A stretch of 61,795 bases of DNA, counting the filler, from Bacteroidales bacterium (lineage in GTDB: Bacteria; Bacteroidota; Bacteroidia; Bacteroidales; CAIWKO01), in NCBI GenBank assembly GCA_035389045.1. It is 2 parts of 2 records of this genome, joined end to end, with 100 filler letters (N's around TTAATTAATTAA, not from the genome) between each part and the next. Parts side by side here need not be neighbours in the genome. Positions count along the whole stretch, not along the records: positions 31,179 to 61,795 come from DAOORA010000057.1; 1 more part is not named here. One strand, given 5' to 3'. A program made the translations under genes and the position numbers. Of the stretch, positions 1 to 61,795 are shown one piece after another. Position 1 is the stretch's first letter. Each line of letters starts with the position of its first letter. Below the pieces are notes generated by a model, which ran no database searches, was not told where the DNA came from, and saw nothing but the letters and a program-made list of their open reading frames with translations.

Positions 1-140
1 ACTCCCGACTCCCAACTCCCGACTCCCAACTCCTGACTCCCGACTCCCGACTCCCGACTCCCGACTCCTGACTCCTGACTTCTGACTCCTGACTCCCGAC
101 TCCTGACTCCTGGCTCCTGACTCCTGACTCCTGACTCCCT
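1..140. repeat. Heptamer tandem repeat (ACTCCYR)n, 20 units, runs off the window edge
   Basis: Units actcccg/actccca/actcctg in exact 7-bp register from 1 to 140; the last unit overlaps the pyrI stop codon (139-141). Confidence 0.97.
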
Positions 141-609
141 ACTTAAAAACCATATTCTTCTTCTCCGTGGTCTTTTCGCAATAAAAGCATTTCAGCTTTG
201 ATTCTTCTTTATCGATCACATTGAATTTGGTGGGAACATTTTCTATATTGGTAATGCAGTTGGGGTTTACGCACTTCACAAATTTCTGAATGGTTTCGGG
301 TATCTCCACTTTCTTTTTTTCTGTTACCAGGAAATTTTTAATCACGATGAGGGTTGCTGTAGGGGCAACCAAAGCAATTTTGTTTATTTCCTCGGGTTCA
401 AAAAACTTGTTGCTGACCTTGATGATCCCCTTTTTTCCATATTTGCTGCTGCTGAGGTTGGTTCCTATCACGATTTGGTTGTCGAATTTTTCGAGGTTTA
501 ATATGTGGATCACCTGAAACACGCTTTGTGTGGGGATATGATCAATTACGGTACCGTTTTCGATTGCGGATACCACTAATTCTTTTCTGGGTTTGTTGCT
601 TTGTTCCAT
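139..609 (-). CDS. pyrI: Aspartate carbamoyltransferase regulatory subunit
   Basis: VSAIENGTVIDHI N-terminal motif, Zn ligands CVNPNC and CFYC, directly downstream of pyrB. Confidence 0.97.
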   Translation of the reverse strand: MEQSNKPRKELVVSAIENGTVIDHIPTQSVFQVIHILNLEKFDNQIVIGTNLSSSKYGKKGIIKVSNKFFEPEEINKIALVAPTATLIVIKNFLVTEKKKVEIPETIQKFVKCVNPNCITNIENVPTKFNVIDKEESKLKCFYCEKTTEKKNMVFK

Positions 610-613
610 GTTT

Positions 614-1519
614 TTATACTCCTAAGATTAATTTTAACAATGCCTGACGTACGAACAATCCGTTTTGTGCCTGCTGAAAATAATAGGCCTGGGGCAAGCT
701 GTCCACATCTTCATTGATTTCGTTGACCCGTGGCAGTGGATGGAGAATTTTCATGTTGGGTTTGCAATCAGCGAGCAGGTTTTTACTGAGGACATATGAG
801 TCTTTAACTTTTTCGTATTCAATGGGATCGGAAAAACGTTCACGCTGGATCCGTGTCATGTAAATAATATCAGCTTTGGGGATGGCCTCACTCAGGTCGG
901 TGTACTGGTAGTATTCCAGTTTTTTTTCTTTGATGTGACTCTTAACAGAACTTGGCAGTTTAAGTTCCACCGGTGAAACCAGGTGAAACCGGCAGTTGAA
1001 ATGCGTCATGGCGATGACAAGCGAATGTACGGTACGTCCGTACTTGAGATCTCCGACAAAAACGATGTCGAGGTTTTCGAGTTTCCCTTGCGTCTTACGA
1101 ATGGAATACAGGTCGAGCAGGCATTGGGTGGGATGCTGGTTGGCGCCGTCCCCGGCATTGATCACCGGTTTTGAACTTACTTCACTGGCATAGCGGGCAG
1201 AGCCTTCTCTGGGGTGCCTCATCACGATCAGGTCAGAGTAACTGTTTACCGTCAGGATAGTGTCTTTCAGCGATTCACCTTTTTTTACACTTGAACTGGA
1301 GGCGTCCGAAAATCCAATGACTTTTCCGCCCAGGTAGTTCACGGCGCTTTCGAAGCTCAGCCGCGTTCGGGTGGAAGGTTCAAAAAACAGCGTGGCTACC
1401 ACTTTACCATCAAGTATATTTTGAACAGGTTTATTTTCAAAAGTCTCCGCAGTGTCAAGCACCTGAAGGTACTCTTCTTTGCAGAGATCATCAATAGATA
1501 TTAAACTTCTGTCTTTCAT
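614..1519 (-). CDS. pyrB: Aspartate carbamoyltransferase catalytic subunit
   Basis: [29 protein letters not shown] and HPLPR motifs; start placed at [10 protein letters not shown] (1519) rather than 1549. Confidence 0.97.
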
Positions 1520-1771
1520 TGGCTGGAATTTATTTGGTTTATTATGCAATATTATTATGATTACTAAAACTTTTTAAACTTATAGCAGGGAATTTATTAT
1601 AATTTTTTAAACAGGATGCAGCATTATTAATTTAATGTTTTTTGCAAAAAGTAATGACACAGCAAAAACCGGTTATTGGAGAGAGGCGTATTTTCCAATA
1701 GCACGGATAATGCAAAAAATGGAAAATTATCATATCAATACAGTTTCAAATTCCCGTATAAAGAATTCAGG

Positions 1772-1800
1772 CAAAAAAAAAGGCGACTTTCGTCGCCTTT
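1772..1800 (-). terminator. Rho-independent terminator
   Basis: Minus strand reads aaaggcgac-GAAA-gtcgcc followed by a long U tract, 5 nt after the stop at 1805. Confidence 0.9.
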
Positions 1801-1804
1801 AGAA

Positions 1805-3160
1805 TTATTGACAGCATGAACAGCCGCTTTTTACAAGGTTGTGTTTTACCAGGAAATCACCGATTACATCATCGAGATTGGGCCGGCCGATCTCCTGCAG
1901 ATCGTAACCAACTTTTACATTGGGTTTGTTGATTTTTACAACCCTGTTCAGGTCAATAGGAGTTGCAATTACTACTGTATCACACGGTGTTGCGGCAATG
2001 GTCTTTTCGAGGTCGGCAACCTGTTGTTCGCCATAGCCCATAGCAGGAAGCAGTGTTCCAATGTTGGGGTAGATCCGGAATGTCTCTGCTAGTTTACCAA
2101 CGGCATAAGGACGGGGATCAACGAGTTCGGCAGCGCCGAATTTCATTGCGGCAACGGTGCCGGCGCCAATTTTCATTTCACCGTGGGTTAGGGTAGGGCC
2201 ATCTTCAATGACCAGTACCTTTTTCCCTTTTATCAGTTCAGGATTGTCTACGGTGAGCGGAGAAGCGCCATCGATAACGATAGCGTTCGGGTTGACCTTG
2301 GCAATACTGTTGCGGACTATCTGAATATTTTCGGGTGAGGCGCTGTCCATTTTGTTGATAACAACGGCATCGGCCATACGAAGCGAAACTTCACCGGGAT
2401 AATAGCTTAATTCATTACCGGGCCTGTGCGGATCCACTACAGTAATCGAAAGGTCGGCTTTGTAAAAAGAAAAATCGTTATTGCCGCCATCCCAGAGGAT
2501 AACATCAGCTTCTTTTTCGGCTTCCCTCAGAATAGCTTCATAATCAACACCGGCATAAATAACATTACCGCGAACCACATGAGGTTCGTATTCTTCCATC
2601 TCTTCAATGGTGCATTTGTGTTTTTTCAGGTCTTCCACAGTAGCAAAACGCTGAACTTTTTGTTCGTTCAGGTCGCCGTAAGGCATCGGGTGACGGATTG
2701 CCACAACTTTCAAACCCATGTCCATCAATATCTCAATGACACGGCGTGAAGTCTGGCTTTTACCGCAACCTGTGCGGACAGCGCAAACCGAGATAAGTGG
2801 TTTGGTGCTAACCACCTGGGTATGTTTGGGACCCATCAGCATGAAATCAGCGCCGGCTGTGTTAACAATGGCACTAACGCCCATCACTCTTGCATAAGGC
2901 ACGTCGCTGTATGCGAACACGCAGATATCCGCTTTGAGATCTTTGATCAGTTGGGGCAGTTCACTTTCTAAGTATATTGGAATGCCATCAGGATAGAGGT
3001 TGCCGGCTAATTCTTTAGGGTATTTTCTCCCGGCTATGTCGGGAATTTGTGCGGCGGTGAAGGCCAATACATTGTAGGCCTCATTTCCTCGGAAAAAGGT
3101 ATTGAAATTGTGAAAATCTCTACCTGCTGCGCCAATAATAATAACATTTTTTCGGTTCAT
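1805..3160 (-). CDS. COG2403-type P-loop NTPase (often annotated cyclic 2,3-diphosphoglycerate synthase-like); probable ArcE-type arginine synthetase
   Basis: IIGAAGRDFHNFN N-terminus, P-loop RTGCGKSQ, RHPMPYGDL, EEMEEYEPH, WDGGNND and EDGPTLTHG; start placed at MNRKNV (3160). Confidence 0.8.
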   Translation of the reverse strand: MNRKNVIIIGAAGRDFHNFNTFFRGNEAYNVLAFTAAQIPDIAGRKYPKELAGNLYPDGIPIYLESELPQLIKDLKADICVFAYSDVPYARVMGVSAIVNTAGADFMLMGPKHTQVVSTKPLISVCAVRTGCGKSQTSRRVIEILMDMGLKVVAIRHPMPYGDLNEQKVQRFATVEDLKKHKCTIEEMEEYEPHVVRGNVIYAGVDYEAILREAEKEADVILWDGGNNDFSFYKADLSITVVDPHRPGNELSYYPGEVSLRMADAVVINKMDSASPENIQIVRNSIAKVNPNAIVIDGASPLTVDNPELIKGKKVLVIEDGPTLTHGEMKIGAGTVAAMKFGAAELVDPRPYAVGKLAETFRIYPNIGTLLPAMGYGEQQVADLEKTIAATPCDTVVIATPIDLNRVVKINKPNVKVGYDLQEIGRPNLDDVIGDFLVKHNLVKSGCSCCQ

Positions 3161-3193
3161 ATATATTTTTTTTGGTTTGTATACAATGTTTTG

Positions 3194-3201
3194 CAAAGAT
3201 A
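3194..3201 (-). promoter_or_regulatory. Bacteroidota -7 promoter box (TATCTTTG)
   Basis: Matches TAnnTTTG about 35 nt upstream of the 3160 start. Confidence 0.65.
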
Positions 3202-3370
3202 TAGCTTTAAAATTCACAGAATTAAAAGAAATGAAAAATTTTTTCCATAAATTGTTCATTAATTCTATAAGTCAGCAGGGGCAAAGGGGGCAACAATATT
3301 AAAAAATGTAAAAATAATTTAATAAAAAATATAAGCATGGTTTTAGAAATATTTTATAGGATAATATGTT

Positions 3371-3378
3371 TATATTTG
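3371..3378 (+). promoter_or_regulatory. Bacteroidota -7 promoter box (TATATTTG)
   Basis: Matches TAnnTTTG about 20 nt upstream of ATG 3398. Confidence 0.6.
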
Positions 3379-3397
3379 CAGGTTAATACGGTCATTT

Positions 3398-4162
3398 ATG
3401 AAAATAAAATATTGGGGTGAAGTTGCCCTTACTTTGTTGGGACTGCTTTTTTGCGGACTATCCTGCTTTTCACAAATTATTGATGATGCTATTATCACTA
3501 AAAATAAGGATACGATCTGGTGCAAAATATTATTCTTCAGAAATAACAATATTTTTTACACTACGCAAACTACTTTTAAAACCCAAACCGATTCTATTAA
3601 TCTGGCTGTGGTGAAGTCGTATATGTTCAACCAGGAACACAAGCCCAAAAAAATCCAGCGGACTGTTCTGGTAGTAACCCCTGAAGAAAGGTTGCGCCGC
3701 AAAATGGATTCTATCAGAGAAAGTAAAACCATGAACAACAGCTTTTTTGTTGAACTTTTGGGTAATGCTCCTGTTTACTCATTCAATTATGAGCGTAAGG
3801 TTTTTAATCGAAAATTCCTAACAGTGGCTGTACGCACAGGGGTTTCATACATGAAATGGTATGGTTTTGGAGACGATATATTTGATTATCATCTTAATAT
3901 GGCTACACTTTTCAAACTTTACAAACGGATTTATTTTGAGTTGGGATCCGGAGCGGCCTATATTACCGAAAGATATTTTGACGAATATTATCACCGAGAA
4001 ACAAAATTTTATATTGATTATGTTTGTATCGCAGGGCTAAGGATACAAAACTATAATGGTTTCCAGTGGCGGCTTTGTTTTACACCCAGGTTTCGCTCTT
4101 ACGATGGCAGGTATTTATTTGGCAGGCCTTGGGGAGGCATCAGCATGGGCTATAGTTTTTAA
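3398..4162 (+). CDS. Hypothetical exported protein with a C-terminal outer-membrane beta-barrel-like region
   Basis: Signal peptide ending CFS/Q; alternating aromatic beta-strands; terminal GISMGYSF. Confidence 0.7.
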   Translation: MKIKYWGEVALTLLGLLFCGLSCFSQIIDDAIITKNKDTIWCKILFFRNNNIFYTTQTTFKTQTDSINLAVVKSYMFNQEHKPKKIQRTVLVVTPEERLRRKMDSIRESKTMNNSFFVELLGNAPVYSFNYERKVFNRKFLTVAVRTGVSYMKWYGFGDDIFDYHLNMATLFKLYKRIYFELGSGAAYITERYFDEYYHRETKFYIDYVCIAGLRIQNYNGFQWRLCFTPRFRSYDGRYLFGRPWGGISMGYSF

Positions 4163-4349
4163 AATTTGTTGCTGAACTCGTATTTTCTAAAAAATTCATC
4201 TTCTTTTGTTTCGCTCTATGCACTGCCAATCTGTGCCTTTGGAAACGCTTTTCAGGCCGGTCAGTTGCTTGATGCCCGGGTAGTTGGCATACCTGCTATA
4301 TTGGGGTATTTGAGCATTGCAGCTCTCGGAGTAATTTACAAATTCCGGT

Positions 4350-6704
4350 TTACTTCAGCTTTTTCATCTGTTTCACGTATTCTTTTTCGAAATAACTGAA
4401 CCATTTATCGCCCAGGGTATATTCCGTTACTTTGACTTTGGGGTCAGCAACATTACCAGCTTTGTGGTCTTTCAGGGCATACGACCTTGCCAGTGAGGTC
4501 TGTTGAATTTTTGTGGTCGATTTGAGGATGTTACGCTGTTTAAGGATTTTCAGCAGGTACAGGGCATTGTCAGTTTCTCCCGCATCGATAAGCCAGGTAA
4601 GTCCGTAAGTAACAAAACCCGATTCAAAAGATGCTATATAGTTATGCAGCGGCTGGTGCGTGATGTTATAATTTGCTATGGCGTTTTCTGCATAATAGGA
4701 GGTAAGTTTATTATATAAATCGATAGCTTTATAGTAATCGTTATTTTTAACCAGATTATTGCACTGATTCAGCGTTTGCTGATATTGCGAAGGCTTTTCG
4801 ACATCTGTTATGCCTCTTTTTGCCGCCTCGCTGCTGATGCTGCAATCAGGATTTTTTTCCACTACCGATAAGGCTTCTTTGTAACTGTTTTCTGCTGCAA
4901 TGAAACTTTTCTCACTTTGAGCTTTTGTGGCAGCATTAATTTTTGAATCATACTCGTTTTGAGCATTCGTACATTCCAGTGAGAATATTGATTTTTTCAG
5001 CGTTTCAATTTTTTGCGACAAAACAGCATTATCATTGAGCCCATAGACTTTTTGCTCATCGATCACCTGCCGGAGAATGTTGCGTGCTTTCACCAGGTTG
5101 TTCATGTCAACGGCTTCTTTGGCATCATCAAGATCAAGAAGAAGTGTTTCAAGTTTGGATTTTTTTAATAGCTCGGGCAGGAGTTTGTCCTTTTTTACAG
5201 GGTAATCATTTTCAAGATTTTTTGCATTGTTGAAATCCTCAAAAGCCTCGCGGTAGTCCCTGGCGATCATCTTTTCTTTGCCTTTGGTCATGGCATAGTA
5301 ATATTCATCGGTGCCGATCTTTTGTTTTACGACCAGCGCTTCCTCATTATCGGGAATAAAATTTGAATATTTCTGCTGATACACAATGGCTTTAAGTATC
5401 TCATTGCCTGCTTCTTTATACTTTTTTAGAACGTAAAGATTGTCAGCAGATTTGATAAAGTTGGCATAAATACCCCGGTGGCAATCTCGCCGTATCAGAT
5501 TGAGAGTATCGTTGCAGGTATAAGCCGGAATATTTTTGCAGAAGTTTTCGGCCTTATCGGTGGCGACAAGGGCTTCAGTGTATTTTCCGCTGGTCAGCAG
5601 ACCGATGGCGCCGTTCATATCGGTCCATTCAATGGCGCGTACAAGGCCTTTTGAAGCCCTTAAGGTGTTATCATCAATATCTTTGAATGTGAAAAGTTCC
5701 TGTATAAGTTGTCTGGAATCTTCTGTTTTATTTGTCTCAAAAGCTATCTGTGCCAGGTAAAATTTCGAAGGTGCATATACAGGGTTATAAATCAGTGACT
5801 TTTCAAAAGTGGTTTTAGCCTCATAGGTCTTTTTGTCGTTATAAAGTTTTAATGCCTTATTGTAATAATGTTCATGCAATACCGATATAGTATAGTTTAT
5901 CTGGTTTTGTAGTTCGGTCTGTTTTTTTCTGATATCAAAAAGTTTGGGTTTAAGATTAACAGGGTCAAACATCTCGATGTGAAGCGCCTGCCAGAAAGCA
6001 GCATTGGAGATGTTTTCCGTCATGATTTTAAAATTATCCAGTACCTTCTGCGTTTTTTCAATTTCTTCAAAGGCATTAGGGTTGATCTCCGAAAGTTGTT
6101 TGTTGATGTTGTTAAGGTCAAGATCAGCAGTGTAATACTGGTCAATGAGTATGGCCTTGTCGCGGAAACGGTTGCGGGTCGCATTATCATAATAGAATTT
6201 TGTTGAGGTTATGATAAAATCATAATTGCTTGTTAGAGCGGTGTCATTACATTGAAGTACAATTTCATTAAAGGGGTTGAAATTGGTGGCGGGCTGAATG
6301 AATTCTTTGATAACCGCTCCCTTCTTATAGCTGAGCATACCTGCAAACTCATATTTCGATGGGATAAGGACATCGGTCATATTAAATCCTTTGTAAAACA
6401 CATCGCCGTTTAAAACGACATTCTGGTAGGATACATATATGCTGACCACGGTTTGCTGGCGTGTGATCTTTACATTTTCATCCACATTGAGGGTGATCTT
6501 TGTCTGATACACAGGTTTAGGAACAAACTGAGCTATGTTACTGATAATTTCATTGATCACCTGCTGGCTTTCTTCGAATGAATTTACGTGGGTAAGCAGA
6601 AATGATTTGGTCTGGTCGGATTGAAACAAAATCTGAATTTGAGCATTTGTTTGAGCACAGATGCTGATGAACATCACTATAACAACAAAAATCCGGATTT
6701 TCAT
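4350..6704 (-). CDS. Large exported TPR/helical-repeat protein
   Basis: Signal peptide MKIRIFVVIVMFISICAQTNA/Q from 6704; TPR-like helices (AKTTFEKSLIYNPVYAPSKFYLA; AENSYKEALSV). Confidence 0.75.
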   Translation of the reverse strand: MKIRIFVVIVMFISICAQTNAQIQILFQSDQTKSFLLTHVNSFEESQQVINEIISNIAQFVPKPVYQTKITLNVDENVKITRQQTVVSIYVSYQNVVLNGDVFYKGFNMTDVLIPSKYEFAGMLSYKKGAVIKEFIQPATNFNPFNEIVLQCNDTALTSNYDFIITSTKFYYDNATRNRFRDKAILIDQYYTADLDLNNINKQLSEINPNAFEEIEKTQKVLDNFKIMTENISNAAFWQALHIEMFDPVNLKPKLFDIRKKQTELQNQINYTISVLHEHYYNKALKLYNDKKTYEAKTTFEKSLIYNPVYAPSKFYLAQIAFETNKTEDSRQLIQELFTFKDIDDNTLRASKGLVRAIEWTDMNGAIGLLTSGKYTEALVATDKAENFCKNIPAYTCNDTLNLIRRDCHRGIYANFIKSADNLYVLKKYKEAGNEILKAIVYQQKYSNFIPDNEEALVVKQKIGTDEYYYAMTKGKEKMIARDYREAFEDFNNAKNLENDYPVKKDKLLPELLKKSKLETLLLDLDDAKEAVDMNNLVKARNILRQVIDEQKVYGLNDNAVLSQKIETLKKSIFSLECTNAQNEYDSKINAATKAQSEKSFIAAENSYKEALSVVEKNPDCSISSEAAKRGITDVEKPSQYQQTLNQCNNLVKNNDYYKAIDLYNKLTSYYAENAIANYNITHQPLHNYIASFESGFVTYGLTWLIDAGETDNALYLLKILKQRNILKSTTKIQQTSLARSYALKDHKAGNVADPKVKVTEYTLGDKWFSYFEKEYVKQMKKLK

Positions 6705-6867
6705 AAAATGAAGTTTTGAATGGTAATAAAAATGGTTATAAAAATACAAAAATAGCAATTTTGGGTATATTTTACAGCTAACACCATAGCAATATTTATA
6801 GAACTGGTTTTCCCGGAGAATATTGAAAGAATTTGTATATTGCAGTCCCAAATCAAAATAATTTGTT

Positions 6868-7335
6868 ATGGCATTCAGCTGGCTGGCCTCGATAAAGGAA
6901 ATTTCCGAAATTGTAGCCTCCTTAGGCAGTCTCGTAACCAAAAACCGGGCTATGAAAGACCTGCTGATCAGAGAACTCCATATAAATATTAAGGCCTTTG
7001 AAACCGTTCAGAAATCAGCAGTGGCTGATTACGACAAACTGCTTGGCCTGCTTCAGAATTCACAGATATTAAAAGCGCTGGAGAGCCGGTTTTCTTTTTA
7101 TACGATAAAAAGTGAGGTGATAAAAGAACATCACGTGTTTGATGACCGTAATAAGCGATATATCGGCAAAAGTTGTGGCTGGATGTTCAAGAATATAGAC
7201 GAAAAAATTGAAGACCTGAGAAACCAGCAAAAGTATCACGGTTCGCTGAATAAAATTGCAGATTCAAACATGGCGCTCCAGTTTTCAAACCTGTTCTTTA
7301 AAATGAAATTGCTGGCAGATTTTATCAGATCATAA
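6868..7335 (+). CDS. Hypothetical protein
   Basis: 155-aa ATG ORF, divergent from the TPR gene, with no competing ORF once the TPR start is corrected. Confidence 0.7.
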   Translation: MAFSWLASIKEISEIVASLGSLVTKNRAMKDLLIRELHINIKAFETVQKSAVADYDKLLGLLQNSQILKALESRFSFYTIKSEVIKEHHVFDDRNKRYIGKSCGWMFKNIDEKIEDLRNQQKYHGSLNKIADSNMALQFSNLFFKMKLLADFIRS

Positions 7336-7989
7336 TGAGAAACGACGACTCAAAGGTTGTAAATAAAGGATATTTCTATCAGCAGAAATTATGTTGTCAT
7401 GTCTTTTACTGATTTTTTGTCCCGGCGATAAGCATAAAAATATGTGAAATCAGACAATAAACCGCCGGATTAGATCATAATGTGAGGGTCAGGAAACAAA
7501 GTCAAATCGACCGATACACCGGGCGGGATGCACAAAGGAAATATAAGATTTACCATGTTCAGGTCACGTACAGACTTTTTTTTACAAACCAGTAAAACGG
7601 CATTATAACAAGATGAGTCCGGCGATTCCATGCTTTCTGCTGCATATCCGTTTCCCGTTCCCGGGAAAGTCCGGTACTATTTTGGTTTTTTTCTTATTTT
7701 TTTTAAATACGTTTAGAAACTGTTTTGATTTTATGTTACTTAAGATTTATGATGGATTTTTTAGCGAAACGAGGCAGATTTTGCAGACATAGTTTATCCT
7801 ATGTCGAAAAATCTAACGAAGTTGCAGCAAAAAAGACGCATAAAGATTATGAAAAGATAAAATCAAAACAATTTCTTAGGACACTATACTTTTTTATCTA
7901 ATTTTATAAGTTTTCTGATCCCCAGGCCGATGAAAACAAACAAGGATATATAAATTTATTATCAGTTACACCAGCTAAAACACCGAAAA

Positions 7990-8268
7990 ATGAAAAATCC
8001 AGACCTCATCAGTAAAAGAATTATGGTTGCTGCAATGTCCATATGTGCTGTATTAATAAGCGTAAGTCTGTTGTTTTGGTCCATCAGCACCGTCGAAAAA
8101 GCCAATGCGGGCACAGGCAACTCATTCAAACCCGCCCAGCCGGTATATTATCTTTATCCGATGGGCATGAGTGATGGCTATGTCTATTATATCTACGACG
8201 GCGGCGGCGCATGGACCTTCGAGAAAATTGAGGCCTCCAAAGCGGTCGCTGCCGACTGGGTGAAATAA
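7990..8268 (+). CDS. Small exported or membrane-anchored hypothetical protein
   Basis: 92 aa; A-rich translation start context; N-terminal hydrophobic helix, then a short Tyr/Gly-rich beta segment. Confidence 0.65.
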   Translation: MKNPDLISKRIMVAAMSICAVLISVSLLFWSISTVEKANAGTGNSFKPAQPVYYLYPMGMSDGYVYYIYDGGGAWTFEKIEASKAVAADWVK

Positions 8269-8335
8269 CCCTGAGCGCTTTACAGAAATTTGCGTTTCCC
8301 GGTATTCAATCCTAATTGGATTGTCACGTATGACG

Positions 8336-9175
8336 TTACCTGTCGTTGACCAGATGTATGCCATCATCACCTATGATGATAAGCCGCTGTTTATATAAAA
8401 ACCCCAGAGCGGTTTTAAAGGATTTTTTGCTTTGCTGAAACGTTGAATAAATGTTTTCAGAAGGACTCTTGTCGTTTAATGGCAAAAAACCATGTTTGTT
8501 CTTCAGCTCGGTCAGAATCTTTGCTGCCAGGGATTCAATATTGTTGCGGCCCGGCTCAGTCAGGCTCAGATCTATTTTTTTATCCTCCCGGATCTTTTTT
8601 ATCCATGCCTCGCATTTCATACCTTTGGGCAGGGGCTGGAAAATTTCGCTTTTGTATAATAAGCCATGATAAGCATTATTGACAATGGCCGTATATCCGA
8701 TATCGGTTTCATGATCGACCATGATATCAACTTCTTGATTATCTGACAGTTCAATAACATCTTTTTTAAGGAACTTGTCTATTTTTGACGAAGCGGCAAT
8801 ACGATTGGTGGCTTTGTCCAGAAATACGGCTACAATATAAGATTTTCCCTCGGTCATGGTTATTTTTTGCTCCCGGAACGGCACCAGCAGGTCTTTGGGC
8901 AGTCCCCAGTCTAAAAAAGCGCCTTCGGGATGTACTGAAGCCACTTTCAGGTAAGCAAAATCGCCAACCTGTGCATAAGGCTTCAGAGTAGTTGCGATTA
9001 AGCGGTCTTCGGAATCGTTGTACAGAAAAACGTCAACGAATGAGTTTATTTTAGCATCTTCGGGGACATAGCGGGCTGGGAGCAATATCTCGCCAAGTTC
9101 CAGGCCATCTAAATAAACACCATGGTCAACTTTTTTAATAATTTCCAGCTTGTTGTAATTTCCGATTAACACCAT
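8336..9175 (-). CDS. cvfB: CvfB-family S1 RNA-binding protein
   Basis: IGNYNKLEI, GAFLDWGLPKDLLVPFREQ, and C-terminal winged helix LNDKSPSE..SKKSFKTALG. Confidence 0.9.
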   Translation of the reverse strand: MVLIGNYNKLEIIKKVDHGVYLDGLELGEILLPARYVPEDAKINSFVDVFLYNDSEDRLIATTLKPYAQVGDFAYLKVASVHPEGAFLDWGLPKDLLVPFREQKITMTEGKSYIVAVFLDKATNRIAASSKIDKFLKKDVIELSDNQEVDIMVDHETDIGYTAIVNNAYHGLLYKSEIFQPLPKGMKCEAWIKKIREDKKIDLSLTEPGRNNIESLAAKILTELKNKHGFLPLNDKSPSENIYSTFQQSKKSFKTALGFLYKQRLIIIGDDGIHLVNDR

Positions 9176-9371
9176 ACAAAATTTTTATAGGATAAAATTA
9201 CTTTTTATTTTCATAAGTTTAATTTTCCGACATAGTTTTTCTACAAGGTTTTTCGATGTAGACAACGTAACCATATGAAACTTTACAAGCTGTTTTTTCA
9301 ATCTTTTAGGGGCTTTTGGGGGTAATTAATTTGTCTTATAATTAATCTTATGTTAAATAGTAACTTTCATA

Positions 9372-9399
9372 ATAAAGGAGGGAACGTTATATCCCTCCT
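9372..9399 (-). terminator. Probable Rho-independent terminator of the gyrA-TPR unit
   Basis: Stem aggaggga/tccctcct (9376-9399) followed on the minus strand by UUAUUAU. Confidence 0.6.
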
Positions 9400-9417
9400 C
9401 TGATTTCTTGCTGTCAA

Positions 9418-10572
9418 TTAAAGATTTTTGATCTTGTCGTCGTACTCTTTAATTTTTTCGTTATTGCTTTTACGGGCATATAATTGTTTTAACGTGATCA
9501 ACGTATTTCTGTCCTTCGGGTTTAATTTCTCGGCAATTTCAAGTTCAGGCAAGGCCTTATCCAGTAAATTATCTGCTTTCAGTTTTAATTCATCATATTT
9601 TGCAGTTTCTGTTATCGGCAGTTTATTGGCTTCTTCCATAATGCTTGCAGCAGTATTTACATATAAAGCCCCCAGGTTGTAATGAGCATCAAAATAATCA
9701 GTTTTCAGCTCAATGGCTTTCATATAGGATTTTTCTGCCTGTTCAAAATTTCCGAATTCATCCATATTGGCTCCAATGGCAAAATGCAATGTTGCGTTAT
9801 TAGGGTCTTTAGATACGGCGAGGTTTAAAAGATCCTGTGCCTCAGTAACTTTACCTTTTGAAAGATAACTGTTAATTTCAGCGATAATTAAATTCAGGTC
9901 GTTTGGCATGGCTTTTCTTCCTTTAGCAATAATTCCTTCAGCTTTCACTGTATCACCCTCTGATTTATATATATTGGAAAGTTGAGTATATACAAGTCCC
10001 TGTTTAAAGCTATTCTTTACCAGCTCTTCAAAAAATGTCTTGGCCTTTTTATTGTCTTTAAGCTGCACTGCACATAAACCTGCATTAAATGTTGCATTGG
10101 AGTCTTTTATACCAAAAATATTATTGATTTTTTTGGTCATTTCAAACATGCCAAGGGCATCGGTATACTGCTTTTTATAAAAAAGATCCACACCTTTATT
10201 ATAATACTGATCTCCGAGGAAGAACAATCCCATTTTTGGCGAATTGGGCACCAGGTTGTCATTAGAGATTTCCGGGTCAAGCTGAATGGCTTTCTGATAA
10301 GCATCGTATGCAATCTGGGTCGCATTAGAATCCAGCGCTTTATATTTCGCTTCCTGTGTCAGTGAAATACTCAGGTAAATATTCCCGCAATAAAACCATG
10401 TTTTGGCTTGTCCTTTGGTCTGGTCGTTAGCGCAGGCCTCATCGATGTTCAATTTGGCTTTATCAAGCTGCCCGTTTCTCAGATAGTTATAGGCGCTTAC
10501 CACTTTGGTGTTTTGAGCAAAAGTAATACCAGTAAACAATACTGCTAATACAAAAAATGCTAACTTTTTCAT
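9418..10572 (-). CDS. Exported tetratricopeptide-repeat protein
   Basis: Signal peptide ending TFA/Q; multiple TPRs (AYQKAIQLDP, AEKSYMKAIELK, AHYNLGALY); usual Bacteroidota position downstream of gyrA. Confidence 0.9.
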   Translation of the reverse strand: MKKLAFFVLAVLFTGITFAQNTKVVSAYNYLRNGQLDKAKLNIDEACANDQTKGQAKTWFYCGNIYLSISLTQEAKYKALDSNATQIAYDAYQKAIQLDPEISNDNLVPNSPKMGLFFLGDQYYNKGVDLFYKKQYTDALGMFEMTKKINNIFGIKDSNATFNAGLCAVQLKDNKKAKTFFEELVKNSFKQGLVYTQLSNIYKSEGDTVKAEGIIAKGRKAMPNDLNLIIAEINSYLSKGKVTEAQDLLNLAVSKDPNNATLHFAIGANMDEFGNFEQAEKSYMKAIELKTDYFDAHYNLGALYVNTAASIMEEANKLPITETAKYDELKLKADNLLDKALPELEIAEKLNPKDRNTLITLKQLYARKSNNEKIKEYDDKIKNL

Positions 10573-10645
10573 TTTGTTTGTTTTTTTTCTTATTGTTACA
10601 AAATTAATTATTTTTTACTAATCAAGTTTTTTGCCAGAATTAATT

Positions 10646-13258
10646 TTAAGCCTCTTCATTTTCTTTTTTGTCATCGTTTTCGTCAGAAATATCCTCATTT
10701 TTCAGTTTATCCAGCAATTCTTTCGAAATATCATCATCTCCGATATCATACGTTTCATCTTTGGCTAATTTCTTATCACTACCCTCAGGGTTAATAACTT
10801 CATCCGGAATTTCTTCTTCACTAATGTCAACGTCAACCTTGGTAACGGCGGCAATGGAGTCTTCTCTGAGGTCGATAAGCCGAACGCCCTGGGTTGCCCG
10901 GCCCATTACCCTCAGATTATTTACGGCCATCCGTATAATGATTCCTGATTTGTTAATGATCATCAGGTCGTTGGTGTCGAGCACATTGAGTATGGATATC
11001 AGGTTGCCGGTTTTCTGTGTGATGTTGATGGTTTTCACGCCCTTTCCTCCACGGTTGGTAACTCTGTAATCTTCTAATTTTGAACGTTTTCCATAACCAT
11101 TTTCGGAAACAACCAGTATGTCATACGATTCATTTTCGAGGCAGATCATTCCGACCACTTCGTCACTTTTTCCGCCCAGAGTAATGCCTCTCACGCCACT
11201 GGCATTACGTCCCATGGGCCGCACCTTCGATTCGTTGAAACGAATGGCCCTGCCCGAACGCAGCGCCATGAGCACTTCATTTTTGCCGTCGGTAAGTTTT
11301 GCCTGCAGCAGTTCATCGCCATCGCGAACCGTAATGGCATTGATACCCGATTGTCGCGGACGTGAATAAGCCTCCAGGGTGGTCTTTTTAATGACACCTT
11401 TGATCGTGCAGAGAATTATATAATTGTTTTTTGCATATTCTTTGTCTGTAAGGTCTTTTACATTTAAAAATGCTTTTACCTTATCCTCAGGAGAAATACT
11501 GATAAGATTCTGTATAGCTCTGCCTTTGCTGGTTTTAGTACCTTCTGGGATTTCAAAAACGCGCAGCCAGAAACATTTTCCCTGTTCGGTAAAGAACAGC
11601 ATATAATTATGCATGGTGGCTACAAAGATATATTCAATAAAATCCTCGTCGCGGATTTCGGTACCTTTGGAGCCGCGCCCTCCCCTGTTCTGACGTTTAT
11701 ATTCGATCAGCGGGGTGCGTTTGATGTATCCCATGTGAGAAATGGTTACCACCACCTGTTCATCGGCTATGGTGTCTTCAATCTTAAAGTCTTCTGCGGT
11801 ATATGTTATTTCTGTCTTGGGTTCGTCGCCGTATTTTTCTTTGATCTCCAGCAGTTCTTTTTTGATAATTTCCATCCTCATGCTGACATCTGCAAGCACA
11901 TTCTTAAAATACTCGATCTGCCGCATCAGTTCTTCATATTCCTTACGGAGGTTTTCACGTTCAAGGCCTACCAGCGCACGCAGACGCATATCCACGATGG
12001 CACGGGCCTGAATATCGTCGAGGCCAAATCGTTCCATGAGTCCTGTCCTGGCCTCATCCACCGTTTTTGCGGCACGGATAATAGCGATGACTTCGTCGAT
12101 ATTATCCAGTGCAATCATCAGTCCCTCAATGATATGTGCACGTTTCTGTGCTTGTTCAAGATCGTATTGGGTACGGCGGATGACCACATCGTGACGGTGA
12201 TCTACAAAATGTTTAATGATGCCTTTCAGGTTCAGAAGCATAGGTCTGCCCTTGACGAGAGCGATATTATTCACACTGAAAGATGACTGAAGCGCGGTTT
12301 GCTGATATAATTTATTGATGATCACATTGGATATGGTACCTTTCTTCAGTTCGTAAACGATGCGTATACCATTCTTGTCTGACTCATCACGTATTTCCGC
12401 TATCCCTTCAATTTTTTTCTCATTGACCAGCTCGGCTGTTTTTTTGATCATCTCGGCTTTGTTCACCTGGTATGGTATTGAGGTAACGATGAGATTTTCC
12501 CTGCCATCTTCTTCTTCGACCACGATGTCGCCCCGCAAAACAATTCTTCCTCTGCCCGTTTCATAAGCATCGCGCACGCCTTCGTACCCATATATGGTTC
12601 CACCGGTAGGAAAGTCGGGCGCTTTGATGAATTTCATCAGCTCCGGAATAGTTATTTCATTATTATCAATATAGGCAATTATTCCGTCTACAGATTCTTT
12701 CAGGTTATGAGGCGGCATATTGGTAGCCATACCTACAGCAATACCTGATGCTCCATTGACTAATAACTGAGGTATCTTGGCCGGTAACACGGTGGGTTCT
12801 TCCAGGGTATCATCAAAGTTCAGCATCCAGTCGACCGTATTTTTGTCGATATCCACAAGCATTTCTTCGGCAATTTTCTGAAAACGGGCTTCGGTATATC
12901 GCATGGCAGCCGGGCTGTCGCCATCTACTGAGCCAAAATTTCCCTGTCCGTCAACCAGTGGATAACGCAGTGACCAATCCTGTGCCATACGAACCATGGC
13001 ATCGTATACAGAGGTGTCTCCATGAGGATGATATTTACCCAGTACCTCCCCTACTATCCTTGCTGATTTTTTATATGGGCGGTTTGAAAGTATTCCTAAA
13101 TCGTACATACCATATAATACTCTGCGATGTACCGGCTTCAATCCATCACGTATATCAGGCAACGCCCTCGAGACAATAACTGACATTGAATAATCAATGT
13201 AAGCCGTCTTCATCTGGTCCTCAATGTTTACTTTAATAATGTTGTCAATTTCACTCAT
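10646..13258 (-). CDS. gyrA: DNA gyrase subunit A
   Basis: YHPHGD QRDR, catalytic AAMRYTEAR, GyrA-box QNRGGRG, beta-pinwheel repeats and acidic tail. Confidence 0.98.
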
Positions 13259-13445
13259 AGTGCTAAAATACTCATTTATAATTAATTAGTAATTGAAAAA
13301 GTTTAACGAAGGTACTACTTTTTTTGGATCTGAAAAGCCTTTTGTTAATATTTTATTACTAACATAATTCTGTTGAAAAATAAGTATTTCAAAGCTTCCT
13401 GAGATGGTCATTCTTAAATAATTTTGATAATCGGATTAAATTTTG

Positions 13446-13453
13446 TACTTTTG
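13446..13453 (+). promoter_or_regulatory. Bacteroidota -7 promoter box (TACTTTTG)
   Basis: Matches TAnnTTTG 22 nt upstream of ATG 13476. Confidence 0.55.
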
Positions 13454-13475
13454 GTTAAAAACATTAATGACGCAC

Positions 13476-16028
13476 ATGGAAGCTAAATTTTCACAACGGG
13501 TAAAAAACATATTTGAATACAGTAAAGAGGAAGCCATACGCCTCAGAAACGATTATATCGGTGTGGAGCATCTGTTCCTTGGATTATTGCGTGATAAAGA
13601 CAGTCTCGCTTTAAAAATTCTTGAAACCCTGAATTACGATTTCATTGAAATCAAAATTGCTATTGAACGGAATATAAAAACCTCGACCGACCGTCTGACC
13701 AGCATCAGTGATGACCCGGATAAAAACATCCCGCTGAACAAGCAGGCCGAAAGAGTTATTAAATATACTTTTCTGGAGGCGCAACTTTACAAGGCGGATA
13801 TTATCGGTACAGAGCATTTATTGCTGGCTATCCTGAAAGATGAAACCAACCTGGCTACAAAATTTTTGTACCGGCAGAATATCAGTTACGAATCAGCGAG
13901 TACAGAATTGCAGAATATCATTGGTGATGGCAGCGAAGGCCGCCCGTACCCCAAAGATGAACTTCCCGGAAGTTCGGGCAATGATGATGCTGATGAAGGG
14001 CCTTTTGGAGGCGAATCCAAAAAATCTGCGGATTCAAAGTCCAAAACCCCGGTACTTGATAATTTCGGCAGGGACCTGACACGTCTTGCTGAAGAAGACC
14101 GGCTTGATCCTGTAGTAGGACGTGAGAAAGAACTTGAGCGCCTGGCTCAGATCTTAAGCCGTCGCAAAAAAAACAATCCCGTGCTTATTGGTGAGGCCGG
14201 TGTTGGCAAAACGGCTATCGCTGAAGGTCTTGCACTGCGTATCGTACAGCGAAAAGTGTCCAGGGCATTGTTTGACAAGCGTATCGTAACACTCGACCTT
14301 GCCTCGCTGGTGGCTGGCACCAAGTACCGCGGGCAGTTTGAAGAACGTATGAAAGCCGTCATCAATGAACTTGAGAAAAATGACGACATCATCATTTTTA
14401 TTGATGAGATACATACCATAGTGGGTGCCGGCGGCGCCTCAGGCTCGCTGGATGCATCGAACATGTTCAAACCTGCATTATCACGGGGCGACATTCAATG
14501 CATCGGCGCCACAACATTGGATGAATACCGGCAATATATCGAAAAAGACGGTGCACTGGAAAGACGTTTCCAGAAAGTGATTGTTGAACCCACCACTCCG
14601 GAAGAAACTATTGATATACTTAACAACATTAAGGACCGTTATGAAAAACATCACCTGGTAAAGTATTCCGACGAGGCCATCAAGGCCTGTGTCAGCCTTA
14701 CCAACCGTTATATCAGCGACCGCTGTCTCCCCGACAAAGCCATTGATGCCCTGGATGAAGCCGGGGCGCGGGTACATATCACCAATATCCACGTACCAGA
14801 GAACATCATTATTATTGAAGCCAATATTGAGGAAGTGAGGCAAAAAAAACGTAAAGCCATTGAAAGCCAGCAATATGAGGTTGCAGCCCAGCTTCGTGAC
14901 ACGGAACGCCAGTTGATGAATGAGCTGGAAATAGCTAAGAATAAATGGCTGGACGAAAGTCAACTCAATCTTGAACTGGTCACGGAAGACAATGTAGCCG
15001 AAGTGGTGGCTATGATGACCGGGGTACCGGTTCAGCGCATAGCCCAGAATGAAAGCAGCCGCCTGATCAGCATGGAGGAAGAACTGCGTAAACTGGTCAT
15101 CGGGCAGGACGAAGCTATTAAAAAAGTGGTTAAAGCCATACGCAGAAACCGGGCAGGGCTGAAAGACCCCAATAAACCCATAGGTTCATTTATTTTCCTT
15201 GGCCCTACCGGCGTAGGAAAAACTTACCTGGCCAAAGTGCTTTCCAAATATCTTTTTGATTCTGACGACGCTCTGGTCCGCATTGATATGAGCGAATATA
15301 TGGAGAAATTTGCTGTCTCCCGGCTTATAGGAGCGCCTCCGGGATATGTAGGTTATGAAGAAGGCGGACAACTTACCGAAAAGATACGCCGGAAACCTTA
15401 TGCCGTGGTACTTCTTGACGAGATAGAAAAAGCTCACCCCGATGTTTTTCATCTGTTGTTGCAGGTTCTGGACGATGGACAGCTTACCGACAGTTTCGGT
15501 CGGAAGGTAGATTTTAAGAATACCATTATCATTATGACTTCCAACATTGGCTCGCGTCAGCTGAAAGATTTCGGCCAGGGTGTGGGGTTTCAGACTGCCG
15601 CCAAAGAAAGCAACAAGGCCGGATATGCAAAAAGCATCATCGAAAATGCCCTGAAAAAAGCTTTTGCCCCTGAATTTCTGAACAGGATTGATGATGTGGT
15701 GATCTTTGAAGACATCCGGAGGGAAGATATCCACCGTATCATTGACATCGAATTGTCATTTGTGGAATCAAGGATCAAAGCTTTGGGCTATAAACTAAAA
15801 GTGCTGACCCGGGCCAAAGACTTCATTATTGACAAAGGCTGGGATCCGAATTTTGGCGCAAGGCCTTTAAAACGCGCTATTCAGAAATATATCGAAGATG
15901 GCCTTGCGGAAGAGATCATCAAATCAAAACTGCATGAAGGAGATGTAATCACCGTTGATTATGATCCCAAAAAGGATGAAATAGAGGTCAGGATCACTGA
16001 AGGCAAAAAGAACCCGGAAAAAAAATAA
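13476..16028 (+). CDS. clpC: ATP-dependent Clp protease ATP-binding subunit ClpC
   Basis: Clp_N repeats (IGVEHL, IGTEHL), two AAA+ modules ([16 protein letters not shown]), UVR-like coiled coil and VGF loop; start placed at MEAKFS. Confidence 0.95.
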
Positions 16029-16043
16029 CAAAACAGCTCTTTG

Positions 16044-16679
16044 CTATTTGGGGTATCCGACACACTGTGTTAAAATTACTTTTTTATCATCCTTTAATTT
16101 AAGATATTCTTTTATTTTTTCTCTGTCTATATAGCCCATGACCACAGTGGCCAGGTTTTGTGATGAACAGTAGAGGTAAACATTCTGGCTGATGTAACCC
16201 GCGTCGACGGCGGAATAGAACTCTTTATCCTCTTTGCTCCGCTCCCCCATTCTGGAATAGTCGGCCACATAAATCAAAACCACAGCCGCATCGCCGGCAA
16301 AATCCTGTTTACCCATATCCTTGCGGTGGTCACCTGCAAATACCGCCTGCAGTACATTTTTCTTTGCATCATATAAATATATTCCCGATTCGAGGCTGAC
16401 ATAAACCTCGGTTTCCTGCCAGTTGACCGCCGAGGGTGCTGTACGTTTGCCCGATTCAGGCCGGTTTATGCCGAAGGCAGCCCATAACAGGTCGGACAGT
16501 TGTTGCTGGGTAAGTTTCTGTTCGCTGAAATTCCGCCTGGTCTGCCGGTCTTTCAATGCCTCCATCAGTGGCTTCCCTCCTTTCATGACTGGCGATGGCA
16601 GTATTAAATTTTCAATATCCTGCGAAATGCCAGTCAGTGAAAAAAACATGGTGGTGATAATTACAAAAAAAATTTTCAT
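16044..16679 (-). CDS. Nitroreductase-superfamily (SagB/ThcOx-like) FMN oxidoreductase with signal peptide
   Basis: LMEALKDRQTRRNF, LSDLLWAAFG, RTAPSA and DAGYISQNVYL motifs. Confidence 0.88.
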   Translation of the reverse strand: MKIFFVIITTMFFSLTGISQDIENLILPSPVMKGGKPLMEALKDRQTRRNFSEQKLTQQQLSDLLWAAFGINRPESGKRTAPSAVNWQETEVYVSLESGIYLYDAKKNVLQAVFAGDHRKDMGKQDFAGDAAVVLIYVADYSRMGERSKEDKEFYSAVDAGYISQNVYLYCSSQNLATVVMGYIDREKIKEYLKLKDDKKVILTQCVGYPK

Positions 16680-16690
16680 ATGGACTTTTA

Positions 16691-17281
16691 TTATGGTTTA
16701 ATTAAATTCAAAATTTTATAATTTATATCAAGAACCTGTGGTATCAGCAAAGACGCTCCATCGTTTATGATCACAAAATCAGCTTTTGATGTTTTGATGT
16801 GGTCAGGGATCTGATTGTTCATTCTTGCTTTAATCTCATCCCGGTTAAGCCCGTCTCTTTTCATGACGCGCTCGATGCACAACTCTTCAGGGGCAGAAAC
16901 GTTGATGATTTTATCAAAAATGGTCCATAATGAAGATTCATATATTATGGCCGCCTCCATGATCAAATAAGGGACATCATTCTGTTTATGTACCCACTGA
17001 TTAAAGCTATGGATTAAAAAAGGATGCACGATATTATTCAGTTCAGCCAGTTTTTCCGGGCCATAAAAGACAAGCCGGGCAAGCTTCCGGAAACTGATGC
17101 GGCCATTTTCAAATACTTCATCACCAAAATATCCTTTGACTTTTTCAAGAATTTCCACATCATCATAAGCTTTTTTTGCCTCGTCATCTGCATAAAAAAC
17201 CGGCACCTGCAATTCCGAAAATATCCCGGAAACCATACTTTTCCCGCTACCTATCCCCCCGGTCAAACCTACTTTTATCAT
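16691..17281 (-). CDS. coaE: Dephospho-CoA kinase
   Basis: VGLTGGIGSGKS P-loop, LNNIVHP, EAAIIYE, RVMKRDG. Confidence 0.96.
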   Translation of the reverse strand: MIKVGLTGGIGSGKSMVSGIFSELQVPVFYADDEAKKAYDDVEILEKVKGYFGDEVFENGRISFRKLARLVFYGPEKLAELNNIVHPFLIHSFNQWVHKQNDVPYLIMEAAIIYESSLWTIFDKIINVSAPEELCIERVMKRDGLNRDEIKARMNNQIPDHIKTSKADFVIINDGASLLIPQVLDINYKILNLIKP

Positions 17282-18282
17282 TTCCTGCGGATTAAATACT
17301 CTATATTGTCGGGTTCGATACGTTGTATCTTGACGAAATGAGGCACTTTTTTCAGAATTACCTGAGCCACATTGTGTTTGGAATGCAACAGTCCGGCTTC
17401 CCTGAATCCTGCCCTGAACGAATCAACAGATAATTTGTTATGATCGGGAATGCTGATCAGAAAATAACATCTGACTTTGTCGGGATATGCAATAACCTGA
17501 TAGCTGCCAGGAATGGAATCGAATGTTATGGGAATATCCACATATTCTTCAGTATATTGAGCTACAGGAACATACATTTTGACTTCGTTATCAGAATATC
17601 TCAGGTTGAACGTATTTTCAGGATTGATCAGTTTTAAATGCAAATAGGTGTTTTCGGACAGATCATTCAGCTCCTTTTTTTCGGTTTCAACATATTTTAC
17701 TGAATCCACCCGTTTCTTATTCCCGGTAACAAACACAGAATCCGGTTCGATATATATATGCTTATATATATTAAACTGTTTTTTATAATTAATATCCACG
17801 TTGGCGATTACAGGCACTTTTTTGGTGTATGCCCGTTCGAGTTTAATTTTGAGCACTGAGGGATAGACTGAAATCAGTTTTTCACCCGGTTTGAGGAAGG
17901 AAACCAGTTTGTTGGTAAGTGTCGGAGTTTCAATAAATATTTCGTAGAATTTGCCGTTCTGCCGGGCTGGATATTGGTTCAGATCCATCTGTACAGAATA
18001 TCTTTTGTTCAGGAGGCGGTTATAAATGATATTATATCCTGCAGACTGAATGCTCGCAATAACCAGAGTATCCGAACTGGGGATCAGGATTTTGTTTTTC
18101 TGAATACCTTTATAATTTAAGGAAACAACGACGTTATGGATATAATTATCTGAAAGCCTGACCATAAGCCACATAACGGAAGCAATAGCCAGGCAAATGA
18201 AAAAAACTCTCAGATTTTTGTTGAGATGCCTTTTATTTTCATTTTGTTCGTCAAAATATATATCATGACGCTCTGATGTCAA
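17278..18282 (-). CDS. YbbR/CdaR-like domain membrane protein
   Basis: N-terminal TM helix, KKVPV..IEPDSVFVTG YbbR-like segments, conserved position between yajC and coaE; 4-bp overlap with coaE; GTG/TTG-type start uncertain. Confidence 0.8.
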   Translation of the reverse strand: MTSERHDIYFDEQNENKRHLNKNLRVFFICLAIASVMWLMVRLSDNYIHNVVVSLNYKGIQKNKILIPSSDTLVIASIQSAGYNIIYNRLLNKRYSVQMDLNQYPARQNGKFYEIFIETPTLTNKLVSFLKPGEKLISVYPSVLKIKLERAYTKKVPVIANVDINYKKQFNIYKHIYIEPDSVFVTGNKKRVDSVKYVETEKKELNDLSENTYLHLKLINPENTFNLRYSDNEVKMYVPVAQYTEEYVDIPITFDSIPGSYQVIAYPDKVRCYFLISIPDHNKLSVDSFRAGFREAGLLHSKHNVAQVILKKVPHFVKIQRIEPDNIEYLIRRK

Positions 18283-18317
18283 AGCCGGAAATTTTGCTTA
18301 GTTTTTAATCGGTTGAT

Positions 18318-18647
18318 TTATTCACCATTACCCGCTACGGATGAAGCTATGGATGCTTTCTCGATTTTCAGTTTGCCTAAACCTTCAGTTTCGATAATCA
18401 CCGTACTCTCCTGTACTTCAAGTATTTTTCCATGTACACCACCCGCAGTAATGACTTTATCACCTCTTTTGAGGCCTTCTCTGAATCTCTTCAGTTCTTT
18501 GTTCTTTTTGGACTGAGGGCGAATAAAGAACAGGTAAAACACTGCCACGATCAGTACCATCATGATAATTGTACTCACAGCACTTCCGCTGCCTTGCTGA
18601 CCAGTGGTGCCACCGCCCATCATCAATAAAATGTTTATCAAATTCAT
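18318..18647 (-). CDS. yajC: Preprotein translocase subunit YajC
   Basis: FYLFFIRPQSKK and LKRGDKVITAGGVHG motifs. Confidence 0.96.
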   Translation of the reverse strand: MNLINILLMMGGGTTGQQGSGSAVSTIIMMVLIVAVFYLFFIRPQSKKNKELKRFREGLKRGDKVITAGGVHGKILEVQESTVIIETEGLGKLKIEKASIASSVAGNGE

Positions 18648-18658
18648 TTTGTTTATTT

Positions 18659-19114
18659 TTAATTTATATCTAAATTTACTATTTCAGCTTTTATGGTCAA
18701 TACTTTTGTATTGGGCTGGGTATTAGCCACCAGCGTAACAGATTTATTCTGTATGCCTCTTCTTCCTTCACTGTTAAATGATATGGATATACCACTTTCT
18801 TCACCAGGTTTGATGGGTGTTTTGGGATAATCGGCCACCGTGCATCCACAGGTGGCTTTTGCATCCGAAATGATCAGGTCGGATTTGCCGGAATTTTTAA
18901 ATTTAAATGTAAAACTGACTTTTTCGCCTTCGCTGATCCTTCCAAAGTCATGTTCTTCTGTATTAAACTGAAAAACAGGAAGCTTGCTTAAATCAACATT
19001 TCCTGAGGCCGAATTTGGATTATTTACCAGTTCCGTGCTGATCTTATCAGTATCATTGCCACATGAAAAAAACATGAGTGAGGCAAAAAACACTATATAA
19101 ACCTTCAGTCGCAT
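18659..19114 (-). CDS. DUF1573 lipoprotein
   Basis: Lipobox FFSC; HDFGRI and ATCGCT motifs. Confidence 0.9.
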   Translation of the reverse strand: MRLKVYIVFFASLMFFSCGNDTDKISTELVNNPNSASGNVDLSKLPVFQFNTEEHDFGRISEGEKVSFTFKFKNSGKSDLIISDAKATCGCTVADYPKTPIKPGEESGISISFNSEGRRGIQNKSVTLVANTQPNTKVLTIKAEIVNLDIN

Positions 19115-19131
19115 GTCACACTTTTTTTTTG

Positions 19132-19139
19132 CAAAAATA
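19132..19139 (-). promoter_or_regulatory. Bacteroidota -7 promoter box (TATTTTTG), internal promoter for DUF1573-yajC-ybbR-coaE
   Basis: caaaaata on the plus strand, 17 nt upstream of the 19114 start. Confidence 0.55.
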
Positions 19140-19163
19140 CAAAAAAACTCAATGAAAAAGTTT

Positions 19164-20126
19164 TTATCCGATTAATCCCCTGCCTGTTTTTTTAATTTTT
19201 TTCTTATCCATCAGGTCGAAAAGGAGTTTATCGAGCAGTCCGTTAATAAATATTTTACTTTTGGGCGTGCTGTACATTTTAGAGATTTCGATGTATTCGT
19301 TGATGGTCACCTTGGTTGGGATGGTTGGGAAATCAATGAATTCCGACAAGGCCATTTTTATTAAAAGTGAATCCACCAGGGCAATACGGTCAATTTCCCA
19401 GTTATCAACCTTTTTCTCGATAAGGTCGTCAAATTCCTCGCTATGAACCACTGTTTTTGAAAAAAGATCTGAGATATACCGGAGTTCTTCTTTTTCGTCA
19501 TTATCCTGCTGGTTTCCGAAAAGCCCCGGCAAGAAAGGATTTTTTTCTCCTGAGTTCTTCAGGTATTTGAGGGTTTTCAAAACCATATAACAGGCAATAT
19601 CATAATCATCTGCCCAGAAAACATTCATATCCTCGAAATATTGCTGCAAACTTTCATTTTCGGCAAAAAACGTATCCACAATATCTTCCAGCACTTTGAA
19701 ATCCTTATCTGTACTAAACTGGGCAGCATTCATATAAGAGATAAAAAAAGGAGATTCTTTGATCTGCTGATAGGTTTTACGGATAAGCACCTCCTGCTCG
19801 GCCCAGTTTATCTTCAACTCGTCATATTTTCTTATATAATCAGGGCTGTTCTCAATTTTTGAGATCAGGGAATTATCCACAAACCGGGTATTGGGATGAA
19901 CTTCTTCCTGGGTTGGAAAAAATTTATTTTTTTGTATTTCAATGGTTTCCCTTGCAAAATCAGCTATTTCCAACAAAAATGACAATTGGTAAATATACAG
20001 ATCGTAAATGCTATAAATATTTTTATGAAGGTTTTTCAGCGCCACATCCACCCGTTTGTCATCTGACTGAAAGAAGGCGTAAAGTGCCTGCATCACCTTT
20101 ATTCGGAGTACACGTCGGTTAAGCAT
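19164..20126 (-). CDS. nusB: Transcription antitermination factor NusB (long Bacteroidota form)
   Basis: MLNRRVLRIKVMQALY, NWEIDRIA, KVTINEYIEISKMYST and FINGLLD motifs. Confidence 0.95.
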   Translation of the reverse strand: MLNRRVLRIKVMQALYAFFQSDDKRVDVALKNLHKNIYSIYDLYIYQLSFLLEIADFARETIEIQKNKFFPTQEEVHPNTRFVDNSLISKIENSPDYIRKYDELKINWAEQEVLIRKTYQQIKESPFFISYMNAAQFSTDKDFKVLEDIVDTFFAENESLQQYFEDMNVFWADDYDIACYMVLKTLKYLKNSGEKNPFLPGLFGNQQDNDEKEELRYISDLFSKTVVHSEEFDDLIEKKVDNWEIDRIALVDSLLIKMALSEFIDFPTIPTKVTINEYIEISKMYSTPKSKIFINGLLDKLLFDLMDKKKIKKTGRGLIG

Positions 20127-20382
20127 TATAAGAATTCAAGAATTTTGTGCGAAATTAAAAAAAAAATGTAACGTATACAGGCTTATTTTATTAAAAACGG
20201 CAATATTTTATCAACAAGGGTTTTGTCTCAGCCGCCATAAGTCACATCGGCAATGTATCCTGGTACAGCTTTGACTGCAGGCATGCCTGGTTGGCACAGC
20301 ACAATAATAGTGCAAAGGAAATCCATAAAAAATCATTATGAAAAAATGTCCCGGCATGATACGGAATTTTGCAAAATGTTAG

Positions 20383-20390
20383 TATATTTG
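20383..20390 (+). promoter_or_regulatory. Bacteroidota -7 promoter box (TATATTTG)
   Basis: Matches TAnnTTTG 22 nt upstream of ATG 20413. Confidence 0.6.
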
Positions 20391-20412
20391 TGTCGGATAA
20401 AAAAAGGATTTT

Positions 20413-20778
20413 ATGGAAGAGAAAGAATTTAAAGACAGAAACGACCGGGAGGAGATTTTCTCAAAAGCAGTGAGGGCTGGGAAAAGAACCTATTTTTTTG
20501 ATGTTAAATCAACACGCAGTGAAGATTATTATCTCACAATTACCGAAAGCAAAAGAAGGTTTAGCAATGAACAGGGGAAGTTTTTTTACGAGAAGCACAA
20601 GCTTTTTTTATATCGTGAAGACTTTGAAAAGTTCATCAAGGGATTAAACGATACCATAAATTTTATCAACACCGGCGAGATACCTCCGCCTGATCCCATG
20701 GACGAAGTGCTGAACGGTGATGATTTTTCCGAACTGGGTATGAACAACCCGGAAGAAGATACAGATTCCGAAAAATAA
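20413..20778 (+). CDS. DUF3276 (PUR-like DNA/RNA-binding) protein
   Basis: FSKAVRAGKRTYFFDV, YLTITESK and HKLFLYREDF motifs; divergent from nusB. Confidence 0.92.
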   Translation: MEEKEFKDRNDREEIFSKAVRAGKRTYFFDVKSTRSEDYYLTITESKRRFSNEQGKFFYEKHKLFLYREDFEKFIKGLNDTINFINTGEIPPPDPMDEVLNGDDFSELGMNNPEEDTDSEK

Positions 20779-20891
20779 ATCCCTGTATCTTTTTCGTTTG
20801 TTTGCTTATTACAGTCATACTCTTATGACCGATTATCATTTTGTTCACTTTTTAGTGAAAAACTTTATTAATATTTTCGAAGAAAAGAGCG

Positions 20892-20899
20892 TATTTTTG
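20892..20899 (+). promoter_or_regulatory. Bacteroidota -7 promoter box (TATTTTTG)
   Basis: Matches TAnnTTTG about 30 nt upstream of parA. Confidence 0.55.
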
Positions 20900-20928
20900 C
20901 GAAAAAAAGATTTTAACATAAGCTTGTT

Positions 20929-21741
20929 ATGGGTAAAGTAATTGCAATTGCCAATCAAAAAGGCGGAGTAGGAAAAACAACTACGGCCATCAACCTGAGC
21001 GCCAGTATGGCAGTGCTTGAATACAAGACACTACTTATTGACGCTGATCCTCAGGCAAATGCTACTTCCGGTGTTGGTTTTGATCCGAAAAACATTAAAA
21101 CAAGTATTTACGAGTGTATTATTGAGGACGTTGAACCGAAAAACATCATCCTGAATACCAGTACGCCGAACCTTGATTTGTTGCCCGCCCACATTGACCT
21201 CGTCGGCGCAGAAATTGAACTGATCAACCAGCCGCACCGCGAAAAAATGATGCGCAAAGTCATCAGCAAGATTAAGGATAGCTATGATTTTATCATTATC
21301 GACTGCTCCCCTTCGCTCGGACTTATCGTTGTGAACTCTTTAGCAGCGGCTGATTCCGTCATCATTCCCGTACAATGCGAGTATTTTGCACTGGAAGGCC
21401 TTGGGAAACTGCTCAATACCATTAAAATAGTTCAGTCGCACATGAATCCCGATTTGGACATAGAAGGTATTCTGCTGACTATGTACGATCAGCGCCTGCG
21501 TTTATCCAACCAGGTGGTGGAAGAAGTGAAAACACATTTTCAGCAGATGGTGTTCAACACGATTATACAGCGCAATACCAAACTGGGTGAAGCGCCCAGC
21601 TTCGGAGAAACCATCATTATGTATGATGCGGAGAGCAAGGGCGCTGTTAACTATCTAAACCTTGCCAGGGAGATACTCCAGAAAAACGAAATGACCAAAA
21701 TCAAACAAAGCGATAAAATAATCAATACCGAAAATGACTAA
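20929..21741 (+). CDS. parA: Chromosome partitioning ATPase ParA/Soj
   Basis: NQKGGVGKTT deviant Walker A, DADPQANAT, PVQCEYFALEG and EAPSFG. Confidence 0.96.
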   Translation: MGKVIAIANQKGGVGKTTTAINLSASMAVLEYKTLLIDADPQANATSGVGFDPKNIKTSIYECIIEDVEPKNIILNTSTPNLDLLPAHIDLVGAEIELINQPHREKMMRKVISKIKDSYDFIIIDCSPSLGLIVVNSLAAADSVIIPVQCEYFALEGLGKLLNTIKIVQSHMNPDLDIEGILLTMYDQRLRLSNQVVEEVKTHFQQMVFNTIIQRNTKLGEAPSFGETIIMYDAESKGAVNYLNLAREILQKNEMTKIKQSDKIINTEND

Positions 21742-22624
21742 TAAAAAGAGAAGTACTGTTATCGGAAGAGGCCTGAGTTCATTGCTCGAAAGCCCTGAAA
21801 CAGATATTACCACCAAGGGCGATGTTATGGGAAAATATGTGGCCGGTTCGGTGGCTGAAGTCAGCATAGTTCAGATTGAAGCCAATCCTTTCCAGCCCCG
21901 CGACAAGTTCGACGAAGATGCGCTGAATGAACTCGCCGAATCCATAAAACTGCATGGACTTATACAGCCGGTGACATTACGTAAATTAGGTTTCGACAAA
22001 TATCAGCTCATCACGGGGGAACGCCGTTTCAGGGCAGCACAGATCGCCGGCCTGGAACAAATACCTGCCTATATCCGCATTGCCGATGATGAGCAAATGC
22101 TGGAATGGGCGCTGATCGAAAATATACACCGCGAAGACCTTAATCCTATTGAAATAGCCTTGTCGTACCAACGCCTCGTTGATGAATGTAACCTTACCCA
22201 GGCGGAATTAAGTGACAAAGTTCAGTCAAAGCGTTCGACAGTAACAAATTATCTGAGGTTGCTCAAACTCCCCGACCTGATACAAAAAGCGCTGAAGGAT
22301 AATAAACTCAGCATGGGTCATGCACGGGCCATTGCAGGTATTGAAGAGCACGACAGGCAACTGCGGATTTTTAACATGATTATTGAAAAGGAACTGTCCG
22401 TCCGCGAAGTGGAAAAACTCGCCAAAGAAACTGCGACTGAAAAAACAAAAAAACCAAAATCTGATACCGATGTGCCTTATAAAATCATAGAGATCAAAAA
22501 AATACTTACCGACCGTATCCAGGCGCCTATTGACATCAAATACCGTAAGAAAGGCAAAGGAAGCATTGTTATCTCTTTCAAATCTGATGATGAACTGAAT
22601 AAGATCATCGCAAGATTGAAATAA
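21734..22624 (+). CDS. parB: Chromosome partitioning protein ParB/Spo0J
   Basis: GRGLSSLL, NPFQPR, GERRFRA, ENIHREDL and HTH RSTVTNYLRLL; overlaps parA. Confidence 0.96.
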   Translation: MTNKKRSTVIGRGLSSLLESPETDITTKGDVMGKYVAGSVAEVSIVQIEANPFQPRDKFDEDALNELAESIKLHGLIQPVTLRKLGFDKYQLITGERRFRAAQIAGLEQIPAYIRIADDEQMLEWALIENIHREDLNPIEIALSYQRLVDECNLTQAELSDKVQSKRSTVTNYLRLLKLPDLIQKALKDNKLSMGHARAIAGIEEHDRQLRIFNMIIEKELSVREVEKLAKETATEKTKKPKSDTDVPYKIIEIKKILTDRIQAPIDIKYRKKGKGSIVISFKSDDELNKIIARLK

Positions 22625-22632
22625 GACATATC

Positions 22633-23274
22633 ATGCCCCGCCGTTTTCTGAAATATCCGCTGCTTCTGATTCTTCTTTTTTCTTCTTTTTTTTCTAAGGC
22701 TCAGTTTACCCCTGCCGACAGTGTTTCAAAGGATACACTCACAATGAGCAAAGTTAACAAAGAGATAAAGGCACGGCAAAAACATCATGACGAGGCGGAC
22801 ACCTCCGGGCTTAAACTTCATTCTCCGAAGAAAGCCGCATGGATGTCGGCTGCATTGCCGGGTTTAGGACAAATCTATAACAAAAAATACTGGAAAGTAC
22901 CTGTTATTTATGTTGGCTTCGGGGTCATCGGTTACCTGGGGTATAATTATTATACAAAGTTTAATAAATACAAAGATTCCTATTTGTTCAGGGCAGGGCT
23001 GGATACCGCAGTTACCGACTTTTTCCCGGAGATATTATCTAAGGACATCCTTTATGAAAACTGGAATTATTACCGGAGAAATTTTGAGCTGACCTGTATC
23101 GTCGGCAGCCTGTTCTATATTCTTAACATCATAGATGCGTCGGTGGACGGGCATTTGTATAAATTCGATATTTCGGATGACCTTTCACTGAAAATCGAAC
23201 CGGATATGAATTCTCTTTCGTATTTCGGAGGCCGGAATGTTACCGGGGGGGTAAAACTTTCGTTGAAGTTTTGA
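22633..23274 (+). CDS. DUF5683 membrane protein
   Basis: SPKKAAWMSAALPGLGQIYNKKYWK and NIIDASVDGHL motifs; follows parB as usual in Bacteroidota. Confidence 0.9.
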   Translation: MPRRFLKYPLLLILLFSSFFSKAQFTPADSVSKDTLTMSKVNKEIKARQKHHDEADTSGLKLHSPKKAAWMSAALPGLGQIYNKKYWKVPVIYVGFGVIGYLGYNYYTKFNKYKDSYLFRAGLDTAVTDFFPEILSKDILYENWNYYRRNFELTCIVGSLFYILNIIDASVDGHLYKFDISDDLSLKIEPDMNSLSYFGGRNVTGGVKLSLKF

Positions 23275-23296
23275 AAATTTAAGTTATCCGAAATTT

Positions 23297-23725
23297 CTAT
23301 TGATCTTTTTCTCTAGTCAGATCAAACAATTCCCATGTACGTTTTTTCTGATCAATAAAAGCATTTTTAAAATTAACGTAAGGCTTATCATTTTCACACT
23401 GCCTGAATTTTCCAATTAACAGGAATTGATTCAAGGGAGATTTCTGCTTTTTTTCAGGTGTTTCCCGCATGAATACACTGTTGTAGTTATTCACTGAAAT
23501 ATATAAAATTATCACTGTGTCTTCCAGATTTCCTTTACAAACTTCAAGAATCCTGCACTTATATACATCGCCCCACCCTATACTTCCTGTATATTTTGCA
23601 GTAAACCTTATGACCAGTTGCGAAGTATCAATTATTTCATCCTCCGCCATTGCTTTTTTTACGGAACCTCCGGTAAAGAATATTGCAAGAAATGTCAGGA
23701 GAAAAATTGCAGTTTTATTTTTCAT
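23297..23725 (-). CDS. Exported hypothetical protein
   Basis: 142 aa with a signal peptide ending AMA. Confidence 0.65.
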   Translation of the reverse strand: MKNKTAIFLLTFLAIFFTGGSVKKAMAEDEIIDTSQLVIRFTAKYTGSIGWGDVYKCRILEVCKGNLEDTVIILYISVNNYNSVFMRETPEKKQKSPLNQFLLIGKFRQCENDKPYVNFKNAFIDQKKRTWELFDLTREKDQ

Positions 23726-23763
23726 AATGATCGGCTGATTACCAATTATGATGCCTGATCTAA

Positions 23764-24885
23764 TTATTCAATAATAAATTTTCGTGTTACACTTTCTTTG
23801 TCAGTGATCACTCTTGTCAAATATATCCCGCTTGTCAGGTTTTCTACATTTACTATTGTTTCGGAAACTGAGGTATAAACTGTCTTAAGTAGTTGCCCTT
23901 CGAAATTCAGAATTTCTATTGTTGAATTTTGGGGTGCCCTGATTGAAAGGTACTCTGTGGCTGGATTGGGGAAGACATGAATTATCGGAGAATTGTTTTT
24001 CACATCTTCTATACCTGCCGGATCCCAGCCGGCCAGCCAGGCCCATAACCACCAGGCGGCATAAGCTTTTTGATTGGCATTGAGCGGCTCCGAATGCTGA
24101 GAAGTGCAATTATACCAGTCAACATCCACTGTGTGGGCATTTTGCCATTCCTGAGCCCAGTTACCAAGATAATCTCCTCCGGCAGAATAGTAATCGCAGT
24201 TATCATTGGCATGATCGTAATACGTACTGTCGGGGTCCCAACTCTCAATATCTGCAAAATCGTAAAGTATCTTATTATTGTTGATGCAATAATCTCTAAT
24301 TAACTGGTTGGCAGCCTTGTTATTAGCTTCATCCCAGTAATCCAGGTGGCCCGTCATATAAATGAATTTTATGCCAAAATATTCGGTTTCCAGTTGGGAC
24401 ATCGGGGTGAAGTATTCACTGTCGAGCGTACCTGCGGTGTATTTCTCTTCCACCTGGCCACACCATGACCATACGATAACGTTGACATCAGCATTGGCGC
24501 CTGTGCCCCTGCCCGTGGCTGGATTCACGGTACCGAGATAATCATGGGTATTATCCACCCAATCAGGATAATAGCCGACATCACCATCCATGGCATAATC
24601 ATGCAGATCCAACGCCCCTCCCGTTCCGTCGTTATTCCAGTCATAAAGATCTGTGGTATGGCCCAGCCCGTTCATAAAGGCAACCAGGCCTGTCATTCCA
24701 TCGGTCAGCTGACTGCCATGTGAGGTATGGCCATATGCAATATGCAGGTTTTGTTTGGCGGCTGTTATGGCCGGTTCAGGAATATGGTTTATTCGGGTAC
24801 AGCTATGATCAACAACAATACCTTGCGAAAAAGCCTGAAATGTAACATACATTGTCAGCGAAAAAAAGATCATTGCAGTTTTCAT
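23764..24885 (-). CDS. T9SS type A CTD protein with an uncharacterised alpha/beta enzyme-like domain
   Basis: Signal peptide AFS/Q; YGHTSHGSQ, WSWCGQ, YMTGHLD and DFADIES motifs; CTD VFPNPA..LTSGIYL..RKFIIE. Confidence 0.85.
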   Translation of the reverse strand: MKTAMIFFSLTMYVTFQAFSQGIVVDHSCTRINHIPEPAITAAKQNLHIAYGHTSHGSQLTDGMTGLVAFMNGLGHTTDLYDWNNDGTGGALDLHDYAMDGDVGYYPDWVDNTHDYLGTVNPATGRGTGANADVNVIVWSWCGQVEEKYTAGTLDSEYFTPMSQLETEYFGIKFIYMTGHLDYWDEANNKAANQLIRDYCINNNKILYDFADIESWDPDSTYYDHANDNCDYYSAGGDYLGNWAQEWQNAHTVDVDWYNCTSQHSEPLNANQKAYAAWWLWAWLAGWDPAGIEDVKNNSPIIHVFPNPATEYLSIRAPQNSTIEILNFEGQLLKTVYTSVSETIVNVENLTSGIYLTRVITDKESVTRKFIIE

Positions 24886-25007
24886 AAATAATTATTTTAT
24901 ATGAATTATACTCCTTGTTTTATTGATTGTAAATATACAATTTTTTTGTGAAAAGGTCAATGATTCCTTTGCCTTATTTGTGTTAATTTCAGGTTTTATT
25001 AAATATT

Positions 25008-25763
25008 ACACCCGGTTCGGCGAAGGTTCTACCTTCGTCGAAACAATACTAACAGGCTCTGCCTGTGACAAAGCAATAATTTCTTGTTCGAAAATATGCA
25101 ATTTAAAAAATTCCGGATTTTGCAAAAAAATGCACGCGTTGCGAACGCGCGCGTACAAGGGATTGTAAATGTGATACGATAAATAAATTTTTTAGTGCGA
25201 AGTTACAAACTTCGCACAACGAGGCTGCGCCATATAATATTTGAACACATTATTAAACCGGAACACCCGGTTCGGCGAAGGTTCTACCTTCGTCGAAACA
25301 ATACTAACAGGCTCTGCCTGTGACAAAGCAATAATTTCTTGTTCGAAAATATGCAATTTAAAAAATTCCGGATTTTGCAAAAATGCACGCGTTGCGAACG
25401 CGCGCGTACAAGGATTTTGCAAAAAAATGCACGCGTTGCGAACGCGCGCGTACAAGGGATTGTAAATGTGNNNNNNNNNNNNNNNNNNNNNNNNNNNNNN
25501 NNNNNNNNNNNNNNNNNNNNNNNNNNNNNNNNNNNNNNNNNNNNNNNNNNNNNNNNNNNNNNNNNNNNNNTTTGCAAAAAAATGCACGCGTTGCGAACGC
25601 GCGCGTACAAGGGATTGTAAATGTGGATACGATAAATAAATTTTTTAGTGCGAAGTTACAAACTTCGCACAACGAGGAGGCTGCGCCACGCACAACGAGG
25701 CTGCGCCATATAATATTTGAACACATTATTAAACCGGAACACCCAGCGAAGCATCGCTGTGTG
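25008..25763. repeat. Cluster of REP-like palindromes within a 255-bp direct repeat spanning an assembly gap
   Basis: Unit at 25008 repeats at 25263 and partly at 25571; hairpins at 25016-25042, 25052-25066, 25132-25152, 25195-25217 and 25740-25763. Confidence 0.85.
25471..25570. other. Assembly gap (100 N)
   Basis: Run of N. Confidence 1.
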
Positions 25764-25932
25764 ATATTGACACCCGGCTATGTAAAAAAACAAAGGAATG
25801 AATGTGATGATATTATAGCGGATCGTTCTTTGTATAGCATTTCACCTAAGAATGCCCCTCAAGATGCCACAGTTCAACAAAAAATTGAGCAAAACAATTG
25901 TCATCAAACTCACGCAGGAAGCCGATACGTTT

Positions 25933-27366
25933 TTAAATTTTTACAAATTTCGCCTGAAGCAGAACCTTGTCATTTTTATCCAAAGCCAGAATGAAGTAGG
26001 TACCGGCTACAAAACCCTCCAGATCAATGGTTTTAAAAGCGGTATTCATTGTAAATTTATTGAGCAGACGATTGGACATATCAAAAATTTTGATAACGAA
26101 TGTATTTTCGTTCCCCGGAACCTGAACATTAATTTTCTCATTTGCCGGGTTAGGAAAAATATCGAAATATGAAGTATGGCCGGCATCCGGGACCGAAGCG
26201 TTATTCTGTTTCATGATATCAACAATCAGGCCTTCAATGACGGTCATCCCATAGGGCATTTCGTCGGGAAGCAGATACCATCCGTTGCTTGAGCCTCCCC
26301 AGCCAAAATTGACATGAAAATAGCCGTCGGTGTTATAGCCATCTACTACAACATTATGGCCGGAACTGTTCGATTCATCGACAATTGCCAGATGTGCCGG
26401 AAGTGAATCTTTCATATTCTGGATGAGACGGGAATACAGGGCTGTATCGGTGTTCATGAGCAATTCCACGGTATTGCAGCCGAACCTGTGATAAGCATCC
26501 AGTGCCTGGCTGACACCGAATGTCCCTGAACCTGCCGAAGTATATACCTGCCTGGCTGCCACCCCGCAGGCAAACGACAATGCTGCTTTATCCTGGTTGG
26601 TGAGTGTGATATTATGCTGATAATGTAAATTAAGGGTATCAAGATATTCATTAAGCTGTGCGAAAGACGGGAAACCGTGTAAACTGTAATCATCGTCTAT
26701 CAAAAAATTACGACCGGCATAATTATGATGATAATCATCGGCGTCATTGAAAAGGGTATTGTTGGTTGATTTATGATAATTGAGAATTTGTGCCATGGCG
26801 GTGGCCGGACATCCGACATAACTTCTGGCTGAGGTTACCGGATCGACAGGACACATCTGATTGTACGGAGCATTTTGTGTCCAGTTGGTTTCGAGCCATC
26901 CTCCGGTAGAAGTAGACCCTGCGGGAGGCCATTGCTGCGACAAGGCAGTGAGTTTTTCCGGGTTATAAATCAAGGCTTCCCACTGTCTTTTTATGTTTTC
27001 TATTGTTTGGGCCTGCTGTTTTTCCTTGTTTTCCAGACGTTTCCCGATATCATATTTCAGGATACTGAGGAAAGTTCCTTCAGCATCCAGATTTTCATCA
27101 AAAGAATAGGCAATCACCGGGGGCAGGTCATCATCGGCAGCAATGATCACATAACCCTTTGGGTTGAGCGTTGCCGCATAAAAAAACAGCATGTTTTCAC
27201 CCCAGACATCCGTTATACCTCTGACCGAAAACTCATTTCCCTGTCCTGAACGGGCTATGAATGCATCAGCAACTTTGGCAGCAATTTCTGAAGTTACCGG
27301 TTCTGAATATGCGAACGGATGAGCTATCATTAAGCATTGTAATAATAATAATATTTTTATATTCAT
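25933..27366 (-). CDS. C10-family (streptopain/SpeB-like) cysteine peptidase with propeptide and T9SS type A CTD
   Basis: WTQNAPYN, catalytic GCPATAMAQ, GHNVVVDGY, HVNFGWGG; propeptide GYVIIAADD; CTD IFPNPA..AGTYFI..KFVKI. Confidence 0.93.
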   Translation of the reverse strand: MNIKILLLLQCLMIAHPFAYSEPVTSEIAAKVADAFIARSGQGNEFSVRGITDVWGENMLFFYAATLNPKGYVIIAADDDLPPVIAYSFDENLDAEGTFLSILKYDIGKRLENKEKQQAQTIENIKRQWEALIYNPEKLTALSQQWPPAGSTSTGGWLETNWTQNAPYNQMCPVDPVTSARSYVGCPATAMAQILNYHKSTNNTLFNDADDYHHNYAGRNFLIDDDYSLHGFPSFAQLNEYLDTLNLHYQHNITLTNQDKAALSFACGVAARQVYTSAGSGTFGVSQALDAYHRFGCNTVELLMNTDTALYSRLIQNMKDSLPAHLAIVDESNSSGHNVVVDGYNTDGYFHVNFGWGGSSNGWYLLPDEMPYGMTVIEGLIVDIMKQNNASVPDAGHTSYFDIFPNPANEKINVQVPGNENTFVIKIFDMSNRLLNKFTMNTAFKTIDLEGFVAGTYFILALDKNDKVLLQAKFVKI

Positions 27367-27367
27367 A

Positions 27368-29245
27368 TTATTTTATATTATAGATATTATCTGATGGATT
27401 AATGTCGGGGATGTTTTCGTTGCCTAAGCGGACTGTTGTAACTTTATCCGGAATATCTCTTGTAATGATAATGTTGTCTTTTCCATCTTTCCAATGGTTT
27501 GCCGGAACATCATAACCGATATTGTTTCCACCGGCAGTGATGAATTCGAGGTGGACGGGCAATGGAAGGTTGCCTGAATTCTTTATTTCGACCGAACACC
27601 TCCCCTTTTCGCAGTTCACAGAAGAAATAGTCAGGTCAGGAGAACCCTGTTTGAAATACCATGCGTTCCAGAACCAGCTAAGGTTTTGCCCAGACACCGT
27701 ATTAAAGGTGTTAAAGAAATCCCATGGTGTCGGGTGTTTGTATTTCCAGTCTTCCATGAATGTCTGCAGGCATTTAAGAAAAACCTCTTCGCCTAACTGC
27801 ATCCTGAGCAACCTCAGTATCTGTTCGGCTTTTCCATAGTTAAGAATAAAATATATATCCCTGGTAAGGTAATTGGTGGGCGTCATCACAGCTGGTTCAA
27901 ATTCGTTGCCGGCAAACAATGAATAGACGTAAGTAGTATAGGGCGCAACATCTTTTGAAGGTTCTATTTCTTTTTGAAGCTGTTCAGGCAAAAAAACAGC
28001 CATACTTTCGTCCATCCATCCGTAGCGGGTTTCATTTGTACCGACATAGAACGGGAAATAGGTATGCGTAATTTCATGTGAATGAGCATATACTGTTTCT
28101 CCCCTGTCAATAAAAGTGCCCACATTGGTCATCATGGGGTATTCCATCCCGTCGGAACCGTCAAAAATACTCATGCAGGGAAAAGGGTAAGGAATACCCG
28201 GTAGTTTTTCTGATAAGAAACGGATGGTTTTCTGTGCTATCACCATAGCTTCTTTATAATCAGTGTGTTCTGCATTATATGCCGTCTGGATGAATACCTT
28301 TTTCCGGCCTGCTCCGGCATCTATGCTGCAGGCCTCCCAGACATAATGATCGCTGAGGGCAAAAGCAAAATCGCTTACCTGATCCGCTTTATACTTCCAT
28401 GTATTCCATGAAGCTTTTGTCGTCACATTACCTTTAAGGTAATCTCCGGTATGAGCAATAGCAAGAGGTTCTGACGAGTTCATTGCTTTCTGATAAGCGG
28501 CCAAACAGGATTCGGTCAGCACTTCCCCGGGGTTTGATAACATTCCCGTCGCCCATACCACATAATTACCGGGAACAGTGATCGCCACGTCGAAAGTGGC
28601 AAAATCGTTGTAAAATTCACTGAGTCCGTTATAATCATGTGTATCCCAACCGCCTATATCATCATAAACGGCGATCTGAGGGTACCACTGACCGATAAAG
28701 AATGCCGAAGAATCGTATTGTCCCATCCGTATCTGTGTTTTTGAGGGAACGCTGAAGCTCCATACGATGCTGATTTTGGTCCGGGATGCCGGTTTCAATG
28801 CATCATTAAGGTTGATGAACATATTGGTTCCGCTTCGGTGGATTTGCCGGTCAGCAGCATCTAATGAAATGACTTTATCATTGTTCATAACACTCCTGAT
28901 GACCACCCCGTCGGTGAGGTCATCAGCATTTACATCGAGAATTCTGGATGTTCCTTTTTTAAACAGATCCTGATAAAGTCTTACGACAATTTTTTTCAGT
29001 GTATCCGGACTGTTGTTATAGTATATAATTTCTTCCTTTCCTTCAACAATACCGGTTTCAGGCCAAAATTGCACTTGTATTTCATAATCGGATTTGTTCT
29101 GCCAGTAGTTTTTACCTGGCTTACCATCAGCAGACCTTGTTCCTGAAAGATATGCCTGCCTGACCTCCCTGTTGACAAACAGTTCATCCTGGGCAAACGC
29201 AATACCGGTATACACCCAGATCCACATAAGAAGGATTTTTTTCAT
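27368..29245 (-). CDS. M1-family zinc aminopeptidase, exported
   Basis: DGMEYP, HEITH..WMDES and NYGK motifs; signal peptide from MKKILL (29245) ending AFA/Q. Confidence 0.92.
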   Translation of the reverse strand: MKKILLMWIWVYTGIAFAQDELFVNREVRQAYLSGTRSADGKPGKNYWQNKSDYEIQVQFWPETGIVEGKEEIIYYNNSPDTLKKIVVRLYQDLFKKGTSRILDVNADDLTDGVVIRSVMNNDKVISLDAADRQIHRSGTNMFINLNDALKPASRTKISIVWSFSVPSKTQIRMGQYDSSAFFIGQWYPQIAVYDDIGGWDTHDYNGLSEFYNDFATFDVAITVPGNYVVWATGMLSNPGEVLTESCLAAYQKAMNSSEPLAIAHTGDYLKGNVTTKASWNTWKYKADQVSDFAFALSDHYVWEACSIDAGAGRKKVFIQTAYNAEHTDYKEAMVIAQKTIRFLSEKLPGIPYPFPCMSIFDGSDGMEYPMMTNVGTFIDRGETVYAHSHEITHTYFPFYVGTNETRYGWMDESMAVFLPEQLQKEIEPSKDVAPYTTYVYSLFAGNEFEPAVMTPTNYLTRDIYFILNYGKAEQILRLLRMQLGEEVFLKCLQTFMEDWKYKHPTPWDFFNTFNTVSGQNLSWFWNAWYFKQGSPDLTISSVNCEKGRCSVEIKNSGNLPLPVHLEFITAGGNNIGYDVPANHWKDGKDNIIITRDIPDKVTTVRLGNENIPDINPSDNIYNIK

Positions 29246-29360
29246 GCGTATGAATTTGGGTGTAAATTTAATCAAATATGATTGGCTGGCTCTTGATTAT
29301 AAAGATTTAACAGATTTGCTGAAAAAACTTTTTTTATGAACACGCAATCAGGCTGAATAT

Positions 29361-31078
29361 TTACCTGTATAATGGATTATTATTTTCCTGATACCTGGAA
29401 ATAAGTGATTGATAATCTTTTTTGGAAAATTTAAACAGATAATAATTGTTTACCTGCTGAGGGTAATAATTTTCATTCTTTAATTTGCGCCAGGCTTCAT
29501 CATTAAGGGTTTCATCAGATATAAAAATATTTATAACAGCCTTATCAGGAAGATCAGTAACAGGTATTTCATCAAAAGAGGAGACATGATAAATCCATTT
29601 CCTTGATAATTCATAATACAGATACAGATCCTGAGGCATTTCGTTTTTCAGATACATATGCGGAGGCTCCTCTTTATAATCGGGGGAATAAACTACATCG
29701 TAAAAATCAGTATTGTTTTTAATAAACAAAGCAATTTTATGCTCTTCGTGGCTGATACTGGTTTTATAAAAATCCATTGCAATGCTTTTTATCCAGGTGA
29801 AAAAGATAATGAGTATAGCCGTGGCAAATATCAGCCAGACACCTGAACATTTTTTACCAAAATTTTCTATTTTATCCTGAAATTTAATGTAAATCAAACA
29901 AAAGAAGGTGAACAAGATAAAAACAAAAACGAGATTATACTTTAATAGTGACCAATTATGTGTAAATGCATGATTCGGAAACGTGATGGTATGCATTACA
30001 CACGAAAAAACTATGATACTCAGAAAACGGACGATCATGCGGATTTTTTTGTCGGCAATAACCTTAAAAAGGAAAAATATACACACCAAGAACGTAATCA
30101 CTAAAATTGGCACAAAAAAACATGAAAAATCCTCACAAAAACGGCCCCAAAGTGTACCCAGAAATTCACCATTATCCCCGGAGATACTGGTTCTTTGCAA
30201 AAATTTATTTAATAACTGATCCCGGTTAATGGGGCTGGCATAAAACTGTAAAATATACAAAGACACAGCTGCAAATGTACTTAAAATCCACGCCCATGTA
30301 TTCGATAATAATTTATATATAATCGTTTTATTTGGATATTCCTTAAAAGTATGAATAACTCTAAAAATTATTGCGAAGAACAAAATAAACCAGAAATAAT
30401 AATCCGTCAATATTCCATAAAATACAAGCAGACACGACAGAATCTCTAATAAAATTTTGATTGTTCTGCGTCTGATGGTGCAGATCAAAAATTCAGCAAG
30501 TATAAAAATGACCGATACTAATATGATAGCCTGATCTGTAAAAAACTCATTTCTCATAAATAAGTAATTAAGCGGGAGATAAGCCCACAGGCAGGCCAGT
30601 ATGATTGGAACGGAAATTTTTAATAAGCGGGATTTTATTTGGATGAAATGCAGGACGCTGTATAACAGCAGGCTCAAAAATAATACAGACAGGTAAAACT
30701 CAAAGATTAAAAAGTATTTGATCGTATAAACTGAGGCTTCCCTCACTCCTCTGATTTTCTCAATTACATACAAGGGTACTAAATACCCGGGAGGATAAGA
30801 TATATAAATATTGTTATCTATTTCTTTTTTACCGATTTCAACAGAGGGATAAAGATTATTTAAGAGGAATTTGTTTTTTATTGCTCCATCCTTCAACCAA
30901 TTATTGAGGAAACAAAGCGAAATATGCGTATTAAATTCACACCAGCCGAAATCAGTTTTCTGCGTGTCAACCAATTGGTCTTTATGCATTGGAACAATGG
31001 CCACCACGCCAATAACAAAAAATGGCTCACGTAAAATTTATGGGGAGAAGTATTATTTTTGGCGGCAAAAACAATTAA
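29361..31078 (-). CDS. Multi-pass membrane protein resembling GT-C-fold glycosyltransferases; 5' end uncertain at the gap
   Basis: Many hydrophobic helices, YISYPPG loop, C-terminal soluble domain; AT-rich; ORF-track start (31007) lies just inside the gap edge. Confidence 0.6.
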
Positions 31079-31178
31079 NNNNNNNNNNNNNNNNNNNNNN
31101 NNNNNNNNNNNNNNNNNNNNNNTTAATTAATTAANNNNNNNNNNNNNNNNNNNNNNNNNNNNNNNNNNNNNNNNNNNN
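31079..31178. other. Artificial contig linker (44 N + TTAATTAATTAA + 44 N)
   Basis: Central 12-mer gives TAA stops in all six frames; total length exactly 100 nt. Confidence 0.95.
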
Positions 31179-31180
31179 CA

Positions 31181-31306
31181 CAGGTGAGCGGCAAATATTC
31201 GGTCGTATTTTCGCAACATAACCTGCCGGCCGGTATGTACACCTTCAAACTTGAATTTTCCGGTACTAAAGTATCCAAATGCATGGTATTAAAACTAATC
31301 CATTAA
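31181..31306 (+). CDS. 3' fragment of a T9SS type A CTD protein, truncated by the gap and absent from the ORF track
   Basis: Translates as QVSGKYSVVFSQHNLPAGMYTFKLEFSGTKVSKCMVLKLIH*, with the LPAGMY CTD motif. Confidence 0.8.
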   Translation, partial: QVSGKYSVVFSQHNLPAGMYTFKLEFSGTKVSKCMVLKLIH

Positions 31307-31343
31307 GGAAATGGCCTGTGATTAGTAATTTTTTGAATTGCTT

Positions 31344-31379
31344 AATAAAAAAAGACCTGACATCAGGTCTTTTTTTATT
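31344..31379. terminator. Bidirectional Rho-independent terminator
   Basis: Perfect inverted repeat aataaaaaaagacctga-ca-tcaggtctttttttatt between convergent genes. Confidence 0.93.
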
Positions 31380-31383
31380 CCTC

Positions 31384-34300
31384 TCAGTTATCTGGCAAAA
31401 TAATCATCGAATGTGTAGCTGTGAAATCTCTCGTTAACCCTTCAACGACGATCTTGTAATAATAAGTACCGCTGCTAAATTTGGAACTGTCAAAGCGAAG
31501 ATGGTATTTTCCTGCTTTTTGCCGGCCCGACACCAACGTTTTAACTTCCTGACCTAAAACATTATAGGCTTTAAGAATAACATTCCCATCTTCAGCTAAT
31601 ACATAGCCAATTTCAGTTTCTCCGTTATAGGGATTGGGATAATTCTGGCTTAATTCAAAATCATGTTCTGTTGAAATCCGGATTTCAGGATAACTCAAAT
31701 AGACATTGTCCATGATTTCCGCTGTTATTTCTGCAAATTCACTCTGTGCATCCAACATTAATGTGATGGTGTCATTTTCTGATGCTATTTCGCTGACTTT
31801 TAAATGGAGCACACACAACGCCTCATTGTTGTCAAATATTGCCGGCGAAATGCTGTCCCAGGCAACGATGATCTTGCCTTTTTCAGCCCTGAATAAAAAC
31901 CCGGGGAGTACTGAAGTGATGGCTTCAACCTCAACAATGTGTTCCGGGTAATTTATTAGTAATGTAACTGCTGCAGGGCTAATGGCGTTTTCACATAAAA
32001 CCGGAAGATCAATATTTCTACTTCTGCCTGAACTGATCTCTCCTTTTTTGATCAGACTGACACCTGATGATTTGATAAATACAGGCTGATAAGATCCGTT
32101 CACATCTCCTGCGCACAAAGTTTTTATATCATGAATGATATTGCTATCGGTGACATAAAGCGTATCTTTCAGAAATACAATATCATTTATCTGAAAATTA
32201 TCAATCTGCCCTACGACACGTCTCCTGATCAATAAAGCATCCGTGCTTGAAATAGTATTGGAATGATTAACATCAGCGGCGGAATCCTGCAGTCTGTTCA
32301 GGTCAGTCAGGCCAATAACTGCCCTCCGAACCAATAAAGCATCCGTTGAATTTACGCCACCCCATGGAAAATCGGCATAAGCATTAATTAAATAGGTATT
32401 CTGAGGTTTATTGCCGAAATCGTAAGTTCCGTTAATACCGGTAAATACAGAATCTTTTTGGGCACCTTCAATATCACGTAAATAAACCAATGCATTACTT
32501 ATAGGAGTATTCAGAATGTTCTGATAAGTAACAGCACCGGATATTGCCCGGGGATTACCCAGAAAAATTGTTCCTTCAGTTATATTCTTCATTGGCTCAG
32601 TATTACCCACATGATCCCTGGCAATCGAAAAAAAACGGTATTCAGAATTCTCTATGCCGATAATATGTGCCACATTTCCTAAATTATATTCACCATATAA
32701 ATAATATGGTCCGCCATCTTTCGAATAATAGAGAAGATACTTCTGAATCCCGCACCCGCCAACATCATCCTGTCCGGTAAATGACAGATCGGCAGTACCA
32801 GGCGAGGTCAAAACCAAAGTATCAACTGTAGTCGAAGGTGGTAAGGCATCAATAACATTAAACCATTGATTGGTATTTATAGGTTCATTAACGTCAAAAA
32901 TAATTTCTGCTTTAACCAGTACTGAATCACCCGTATTATCAACTGCTTTAGGCTTCACTGAAAAAGTGACATACCCCTCACCTGAGTGTATGCTTGTGTC
33001 ATTAACAGGCAAAAAACCTGTTTGGGGATCATTAGGAGGAAGGCCGGTTGCGGGGTCAACAGACTGGAATATCCAGAATGCTTCCTGATTAACCATATCC
33101 AGTCCCGCGATTATGTCTACATATACATTTAGCGATTCAGTCACATCCAATCGCATGGAATAATAAGGGGTTCCCGGCGGCACTGAAAAGATAAAATCTC
33201 CAAATCCGAAATTGCCTATCTGTAAAGAATTCATGTCAATCTTGTCATTCAGCGGTACTGTGATTTTAACCTCTTGTGCGGGCGCCGTAGCGAAATCCGG
33301 GTCATTTTCATAATATACAGTGTAGGACAACTGGTCGTTGACCGATACCCATTGTTCTTCGGCATATCCTGCTGGTCCGGCAATGGCATTGGGGTCCTGT
33401 GAACATTCCACGGGGATAAATAATACAGAAACACATGAACTGGCGCCACATCCATTGGCATCCGTAACAGAACAGCAATAAGACCCTGATCCTGATACGG
33501 AAAGAGAACCTCCCTGCCAGCTATAACTATAGGGAGGTGTCCCTCCTGAAGCCATTGCATATAAATCTGTTTCAGGGGGGGCCGGGTCATCGCCACAATA
33601 ATAAACAGATGCATTTCCGCCGGCGACTGAATTTGATAATTCCGGAGGACTGTTTATAGTGATGCTTGTTGTTCCGTGACAGCCGCTGGAGTCGGTTACG
33701 GTCACTGAATATGATCCGGATGACAGGCCAAAAGCAGTGCTTCCGGAACTGCCATTTGACCACCCATAGGTATATGGCTCACTTCCGCCAGATGCGGAAA
33801 CGGTGGCCTTACCGTTGCTTTGGCCGTGACAGGAAGGCGGAGATGACGAGATGATTGACACCGGGAAGGCAATATTATTGGTTACTATTGCTACCGTGTT
33901 AGTTCCGTTGCAGCCATTTGAATCCGTGACCGTGACGTTGTATTCACCAGCATCCAGATTCGTTAGGGTGGAATCGGTTTCACTGTTTGACCAGGAATAG
34001 GTAAAGGGCATAGTACCATCACCGGGCGTGACTGTTGCGGATCCGTCGGACGAATTGTCGCAACTCTCGTCTGTCTTGGTAATAGTAGTAGGTAAAGTAT
34101 TCATTGACAGTTCGATGTCCACATTGATTAAATCAATGCAGTTTACAGAATTTGTTATGATAACATTGTACTGCCCCTCGGCCAAACCATGTATACTGTC
34201 GAGCGTATCGCTGGTATTCCAGAGATAAGAAAAATTTGCCGTATCCCCCCTGATGATTTCCACCCAGGCTGAGCCGTTAGAATCACCTGCACAAGTCACG

Positions 34301-36078
34301 TCTTTATGTTTAACAACCGTTGAGTCATAATCGTCGCCTACACCCACAGCATACCAGGCATTAATAACCCTTTTGGCATTATCCGAGCAGTTGCCGAAAA
34401 GATCAGTTGCTGAAATAAGGGAGTATTTTCGTGCATCTTTATAATTGGATGCAGGGGGAAGATACACGGTCAGTGTACGGTAGGCAATACTTGCCGCATC
34501 GTCGATGCCTATGCCGGTAACATTGTAATCGTTTCCCAGGTCATTAGTACCTGCTCCTCCTTGTGAAAGCAGGTAAAACCAATACGCGAGTACACCGCAA
34601 TTAAAATGCACACCACCGTAATCGCCTGCCAAATAATACCAGTTAGTCCCGTGATACGTATCAGGAAGACCATATGTTTCGGGCGAAGACATGGAACGGA
34701 AGGGAGCAGCCATATCTTCCCCGATAGTCCAATTGGCTGAGGCAGGTTTTGCATAAAACTCGATACTTGTACCAAAAATATCTGAAAATCCCTCATTGAG
34801 AGCCCCGGATTCATCCTGATAAGTGAGGTTTGCTGTTTTCTCGGTAAGGCCGTGTGTTATTTCATGCCCAACAATATCAACAGCAGTATAGGGCCCGTTG
34901 GCAGCATCACCATCACCATAAGTCATGCAGGCTCCGTTCCAGAATGCATTTAGATTATCCGTTTGTGAAGAGTGAATTAACGGAAGATTGGCATGAACAT
35001 AATTTATGAGCTTAAATCCGCTGCCATCAATACTGTTGCGTCCAAATTTACCGAAAAAATAATCATACGATCTTTCGGTAGCCCAGTGGGCATCAGTTGC
35101 CACTTCATCCTGCTCCGCATTTACGTTGTCCCAGTAATTATTGGTGTCGATAAAATCAACCGCGGTCCCGTAATTTCCGGTCATCTTCATATTGTAAGTT
35201 TCAATGCCATTACCTCTAAGTGTTTCACGCAAACGGTAATAGGTCAGGGGTACTCCGGTGGAAGTATCCGTCATCTTTTCGGCATGAATCGGTTGAATAC
35301 CACTGTACTTTGTAACCGCTGTGCCTGGATCATTGATTGTGTGTATCCTGCTCAGTTCCAAAAAAATTTCCCCATTTTGTGCATCGACAAAAATATACGA
35401 TCTGCTCATTGGTTTATGAGCATAAATATCAAACCTGTACGCCAGCTTGTATGATGATGAATTATTATCCGCCAGAAAAATCAGCTTCCCAGACGGGAAA
35501 TAGGTAGCACCAGGGTCGCCTGTGAATTTCTTCAGAAATATTTCTTCACCGGGGATTTCCCATTTATATTCGATGGCGTTAACATAAGAAACAGCGCTTG
35601 CAAGTGCCTGTGATTCGGTCATGGTCTTACTGTTGGAAACATTCACCGAGGAAATAATTTTCCCGTTAAAAGAAAACACTTTGCTGTCTTTGGTATGCAC
35701 AATAATATCTTTTTCAAAAATTTCTATTCCCTGAAAGGTTTGGCCATACCGGTAATGCACCTCCCCCAAATTATCTCTTTCAGTGCTTTTCAAGACAAAT
35801 CCCATTTCGGGTGACAAATTCAGTGATTTGGACAACCACTGCTCCCATTCACCGAAACTGATCTCATTGCCGGCTTTTAGTTTTATATATTCAGGCAGGT
35901 CCCCATTGGCTGCATAATCAATGCGAGAAGCTCCTGTAATCTTTTGTTCTGCTTTGTGTGTATTGTAGACCTGGGAAAAACTTTCATGCCCACAAAAAAG
36001 AAACAAGAATAATATGATAATAAAACGATTTATCATAGCCAGCTTTGTTGAAATATTCTTTTTGATTTTGGTTTTCAT
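31384..36078 (-). CDS. M4 (thermolysin-family) metallopeptidase with SprB repeats, DPN-type Ig domain, dockerin, cohesin-like domain and T9SS type A CTD
   Basis: FTP/PepSY propeptide; NAFWNG, HEITH, GALNEGFSD and GGVHFNCG motifs; SprB-like C-x-G-x-SNG repeats; SQDPNAIAGP; AADVNHSNTISSTDALL; LSQNYPNPY..SSGTYYY CTD. Confidence 0.92.
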   Translation of the reverse strand: MKTKIKKNISTKLAMINRFIIILFLFLFCGHESFSQVYNTHKAEQKITGASRIDYAANGDLPEYIKLKAGNEISFGEWEQWLSKSLNLSPEMGFVLKSTERDNLGEVHYRYGQTFQGIEIFEKDIIVHTKDSKVFSFNGKIISSVNVSNSKTMTESQALASAVSYVNAIEYKWEIPGEEIFLKKFTGDPGATYFPSGKLIFLADNNSSSYKLAYRFDIYAHKPMSRSYIFVDAQNGEIFLELSRIHTINDPGTAVTKYSGIQPIHAEKMTDTSTGVPLTYYRLRETLRGNGIETYNMKMTGNYGTAVDFIDTNNYWDNVNAEQDEVATDAHWATERSYDYFFGKFGRNSIDGSGFKLINYVHANLPLIHSSQTDNLNAFWNGACMTYGDGDAANGPYTAVDIVGHEITHGLTEKTANLTYQDESGALNEGFSDIFGTSIEFYAKPASANWTIGEDMAAPFRSMSSPETYGLPDTYHGTNWYYLAGDYGGVHFNCGVLAYWFYLLSQGGAGTNDLGNDYNVTGIGIDDAASIAYRTLTVYLPPASNYKDARKYSLISATDLFGNCSDNAKRVINAWYAVGVGDDYDSTVVKHKDVTCAGDSNGSAWVEIIRGDTANFSYLWNTSDTLDSIHGLAEGQYNVIITNSVNCIDLINVDIELSMNTLPTTITKTDESCDNSSDGSATVTPGDGTMPFTYSWSNSETDSTLTNLDAGEYNVTVTDSNGCNGTNTVAIVTNNIAFPVSIISSSPPSCHGQSNGKATVSASGGSEPYTYGWSNGSSGSTAFGLSSGSYSVTVTDSSGCHGTTSITINSPPELSNSVAGGNASVYYCGDDPAPPETDLYAMASGGTPPYSYSWQGGSLSVSGSGSYCCSVTDANGCGASSCVSVLFIPVECSQDPNAIAGPAGYAEEQWVSVNDQLSYTVYYENDPDFATAPAQEVKITVPLNDKIDMNSLQIGNFGFGDFIFSVPPGTPYYSMRLDVTESLNVYVDIIAGLDMVNQEAFWIFQSVDPATGLPPNDPQTGFLPVNDTSIHSGEGYVTFSVKPKAVDNTGDSVLVKAEIIFDVNEPINTNQWFNVIDALPPSTTVDTLVLTSPGTADLSFTGQDDVGGCGIQKYLLYYSKDGGPYYLYGEYNLGNVAHIIGIENSEYRFFSIARDHVGNTEPMKNITEGTIFLGNPRAISGAVTYQNILNTPISNALVYLRDIEGAQKDSVFTGINGTYDFGNKPQNTYLINAYADFPWGGVNSTDALLVRRAVIGLTDLNRLQDSAADVNHSNTISSTDALLIRRRVVGQIDNFQINDIVFLKDTLYVTDSNIIHDIKTLCAGDVNGSYQPVFIKSSGVSLIKKGEISSGRSRNIDLPVLCENAISPAAVTLLINYPEHIVEVEAITSVLPGFLFRAEKGKIIVAWDSISPAIFDNNEALCVLHLKVSEIASENDTITLMLDAQSEFAEITAEIMDNVYLSYPEIRISTEHDFELSQNYPNPYNGETEIGYVLAEDGNVILKAYNVLGQEVKTLVSGRQKAGKYHLRFDSSKFSSGTYYYKIVVEGLTRDFTATHSMIILPDN

Positions 36079-36105
36079 ATTTATTTCTTTTTAGGAGAAT
36101 TTGAA

Positions 36106-39100
36106 TTATTTATATTGGACAAGGTACCCCAAGCCGGCAATGGTTTTAGCATAAATCGTAACGGACCCGTTTACCCCTGGCCTTAATAGTCCGGAAGGTC
36201 CGTTATCTTCCTTAAGCGGCACAAGCAGGACATGATGCATATTGACCAGCTGGTCAACACTTAATGCAATAGGAGAAGCGGTAAGGCTTCTGACGGTCAC
36301 TTCGGGGTTATAAATATTGGTATTGCCAAGGTTTGCAAACTCTATGGTAAAGCTTGTCACCCTGTTCGGGCGTGATGAAGGAGGCGCAATGATATTTACA
36401 CCAAGTTGGGTTGCTGTACCGGCAACAACCTCGAATCCTTGCTGAAGTGAGGTCGTGTCCCCATTGGATTTTTCAATTATAAGATCAAAAACAGCCGGTT
36501 GGATGTCCGTGAGGTCAAAGGTCGCAAACACTTTAGAGTAATCAACATACATAAGGTCATTGGCTGCAATTACGGTTGATCCGTTTTCAAGTCGTACTTC
36601 CATATCGGGATCAAACTTTGATCCGGTGATCTCCAGGGTGACAGTTCCGGTATTTCCGCCGGTAACAGGATTCAGCGAAAGAATCTGAAATACAAGGATC
36701 TCGGCCTTTACTTCGATATGCTGCTGGTTCCCCGTCAGGGTACTTCCGTAAAGTAGCATATAATAGTTTCCGCTGAAAAGCGAGGACACGATAATATCCT
36801 GATTCCCCGCGTAAGGATTTCCGCTTGAAAAATCATGGATGATCCGTGTCGGCATATCATCATGCTTCAGGTACATTTCGTTGGCACCGGAAACAGAATC
36901 AGCCTTCAATGTGGTAAGCATCGTTTCATTATTCTGAGAATAATCAATGGGAATACGGAAATACAAGTTCTCAAGATCATTCAGTGTGTCCGACAAAGTA
37001 ACACCAAGAGGTAATTCACGTATATCGGCAAATATCATTTCGCTTGCCGCTGTACTATTATTATTTTCATCAGTTTCATTAATTCCGTTGAGTACATCCG
37101 TCCTGACAAAGACATAGTACAACCCATAATGAAGGTCATTGGCTTTTGCTGTTACACTTCTTAAGATCTCTTCGTCAGTGCCCAGACTCACACCCGACTG
37201 GAATGATCCGAACAACACATCTCCAATATCCCAAACCGGATCATCGGAAAAATACACCATGTCTTTTACAATCCCGTTAGCCGGGTTCTGTCCGGTATTT
37301 CTAAGTGTCCATTGAATTGTCGTTGTTTTTCCAACGACAACCGAGTCCGGATGAGTTATTGTTGAAACAACCAGGTCGGCCGGAGGTGGTTGAGATACAA
37401 CCACAAAAGAATAGTCCGAATTATTGGTTTCGGATGATTCATATAGGGCATCTGCGGCATCAGCCATGATCAGCATGACGTAATTCCCTGACAGATTATT
37501 GGGCAGGGTGATTTGCAGTGAATCAGTATATGTTTGAGATGCACCAATCGCCTCCATTCTCGTCTTTGATCCGATCAGCAGGTCACCGGAATTAATGACA
37601 AGATCAGAAGATAAATAAATCTTATCGGTCCACGAGTTATTCTGGATAACTCCCGGTCCAAGGTTTTGAGCCGTCCAGGTTATAGTAAACGGTATGCCGG
37701 TAACGGCCTGCAAGGGCACTGTAAACAAGGTCACTTTAAGGTCCGGCGGAGGGGTAAGTGAAATATGAGTGGTTATCATTGGGCCGTATATAGATCTTGC
37801 CCTACTGTTGTTTGACAGATTGGCATCGCTGTTTACCCGCTGATAATCGGCAACAACCAGCAAATAATAATCTCCGCTTACCCCGTTGGGTATAACAAAT
37901 GACTGACTGGCGCTGTAACTTTCTTCATAGCCCAACTGCCCGTAATGATAACGTTTGCCGAGGTATAAGTCTGTATTCTCATTCCAAAGGCTGTCGCCGG
38001 ATAAATAAACCGCATCGTACCATGAGGAAAGAGTACCTGCAGGGGCAATATTTTTCACGGACCAGTATACACTAATTAATTGCCCTGAATATGCCGAATC
38101 AGAATTAATAACACTCAAAACAGTGATATCAGCGGGAGGAGGCGGATTAATGAAAAGGGGGTCACTTTTAGAAACGTTGTTATATTCCGTGGTGTGTTCA
38201 AAAACAGTATCCTCTGCATCGGCAAAAACATAAATATAGAAAATCCCGCTGCCAATTCCGCCAGGCAGATTGACAGAAGTGTTGATTTCATAGGTTGAAT
38301 CGACAGCCAGTGAAAACGACTGCACAAAAGAGCGCAGGAATACCGACGACCCCGGATCCCAGTCAGAAACCGGTGAAATATATGCTTTGTCGATCCATGT
38401 TTTATCTATGATGCTTTTTGTACCTGTATTTTTTACGGTAATAATCATGGGAATTTGCTGGCCAGCCATCGCAGAATCTGTTATTTGAATGTTGGTGACC
38501 TGAAGATCTGGCCAGGCATTTATTTCAAGGTAAATTATAGAATCGGCAACATTATTGTTTTTATTATATATTTCATCAATATTGTCATTGAAGTCGGTGA
38601 AAACATGAATATAATAATCACCTTGTATCCCTTCCGGGATAAAGACCATTATTTGACTTGTGATACTATCGCCGGGATGCAAAGTACCTGTAAAACCCTT
38701 ATCGGCCAATAACGTATTCGCACCCTGATAATAGGACGAATAATACGATAAGAAAACCCTGTCATGCCAGGTTTTATTAAGAACTGATGAGGTCCCATTA
38801 TTTTTCGTCACCCATGTTATGCTGACAGAATCCCCTGTATTTGCGGAAGAAGGAATCTGCAGATGCCGCACTATCATATCCGGCCTCAGAATCTGTATGG
38901 TGCCGGCGCTATGGCCTATGTTGTTCGTTTCAGAATAATTCTCATATATCTGGTTATAACCATCCACATATACAAAAACATAATACGTGCCGGGTTTAAT
39001 GGAATCCGGTAAACTGACATTCACCTGTCTGCTGGCGGTTTCACCGGAGCCCATATCTGCACTATAGTTCAGTACCGTAATCTGAAAAACCGAATCGGGA

Positions 39101-41916
39101 TCAAAGACGGGACTGTGCGAAACCATGATCCTGTCAGTCCAGTTCCGGTTTTGCACCATACCTGAACCGGTATTTATGACTTTCCAACTGACAGGAATGG
39201 TCTGTGTTCCGCTATCAGCAGCTGGAGCATTAATATCGTATACGGCAAGGTCAGGCTTATCAATCAGGATGCTGCTGGGACTTCTTGAAACATTATTGTA
39301 TTCGCTGCCATTTTCAAAGATGCTGTTGCTCCAATCGGTATAAATATATACATAGTATGACCCAGACAAACTGTCTGGAAGCAAAACTGATTGTGTATGA
39401 CTGATGCTGTCACCAGGCAGCAATGTCAATAAAGTATGATGAAGTTCGACGATCTGAATAACAGAATCCGCCTGGTAAACCGGGGATTTCGAAACAATAA
39501 TTTTATCTGTCCATGTTTCATTATTTAATTTCCCCGGACCGTTATTTTTCACCATCCAATGAATATCAAAAGCCTGGCTGTTATTATTCGTCAGTGGGCA
39601 TGCAATATTAGCAACGACAAGGTCGGGATTTACGATCATAACAGGATCATCACTCCTGAGCATGTTATTGTTTTCATTCCCGTATTCGTATACATTGTCA
39701 TTTATATCCGTACTTATATAAACATAGTACAGCCCTGTTATATTCTGAAAAAAACTAATCTGTTTGGTCACCGAGTAGCTGCTATCATGAGGAAGTCCAA
39801 TAAGATTAATGAATTTTTGACCCAGATTAAACGCGTGGTTATTGTCAAAATAAGGCAATTCGGACAAGTATATATTATCCTTCCAGTTGTTCACCACAGG
39901 AGGTGTTGCTCCCTGATTCTTTACCGTCCATCCGATGACAAAGGAGTCTTTATGGCTTATTGTGTCCGGTGTAAAGATATCTGTAACAATCAGGTCGGCA
40001 GTCGGAGTAAGAAACACCTCCACCGGGTTGCTTTTTGTCGTATTATTACTTTCGTATACATATTCAAAAACCTGATTATTAATATCAGTAGTAATATAGA
40101 AATAGAAGGTTCCGAAAATATTGGGCGGTATAATCACAGATTTTGTACAGGTATATGAGCTGTCGGGATTAAGTATTCCCGTATGGCTGAATATCCCGAG
40201 ATTATAAGCCGAATCGGTGTTCAAAACAGAATCTGAAGAAAGAAAAACCTTGTCTTTCCAGCTGCTCACAATGGTGTTGCCATCTCCGGTGTTCTTAACT
40301 GTCCAGGTAACGTTCACCGGCTGTCCGGAAAATGCATTGGAAGGGGGAATGATGGAGTTTACTATCAGGTCGGGTTCAGGAGGAACCGGAAAATTAATTT
40401 CTTTATAAAAGAAATTGTCGTGGTACGGAGGATTGTCTGATATTTCAGGAACGATATTCACAAAACTTCCGGTATGGGAAAATGCCTTGTTATAAGGCGG
40501 TGGATTATAGGGCACTGGAGGTCCTGAAGGCGGCCAGGACATTAAACAGGCATCAAGAGCATCCGTCACAACAAAAAGAAAGTACGTACCCATCAGATTT
40601 GCAGGTATTTGAATCTGTTTTGACTGCACATAACTTTCACCAGGGCCGAGATAACTGATATTAGGAAACTGCCCCAGTAAAATATCTTCCTGTTCTGCTA
40701 TCCTCACGTCTATATCTGGTGAAAGCCAGACCCTGTCCATCCATATGTTTCCCGGCATTGTTTCCCATGCACCATCATTTTGGACCGTCCAGCTGATGGT
40801 CATCGGCTGACCTGCAACAGGCTGTGAATTTGATATTCCTGTCACATGAAGTTCCGGAAGTCCTTTGAGTGAAAAAACCTGTATGGGCCCCTGTGTCTGA
40901 GCACAAGGGTTTTTGGCAGCCACCCTCCATTTACAGGTATCCCCGAAAGTAAACAAACTGCTACCGTCGAGCATATAATTAATCTGGGTCAAATCGGAAA
41001 CTACTGGTGTATTGGGCTGTGTTTCCTTGTATTTCCATATATACAAGTCATACAGGGTTGCATTTACAGCGGGGCTCCATGAAAACTGAACCGGGAATGA
41101 AATATCAAATGAGCTGTCTGCAGGCAGCATATTGGCAACAGATGCCGGGGGTGTGGAATAAACAGTAATTGTCTTGCTGACCAATACGGTATCCAGATCA
41201 TCTCTTACTTCAACGGAGTACACTGTGTTTATAGTGGGATTGACCTGCACTGCCGACTGAGCAGAAGAAAAACCGGGAGGATCAGACGACCAGTTGTAAA
41301 GGTAATTTCCCTGCCCGTCGGCCGCCTGAGCAGTCAGTAAAATAGATTGACCGGCACAAATAGCATTCACAGTGGACATGATATTCGCCGATAAAGAAGG
41401 AGTTACCCGCCCGTTCAGGTAAACCACGTCAGGCGATAACAGATTACCCTCAATATCCGCTATTTCACAAGAGGTCAAAAAAGAAATATCGCTGGTACCG
41501 CCATTGTATTTGAACCTCATATCAAAAAGTTTTCCGGTTCCAATGGTCACGCCGTTAACATCGTACCATGAAACAGCGATCGTGATGCTGTCAATCTTAT
41601 TGATCAAAGGATAACCCTGAAGTATCAATGGATGAATATTCAACACCCTTCCATAATTCAGCACGGTATCCGAAAACCTGATGAACAGGGTTATAGCGCC
41701 GGTTTCAGGCAGGCCGGAGGCTCTGACAGCTATATCAATGCTGTCACCCGGGTGTCCAATCACAGTATCTGCGTATATTACCGGTGATTGAGCATATGCC
41801 GGCAGCAGATATATAAAGATCAGAAAACTCAATAAAACATGCAGCTTTGCTATGAATTTTTGAAATATCCTGTTTGCTGATTTTATATCGGCCTTATCTG
41901 TTCTGATTTTTCTCAT
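36106..41916 (-). CDS. Exported scaffold-like protein: N-terminal cohesin-like domain, FN3-like domain, 10 CARDB repeats and PPC/IPT-like domains; no T9SS CTD
   Basis: Signal peptide ending AYA/Q; ten PDLxV..WTVxNxG..W-x-D..YLS..G-x-YY..E..E-x-NN repeats; ends GLGYLVQYK with no PNP/GxY CTD motif. Confidence 0.88.
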   Translation of the reverse strand: MRKIRTDKADIKSANRIFQKFIAKLHVLLSFLIFIYLLPAYAQSPVIYADTVIGHPGDSIDIAVRASGLPETGAITLFIRFSDTVLNYGRVLNIHPLILQGYPLINKIDSITIAVSWYDVNGVTIGTGKLFDMRFKYNGGTSDISFLTSCEIADIEGNLLSPDVVYLNGRVTPSLSANIMSTVNAICAGQSILLTAQAADGQGNYLYNWSSDPPGFSSAQSAVQVNPTINTVYSVEVRDDLDTVLVSKTITVYSTPPASVANMLPADSSFDISFPVQFSWSPAVNATLYDLYIWKYKETQPNTPVVSDLTQINYMLDGSSLFTFGDTCKWRVAAKNPCAQTQGPIQVFSLKGLPELHVTGISNSQPVAGQPMTISWTVQNDGAWETMPGNIWMDRVWLSPDIDVRIAEQEDILLGQFPNISYLGPGESYVQSKQIQIPANLMGTYFLFVVTDALDACLMSWPPSGPPVPYNPPPYNKAFSHTGSFVNIVPEISDNPPYHDNFFYKEINFPVPPEPDLIVNSIIPPSNAFSGQPVNVTWTVKNTGDGNTIVSSWKDKVFLSSDSVLNTDSAYNLGIFSHTGILNPDSSYTCTKSVIIPPNIFGTFYFYITTDINNQVFEYVYESNNTTKSNPVEVFLTPTADLIVTDIFTPDTISHKDSFVIGWTVKNQGATPPVVNNWKDNIYLSELPYFDNNHAFNLGQKFINLIGLPHDSSYSVTKQISFFQNITGLYYVYISTDINDNVYEYGNENNNMLRSDDPVMIVNPDLVVANIACPLTNNNSQAFDIHWMVKNNGPGKLNNETWTDKIIVSKSPVYQADSVIQIVELHHTLLTLLPGDSISHTQSVLLPDSLSGSYYVYIYTDWSNSIFENGSEYNNVSRSPSSILIDKPDLAVYDINAPAADSGTQTIPVSWKVINTGSGMVQNRNWTDRIMVSHSPVFDPDSVFQITVLNYSADMGSGETASRQVNVSLPDSIKPGTYYVFVYVDGYNQIYENYSETNNIGHSAGTIQILRPDMIVRHLQIPSSANTGDSVSITWVTKNNGTSSVLNKTWHDRVFLSYYSSYYQGANTLLADKGFTGTLHPGDSITSQIMVFIPEGIQGDYYIHVFTDFNDNIDEIYNKNNNVADSIIYLEINAWPDLQVTNIQITDSAMAGQQIPMIITVKNTGTKSIIDKTWIDKAYISPVSDWDPGSSVFLRSFVQSFSLAVDSTYEINTSVNLPGGIGSGIFYIYVFADAEDTVFEHTTEYNNVSKSDPLFINPPPPADITVLSVINSDSAYSGQLISVYWSVKNIAPAGTLSSWYDAVYLSGDSLWNENTDLYLGKRYHYGQLGYEESYSASQSFVIPNGVSGDYYLLVVADYQRVNSDANLSNNSRARSIYGPMITTHISLTPPPDLKVTLFTVPLQAVTGIPFTITWTAQNLGPGVIQNNSWTDKIYLSSDLVINSGDLLIGSKTRMEAIGASQTYTDSLQITLPNNLSGNYVMLIMADAADALYESSETNNSDYSFVVVSQPPPADLVVSTITHPDSVVVGKTTTIQWTLRNTGQNPANGIVKDMVYFSDDPVWDIGDVLFGSFQSGVSLGTDEEILRSVTAKANDLHYGLYYVFVRTDVLNGINETDENNNSTAASEMIFADIRELPLGVTLSDTLNDLENLYFRIPIDYSQNNETMLTTLKADSVSGANEMYLKHDDMPTRIIHDFSSGNPYAGNQDIIVSSLFSGNYYMLLYGSTLTGNQQHIEVKAEILVFQILSLNPVTGGNTGTVTLEITGSKFDPDMEVRLENGSTVIAANDLMYVDYSKVFATFDLTDIQPAVFDLIIEKSNGDTTSLQQGFEVVAGTATQLGVNIIAPPSSRPNRVTSFTIEFANLGNTNIYNPEVTVRSLTASPIALSVDQLVNMHHVLLVPLKEDNGPSGLLRPGVNGSVTIYAKTIAGLGYLVQYK

Positions 41917-41948
41917 GATTTTTAATTTTAAAACCAGTATTAATTTTC

Positions 41949-44900
41949 TTATCGTACTATCATCATTCTGCGTGTTTCCTCAAAAGTTTGCTGAGCGCCC
42001 GCTGCATGCAAACGATAAAAATATACCCCATGTGATAGTTCTTTTCCGTCAATTTGTATCTCGTTCCAGCCCGCAGGTAGTTTATGAAATGAAATCGTTT
42101 TTATTTCAACGCCCTGCATATTTATAACACTCACATCTGCTGATGCTTCCTCAGGTATGTAGAACCTGACCATGGTTGTTTCGGAGAATGGGTTGGGCAC
42201 ATTGTCCTCCAACTTAAACCCGATAAAATTTTCGGTAACATTCAATTGTGCAACTTCAAGCAACAACCCTTTAATTACATACCCTTCCCTATCGGCAATT
42301 TCACATTGTTCTGTCAGTGAGATGCAGATATCCGTTTTCTTTGTCTCCGGCTTAATCTTGCATTTCAAAGTTAACAGCACATTATTTTCAAGCTGCATTC
42401 CGTTTACATCATAGGCTGCCACAGACAGAATTCCGTTGTATACATAATATTCGATCTCGCTTCCATTCAGCAAAACGCCCGTAATATCAATAATATCTTC
42501 AGGAAAACGTATATTAAGTGTAACAGCGCCGGGCAAGATATTCTGATCCACTTTTATCGGCAGATTAAATGTTTCACCTGCAATCAGATTGGCCGATACA
42601 GGCTTGCAGGTAAGCACCGGTGAACCTTCTGCTTTCTTCATATTGTAAATGTTATATGACCCGTTTACATCCCCCATACATAATACCTTAATTAAAACAT
42701 TTTGCTGGTTTGAATTAACCGTAAGAACCTTCATTTCAGACGTCCAGTCTCCTGCAGCAAAAGACGGTATCAATCCGATGGTCCGTCTGAGTATGAGCAG
42801 GGCGTCGGTACTCAGGATGGTATGGCTGTTATTCACATCGGCAGCATTAAGGTTTATACCGCTGAGTGCAGCGAGATTTACAATATGACGTTTTATTAGT
42901 AGGGCATCTGTTGCACTAATTCCGCCATGCATATAAGAAGGCTTCGAATAGAGATAATAAGTACCTTCAGTGATACTGTCGAAATAATAATTTCCGGCAC
43001 CGGAAGTTAACACAGAGTCGATGAGAATATGTGCAGCGTCTTCAAAATAAACCCATTCATTTTGCATAGGAGTCAATAATGAATTACCATATACCACACT
43101 TCCCGTTGTCAGATAGGTTACATGAATATGCACCTTATCGCTTGCACTGCAGGAATGTGCATCGGAAACTGTTAGTGTATACGTAGTAGAACTGACCGGG
43201 CTGGCTAAAGGATTTAATATATCATTATCCGACAAAGAACCCGATGGCGTCCATAAAATCATATAAGGCAGGGTTCCTCCGGAAATGCTTCCGTTCAACA
43301 CAATGGCACTGCCCTGGCCGATAACGGTATCGGTGCCGGCATTTACCGCAGGAAGAGGATTGACAGTCACAGCCAGAAATGATTCGGCGCCATCCTGGCA
43401 TAGATTATGTCCCTTCACTGTTATATTTCCGGAAACTGCTGTATCGCTGTAATTTACAGTAATTGAATTTGTTGAACTTGTACCTGTTGCGCCGGATGGT
43501 AACGACCATATATAAGATACTGCATTGGCTATGACGGGTATCGTGTATGTCACATTATTTTTGCCTTGGCAGACACCGGCCCAACCTGAAATTGTTCCCG
43601 CAGAATCCGGGATAGCCTGAGGAGGTAAGGTTATTGTTATGGTATTGCTTGTGTCGGGGTTGTTTATGACATAAGGCATGTTTGAAGTCATCACACACAG
43701 TACACTGTCGTTATCGGCAGGAGTATAACTGAAGATGTCCCCGTCATTGATTTGATTTTCTTCCTGCATAAGAATGTCATTGACGTACCATTTAAATAAG
43801 GGGTTGCTACCTCCATTTAAGGGCACAGCATTACAAATGATCATGCTGTCCATACATGGATCAAATGAAGCGCATGAAATGCTCACAGAGGCTGAGGGAG
43901 GTGTAAGTGCAACTGCATGAACAAAAAACCGGGCATTTCCGCCGTCTGAAATGATTTGAACGGTATCTTCATAAACTCCGACATCAACAGGTTCAAATGT
44001 CACTTTAAGATATGCCGTATGTCCGGGCACAATAGTAAATGAAGTCTGATCAAAAGTAAATGCGGTGTTGTTATTCGTAATACCGGTAATGATGAGCGTG
44101 TCGCAGCCATAACTGACAACAGGCACAGAATCAGTGACAGAAGCGCCTGCAATGATAACATCCATGAAAAGATCTGTTTCGGGCAACTGTATCTGAGAAG
44201 CTCCTGACAAAACAAGGTGAACAGGAATAACAGCAGCGGAATGAAAAGGATCATTTGACAATACTGTGATTCCGCCATAATGTGAGCCATTGTTCAGACC
44301 TGATGTAATAAAAGATATCTGTACATTGATTGAGTCACCAATCGTCAGGCTGCCGCTTTCCGGAGTCACATTTATGCCTATCCGGTTGATATCTGCTCCG
44401 GAAACTACTCTCGAAACATTAAATAATATTCCGTTCTTACAATGATCAACACTGAAAGCAGTACCTCCGGCCGGCTCATTGAATTCCCATATTCCAAGTA
44501 ATTCCGGCAATGTAGCAATATATGGCTCCTGGTAAAGGTTTGCTATCTCTATCGCTGTACGATATTCACTCCACATACGCACTTCATCCATTTCTCCATA
44601 GAAACGACTGGTAGCATTGTAACCCACTCCAAAACGCACATCGGTTATTGCTGATGGCCAGTAAGAATTATAACTGCCGTTAGTGCTCATATTCCCGTCA
44701 AAATATGTCCAGACCTTATTCTGGGTTATATCCCATGTCACTGCTACATGGTGCCAGTGGCCGGCATCAGCATTTTCGGCAATTGCATATGTTGCATAAT
44801 AATTTCCGAAATCGTTCCCAAATCTCAAATATATATAATTATTATTCTGATAAATATTAATTCCTTTCCAATTACTGTTAAGACCTGATGTAGAAACTAT

Positions 44901-47900
44901 TCCTCTTTGTCCGCTGATGGAATTTGTCTTCATCCAAAATTCAATGCATCCTTTGGGTGGCATCGGGCCAAAATCCCCCAACACAACTTCCGAATTACTG
45001 CCATTAAAGAACAGTGCTTTATCAGCTCCCCGGGTAACATCGCTGTTCCAGTTCAATGTATCGAAACCGGAATTTTTTACCTGCAGTAAACTGTACAATG
45101 TATCATCACAGATACTTGCACTCATGGGAATACTGTCGGGCGTGACGGCCAGCTCGGGACCTGCAGTAATGGTTCCATTGACATACAGCCGCCTGATTTC
45201 ACTATTGTTCAAAACGCTCAAAGTATCGCTGTGGAAACCCAGTGTTAAGGAATAAAAACCGACTGTGATCAGCGCTGAATCATAGGGCATTACAAATGAT
45301 GGGAATGCAGGCGTAAATGCCTGATCTGAATGGTTTATTGCCGTTATTTTCAATGAATCACAACCTGTATTATATATCATAAAGGTATCGGTAGTGGTTG
45401 CTCCTGCATAGATCGTTGGAAAATTTCTGATGCTGTCTTCTATCAGGATTTGTGGCTGTCCGGAAATAGAAAAACACAAAGGCACCAATAGTATTGGTGA
45501 AGCAGGGACATTGGATTCTATGATCAGATTCTGGAAATAATTTCCCGAACTCAGATCACCGTCAAAAAAAGTAATATCAATCTGAGAAGTATCCCCGGGA
45601 ATGGTCATATTTGAGGTATCGCTCAATATCGCCCAGCTTCCGGTTGTCCCATTAATGTTTACTTCATCAATAGCCCAGTTATCATTACCTGATCCACTAT
45701 GAGCTATCTGACGCCATCTGAATAAAGTTTGTACATTCTGAGCAGCAGCAGGAATCGGTATTTGAACAGCAGTAAAACCCGGATAGTTTTCAGAATCAAA
45801 AATCTGAATAACGACCCAGGTGGAACCATTATCAACAGAATACTCCAATACAATATCTTCGCCGGCATCTGCATTGTCACAGGGACTTGTCCCCGTAGCG
45901 ATCATGAGGTGGAAAGAAATAGTTCCGCCGCCTACCGTATTCAATGATTTGGTTATAATCTCCCTTGTTCCGGTCCCGTCAAAATACAATGCACCGGTTC
46001 CTGCAGCTGTTCCGCACCATGCGGCAGAAGTTCCATTCAGAACCTCACTCCAGTCGAAATAATCAATCCCGGCATCAAAATTATCAGACAGTGTCTCTGA
46101 AAAATAATACGAACATAAAAGGGTGTCATTCCCTGTATTGATAACATTTATGGTAGTCACAATGGTGTCGTGACAATTATTTGTACTCACTATGATACTA
46201 TCAGGTGTTAATGCTATCCCGGGAGTTACAATTACGGTCGCACCGGCAAATAAACGCCTGATTCCGCTGTTACTCTGGATCGTTATGGTATCGTGGTATA
46301 TACCCTGTATCAACGAATAAAAATCCGCTATAATCAGGGCAGTATCTCTCGGCATCACAAAGTCGGGATAAATAATCGTAAATGCCGAATCGGTATGGGT
46401 AAGCGATGTAATTTTCAAGGTATCACAACCGGTATTGAATATTTGAAAAGTGTCTGTTGCCGCCTCTCCGGCCATAACCGAAGGGAGATCCCCGATACTG
46501 TCATAGATCATGATTTGCGGATACCCGTTCAAAACAAGCCATGTAGGAATAAATGCATACGGATGTAACGGGTCATTGGTCGTTATTCCTATTGCTGAAA
46601 TATGGGTCCCGCTGTTAAGTATACTGCTCACAAATGTCACCTGCACGGCGCTTGTATCTCCGTCAGCGATCTGCCCGCCGGCAGGCTGAAGGTCAATACC
46701 AGGATCCAATATCCCTGCTTCTGAAGCCACCCTTGTCACATTAATCAAAATACCGGTTTTATCATTATTAAAACTGTAAACAGTATCCCCCGACGGCTCG
46801 TTAAATTCCCAGGCTCCAATCAACCCTGGCGGAGGAGCAAACATACCCAGCCGGAACGAATTGGTTATTTCTTCACCGGAACGATATTCGCTCCACATGC
46901 GGAATCCATCAACCTCACCATTATAATGATAAGTCGTAGAAGAATAATATCCGATACCGAGCCTCACATCAGAAAACGCAGAAGGAAAATAAATATTAGC
47001 ACTTCCGTTTTTCGTAACATTTCCGTCAAAATAGGCCCATACTTTGTTTTGTGAAATATCCCATGTGATTGCAACATGATGCCATTGGCCATAATCAATG
47101 TCATTACTGATCACATAAGAGTTATAATCACCATTATCATCTCCCATGCGTATGTACAAATAATTATAATTCTGATAAATAATCACTCCTCTCCAGGTAC
47201 TGTTAATCCCGGATGAAGAAAAAATTATCTTATTTGCGGCGTTGACATTTGTTTTCATCCAGAATTCGACACAGCCCTGCTCAGGCATAGGCCCGAGGTC
47301 CCCAAAATGAACCTCGCTGTTACTGCCGTTGAATGATAAAGCATTGCCGGCGCCGTGGCTGAAATATGCACTCCAGTTCATGGTATCATTACCCGTATTT
47401 ATGACCTGGAAATTTGAAATGATGGTATCATTACAGCTACCTGTAACCGCAGATAAACTGTCAGGAACCAATAGCAGCTGTGCTGTTGGCAGAATTGTCC
47501 CGCATACATACAAATGCCTTGTTCCGTTATTATTCAGGATAGTGAGTGTGTCACAATGAAGTCCCTGTACTAATGAATAAAACCCGACCGTGATCAGCGC
47601 AGAATCTTTGGGCAGAATGACAGAAGGGTAAACAGGGACAAATGCGGGATCTCCATTATTTACCGCTGATATTTTCAAAGAATCACACCCTGTATTATAA
47701 ATCATAAAAGTCTTTATTGCTGAATCTCCAGCCTCAACAGAAGGGAAAACAGCGACGCTATCCCTGATAAGTATACACGGCAATCCTGTCAGGATAACCT
47801 GCGTGGGAACCACAACAAGATGCTGCAAAGGGTCATCAGTGCTAATCCCTATTACAGAATGATGAGTCCCATTGTTTAAAACACCTGTGACAAATGTCAC

Positions 47901-50900
47901 TACAACACTTGCAGTATCTCCGACAGCCACAGTACCATCTACAGGATCGGCATCAATACCCGGGTTGCTGATTAGCGCTCCTGAACTGACCCGGGTAATA
48001 TTTAATAAAACACCTTTAATACCGGAATTAAAACTATATGCAGTATCACCCGAGGGTTCATTGAATTCCCACAAGCCTGTCAGGCTGGCCGGAGGATCAA
48101 AAATACCTTCATGGTAAAAATCATTGATATCAGCCTCTGAGCGGATTTCGCTCCACAGCCGGAATCCGTCAATCTCTCCGTTAAAACGATAGGTTGAGGT
48201 GGTGTTGTAACATACGCCAAGCCTGACATCCGAAAATGCCAGCGGCCATTCAGGGTTATAGGTGTCATCAACTGCAACATTCCCGTCAAAATATGCCCAG
48301 AGTTTGTTTTGTGGTTTATCCCAGGTAACTGCCACATGGTGCCAGTTGCCAAAATCAACATTATCTGTTATGGTATGAGTGACATAATAATTCCCGGCAT
48401 CATCGCCCACCCTCAAATACAGTATAGTTCCGCTCTGATAAATATTAATTCCTTTATAGGTACCGTTAAGCCCTGATGAACAAAAGACCCTTTTTGTTCC
48501 GGAGTTCACATTGGTTTTCATCCAGAATTCAATACAGCCTTTATCCGGCATAAGCCCGAGGTCACCGAACCGCACCTCACTTGTGCTTCCATTGAATGAC
48601 ACAGATTTTCCGGCACCATCGCTGCAATAAGCGCTCCAGCTCATAGCAGCATTGCCTGTATTTATTATCTGAAGGGCAGTAGAAAGAGTATCCTCGCAAA
48701 TACCTGTGCTCACCGACAGGCTGTCGGGAACAAGCAAAAGGTGCGGCGTCTGCAAAATAGTACCGCTTACATACAGTTGCCGGGGTTCACTGTTATTCAT
48801 AATTATAAGGGTATCGCTATGATAGCCTTGTATCTGTGAAGAAAAAATGACGGTGATTATTCCTGAATCTTTCGGTAGTACAAAAGTTGGAAAACCGGGT
48901 GTGAATGCCGGATCATCATTATTGACCGCTGTTATTTTCAGTGAATCGCAACCGGAATTGAATATTTTAAAAGTGTCTGATACCACTGCTCCGGCCATTA
49001 TTGAAGGGAAGATCTCTGTAGTATCATTAAAAACAATCTGAGGCGCACCGTCCAAAACCAGCTGTAAAGGAATAAAATCAAGCAGATGCAGAGGATCATT
49101 TGTCGTTATTCCGATCAATAAATGGTTAGTGCCGCTGGAATAACCAGCGGTGTTCAGCGTCACGGCAACATGAGCTGTGTCATTAGGCGCCAGCAGACCA
49201 CTGACGGGTAAAGCATCAATACCTGCATCCCTGATACCTGCACCTGATGTTACCCTGCCTGTGTAAAATAAAATACCTTTAATATTTGAATTTAAACTGT
49301 ATACCGTGTCACCGGAAGGTTCATTAAATTCCCATAAACCTGTGAGGCTTACCGGAATATCAAATATTCCTTCACTGTATAAATTCATAATATCGGCAGC
49401 AGAACGACTTTCACTCCATAACCTGAACTCGTCGATCTCTCCGCTAAAATGATTGGCTGTTGTAGCGGCATAACCGACACCCAGCCTCGCATCGGAAAAA
49501 GCGGAAACCCACCGGGGATTATTACTACCGTTTTCATAAACATTTCCGTCAAAATATGTCCAGACTTTGTTTTGAGTTTTATCCCATGTAACCGCCACGT
49601 GATGCCACGTGCCAAACTGGACATTATCCGTGACTGTAAAAAAATAAGAATTTCCGGCATCATCACCCATGCGCAGGTACAGGCCGGCTCCATTCTGAAA
49701 AATATTCACGCCCTTCCAGTTGTTGAACAGACCTGATGATGAAAATACTTTTCTGGAGCCTGTGTTAACATTAGTTTTCATCCAGAATTCCACACTCCCT
49801 TTTTCCGGCATAAGCCCGAGATCCCCGAAATGAACCTCGCTGTTGCTTCCGTTGAATGACAAGGCTTTTCCGGCGCCATCCGTATAATATGCTTCCCATG
49901 TTAACGTATCATTTCCGGCATTAATTATTGTAAAGTCATTAGAAAGCGTATCATCACAAATATTTGTGTTGTTAGATAAACTGCCGGGAACCAAAGTTAA
50001 TTTTGGTGTTGGCAAAATAACGCCGCTCACATACAGGTGTTTTGATTCACTATTATTGAGTATGGTGAGTGTATCTGTATGTAAGCCCTGTGTCAATGAA
50101 GAAAAGCTGACTGTAATCAGTCCCGAATCTCCCGGTATCACAAATGTGGAAAAATCTGCTGAAAATGATGGATCTGTATTATTAACAGCTGTTATCTTCA
50201 AAGAATCACATCCTGTATTAAATATTTTAAACGTATCTGTGATCAGATCACCGGCCAGTATAGAAGGGAAAGCCCTGATGCTATCCGTAAAGAAAACCTG
50301 CGATGTTCCCGATATAACCATCTGTACCGGTACAAAAACATTATGATGTAAAGGGTCATTAGTAGTTAAACCGACCACTGCGTTATGTATTCCGCTGTTA
50401 AAGCCTCCGGTAAAGCAGTTTACCTGAACCACAGCAGTATCTCCTCCGGCTAATATGCCGCTGGCAGGATTGGCATCGGTCTGCGGATCTGTAATCCCTG
50501 CACCCGAACTAACTCTGGTGATATTATATAATACACCTTTTATACCGGAATTTAAACTATAAACCGTATCACCTGACGGTTCATTAAATTCCCACCATCC
50601 TGCCAGGCCTGACAGTGGCACCGATAATCCTTCATGATACAAATCCATTATCTCGGAGGCAGAGCGGTTTTCCTTCCACATACGGAATCCGTCAACCTCC
50701 CCGTTAAAATAATAAGATGCTGATGCACTGTAACCGATGCCAAGTCTAACATCCGAAAACGCAGAAGGCCAATGCGAATTATAATCCCCGTTCACATTCA
50801 CAATTCCGTTAAAATAGGCCCATACTTTATTTTGCGCAACATCCCAGGTGACAGCCACATGATGCCAATGACCATAATCAACGTTATTGGTAATGGTATA

Positions 50901-53900
50901 TGAACCTGAAGCCCCGTTGTCATCTCCTATGCCTAAAAACAGATAACTTCCTGACTGGTAAATGTTTACACCTTTCCAGTTACCGTTAAGTCCCGAAGTT
51001 GAAAACACCCGTCTGGAACCTGAGCCCACATTAGTTTTCATCCAGAATTCGACACAACCTTTTTGGGGCATTTGCCCCATATCTCCGAACCTGACCTCAC
51101 TGGTACTTCCATTGAATGACATTGCTGTCCCTGCATCTTCCCCGCAATATACGTTCCACCTCATCGTATCATTGCCGCTGTTTATCAGCTGAAACGAACC
51201 ATTGACAGTATCTTCACAAACAGCCGTACTCATTGAAATACTGTCGGGGTTCAATGTCAGGTAAGCTGCCGGTAATATGATCCCGCTGACATATAGTTTT
51301 ATCGTTTCACTATTATTCTGGATGATGAGCGTATCATTGTGAATCCCCTGTGCCAAAGAAAAGAATTTTACAACGATCAGGGCTGAATCCCTTCCGGCTA
51401 TACAGGAAGGGTAAACAGGATTAAACGCAGGATCAGTATTATTCACAGCGGTTATTTTCAGGGTATCGCATCCAATATTATAGATCATAAATGATTCTTC
51501 GGCCGATTGTCCGGCCTGTATGGATGGAAAGATTTTAACGCTGTCTTTCACCAGAATCTGCGGAAGTCCCGTGACAATAAAATACAACGGAACCACCATG
51601 ATTGACGTTAAAGGATCATTAGATTCAATTATTAAATTTTGCGTATGAATTCCGGCAGTTAATTGTCCTACGGTAAATATTATTTCAACTGATGATGTAT
51701 CTCCTGCAGCAATGGTGTCCCTTGTCTGGCTTAAAGAAGCCCACTTATTTTCGACGCCGTTAATTTTAAGTTCATCAATGACAGCACCCTCAAATTCCGC
51801 TGACCCATAGGACTCAAACATAAAGCGGAATTTGATATAATCGCCGTTTTCGACATAACTGCTCAGTGGAATTTTCACCGGGTTCCATTCCCCGGTGCCG
51901 GTCAAATCGGCAACTGAATACCACAAACCTCCGTTGACACTAATCTGGGGGGATAAATAATCATTCCAGGTATCCAGATTTAATTTCACCATAAATTGTA
52001 TGCCGAAACTATCTTTATCAGCAATATACAGTGAATCTTTTAATTGAATATATTTTTTCCAGTAGTTTTCATAATTCCCTGAAGGCCCTTCGGTCAATCC
52101 GTATGCCCCGGTGTAACCTTGCGCGACACTCCAATTATCGTCTGAGCTCCAATTATTCAGGCCGTTCTCAAAATTTTCGTACCATTCATGCCTTATCGAA
52201 TAATACAAAGGTTGGAATCCCACATTGACAAGTGACAACCATGATGTCTGTGTTGCAAAACTATCACAGGATGTTATCATTCCGAAAACTGTATCGGGAA
52301 TGGCAGATATCAAAGCAGGAGGCGATAAGGCAAAAAAACCGCTTGACAGGGTGTCGTTTGTATGATCCATATCGCCGGGCAAACCGGTATAAACAGTAAT
52401 GGTATTGTTTAGCACCTCCGGCATCACAGGAGGCAGAATGACATTTGTTTTTTGTTGAGGTAACAACAGCCCGTTCCAGGTATAAGATACCGGCGGTTTA
52501 TCATTTAAAACGTAAGTGATCGGGATCTGATACAAAGTATCATAACCATTGTTTTTTAAGTGAACAATCACACTCTCTGCGGCAGACTGGTATCCGATAT
52601 CATCCGGATTAACAATACTCAACAGCTTTACATCTTTCTGCAATGCGGGTAAAACATTAAAAGTATAATCCTCTGTCTCGCCATAATATAACTGATTGCA
52701 GGGATCGGCAGGCGCTTCATATCCATAGTCTTCTCCCCTTACGCGCATGGTATGAGCACCGGGCAGAGCATAGCCGGGAACAGAGAATTGTGCTGTAATA
52801 GTCAATTCCTCATAAGGATTGTCTTCAGAAATCACTTTTTCCGGATTTTCATAGATTCCGTTATCGTTAAAATCAATCCACACAGCATATGCCAGGGCAT
52901 AACCATAGGATGTAAAAGTCATGAAAATCTGCTCATACTGAAAACCCGATAAAGTATCGGAACTGCTGAAATCAGCATACGACCAGGAAGAACAACCGGT
53001 GCTGTTGTTTATATTGGTTTCTCCACCGCTGGAAGTGATATTGCTGATCCATTCATAATCACAGGCCGCATCTGAAATAGCCGGAACACAATAACAGGAA
53101 ACAAGGTCATTCATTTGTATATGAACAGGATTGGAAAAACCGGTACTCGAATCGCAGGAACAATTAACCGTACAACGATAGTAAGACGGAGCCGGCTGCG
53201 AGGTCATCAGATTATCCGTTGTATCACTTGCAAGATCTGTCCAGTTGACACCATCCTGCGATGATTGCCATTGGTAGGTAATTCCAAATGCATCAACATG
53301 GTACTGCAAGCTTACCGTAAAAGTGTCTGCCGGACAAACAACACTTAAATCAGTAAATGTATTTCCGGGATTGGCAGGCCCTGTACATGGCACAGCGGCA
53401 AGTACTGTAAAAGAATAATCTTCCGTTTCGCCGTAATGCAGCTGATCACAGGGATCGGCAGGCGCTCCGTTACCATAAAAATCACCACGGACACGCATCC
53501 TGTACGTTCCGGGAGAAACGGAAAGGGGGATCATGAAACTATCCGTTACAATTAAATCCCCACCTGGATTGTTGTGTGCAATGACACGCTCCGAAATGTC
53601 GAAAACATAGTCATTGTTAAGGTCTATCCATACAGAAAATGCCATGGCATAACCAGCAGATTCAAATGTTAAAGCGGTATACGACAACTGTGTATTTGAT
53701 AAAGTGTCGGTGCAGCTGAAATCGAAATAGGAAGAACCGGCACAGCCAGAATCGTGATTTAAATCAGATATCCCGCCACTTGACGTTATTTTGGATATCC
53801 ACATCTGGCAAGCATTATCAAACGAAGGAATTGGAGAACAATAACCAGAATTATCCTGATAAACAGATAACAATGAGTAAAAATTACAATTAATAAAGGT

Positions 53901-54062
53901 CTGTAACCAAATTCCTGGTGGATTATTTACAGGAACTGCAGCCTGGTCAGGCATTAAATTTTTCAGACCGGTTGGTAATACTCCATCTGCTTTTATTCCT
54001 GACGAATAAAGGAGAAGTAAAAAATAAATAACAGAAAATAATAGTGTTTTTTGGGGTTTCAT
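41949..54062 (-). CDS. 4037-aa T9SS-secreted adhesin/lectin-like protein: 2 GEVED, 5 LamG, choice-of-anchor-D-like Ig domains, a Reelin-like domain, PKD-like domain, dockerin, cohesin-like domain and type A CTD
   Basis: VWIDxN..MRVR..GETEDY twice; SFNG..EFWMK..WHHVAVTWD..FNGEVDxxR five times; AADVNNSHTILSTDALL; NVPNPF..LSHGVYFY CTD. Confidence 0.9.
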   Translation of the reverse strand: MKPQKTLLFSVIYFLLLLYSSGIKADGVLPTGLKNLMPDQAAVPVNNPPGIWLQTFINCNFYSLLSVYQDNSGYCSPIPSFDNACQMWISKITSSGGISDLNHDSGCAGSSYFDFSCTDTLSNTQLSYTALTFESAGYAMAFSVWIDLNNDYVFDISERVIAHNNPGGDLIVTDSFMIPLSVSPGTYRMRVRGDFYGNGAPADPCDQLHYGETEDYSFTVLAAVPCTGPANPGNTFTDLSVVCPADTFTVSLQYHVDAFGITYQWQSSQDGVNWTDLASDTTDNLMTSQPAPSYYRCTVNCSCDSSTGFSNPVHIQMNDLVSCYCVPAISDAACDYEWISNITSSGGETNINNSTGCSSWSYADFSSSDTLSGFQYEQIFMTFTSYGYALAYAVWIDFNDNGIYENPEKVISEDNPYEELTITAQFSVPGYALPGAHTMRVRGEDYGYEAPADPCNQLYYGETEDYTFNVLPALQKDVKLLSIVNPDDIGYQSAAESVIVHLKNNGYDTLYQIPITYVLNDKPPVSYTWNGLLLPQQKTNVILPPVMPEVLNNTITVYTGLPGDMDHTNDTLSSGFFALSPPALISAIPDTVFGMITSCDSFATQTSWLSLVNVGFQPLYYSIRHEWYENFENGLNNWSSDDNWSVAQGYTGAYGLTEGPSGNYENYWKKYIQLKDSLYIADKDSFGIQFMVKLNLDTWNDYLSPQISVNGGLWYSVADLTGTGEWNPVKIPLSSYVENGDYIKFRFMFESYGSAEFEGAVIDELKINGVENKWASLSQTRDTIAAGDTSSVEIIFTVGQLTAGIHTQNLIIESNDPLTSIMVVPLYFIVTGLPQILVKDSVKIFPSIQAGQSAEESFMIYNIGCDTLKITAVNNTDPAFNPVYPSCIAGRDSALIVVKFFSLAQGIHNDTLIIQNNSETIKLYVSGIILPAAYLTLNPDSISMSTAVCEDTVNGSFQLINSGNDTMRWNVYCGEDAGTAMSFNGSTSEVRFGDMGQMPQKGCVEFWMKTNVGSGSRRVFSTSGLNGNWKGVNIYQSGSYLFLGIGDDNGASGSYTITNNVDYGHWHHVAVTWDVAQNKVWAYFNGIVNVNGDYNSHWPSAFSDVRLGIGYSASASYYFNGEVDGFRMWKENRSASEIMDLYHEGLSVPLSGLAGWWEFNEPSGDTVYSLNSGIKGVLYNITRVSSGAGITDPQTDANPASGILAGGDTAVVQVNCFTGGFNSGIHNAVVGLTTNDPLHHNVFVPVQMVISGTSQVFFTDSIRAFPSILAGDLITDTFKIFNTGCDSLKITAVNNTDPSFSADFSTFVIPGDSGLITVSFSSLTQGLHTDTLTILNNSESKHLYVSGVILPTPKLTLVPGSLSNNTNICDDTLSNDFTIINAGNDTLTWEAYYTDGAGKALSFNGSNSEVHFGDLGLMPEKGSVEFWMKTNVNTGSRKVFSSSGLFNNWKGVNIFQNGAGLYLRMGDDAGNSYFFTVTDNVQFGTWHHVAVTWDKTQNKVWTYFDGNVYENGSNNPRWVSAFSDARLGVGYAATTANHFSGEIDEFRLWSESRSAADIMNLYSEGIFDIPVSLTGLWEFNEPSGDTVYSLNSNIKGILFYTGRVTSGAGIRDAGIDALPVSGLLAPNDTAHVAVTLNTAGYSSGTNHLLIGITTNDPLHLLDFIPLQLVLDGAPQIVFNDTTEIFPSIMAGAVVSDTFKIFNSGCDSLKITAVNNDDPAFTPGFPTFVLPKDSGIITVIFSSQIQGYHSDTLIIMNNSEPRQLYVSGTILQTPHLLLVPDSLSVSTGICEDTLSTALQIINTGNAAMSWSAYCSDGAGKSVSFNGSTSEVRFGDLGLMPDKGCIEFWMKTNVNSGTKRVFCSSGLNGTYKGINIYQSGTILYLRVGDDAGNYYVTHTITDNVDFGNWHHVAVTWDKPQNKLWAYFDGNVAVDDTYNPEWPLAFSDVRLGVCYNTTSTYRFNGEIDGFRLWSEIRSEADINDFYHEGIFDPPASLTGLWEFNEPSGDTAYSFNSGIKGVLLNITRVSSGALISNPGIDADPVDGTVAVGDTASVVVTFVTGVLNNGTHHSVIGISTDDPLQHLVVVPTQVILTGLPCILIRDSVAVFPSVEAGDSAIKTFMIYNTGCDSLKISAVNNGDPAFVPVYPSVILPKDSALITVGFYSLVQGLHCDTLTILNNNGTRHLYVCGTILPTAQLLLVPDSLSAVTGSCNDTIISNFQVINTGNDTMNWSAYFSHGAGNALSFNGSNSEVHFGDLGPMPEQGCVEFWMKTNVNAANKIIFSSSGINSTWRGVIIYQNYNYLYIRMGDDNGDYNSYVISNDIDYGQWHHVAITWDISQNKVWAYFDGNVTKNGSANIYFPSAFSDVRLGIGYYSSTTYHYNGEVDGFRMWSEYRSGEEITNSFRLGMFAPPPGLIGAWEFNEPSGDTVYSFNNDKTGILINVTRVASEAGILDPGIDLQPAGGQIADGDTSAVQVTFVSSILNSGTHISAIGITTNDPLHPYAFIPTWLVLNGYPQIMIYDSIGDLPSVMAGEAATDTFQIFNTGCDTLKITSLTHTDSAFTIIYPDFVMPRDTALIIADFYSLIQGIYHDTITIQSNSGIRRLFAGATVIVTPGIALTPDSIIVSTNNCHDTIVTTINVINTGNDTLLCSYYFSETLSDNFDAGIDYFDWSEVLNGTSAAWCGTAAGTGALYFDGTGTREIITKSLNTVGGGTISFHLMIATGTSPCDNADAGEDIVLEYSVDNGSTWVVIQIFDSENYPGFTAVQIPIPAAAQNVQTLFRWRQIAHSGSGNDNWAIDEVNINGTTGSWAILSDTSNMTIPGDTSQIDITFFDGDLSSGNYFQNLIIESNVPASPILLVPLCFSISGQPQILIEDSIRNFPTIYAGATTTDTFMIYNTGCDSLKITAINHSDQAFTPAFPSFVMPYDSALITVGFYSLTLGFHSDTLSVLNNSEIRRLYVNGTITAGPELAVTPDSIPMSASICDDTLYSLLQVKNSGFDTLNWNSDVTRGADKALFFNGSNSEVVLGDFGPMPPKGCIEFWMKTNSISGQRGIVSTSGLNSNWKGINIYQNNNYIYLRFGNDFGNYYATYAIAENADAGHWHHVAVTWDITQNKVWTYFDGNMSTNGSYNSYWPSAITDVRFGVGYNATSRFYGEMDEVRMWSEYRTAIEIANLYQEPYIATLPELLGIWEFNEPAGGTAFSVDHCKNGILFNVSRVVSGADINRIGINVTPESGSLTIGDSINVQISFITSGLNNGSHYGGITVLSNDPFHSAAVIPVHLVLSGASQIQLPETDLFMDVIIAGASVTDSVPVVSYGCDTLIITGITNNNTAFTFDQTSFTIVPGHTAYLKVTFEPVDVGVYEDTVQIISDGGNARFFVHAVALTPPSASVSISCASFDPCMDSMIICNAVPLNGGSNPLFKWYVNDILMQEENQINDGDIFSYTPADNDSVLCVMTSNMPYVINNPDTSNTITITLPPQAIPDSAGTISGWAGVCQGKNNVTYTIPVIANAVSYIWSLPSGATGTSSTNSITVNYSDTAVSGNITVKGHNLCQDGAESFLAVTVNPLPAVNAGTDTVIGQGSAIVLNGSISGGTLPYMILWTPSGSLSDNDILNPLASPVSSTTYTLTVSDAHSCSASDKVHIHVTYLTTGSVVYGNSLLTPMQNEWVYFEDAAHILIDSVLTSGAGNYYFDSITEGTYYLYSKPSYMHGGISATDALLIKRHIVNLAALSGINLNAADVNNSHTILSTDALLILRRTIGLIPSFAAGDWTSEMKVLTVNSNQQNVLIKVLCMGDVNGSYNIYNMKKAEGSPVLTCKPVSANLIAGETFNLPIKVDQNILPGAVTLNIRFPEDIIDITGVLLNGSEIEYYVYNGILSVAAYDVNGMQLENNVLLTLKCKIKPETKKTDICISLTEQCEIADREGYVIKGLLLEVAQLNVTENFIGFKLEDNVPNPFSETTMVRFYIPEEASADVSVINMQGVEIKTISFHKLPAGWNEIQIDGKELSHGVYFYRLHAAGAQQTFEETRRMMIVR
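46300..51560 (-). repeat. Intragenic tandem repeat of about 1260 bp (420 aa, Ig + split-Ig/LamG unit), four consecutive copies, with a fifth near 44.2-45.5 kb
   Basis: Equivalent SFNG codons at about 51114, 49854, 48594 and 47331 (spacing 1260, 1260, 1263) and about 45006. Confidence 0.9.
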
Positions 54063-54564
54063 AGAGTATAATTAAATAAATAATGATGTTTCAGGCCGAA
54101 TTAAGCTCTGATTTGGAAAAATGTTAATTTATATTATATATTTTAACGAATTTAACAATAATCATTTCAACTCCACTGAAATTAACTTTTTTTAACAATT
54201 TATTCGAGGGGCTTTTACAGAAGAACACTAAGGGAACAATTGTGAGAGTAAGACTATATCATAATTTTATTTATAAATCGGCATTAAACCTGCAATATAT
54301 TCTTTTGTTGCATACCCAAGAATTCTATCTTACGGAAAACATGAACTTTAACAAACCTGTTTTTGCACTAGATCCAATGGTTTGCAGGCAAATTGTTTTT
54401 TTATGTTCGATCGCAGGTTTTATGGCTGGTTTTCGAAATCAATTTCCATCTTCGTGCCAGACCAACAAATTGATTCTAATAACTGAAAATAAACTCCATG
54501 TAACAATTGATAAATAATAATATTTGATAACAAAAATATAAACATTTAAATATTCTAATACTTT

Positions 54565-54595
54565 TTTGCCATCTCATTAGTTTTTAATATCTTTG
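54565..54595 (+). promoter_or_regulatory. Complete Bacteroidota sigma-A-type promoter (-33 TTTG, 19-nt spacer, -7 TATCTTTG)
   Basis: tttg at 54565-54568 and tatctttg at 54588-54595, upstream of the large plus-strand gene. Confidence 0.75.
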
Positions 54596-54779
54596 TAAAA
54601 AAATAACGACAAATTTATTTTTCCTTAATGCATACTTATAAATTTCGCTTATCAAATTTAAATAAAAAGACTCATTCTTTTATTATCCACAATTCCCTAT
54701 TTCTTTGCATATATATATTCGTTATAATTACATATTAATGCCACTCTACTATAAATCAGAAATAAAGCAAAACATTTAT

Positions 54780-55790
54780 ATGAAAATTTTAACCCGATTA
54801 AAGTCAAAATCTTTCATTGCTGCGGCAAAGTTCAAACTTCTTGCTGTACTGTTTTTAACCTCTGCAATCAACCTTTCTTTCGCCGGTGCAAGTCTCTCAG
54901 GAACTACAATATCAGTTGCAGGATATGATTACCTGCATAAGGCAAGTAAATCCAGCATGTTATTATCGGTTTCACTTTTCAAAGCCAATGAATATATCGG
55001 TACGGATTATTCATTGAACTGGTCTGCTGTTACAGGACTGCCAAATGACAGGACAACATCAGAACAGACAGTTCCTGATGCCTCAAAGTTGCTGCAGGGA
55101 ATTATTGCACCACGGGCTGCAACCGGAGCAGCCGCTACCCGTTCCGATTTTACACGGACCGGACACCTGCCCGAAGATCTTTTATCTTTGGCTTACGATA
55201 GTGTTGCCACCGAAAGGGCAGCAGAAGAGCTATCTGATGTTGCCTCCCTTGACGAAGACATGAGCGACACCGAATGGGATGTGAATTCAGCAGAAAGCCT
55301 GCCTCCATCAGGGTATATGATGCTTACCACCCCTTCTACGCCTATTTGTTCCGGTGGCGGAACAATATGCTCCGGTTCAAGCGTTAGTGTTTCTGCTACT
55401 TCGAGTGGTGCAACAACCATATATTGGTATACGGGCGGTTGCGGCACAACTCAGGTTTTTACCAGCTCTCCGGGTGTAGGATATTCGGTTTCTCCCAGCG
55501 CATCCACCACCTACTATGCAAGAGGTTATAATGCCTCCGGCTTTTCAACCAACTGTTGCTCGGTTCTAGTTACAGTAAATCCATTAGCTGGTGGGGTAAC
55601 CGCCTATGGTGGTGGCACACAATGCGGTGGCAGCAGAACACTCACGGCAACAGGAGGTACCAATGCCACTATATACTGGCAGGGAACACAAAGCGGGGGT
55701 ACTTCTACAGGAACTCCCGGAACCTCCCAATCTGTTTCTTCCTCAGGAACCTATTACTTCCGCGCATATAATGCCAACTGCGGCTGGGGG
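54780..55790 (+). CDS. 5' part of a very large exported Ig-repeat surface protein, interrupted by a gap
   Basis: ATG 54780 (MKILTRLK), signal peptide ending SFA, acidic linker, Ig_7-like domain (ICSGSSV..WY..TTYYAR), then the first approximately 80-aa repeat. Confidence 0.8.
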
Positions 55791-55890
55791 NNNNNNNNNN
55801 NNNNNNNNNNNNNNNNNNNNNNNNNNNNNNNNNNNNNNNNNNNNNNNNNNNNNNNNNNNNNNNNNNNNNNNNNNNNNNNNNNNNNNNNNN
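55791..55890. other. Assembly gap (100 N) within a repeat array
   Basis: Run of N flanked by copies of the same coding repeat. Confidence 1.
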
Positions 55891-57552
55891 AATGCCGTTC
55901 CTGCTGCGGTATCCGTTTCAGGTGCCGGGACCTTTTGCGGAAGCACTACCATCACCGCTTCAGGAGGCACCGGAGGTACCATATACTACCAGGGTACAAC
56001 TAGCGGTGGAACATCAACAGCCACACCTGCTTCTTCATATTCTGTTTCTTCTTCAGGGACCTATTACTTCAGGTCGCGTTCATCGGCAGGTTGCTGGGGC
56101 ACGGAAGGAAGTGCATCCGTAACAATTAATTCTGTTCCCGCTGCAGTTTCCGTTTCAGGTGGTGGGACTTTCTGCGGAAGCACCACCATCACCGCTTCTG
56201 GCGGCACCGGAGGAACCATATATTATCAGGGGACAACAAGCAATGGCACATCAACAGCCACACCTGCTTCATCATATTCTGTTTCTTCTTCAGGGACCTA
56301 TTACTTCAGATCGCGTTCAGCTGCAGGTTGCTGGAGTACTCAGGGAAGTGCAGCTGTTACAATCAATACTGTTCCTGCCGCGGTTTCCGTTTCAGGTGCC
56401 GGGACCTATTGCGGAAGCGCTACCATCACAGCTTCAGGTGGTACCGGGGGAACCATATATTACCAAGGAACCACAAGCAACGGCACCTCTACCGCCAATT
56501 CAACAAATCCACAAACAGTTTCATCTTCAGGTACCTATTACTTCAGGTCGCGTTCATCCGCAGGTTGCTGGAGCACACAGGGAAGCGCAGCAGTAACAAT
56601 TAATGCTGTTCCTGCTGCGGTTTCTGTTTCAGGTGCCGGAACCTATTGCGGAAGCGCTACCATCACAGCGTCTGGTGGCACAGGAGGAACCATTTATTAT
56701 CAGGGAACCACAAGTGGTGGAACATCAACAGCCACACCCGCTTCTTCATATTCAGTTTCTGCTACCGGAACCTATTACTTCAGGTCGCGTTCATCTGCTG
56801 GTTGCTGGGGCTCGGAAGGAAGTGCAGCTGTTACAATCAATCCTGTTCCCGCTGCAGTTTCTGTTTCAGGTGGAGGAACGTATTGCGGAAGCGCTACCAT
56901 CACCGCAACAGGTGGTACCGGAGGAACCATATATTACCAGGGAACAACAAGCAATGGAACCTCTACTGCCAATTCATCTAATCCTCAAACAGTTTCATCT
57001 ACAGGTACCTATTATTTCAGGTCACGCTCATCAGCAGGTTGCTGGGGAACAGAAGGAAGTACCTCCGTAACCATTAATGCCCTCCCGGGCGCCGTAACTG
57101 TCTTCAACGGAGGAACACAATGTGACGGCAGCAGGACACTAACTGCCAGCGGTGGCACCAATGCTACTATTTACTGGCAGGGAACCACCAGTAATGGAAC
57201 TTCAACAGGCGCACCCTCGACAAATCAATCGGTTTCTTCATCCGGCACTTATTATTTCAGGGCATATAACACCAGTTGCGGATGGGGAACCCAAGGCAGC
57301 GCTGCAGTGACCATAAATCCGAGTCCCGGCGCGGTGGCCGTCAATGGCGCAGGAACATATTGTGACAGCAAAACCCTTACTGCTACAGGCGGGACCAATG
57401 GAACCATATACTGGCAGGGTACCACAAGCGGAGGAACATCAACCGGAACTCCCACAACATCATATTCGGTAACAACTTCTGGAACATATTATTTCAGAGC
57501 ATATAACGCCAACTGTGGATGGGGAACACAGAATAGTGCCAGCGTGACAATG
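55891..57552 (+). repeat. 237/240-bp coding tandem repeats
   Basis: Unit starts at 55891, 56128, 56365, 56602, 56839, 57076 and 57316; related copies at about 55578 and 57811. Confidence 0.95.
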
Positions 57553-60500
57553 AATTACTCCTCAACAGCGCCGACAGGGATTTCCGGCACCACCACCATC
57601 TGCAGCGGAGGATCCACAACCTTAACCCAAAGTGGCGGATCACTTGGCACAGGCGGCATTTGGTACTGGTATTCGGGCAGTTGTGGCGGTGCTTTTATTA
57701 GTAGTGGCTCAGCCTCTATTACGGTATCACCCGGCAGCACAACATCTTATTTTGTGCGTGCTCAAGGGACATGTAATACCACGACATGTGCAAGTACTAC
57801 GATCACCGTTAATAATGTTCCCGGTGGTGTAACTGCTTACAATGGCGGAACTCAATGCGATGGGAGCAGAACGTTAACAGCCAGTGGTGGTACCAATGGA
57901 ACGATTTACTGGCAGGGAACTACAAGTAATGGTACAAACACCCTGACACCTTCCACAAATCAGTCAGTATCGTCATCCGGTACATATTATTTCAGGCCTC
58001 ACAACGGATGTGGCTGGGGGACACAGGGCAGTGCTTCGGTTACAATTAATGCAAGTTCAGTGGCGCCGACAGGAATTACAATCGGAAATAACGGTACTTG
58101 TTACGGATCAACAAAAACCCTGACAGTCACAGGAGGAAACCTTGGAACAGGTGCATCATGGCAATGGTATACTGTTGGCTGTGGAACGACATCGGCTGGC
58201 TCCGGAACAAGTATTAATGTCAATCCATCTTCAAACACTACCTATTATGTAAGAGCGGTAGGCACCTGCAACAGCACTACCTGTGCCAGTAATACCGTCA
58301 CGGTACCCACTCCCACGCTCAGCAACAGCGGTCCGACTTCTGCATGTTCATATCAGAACATCTCTTATACAGCAACACCTTCCAATTATGTCGGCACAGT
58401 ATCATATCAATGGTACATCAGTAATGTAGACAATTCAACTATAATAACATGTATTGCTTCACAACCAACTGGAAATGCGCCTTTGTATACATCATATTCT
58501 GGAGGAACCTCACAGACACTGACGATCAATACTTTTGGCGGATCCTATAATCATATTCATGTCTGGTGCGTGGCTACATTCAGCGGATGCACCAATTCTG
58601 CCACTTCAAACACCATTGAAATGATCAATTACGGCTACCAGAACCAGACCATCAGCGGAACAACACCACTCTGTGTTGGCGGAACAGCTACATGGTCAGG
58701 GACCACTACCGGAGGAACATGGTCCAGTTCTGCTACATCAGTGGCTACGGTGGGGTCCTCATCAGGTGTTGTAACAGGAGTGTCAGCAGGAACCGCTACA
58801 ATAACATACACCTTGTCAAATGGTACTTGTACCATGACAGCTACAAAAACAGTCACAATACAAGGTCCGCCAAATCAGACTATCACGGGAGCAACACCGA
58901 TATGCGTAGGTTCTACAGCATCTTGGTCAAGCACCACTGCCGGCGGAACCTGGTCAAGTTCGGCTACCTCAGTTGCGACAGTTGGCTCAACATCCGGTGT
59001 TGTGTCAGGAATTGCAAACGGAACCTCACTGATCACCTATTCCGTGACGGCTTCCTCCTGTACTAAAACGGCAACTAAAACCGTGACAGTCTCTAACGCA
59101 GGCGCAATCGGCACCTGGCTGGGCGGAAACTCTAACAGTTGGAATACAGCATCAAACTGGGCACAGTGTGTGATTCCTACCTCTACAACAGATGTAATAA
59201 TCCCTTCCGGATGCACATATTATCCTGCTTCATATACCTCCGCACCTGTCTGCAGAAATCTTACCATTCAAAGCGGTGGCAGCATGACCTTGAATTATAG
59301 CGCCTGGTTTTATGTATATGGCAATTTCACTGTTAATTCAGGAGGTATTTTTTATCACAATCTGGTTTGGAATGGTTCCAATGGTATTGATATTGCAGGA
59401 GATTTAGTCATTGATGGAACATATTCATATACCGGTTCTCCGTTAATACAAATGAGCGGTTCCGGAACACATTACCTCAGGGGTACAAACCTTTACTATC
59501 TGGTTTTTAAAAACGGCGACTTCTTTTCAAACGGGACGGTCAGTTGCAATGGCAATTGCTGGCCAATGTTTGGAACAACCGGCTCGGTTCATACCAATGG
59601 ATATTCTTTTACTGCCAATGCGGGTTTATATACTAACGGAGGAACGGTCTATGTTGACGGTGGCAGCCTGAATGTCACCGGAGGAATAAATGTCGGATAT
59701 TCCGGTCTGAACGGTGCATTGATTGTTTCATCAGGAACAGTGAATTGCGATAATTTCAAAGTCGGAGATGGAACACGTACCGGTACAGTAACCCATTCCG
59801 GAGGCACCGTCAATGTCAGTAATGACCTGACTGTAAATATCAGCTGTTCATACACATGTTCCGGGTCCCCCGCCATTTATGTCGGCAGAAACTGGAAAAA
59901 TAACGGGACATTCACTTGTGCAACCAGTAGTGTGACTTTCAACGGAAGTTCAAATTCCACTATTGAAAGTGCAGCACAAAATTTTTATTATTTGTATGTG
60001 AATAAATCATCAGAAGCAGCTCTTGTTTATCCAATAGTTGACAATGTAAATACTTCTTACCTGCGTATTAACAGTGGGACATATAAAGATAATGGTTACA
60101 CAACAACTATGACCGGCGATGATTCAAACTGGGATATGATCTATGGTGTAAACGCAAGCCTAACCGTTGATGGTGGCGGAACTGTACAGGCTACCAACTC
60201 ATCCCATAGGGTCAACGTTTATTTTGGTGGTTCACTGAATGTTTCCAGCGGAACTTTCCATGTGGAACACTGCCTGATGTTTGATGAAGGTTATTTGAAT
60301 ATTTCCGGAGGTATAGTGGAAGTGGACAAAGAATTTTATGGTCAGAATTATGATGGTTTGGGTTCCGGCGGAGTTCTTATGAATATGACAAATGGCCTGT
60401 TAAGAATTGGCGGCGATTTTTTAAATTCTTATTCCGAAGTTTCCAGTTGGTCAGCTACAGGAGGAACAACTGAATTTTATGACGGCGGTTATAGTTATGC

Positions 60501-61795
60501 ATCGGACTTTGGGGCTAACTCCAGTGTATATTTCTACCATATTTTATTAAACAAAAGCATTACTGCTAACCGAAGTATAAGTGTAAGAGGAAACTGGACA
60601 AACATCCAGACATTCACAGCCGGATCATATACCGTTACTTTCGACGGAAGTTCCCTCCAGACCCTGTATGGCAATACTACCACATTTTATAATGTTACGT
60701 TAAACAATGCTGCGGGGGCAACACTGGCTGTAGCTGAAAATGTATCGGGTGTTTTAAACTTTACCAGCGGAAAACTTAATACAACAACATCAAATATTCT
60801 TACGATAACAAATACCTCCACCGGAGCTGCCACCGGAGCTGATGCCGATGAATATGTGAATGGGCCAATGAGGTGGTCGCTGGCCAGCGGATCAGCTTAT
60901 ACATTTCCGGTAGGTAATGGTGGCGGGTATTATCCATTTAACATTACCCCCACAGGCACACCACAAATCCAGGTACAGGCAAATAACAGCAACTGTGGCG
61001 GTACGGCAGATGGCACCACCCTGTCTTCTCTCAGCACCACTGAATATTGGGCTGCCAGCATTGTTTCAGGATCCATCACCGGTGCTACAGTTGGACTTAC
61101 CAGGCCATCTGCCATAACTCCGCTGGATGTTATAGGAAGAAGTAGTACATCAAACGGCACCTATAGTTCTCTCTGTGGTACTCCCAGTACCTATTCAATA
61201 ACCAATTCGAATACTACCGGCTCTTCTCTTGGATATTTTGTAATGGCAAAATGCCCTGCACCCAGTGCCGGTACAGTATCAGGAACGACACCACTTTGCC
61301 CCGGAAATACAACAGCTTATTCAGTCACAGGTGTAGTTTTAGCAGGTGGCACGGGTGCCTGGTCCAGCAGCAGCACTGGCATAGCTTCGGTAGCTTCCAA
61401 TGGCACTGTCACAGCCGTGGCCGCAGGAACTGCAAACATCATTTACACAGTTACCAGCGCATGCGGTAGTACAGCATCAGCATATAAGACGCTTACCGTA
61501 ACGCCGAATGCCGTGGTGACATCCGTCACCGGGACATCGCCGCTGTGTATCGGCGCCAGCGCTGCTTATACCGCCAACGGCGTGGTGTTAGGCGGCGGAA
61601 CCGGAGCATGGTCCAGCAGCAGCACCGCCGTAGCTACGGTAGCCGTCAACGGCACCGTGACCGCCGTTACGGCAGGCAGCACCAATATCATCTATACCAT
61701 CACCGGAGGATGCGGAGGAACCAAGTCTGCCTTGAAGGCACTCACGGTCAACCCCAATGCAGCTATTACTTCCGTGAGCGGCACCACACCCTTAT
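55891..61795 (+). CDS. Continuation of the large surface protein (open to the window end): 79/80-aa Cys-Ig repeats, Ig_7-like domains, Big_2 domains and a beta-helix region
   Basis: Frame from 55891 reads NAVPAAVSVSGAGTFCGST..; WSSSATSVATV..GVVTGVSAGTATITYT Big_2 motifs; WLGGNSNSWNTASNW..P..DVII beta-solenoid start; EYVNGPM..YTFPVG; no stop seen in the parts translated. Confidence 0.88.

Follow-up and report, generated by a model that had tools for sequence, protein, structure and literature searches.

Cohesin-dockerin assembly is, to our knowledge, understood almost solely in Gram-positive cellulosomes. On the outer membrane of diderm bacteria, each T9SS cargo protein is generally regarded as anchored singly, via its own CTD, which the PorU sortase removes, and the protein is fixed to the membrane. 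In the gingipain-adhesin complexes of Porphyromonas gingivalis, T9SS proteases and adhesin domains are held together there non-covalently. Both modules can also occur in one protein, as in that of Archaeoglobus fulgidus (2xdh), which carries a cohesin and a dockerin. In Candidatus Stygibacter (Cloacimonadota), dockerin-bearing peptidases and other enzymes were predicted in silico to sit on a tandem-cohesin scaffoldin ending in a T9SS-type CTD (PMC8542988). In the green sulfur epibiont of Chlorochromatium (Chlorobiota), the pair Cag_2037 / Cag_2038 comprises an N-terminal-cohesin giant beside a C-terminal-dockerin protein and was modelled as a tether of the giant to the cell (bioRxiv 10.64898/2026.03.19.712371). 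Comparable in silico inferences have therefore already been published for Cloacimonadota and Chlorobiota (PMC8542988; bioRxiv 10.64898/2026.03.19.712371). In our literature search, which covered mainly open-access sources, neither such tails nor the cassette described below turned up in any functional study, in line with the earlier note on this DNA, which knew of no functional description of such an operon.

Here we describe an operon of three minus-strand ORFs from a sludge Bacteroidota (genome G000), encoding proteins of 4037, 1936 and 1564 aa (P0001, P0002 and P0003; Table 1), which appears to be one copy of a conserved surface-protein cassette. The window, that is, the whole stretch of DNA analysed (61,795 nucleotides, filler included), is made of joined contigs, with C56 at 1-31078, an N/TTAATTAATTAA linker at 31079-31178 and the operon on C57. 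Since C56 and C57 are merely joined in the window, genes to the left of 31079 are no neighbours of the operon. The spacers measure 32 nt (P0001/P0002) and 27 nt (P0002/P0003). Directly 3' of the P0003 stop, a 16-bp hairpin (dG -19.4 kcal/mol, z -7.9, equalled by 0/200 shuffles) is followed by a T run. A consensus terminator scan gave no terminator at this position; as the hairpin has a 4-nt loop in a long A/U-extended stem, the terminator was tested by folding. The ORF coordinates and the hairpin thus agree with the arrangement first noticed, namely three co-directional giant genes closely spaced and closed by a strong terminator. Metatranscriptome contigs from three runs (at least 99% identity) cover parts of P0001, P0002 and P0003; among the pieces listed none bridges a junction, and RNA runs may carry DNA. 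Read-through from P0002 into P0003 was considered, as both lie in the same frame, yet two TAA codons stand in between and it was rejected.

Table 1. Features of the operon and its surroundings, in window coordinates
Feature	Coordinates	Strand	Evidence
P0001 ORF: signal peptide, GEVED x2, Laminin_G_3 x5, Reelin subrepeat B, PKD_6, tail	41949-54062	(-)	4037 aa
P0001 tail, aa 3653-4037: prealbumin-like, dockerin, linker, cohesin, CTD	41952-43106	(-)	Alignment to P0003 tail
P0001 dockerin, aa 3713-3759	42786-42926	(-)	PF00404 27.0 bits (whole protein), 34.1 bits (isolated segment)
P0001 tail cohesin, aa about 3812-3945	42228-42629	(-)	PF00963 14.7 bits, below cut-off; profiles match 2xdh_A
P0001 T9SS type A CTD, aa 3956-4025	41988-42197	(-)	PF18962 27.9 bits; TIGR04183 26.9 bits; both pass
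P0002 ORF: Sec signal peptide, N-terminal cohesin, CARDB stalk, no CTD	36106-41916	(-)	1936 aa
P0002 N-terminal cohesin, aa 40-175	41392-41799	(-)	PF00963 14.7 bits itself; relatives pass
P0002 CARDB array, aa about 350-1625	37042-40869	(-)	PF07705 E 1.9e-65, 9 stretches
P0002 conserved C-terminal region, aa 1625-1936	36109-37044	(-)	AF2 pLDDT 93.8
P0003 ORF: thermolysin-type protease, SprB repeats, DUF7619, tail	31384-36078	(-)	1564 aa
P0003 FTP propeptide, M4 catalytic and helical domains, aa 94-580	34339-35799	(-)	PF07504, PF01447, PF02868 pass cut-offs
P0003 SprB repeats, aa about 590-880	33439-34311	(-)	PF13573 E 9.2e-24, 4 stretches
P0003 DUF7619 region, aa 888-1164, best conserved part	32587-33417	(-)	PF24595; phmmer vs fused ORFs
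P0003 prealbumin-like (CarboxypepD_reg-like) domain, X-module position directly before dockerin	32374-32544	(-)	PF13620 26.8 bits
P0003 dockerin, aa 1240-1288	32215-32361	(-)	PF00404 27.4 bits (whole protein), 34.9 bits (isolated segment)
P0003 tail cohesin, aa 1340-1473	31660-32061	(-)	AF2 model, Foldseek
P0003 T9SS type A CTD, aa 1480-1548	31435-31641	(-)	TIGR04183 24.6 bits passes; PF18962 25.4 bits below
Intrinsic terminator, hairpin and T run, closes operon	31344-31379	(-)	RNA folding vs shuffles
AT-rich spacer, 642-nt, operon to divergent gene; presumed promoter region	54063-54704	n/a
Scaffold gap, 100-N	55791-55890

Pfam recovers in the giant P0001 the LamG, Reelin and GEVED domains that had been read from it (GEVED x2, Laminin_G_3 x5, Reelin subrepeat B), together with PKD_6, Dockerin_1 and Por_Secre_tail; the Laminin_G_3 domains are interleaved with HYDIN/DUF1573 Ig domains. 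In the middle protein, proposed as a CARDB scaffold, Pfam gives nine CARDB matches. P0003 matches FTP, Peptidase_M4, M4_C, SprB, DUF7619, Dockerin_1 and Por_Secre_tail, with PF01447 at 109 bits and PF02868 at 155 bits over profile positions 1-165 of 165. Its translation contains HEITH, NEGFSD and GGVHFN, which we take to be the M4 catalytic motifs (the HExxH zinc motif plus the downstream Glu). By its sequence, P0003 is a member of peptidase family M4 (thermolysin family) and a predicted protease. A sequence search of the PDB with its DUF7619 region gave no match at E<=1, and an Atlas search with it returned mainly DUF7619 clusters. The prealbumin-like domain that follows falls below the PF13620 cut-off of 32.3, a value exceeded by the paralogue on C50 (34.3 bits) and by L009 (35.3 bits).

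P0001 and P0003 share a tail of 385 aa. Their last regions (3653-4037 and 1179-1564) are 31% identical across an alignment of 386 columns (E 2e-55), so that the earlier note was right to see the giant and the M4 peptidase ending in one common module of dockerin, cohesin and T9SS CTD. The tail cohesins themselves are 23% identical (E 4e-8), and the claim that the middle protein begins with a homologue of them is borne out by the comparison of P0001 with P0002 (28% identity, E 9e-11). Against the Pfam profiles, the proposed assignment passed in one half: with cut-offs of 22.9 bits for PF00404, 24.1 bits for PF00963, 27 bits for PF18962 and 23 bits for TIGR04183, Dockerin_1 is passed by both tails, but PF00963 is missed by all three operon cohesins (14.7 bits in P0001 and in P0002, no score in P0003). 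At E<=1e-3 the P0002 cohesin has 728 relatives, among which multi-cohesin proteins are numerous, and relatives match PF00963 at E 1e-57 to 1e-70; its orthologues P0022 (30.2 bits) and P0045 (26.5 bits) pass the cut-off. Tail profile A3 matches the solved dockerins 4uyq_B (3.5e-9), 1daq_A (2.8e-5) and 1ohz_B (3.7e-5), and profiles A1 (E 1.1e-6) and A3 (6.5e-8) match the cohesin 2xdh_A. In the same genome, the C51 tail has a PF00963 cohesin of 55.9 bits immediately after its dockerin.

Structure prediction gives the same picture. The 246-aa AF2 model of the P0003 dockerin, linker and cohesin (pLDDT 91.9, pTM 0.88) is compact, and the linker is well ordered and conserved. When the P0003 tail model was searched with Foldseek against the PDB, cohesins of types I to III made up all but one of the matches listed (best E 1.8e-8; TM, normalised by target length, mostly 0.62-0.76), and the tail domain is predicted to have the nine-stranded beta-sandwich fold of about 140 residues of solved cohesins. 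The modelled dockerin shows a pair of helices carrying repeated TDAL motifs, with a short helix in the middle. Its second calcium loop (DVNxSxxIxxxD) retains the ligand positions, which for both loops we take from the dockerin literature, while in the aligned tails the first is degenerate, with only the last Asp kept; beyond the linker comes a third DVNGS motif. Judged by profiles and models, the operon modules are true homologues of cohesin and dockerin and not generic Ig or EF-hand folds.

The earlier note had the whole complex exported by T9SS. This holds for P0001 and P0003, which have a CTD, but not for P0002: no CTD family was found in it at E<=0.01 with the Pfam and TIGR04183 profiles, so that T9SS export applies to two of the three proteins. 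A CTD hidden in P0002 was also considered and rejected, as the modelled C-terminus consists of generic beta-sandwiches and no CTD is among the Foldseek matches listed. AF2 models aa 1625-1936 as three such sandwiches (PPC-like, IPT/Ig-like and CARDB-like), whose matches include strings of Ig/FN3 domains and the PPC domain 5sv5. The end point of the CARDB protein is identical in 43/43 ORFs listed.

The tail is not special to the operon, being common to 47 ORFs of G000 that include peptidases, phosphoesterases, adhesins and multi-cohesin scaffoldins. Together with about 49 ORFs matching only the CTD part of the tail profile, this means that about half of the tail-profile matches bear the extension. 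All 41 Pfam-level dockerins of the genome lie inside tails, at 304-365 aa from the ORF end in 40/41, the remaining one being cut by a contig end. Among aligned main-class tails, 31/34 are 56-66% identical despite unrelated heads. Free cohesins are also present: 19 of the 20 PF00963 matches above cut-off are free (the 20th is the C51 tail's own), and three P2-type cohesins plus two on C50 add to them. The tail dockerins are thus, at the level of Pfam matches, the only candidate partners for the free cohesins of G000. Scaffoldin-like proteins with up to 6 cohesins occur, and multi-cohesin proteins of this kind bear the same tail. PorU (x2) and PorV (x1) are encoded, all above cut-offs.

G000 has three copies of the cassette (on contigs C57, C7 and C50), and a search for the same gene arrangement, suggested with the original observation, recovered it in at least 18 further Bacteroidota MAG loci. 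Among 75 related loci, which come from kin genomes and may represent few evolutionary events, the CARDB protein has an N-terminal cohesin in 19; where the neighbours of these 19 are in view, the upstream gene bears a dockerin in 18/18 and the downstream DUF7619 protein in 13/14. In 37 loci the CARDB protein has a complete N-terminus and no cohesin, and there dockerins are found upstream in 0/20 and on the DUF7619 protein in 1/23. From these gene contents, the CARDB cohesin and the neighbours' dockerins appear to co-occur strictly, both or neither. Moreover, tails group by cassette position and not by genome: one clade holds 17/18 giant-type tails, another 9/12 DUF7619-type tails, and the three G000 copies group together within each tail type. 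In genome G044 the cassette accounts for 2 of only 4 dockerins, and totals of 4 to 7 dockerins per genome are seen. In other phyla, DUF7619 is found fused behind CARDB-PPC in one ORF (11 loci); the fused ORFs match the P0003 DUF7619 region with phmmer at E 1e-66 to 6e-79, and Pfam finds DUF7619 and a T9SS CTD in the two inspected, with PPC also in L007. Because the two halves form one protein there, P0002 and P0003 are linked independently of cohesin and dockerin; and because the same split is seen in many Bacteroidota free of both modules, the split needs neither.

We put at roughly 0.5 the probability that the operon is a conserved cassette whose products dock through cohesins and dockerins in trans into a protein-directed surface complex. 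P0001 and P0003 would be type-A T9SS cargo with a five-part tail of prealbumin-like domain, dockerin with one intact calcium loop, structured linker, true cohesin fold and CTD. After export, PorU would cut the CTD and the protein would be fixed to the outer membrane, leaving cohesin and dockerin beside the cell surface. P0002 would be a Sec-exported CARDB stalk with a free N-terminal cohesin. Cassette-type dockerins would most likely bind cassette cohesins in trans, chiefly that of P0002; the CTD-less stalk would be held by the anchored P0001 and P0003, so that all three proteins would work together as a single complex directed at proteins. P0002 and P0003 together would correspond to the single CARDB-PPC-DUF7619-CTD adhesin of other phyla, and as they match one adhesin elsewhere, the cohesin-dockerin pair may re-join a split adhesin. 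On this view T9SS cargo would form a cohesin-dockerin network across the genome, with the cassette as one specialised branch. Complex prediction of the P0002 cohesin with the whole P0003 dockerin-cohesin tail and two calcium ions gave 0.31, 0.28 and 0.32; for the prediction from alignments the mark was 0.32, with three controls at 0.00, a result that tips the balance to neither side. Several observations count against docking in trans: in the aligned tails, calcium loop one of the dockerin lacks the ligand positions, P0002 has no CTD that would take it across the outer membrane, and a close orthologue of its cohesin is absent from 17/17 same-genus genomes searched, where the best match was 41% identical and on short ORFs. 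In addition, as P0001 and P0003 are each anchored by themselves, a tethering role is less obvious.

The tail could instead work in cis, its dockerin binding its own cohesin to make a stiff pedestal, or a longer module for secretion and anchoring, between cargo and CTD, with no docking among the three proteins and with another partner, or none, for the P0002 cohesin. The compactness of the tail model (pTM 0.88) means that the dockerin may be partly held by its own cohesin, and the ordered linker, the fixed distance of the dockerin from the C-terminus, the similarity of tails under unrelated heads and the extension on about half of the tail-profile ORFs all fit such a module. We consider this possible though doubtful, since it leaves aside the 19 free Pfam-level cohesins, scaffoldin-like arrays included, in a genome with no dockerin outside tails, the gain and loss of the CARDB cohesin along with its neighbours' dockerins, and the two cassette tail types that stay distinct across genomes. 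Quite unlikely, in our opinion, is that tails bind tails, each dockerin holding the cohesin of another cargo so that chains or a lattice coat the cell and the operon merely supplies members. One dockerin and one cohesin per tail, the 47 ORFs with diverse heads and the tailed multi-cohesin proteins would suit a lattice; the cassette-specific tail subfamilies, the strict partnership with the CARDB cohesin and the totals of just 4 to 7 dockerins in some genomes would go unexplained, and the monomer model is compact, not open.

A classical polysaccharide-degrading cellulosome seems very improbable. Cohesins and dockerins are present, as are scaffoldin-like proteins with several cohesins, and some dockerin proteins have beta-helix, CBM-like or CBM_2-like parts, yet Pfam finds no CAZyme catalytic family in P0001, P0002 or P0003 and a glycoside hydrolase in 0/35 heads of other dockerin ORFs (E<=1e-5), as the proposal of a protein-directed system without CAZymes had anticipated. 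The catalytic heads are peptidases (M4, M14, M43 and C25) and phosphoesterases, and it is a T9SS CTD, rather than SLH or sortase, that provides the anchor. That the resemblance is chance, an Ig sandwich and an EF-hand pair unrelated to cohesin and dockerin, has next to no chance of being right. The sub-threshold PF00963 scores and the one degenerate loop are what speak for it; it is already contradicted, at the level of sequence and model, by the profile matches to solved dockerins and cohesins, the Foldseek results, the transitive links to strong PF00963 proteins and the C51 tail. Finally, the tails and CTD-anchored multi-cohesin proteins might wire the secreted proteome into a surface network, with about half of the detected type-A T9SS cargo bearing the tripartite tail. 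Within it, the cassette would re-join its split adhesin through a private cohesin-dockerin pair, P0002 being captured and perhaps co-exported. We offer this broader reading as an unlikely one.

Should this broader reading be correct, it would be the first known case in which cohesin and dockerin mediate the assembly, or the piggy-back export, of T9SS cargo. The cassette also poses the question of how a CTD-less protein of 1936 aa travels to the surface. The tails and their strictly co-occurring partners point to a second, protein-directed use of cohesin and dockerin, on the outer membrane of Bacteroidota found in abundance in sludge and digesters, and the modules may offer new orthogonal pairs for surface display in diderm bacteria.

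Compared with known systems, the gingipain-adhesin complexes are alike in outcome only, as they arise by polyprotein processing and use Cleaved_Adhesin domains with no cohesin or dockerin. Candidatus Stygibacter differs in having GH18 and GH57 among its dockerin cargo and CBMs on its scaffoldin, and the accessible part of that article describes no dockerin-cohesin-CTD tail, CARDB cassette or synteny (PMC8542988). Cag_2037 / Cag_2038 belong to another phylum and, in the accessible part of the preprint, rely on an RTX cohesin carrier exported via T1SS, with no T9SS CTD, tail cohesin or protease (bioRxiv 10.64898/2026.03.19.712371). The Archaeoglobus fulgidus cohesin 2xdh is non-cellulosomal like those described here and is the best profile match, ranking fifth by fold; unlike the operon proteins, it is archaeal and without T9SS. 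The clostridial cellulosome (Clostridium thermocellum Xyn10B dockerin/CipA cohesin, 1ohz) differs from our system, in which no CAZyme cargo was found, a T9SS CTD is the anchor on a diderm cell, dockerin and cohesin lie next to each other in one tail, the first calcium loop is degenerate and binding is putative. Yet both draw on the same two module families: the tail model matches 1ohz_A, 1aoh_A and 2ccl_A, the profile matches 1ohz_B, 1daq_A and 4uyq_B, and G000, like the cellulosome, has multi-cohesin proteins.

P0001, the giant adhesin-like protein of the operon, and P0003, its M4 protease, end in the same module, as the earlier note had observed: their last 385 residues are 31% identical (E 2e-55), and each tail consists of a prealbumin-like domain, a dockerin, a linker, a cohesin and a T9SS CTD. 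Both dockerins exceed the Pfam cut-off (Dockerin_1, residues 3713-3759 of P0001 and 1240-1288 of P0003), and a profile from 30 tails matches the solved dockerins 4uyq_B (3.5e-9), 1daq_A (2.8e-5) and 1ohz_B (3.7e-5). At the Pfam level the dockerin half of the earlier assignment therefore held, but the window's cohesin-like domains fell below the cut-off (14.7 bits, 14.7 bits and no match). Profiles matched the cohesin 2xdh_A at 1.1e-6 and 6.5e-8. The N-terminal domain of the CARDB stalk protein P0002 proved related to the tail domains, as previously proposed (E 9e-11 against P0001; P0001 against P0003, E 4e-8). At E<=1e-3 the relatives of this domain number 728, many within proteins of 4 to 11 tandem copies; against PF00963 these score between E 1e-57 and E 1e-70, some carry a terminal T9SS CTD, and the P0002 orthologues P0022 and P0045 lie above the PF00963 cut-off. 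Modelled with AlphaFold2 (246 aa, 30-sequence alignment), the dockerin-linker-cohesin segment of P0003 reached pLDDT 91.9 and pTM 0.88, and the model's Foldseek PDB matches, among those listed, are cohesins except one (best E 1.8e-8). In the tail alignment the second calcium loop of the dockerin is canonical, the first retains only its last Asp, and a conserved linker, SFxxGDW ... LCxGDVNGSY, follows. On the combined Pfam, profile, relative and model evidence, the window modules are members of the dockerin and cohesin families, the dockerin being non-standard. A further tail in the same genome, on contig C51, has directly behind its dockerin the genome's top-scoring cohesin (PF00963, 55.9 bits), and so bridges the canonical family and the more divergent cohesins of the tails.

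P0001 contains two GEVED, five Laminin_G_3, HYDIN/DUF1573 Ig, Reelin subrepeat B and PKD_6 domains before its Dockerin_1 and Por_Secre_tail; P0002 has nine CARDB stretches; P0003 combines FTP, Peptidase_M4, M4_C, SprB repeats, DUF7619, a CarboxypepD_reg-like domain, Dockerin_1 and Por_Secre_tail. With its zinc motif HEITH and a NEGFSD segment, the M4 domain looks intact and is a predicted protease. As stated before, Pfam found no CAZyme catalytic family in any of the three. Export by T9SS was borne out for P0001 and P0003, whose type A sorting domain is supported by NCBIfam, but not for P0002, in which neither NCBIfam nor Pfam detected a sorting domain and the C-terminal structure model gave none among the matches listed.

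The description of three co-directional giant genes with short spacers and a strong terminator also stands: the spacers measure 32 and 27 nt, and none of 200 shuffles folds as well as the hairpin (see the table). Since the window joins two contigs, gyrA, clpB, parAB and the other genes left of the linker are not neighbours of the operon. ORF calls spanning N gaps, such as the second segment of the divergent gene, are partly artefacts.

Coordinates of the operon and of other features in the window, the genome and related loci
Feature	Contig or locus	Position	Strand	Remarks
P0001 ORF	C57	41949-54062	minus	4037 aa
P0002 ORF	C57	36106-41916	minus	1936 aa
P0003 ORF	C57	31384-36078	minus	1564 aa
Hairpin and T run directly 3' of P0003 stop	C57	31344-31379		dG -19.4 kcal/mol, z-score -7.9
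First contig of window	C56	1-31078
Artificial linker, then C57		31079-31178		N/TTAATTAATTAA/N
Scaffold gap within contig	C56	25471-25570		100 N
Scaffold gap within contig	C57	55791-55890		100 N
Very large gene divergent from operon	C57	54705-56003 and 55606-61794	plus	CHU_C-associated Ig_7 and Big_2 domains; interrupted by 100-N gap, extends beyond window edge
Secreted proteins, separate from operon	C56	25933-27366, 27368-29275, 23764-24885	minus	C10 (streptopain-like) peptidase with Spi inhibitor-like propeptide and T9SS CTD; M1-like peptidase; 373-aa CTD protein
Tail	C51 (L092)	29047-29649		dockerin-to-end 304 aa
Two cassette-like gene pairs	C39 and C44 (L081/L086, L088/L099)	C39:24607-34637; C44:1789-13714		beta-helix/Kelch protein with intermediate-type tail (dockerin-to-end 327 or 328 aa), then directly a P0002-type 3- or 4-cohesin protein
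Two tandem full-length PorU sortase genes, then PorV	C13	24939-33094		PorU 1341 and 1148 bits
Thrombospondin type 3 (calcium-binding) repeat protein	L006	17002-18351		~450 aa; counterparts constant in seven-gene form, same place as the four C50 genes
DUF7619 protein after CARDB	L036 (Paraflavitalea sp., cultured strain)	15286-19887		M23 peptidase and MopE metal-binding motifs, without M4

The genome (4.46 Mb, 135 contigs) holds this gene set, or cassette, in three copies. Besides the window operon, contig C7 encodes a tailed LamG protein (1325 aa), a cohesin-CARDB protein (1942 aa) and a tailed M4-SprB-DUF7619 protein (1613 aa). On contig C50 a giant of 4660 aa and a cohesin-CARDB protein of 1949 aa are followed by four genes lacking a Pfam match at E<=1e-3, then by a tailed SprB-DUF7619 protein of 1010 aa and a cohesin-CTD protein of 344 aa. 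In the tail tree, clades follow cassette position and not genome (17 of 18 giant-type and 9 of 12 DUF7619-type tails each form one clade), and the three copies cluster together inside each tail type; thus, the cassette was duplicated as a unit. A scan of species genomes recovered the P0002 family at 75 loci, mainly from MAGs of Bacteroidales, Lentimicrobiaceae, Saprospiraceae and Chitinophagales, with some from other phyla. The synteny sought in other Bacteroidota was indeed found: the window's arrangement of three genes, M4 fused in front, is seen again in L009, and domain mapping revealed a seven-gene form in 12 loci (giant with tail; cohesin-CARDB; a protein of ~400 aa; a TSP_3-repeat protein of ~450 aa; SprB/DUF7619 protein with tail; cohesin-CTD protein; cohesin-PKD_6 x10 protein). 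The peptidase head of the DUF7619 protein is recurrent yet variable, M4 occurring in L009, L034, L044, L046, L059 and L078.

If export is followed by CTD removal, P0001 and P0003 would display dockerin and cohesin at the membrane, and the free cohesin of P0002 (one outside a tail) would bind a cassette dockerin, uniting stalk, adhesin and protease. We put at about even odds (roughly 0.5) that such predicted trans contacts hold the three proteins together. Consistent with this idea, where the CARDB protein has an N-terminal cohesin (19 loci), a dockerin is present in the upstream gene in 18/18 cases in view and in the downstream DUF7619 protein in 13/14, against 0/20 and 1/23 where a complete N-terminus lacks the cohesin (37 loci), these counts being drawn from related genomes and so not independent events. 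All three genes have matching contigs (14, 19 and 12 pieces), at least 99% identical, in three activated-sludge metatranscriptome runs; no listed piece bridges a gene junction. The proposed surface complex is favoured by family membership, T9SS domains on two proteins, synteny and partner co-occurrence, but P0002 has no CTD.

The compact tail model suggests that the dockerin may make a contact in cis. P0002 and P0003 look like two halves of a split adhesin, since a single ORF unites the CARDB array with the C-terminal region of P0002 and the DUF7619 region at 11 loci (Ignavibacteria, Chlorobi, Calditrichia, Planctomycetota, cyanobacteria and Cytophagales), and 43/43 CARDB-protein ORFs listed share a common end point. 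The DUF7619 region of P0003 matches the fused ORFs at E 1e-66 to 6e-79, and both fused ORFs examined by Pfam have a terminal T9SS CTD. These fusions tie P0002 to P0003 by evidence that does not involve the cohesin or dockerin modules.

The tail occurs across the whole genome. All 41 Pfam-level dockerins of the genome belong to ORFs at a fixed distance to the C-terminus: 324 aa in the six cassette proteins, ~358-365 aa in 31 ORFs, and single ORFs at 327, 328 and 304 aa, the last of the 41 being interrupted by a contig end. Local profile searches count 47 full tails (6 cassette and 41 main type), two more truncated at contig ends and ~49 other ORFs matching the CTD part alone. Main-class tails share 56-66% identity in 31 of 34 aligned, and are homologous to cassette tails across the entire dockerin-linker-cohesin (hhalign probability 99.9, E 5e-37). 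Among the 35 dockerin ORFs outside the cassettes, the heads include peptidases (M14, M43, C25), two metallophosphoesterases, three multi-cohesin proteins, proteins of beta-helix/Kelch type and adhesin-like proteins with Ig, PKD, FG-GAP or propeller domains; no glycoside hydrolase family appeared in any of them at E<=1e-5. Of 20 PF00963 matches over the cut-off, 19 are free cohesins and the other is the C51 tail cohesin. Because no Pfam-level dockerin was found outside tails in this genome, the free cohesins, if they bind dockerins at all, must have tail dockerins as partners. Congeners have 10 to at least 48 matches each to the same tail. Dockerin numbers in other cassette-bearing genomes range from 4 to 82; G044 has four, two of which belong to its cassette. 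The window's genome also encodes PorV and two tandem copies of PorU.

Overall, the earlier observation is confirmed and extended, and its interpretation is supported in part. Neither the dockerin-cohesin-CTD tails nor the cassette turned up with a functional description in the literature searched, most subscription journals lying outside its scope. The system shares its modules, cohesin and dockerin, with the cellulosome, but the latter is defined by dockerin-borne CAZymes, of which the searches found none in this system. Close in-silico precedents come from two reports: Cloacimonadota MAGs encode dockerin-bearing peptidases and glycosidases with a CTD-bearing tandem-cohesin scaffoldin (PMC8542988), and a Chlorobiota epibiont encodes an N-terminal-cohesin giant beside a C-terminal-dockerin protein, the pair being modelled as binding (bioRxiv 10.64898/2026.03.19.712371).
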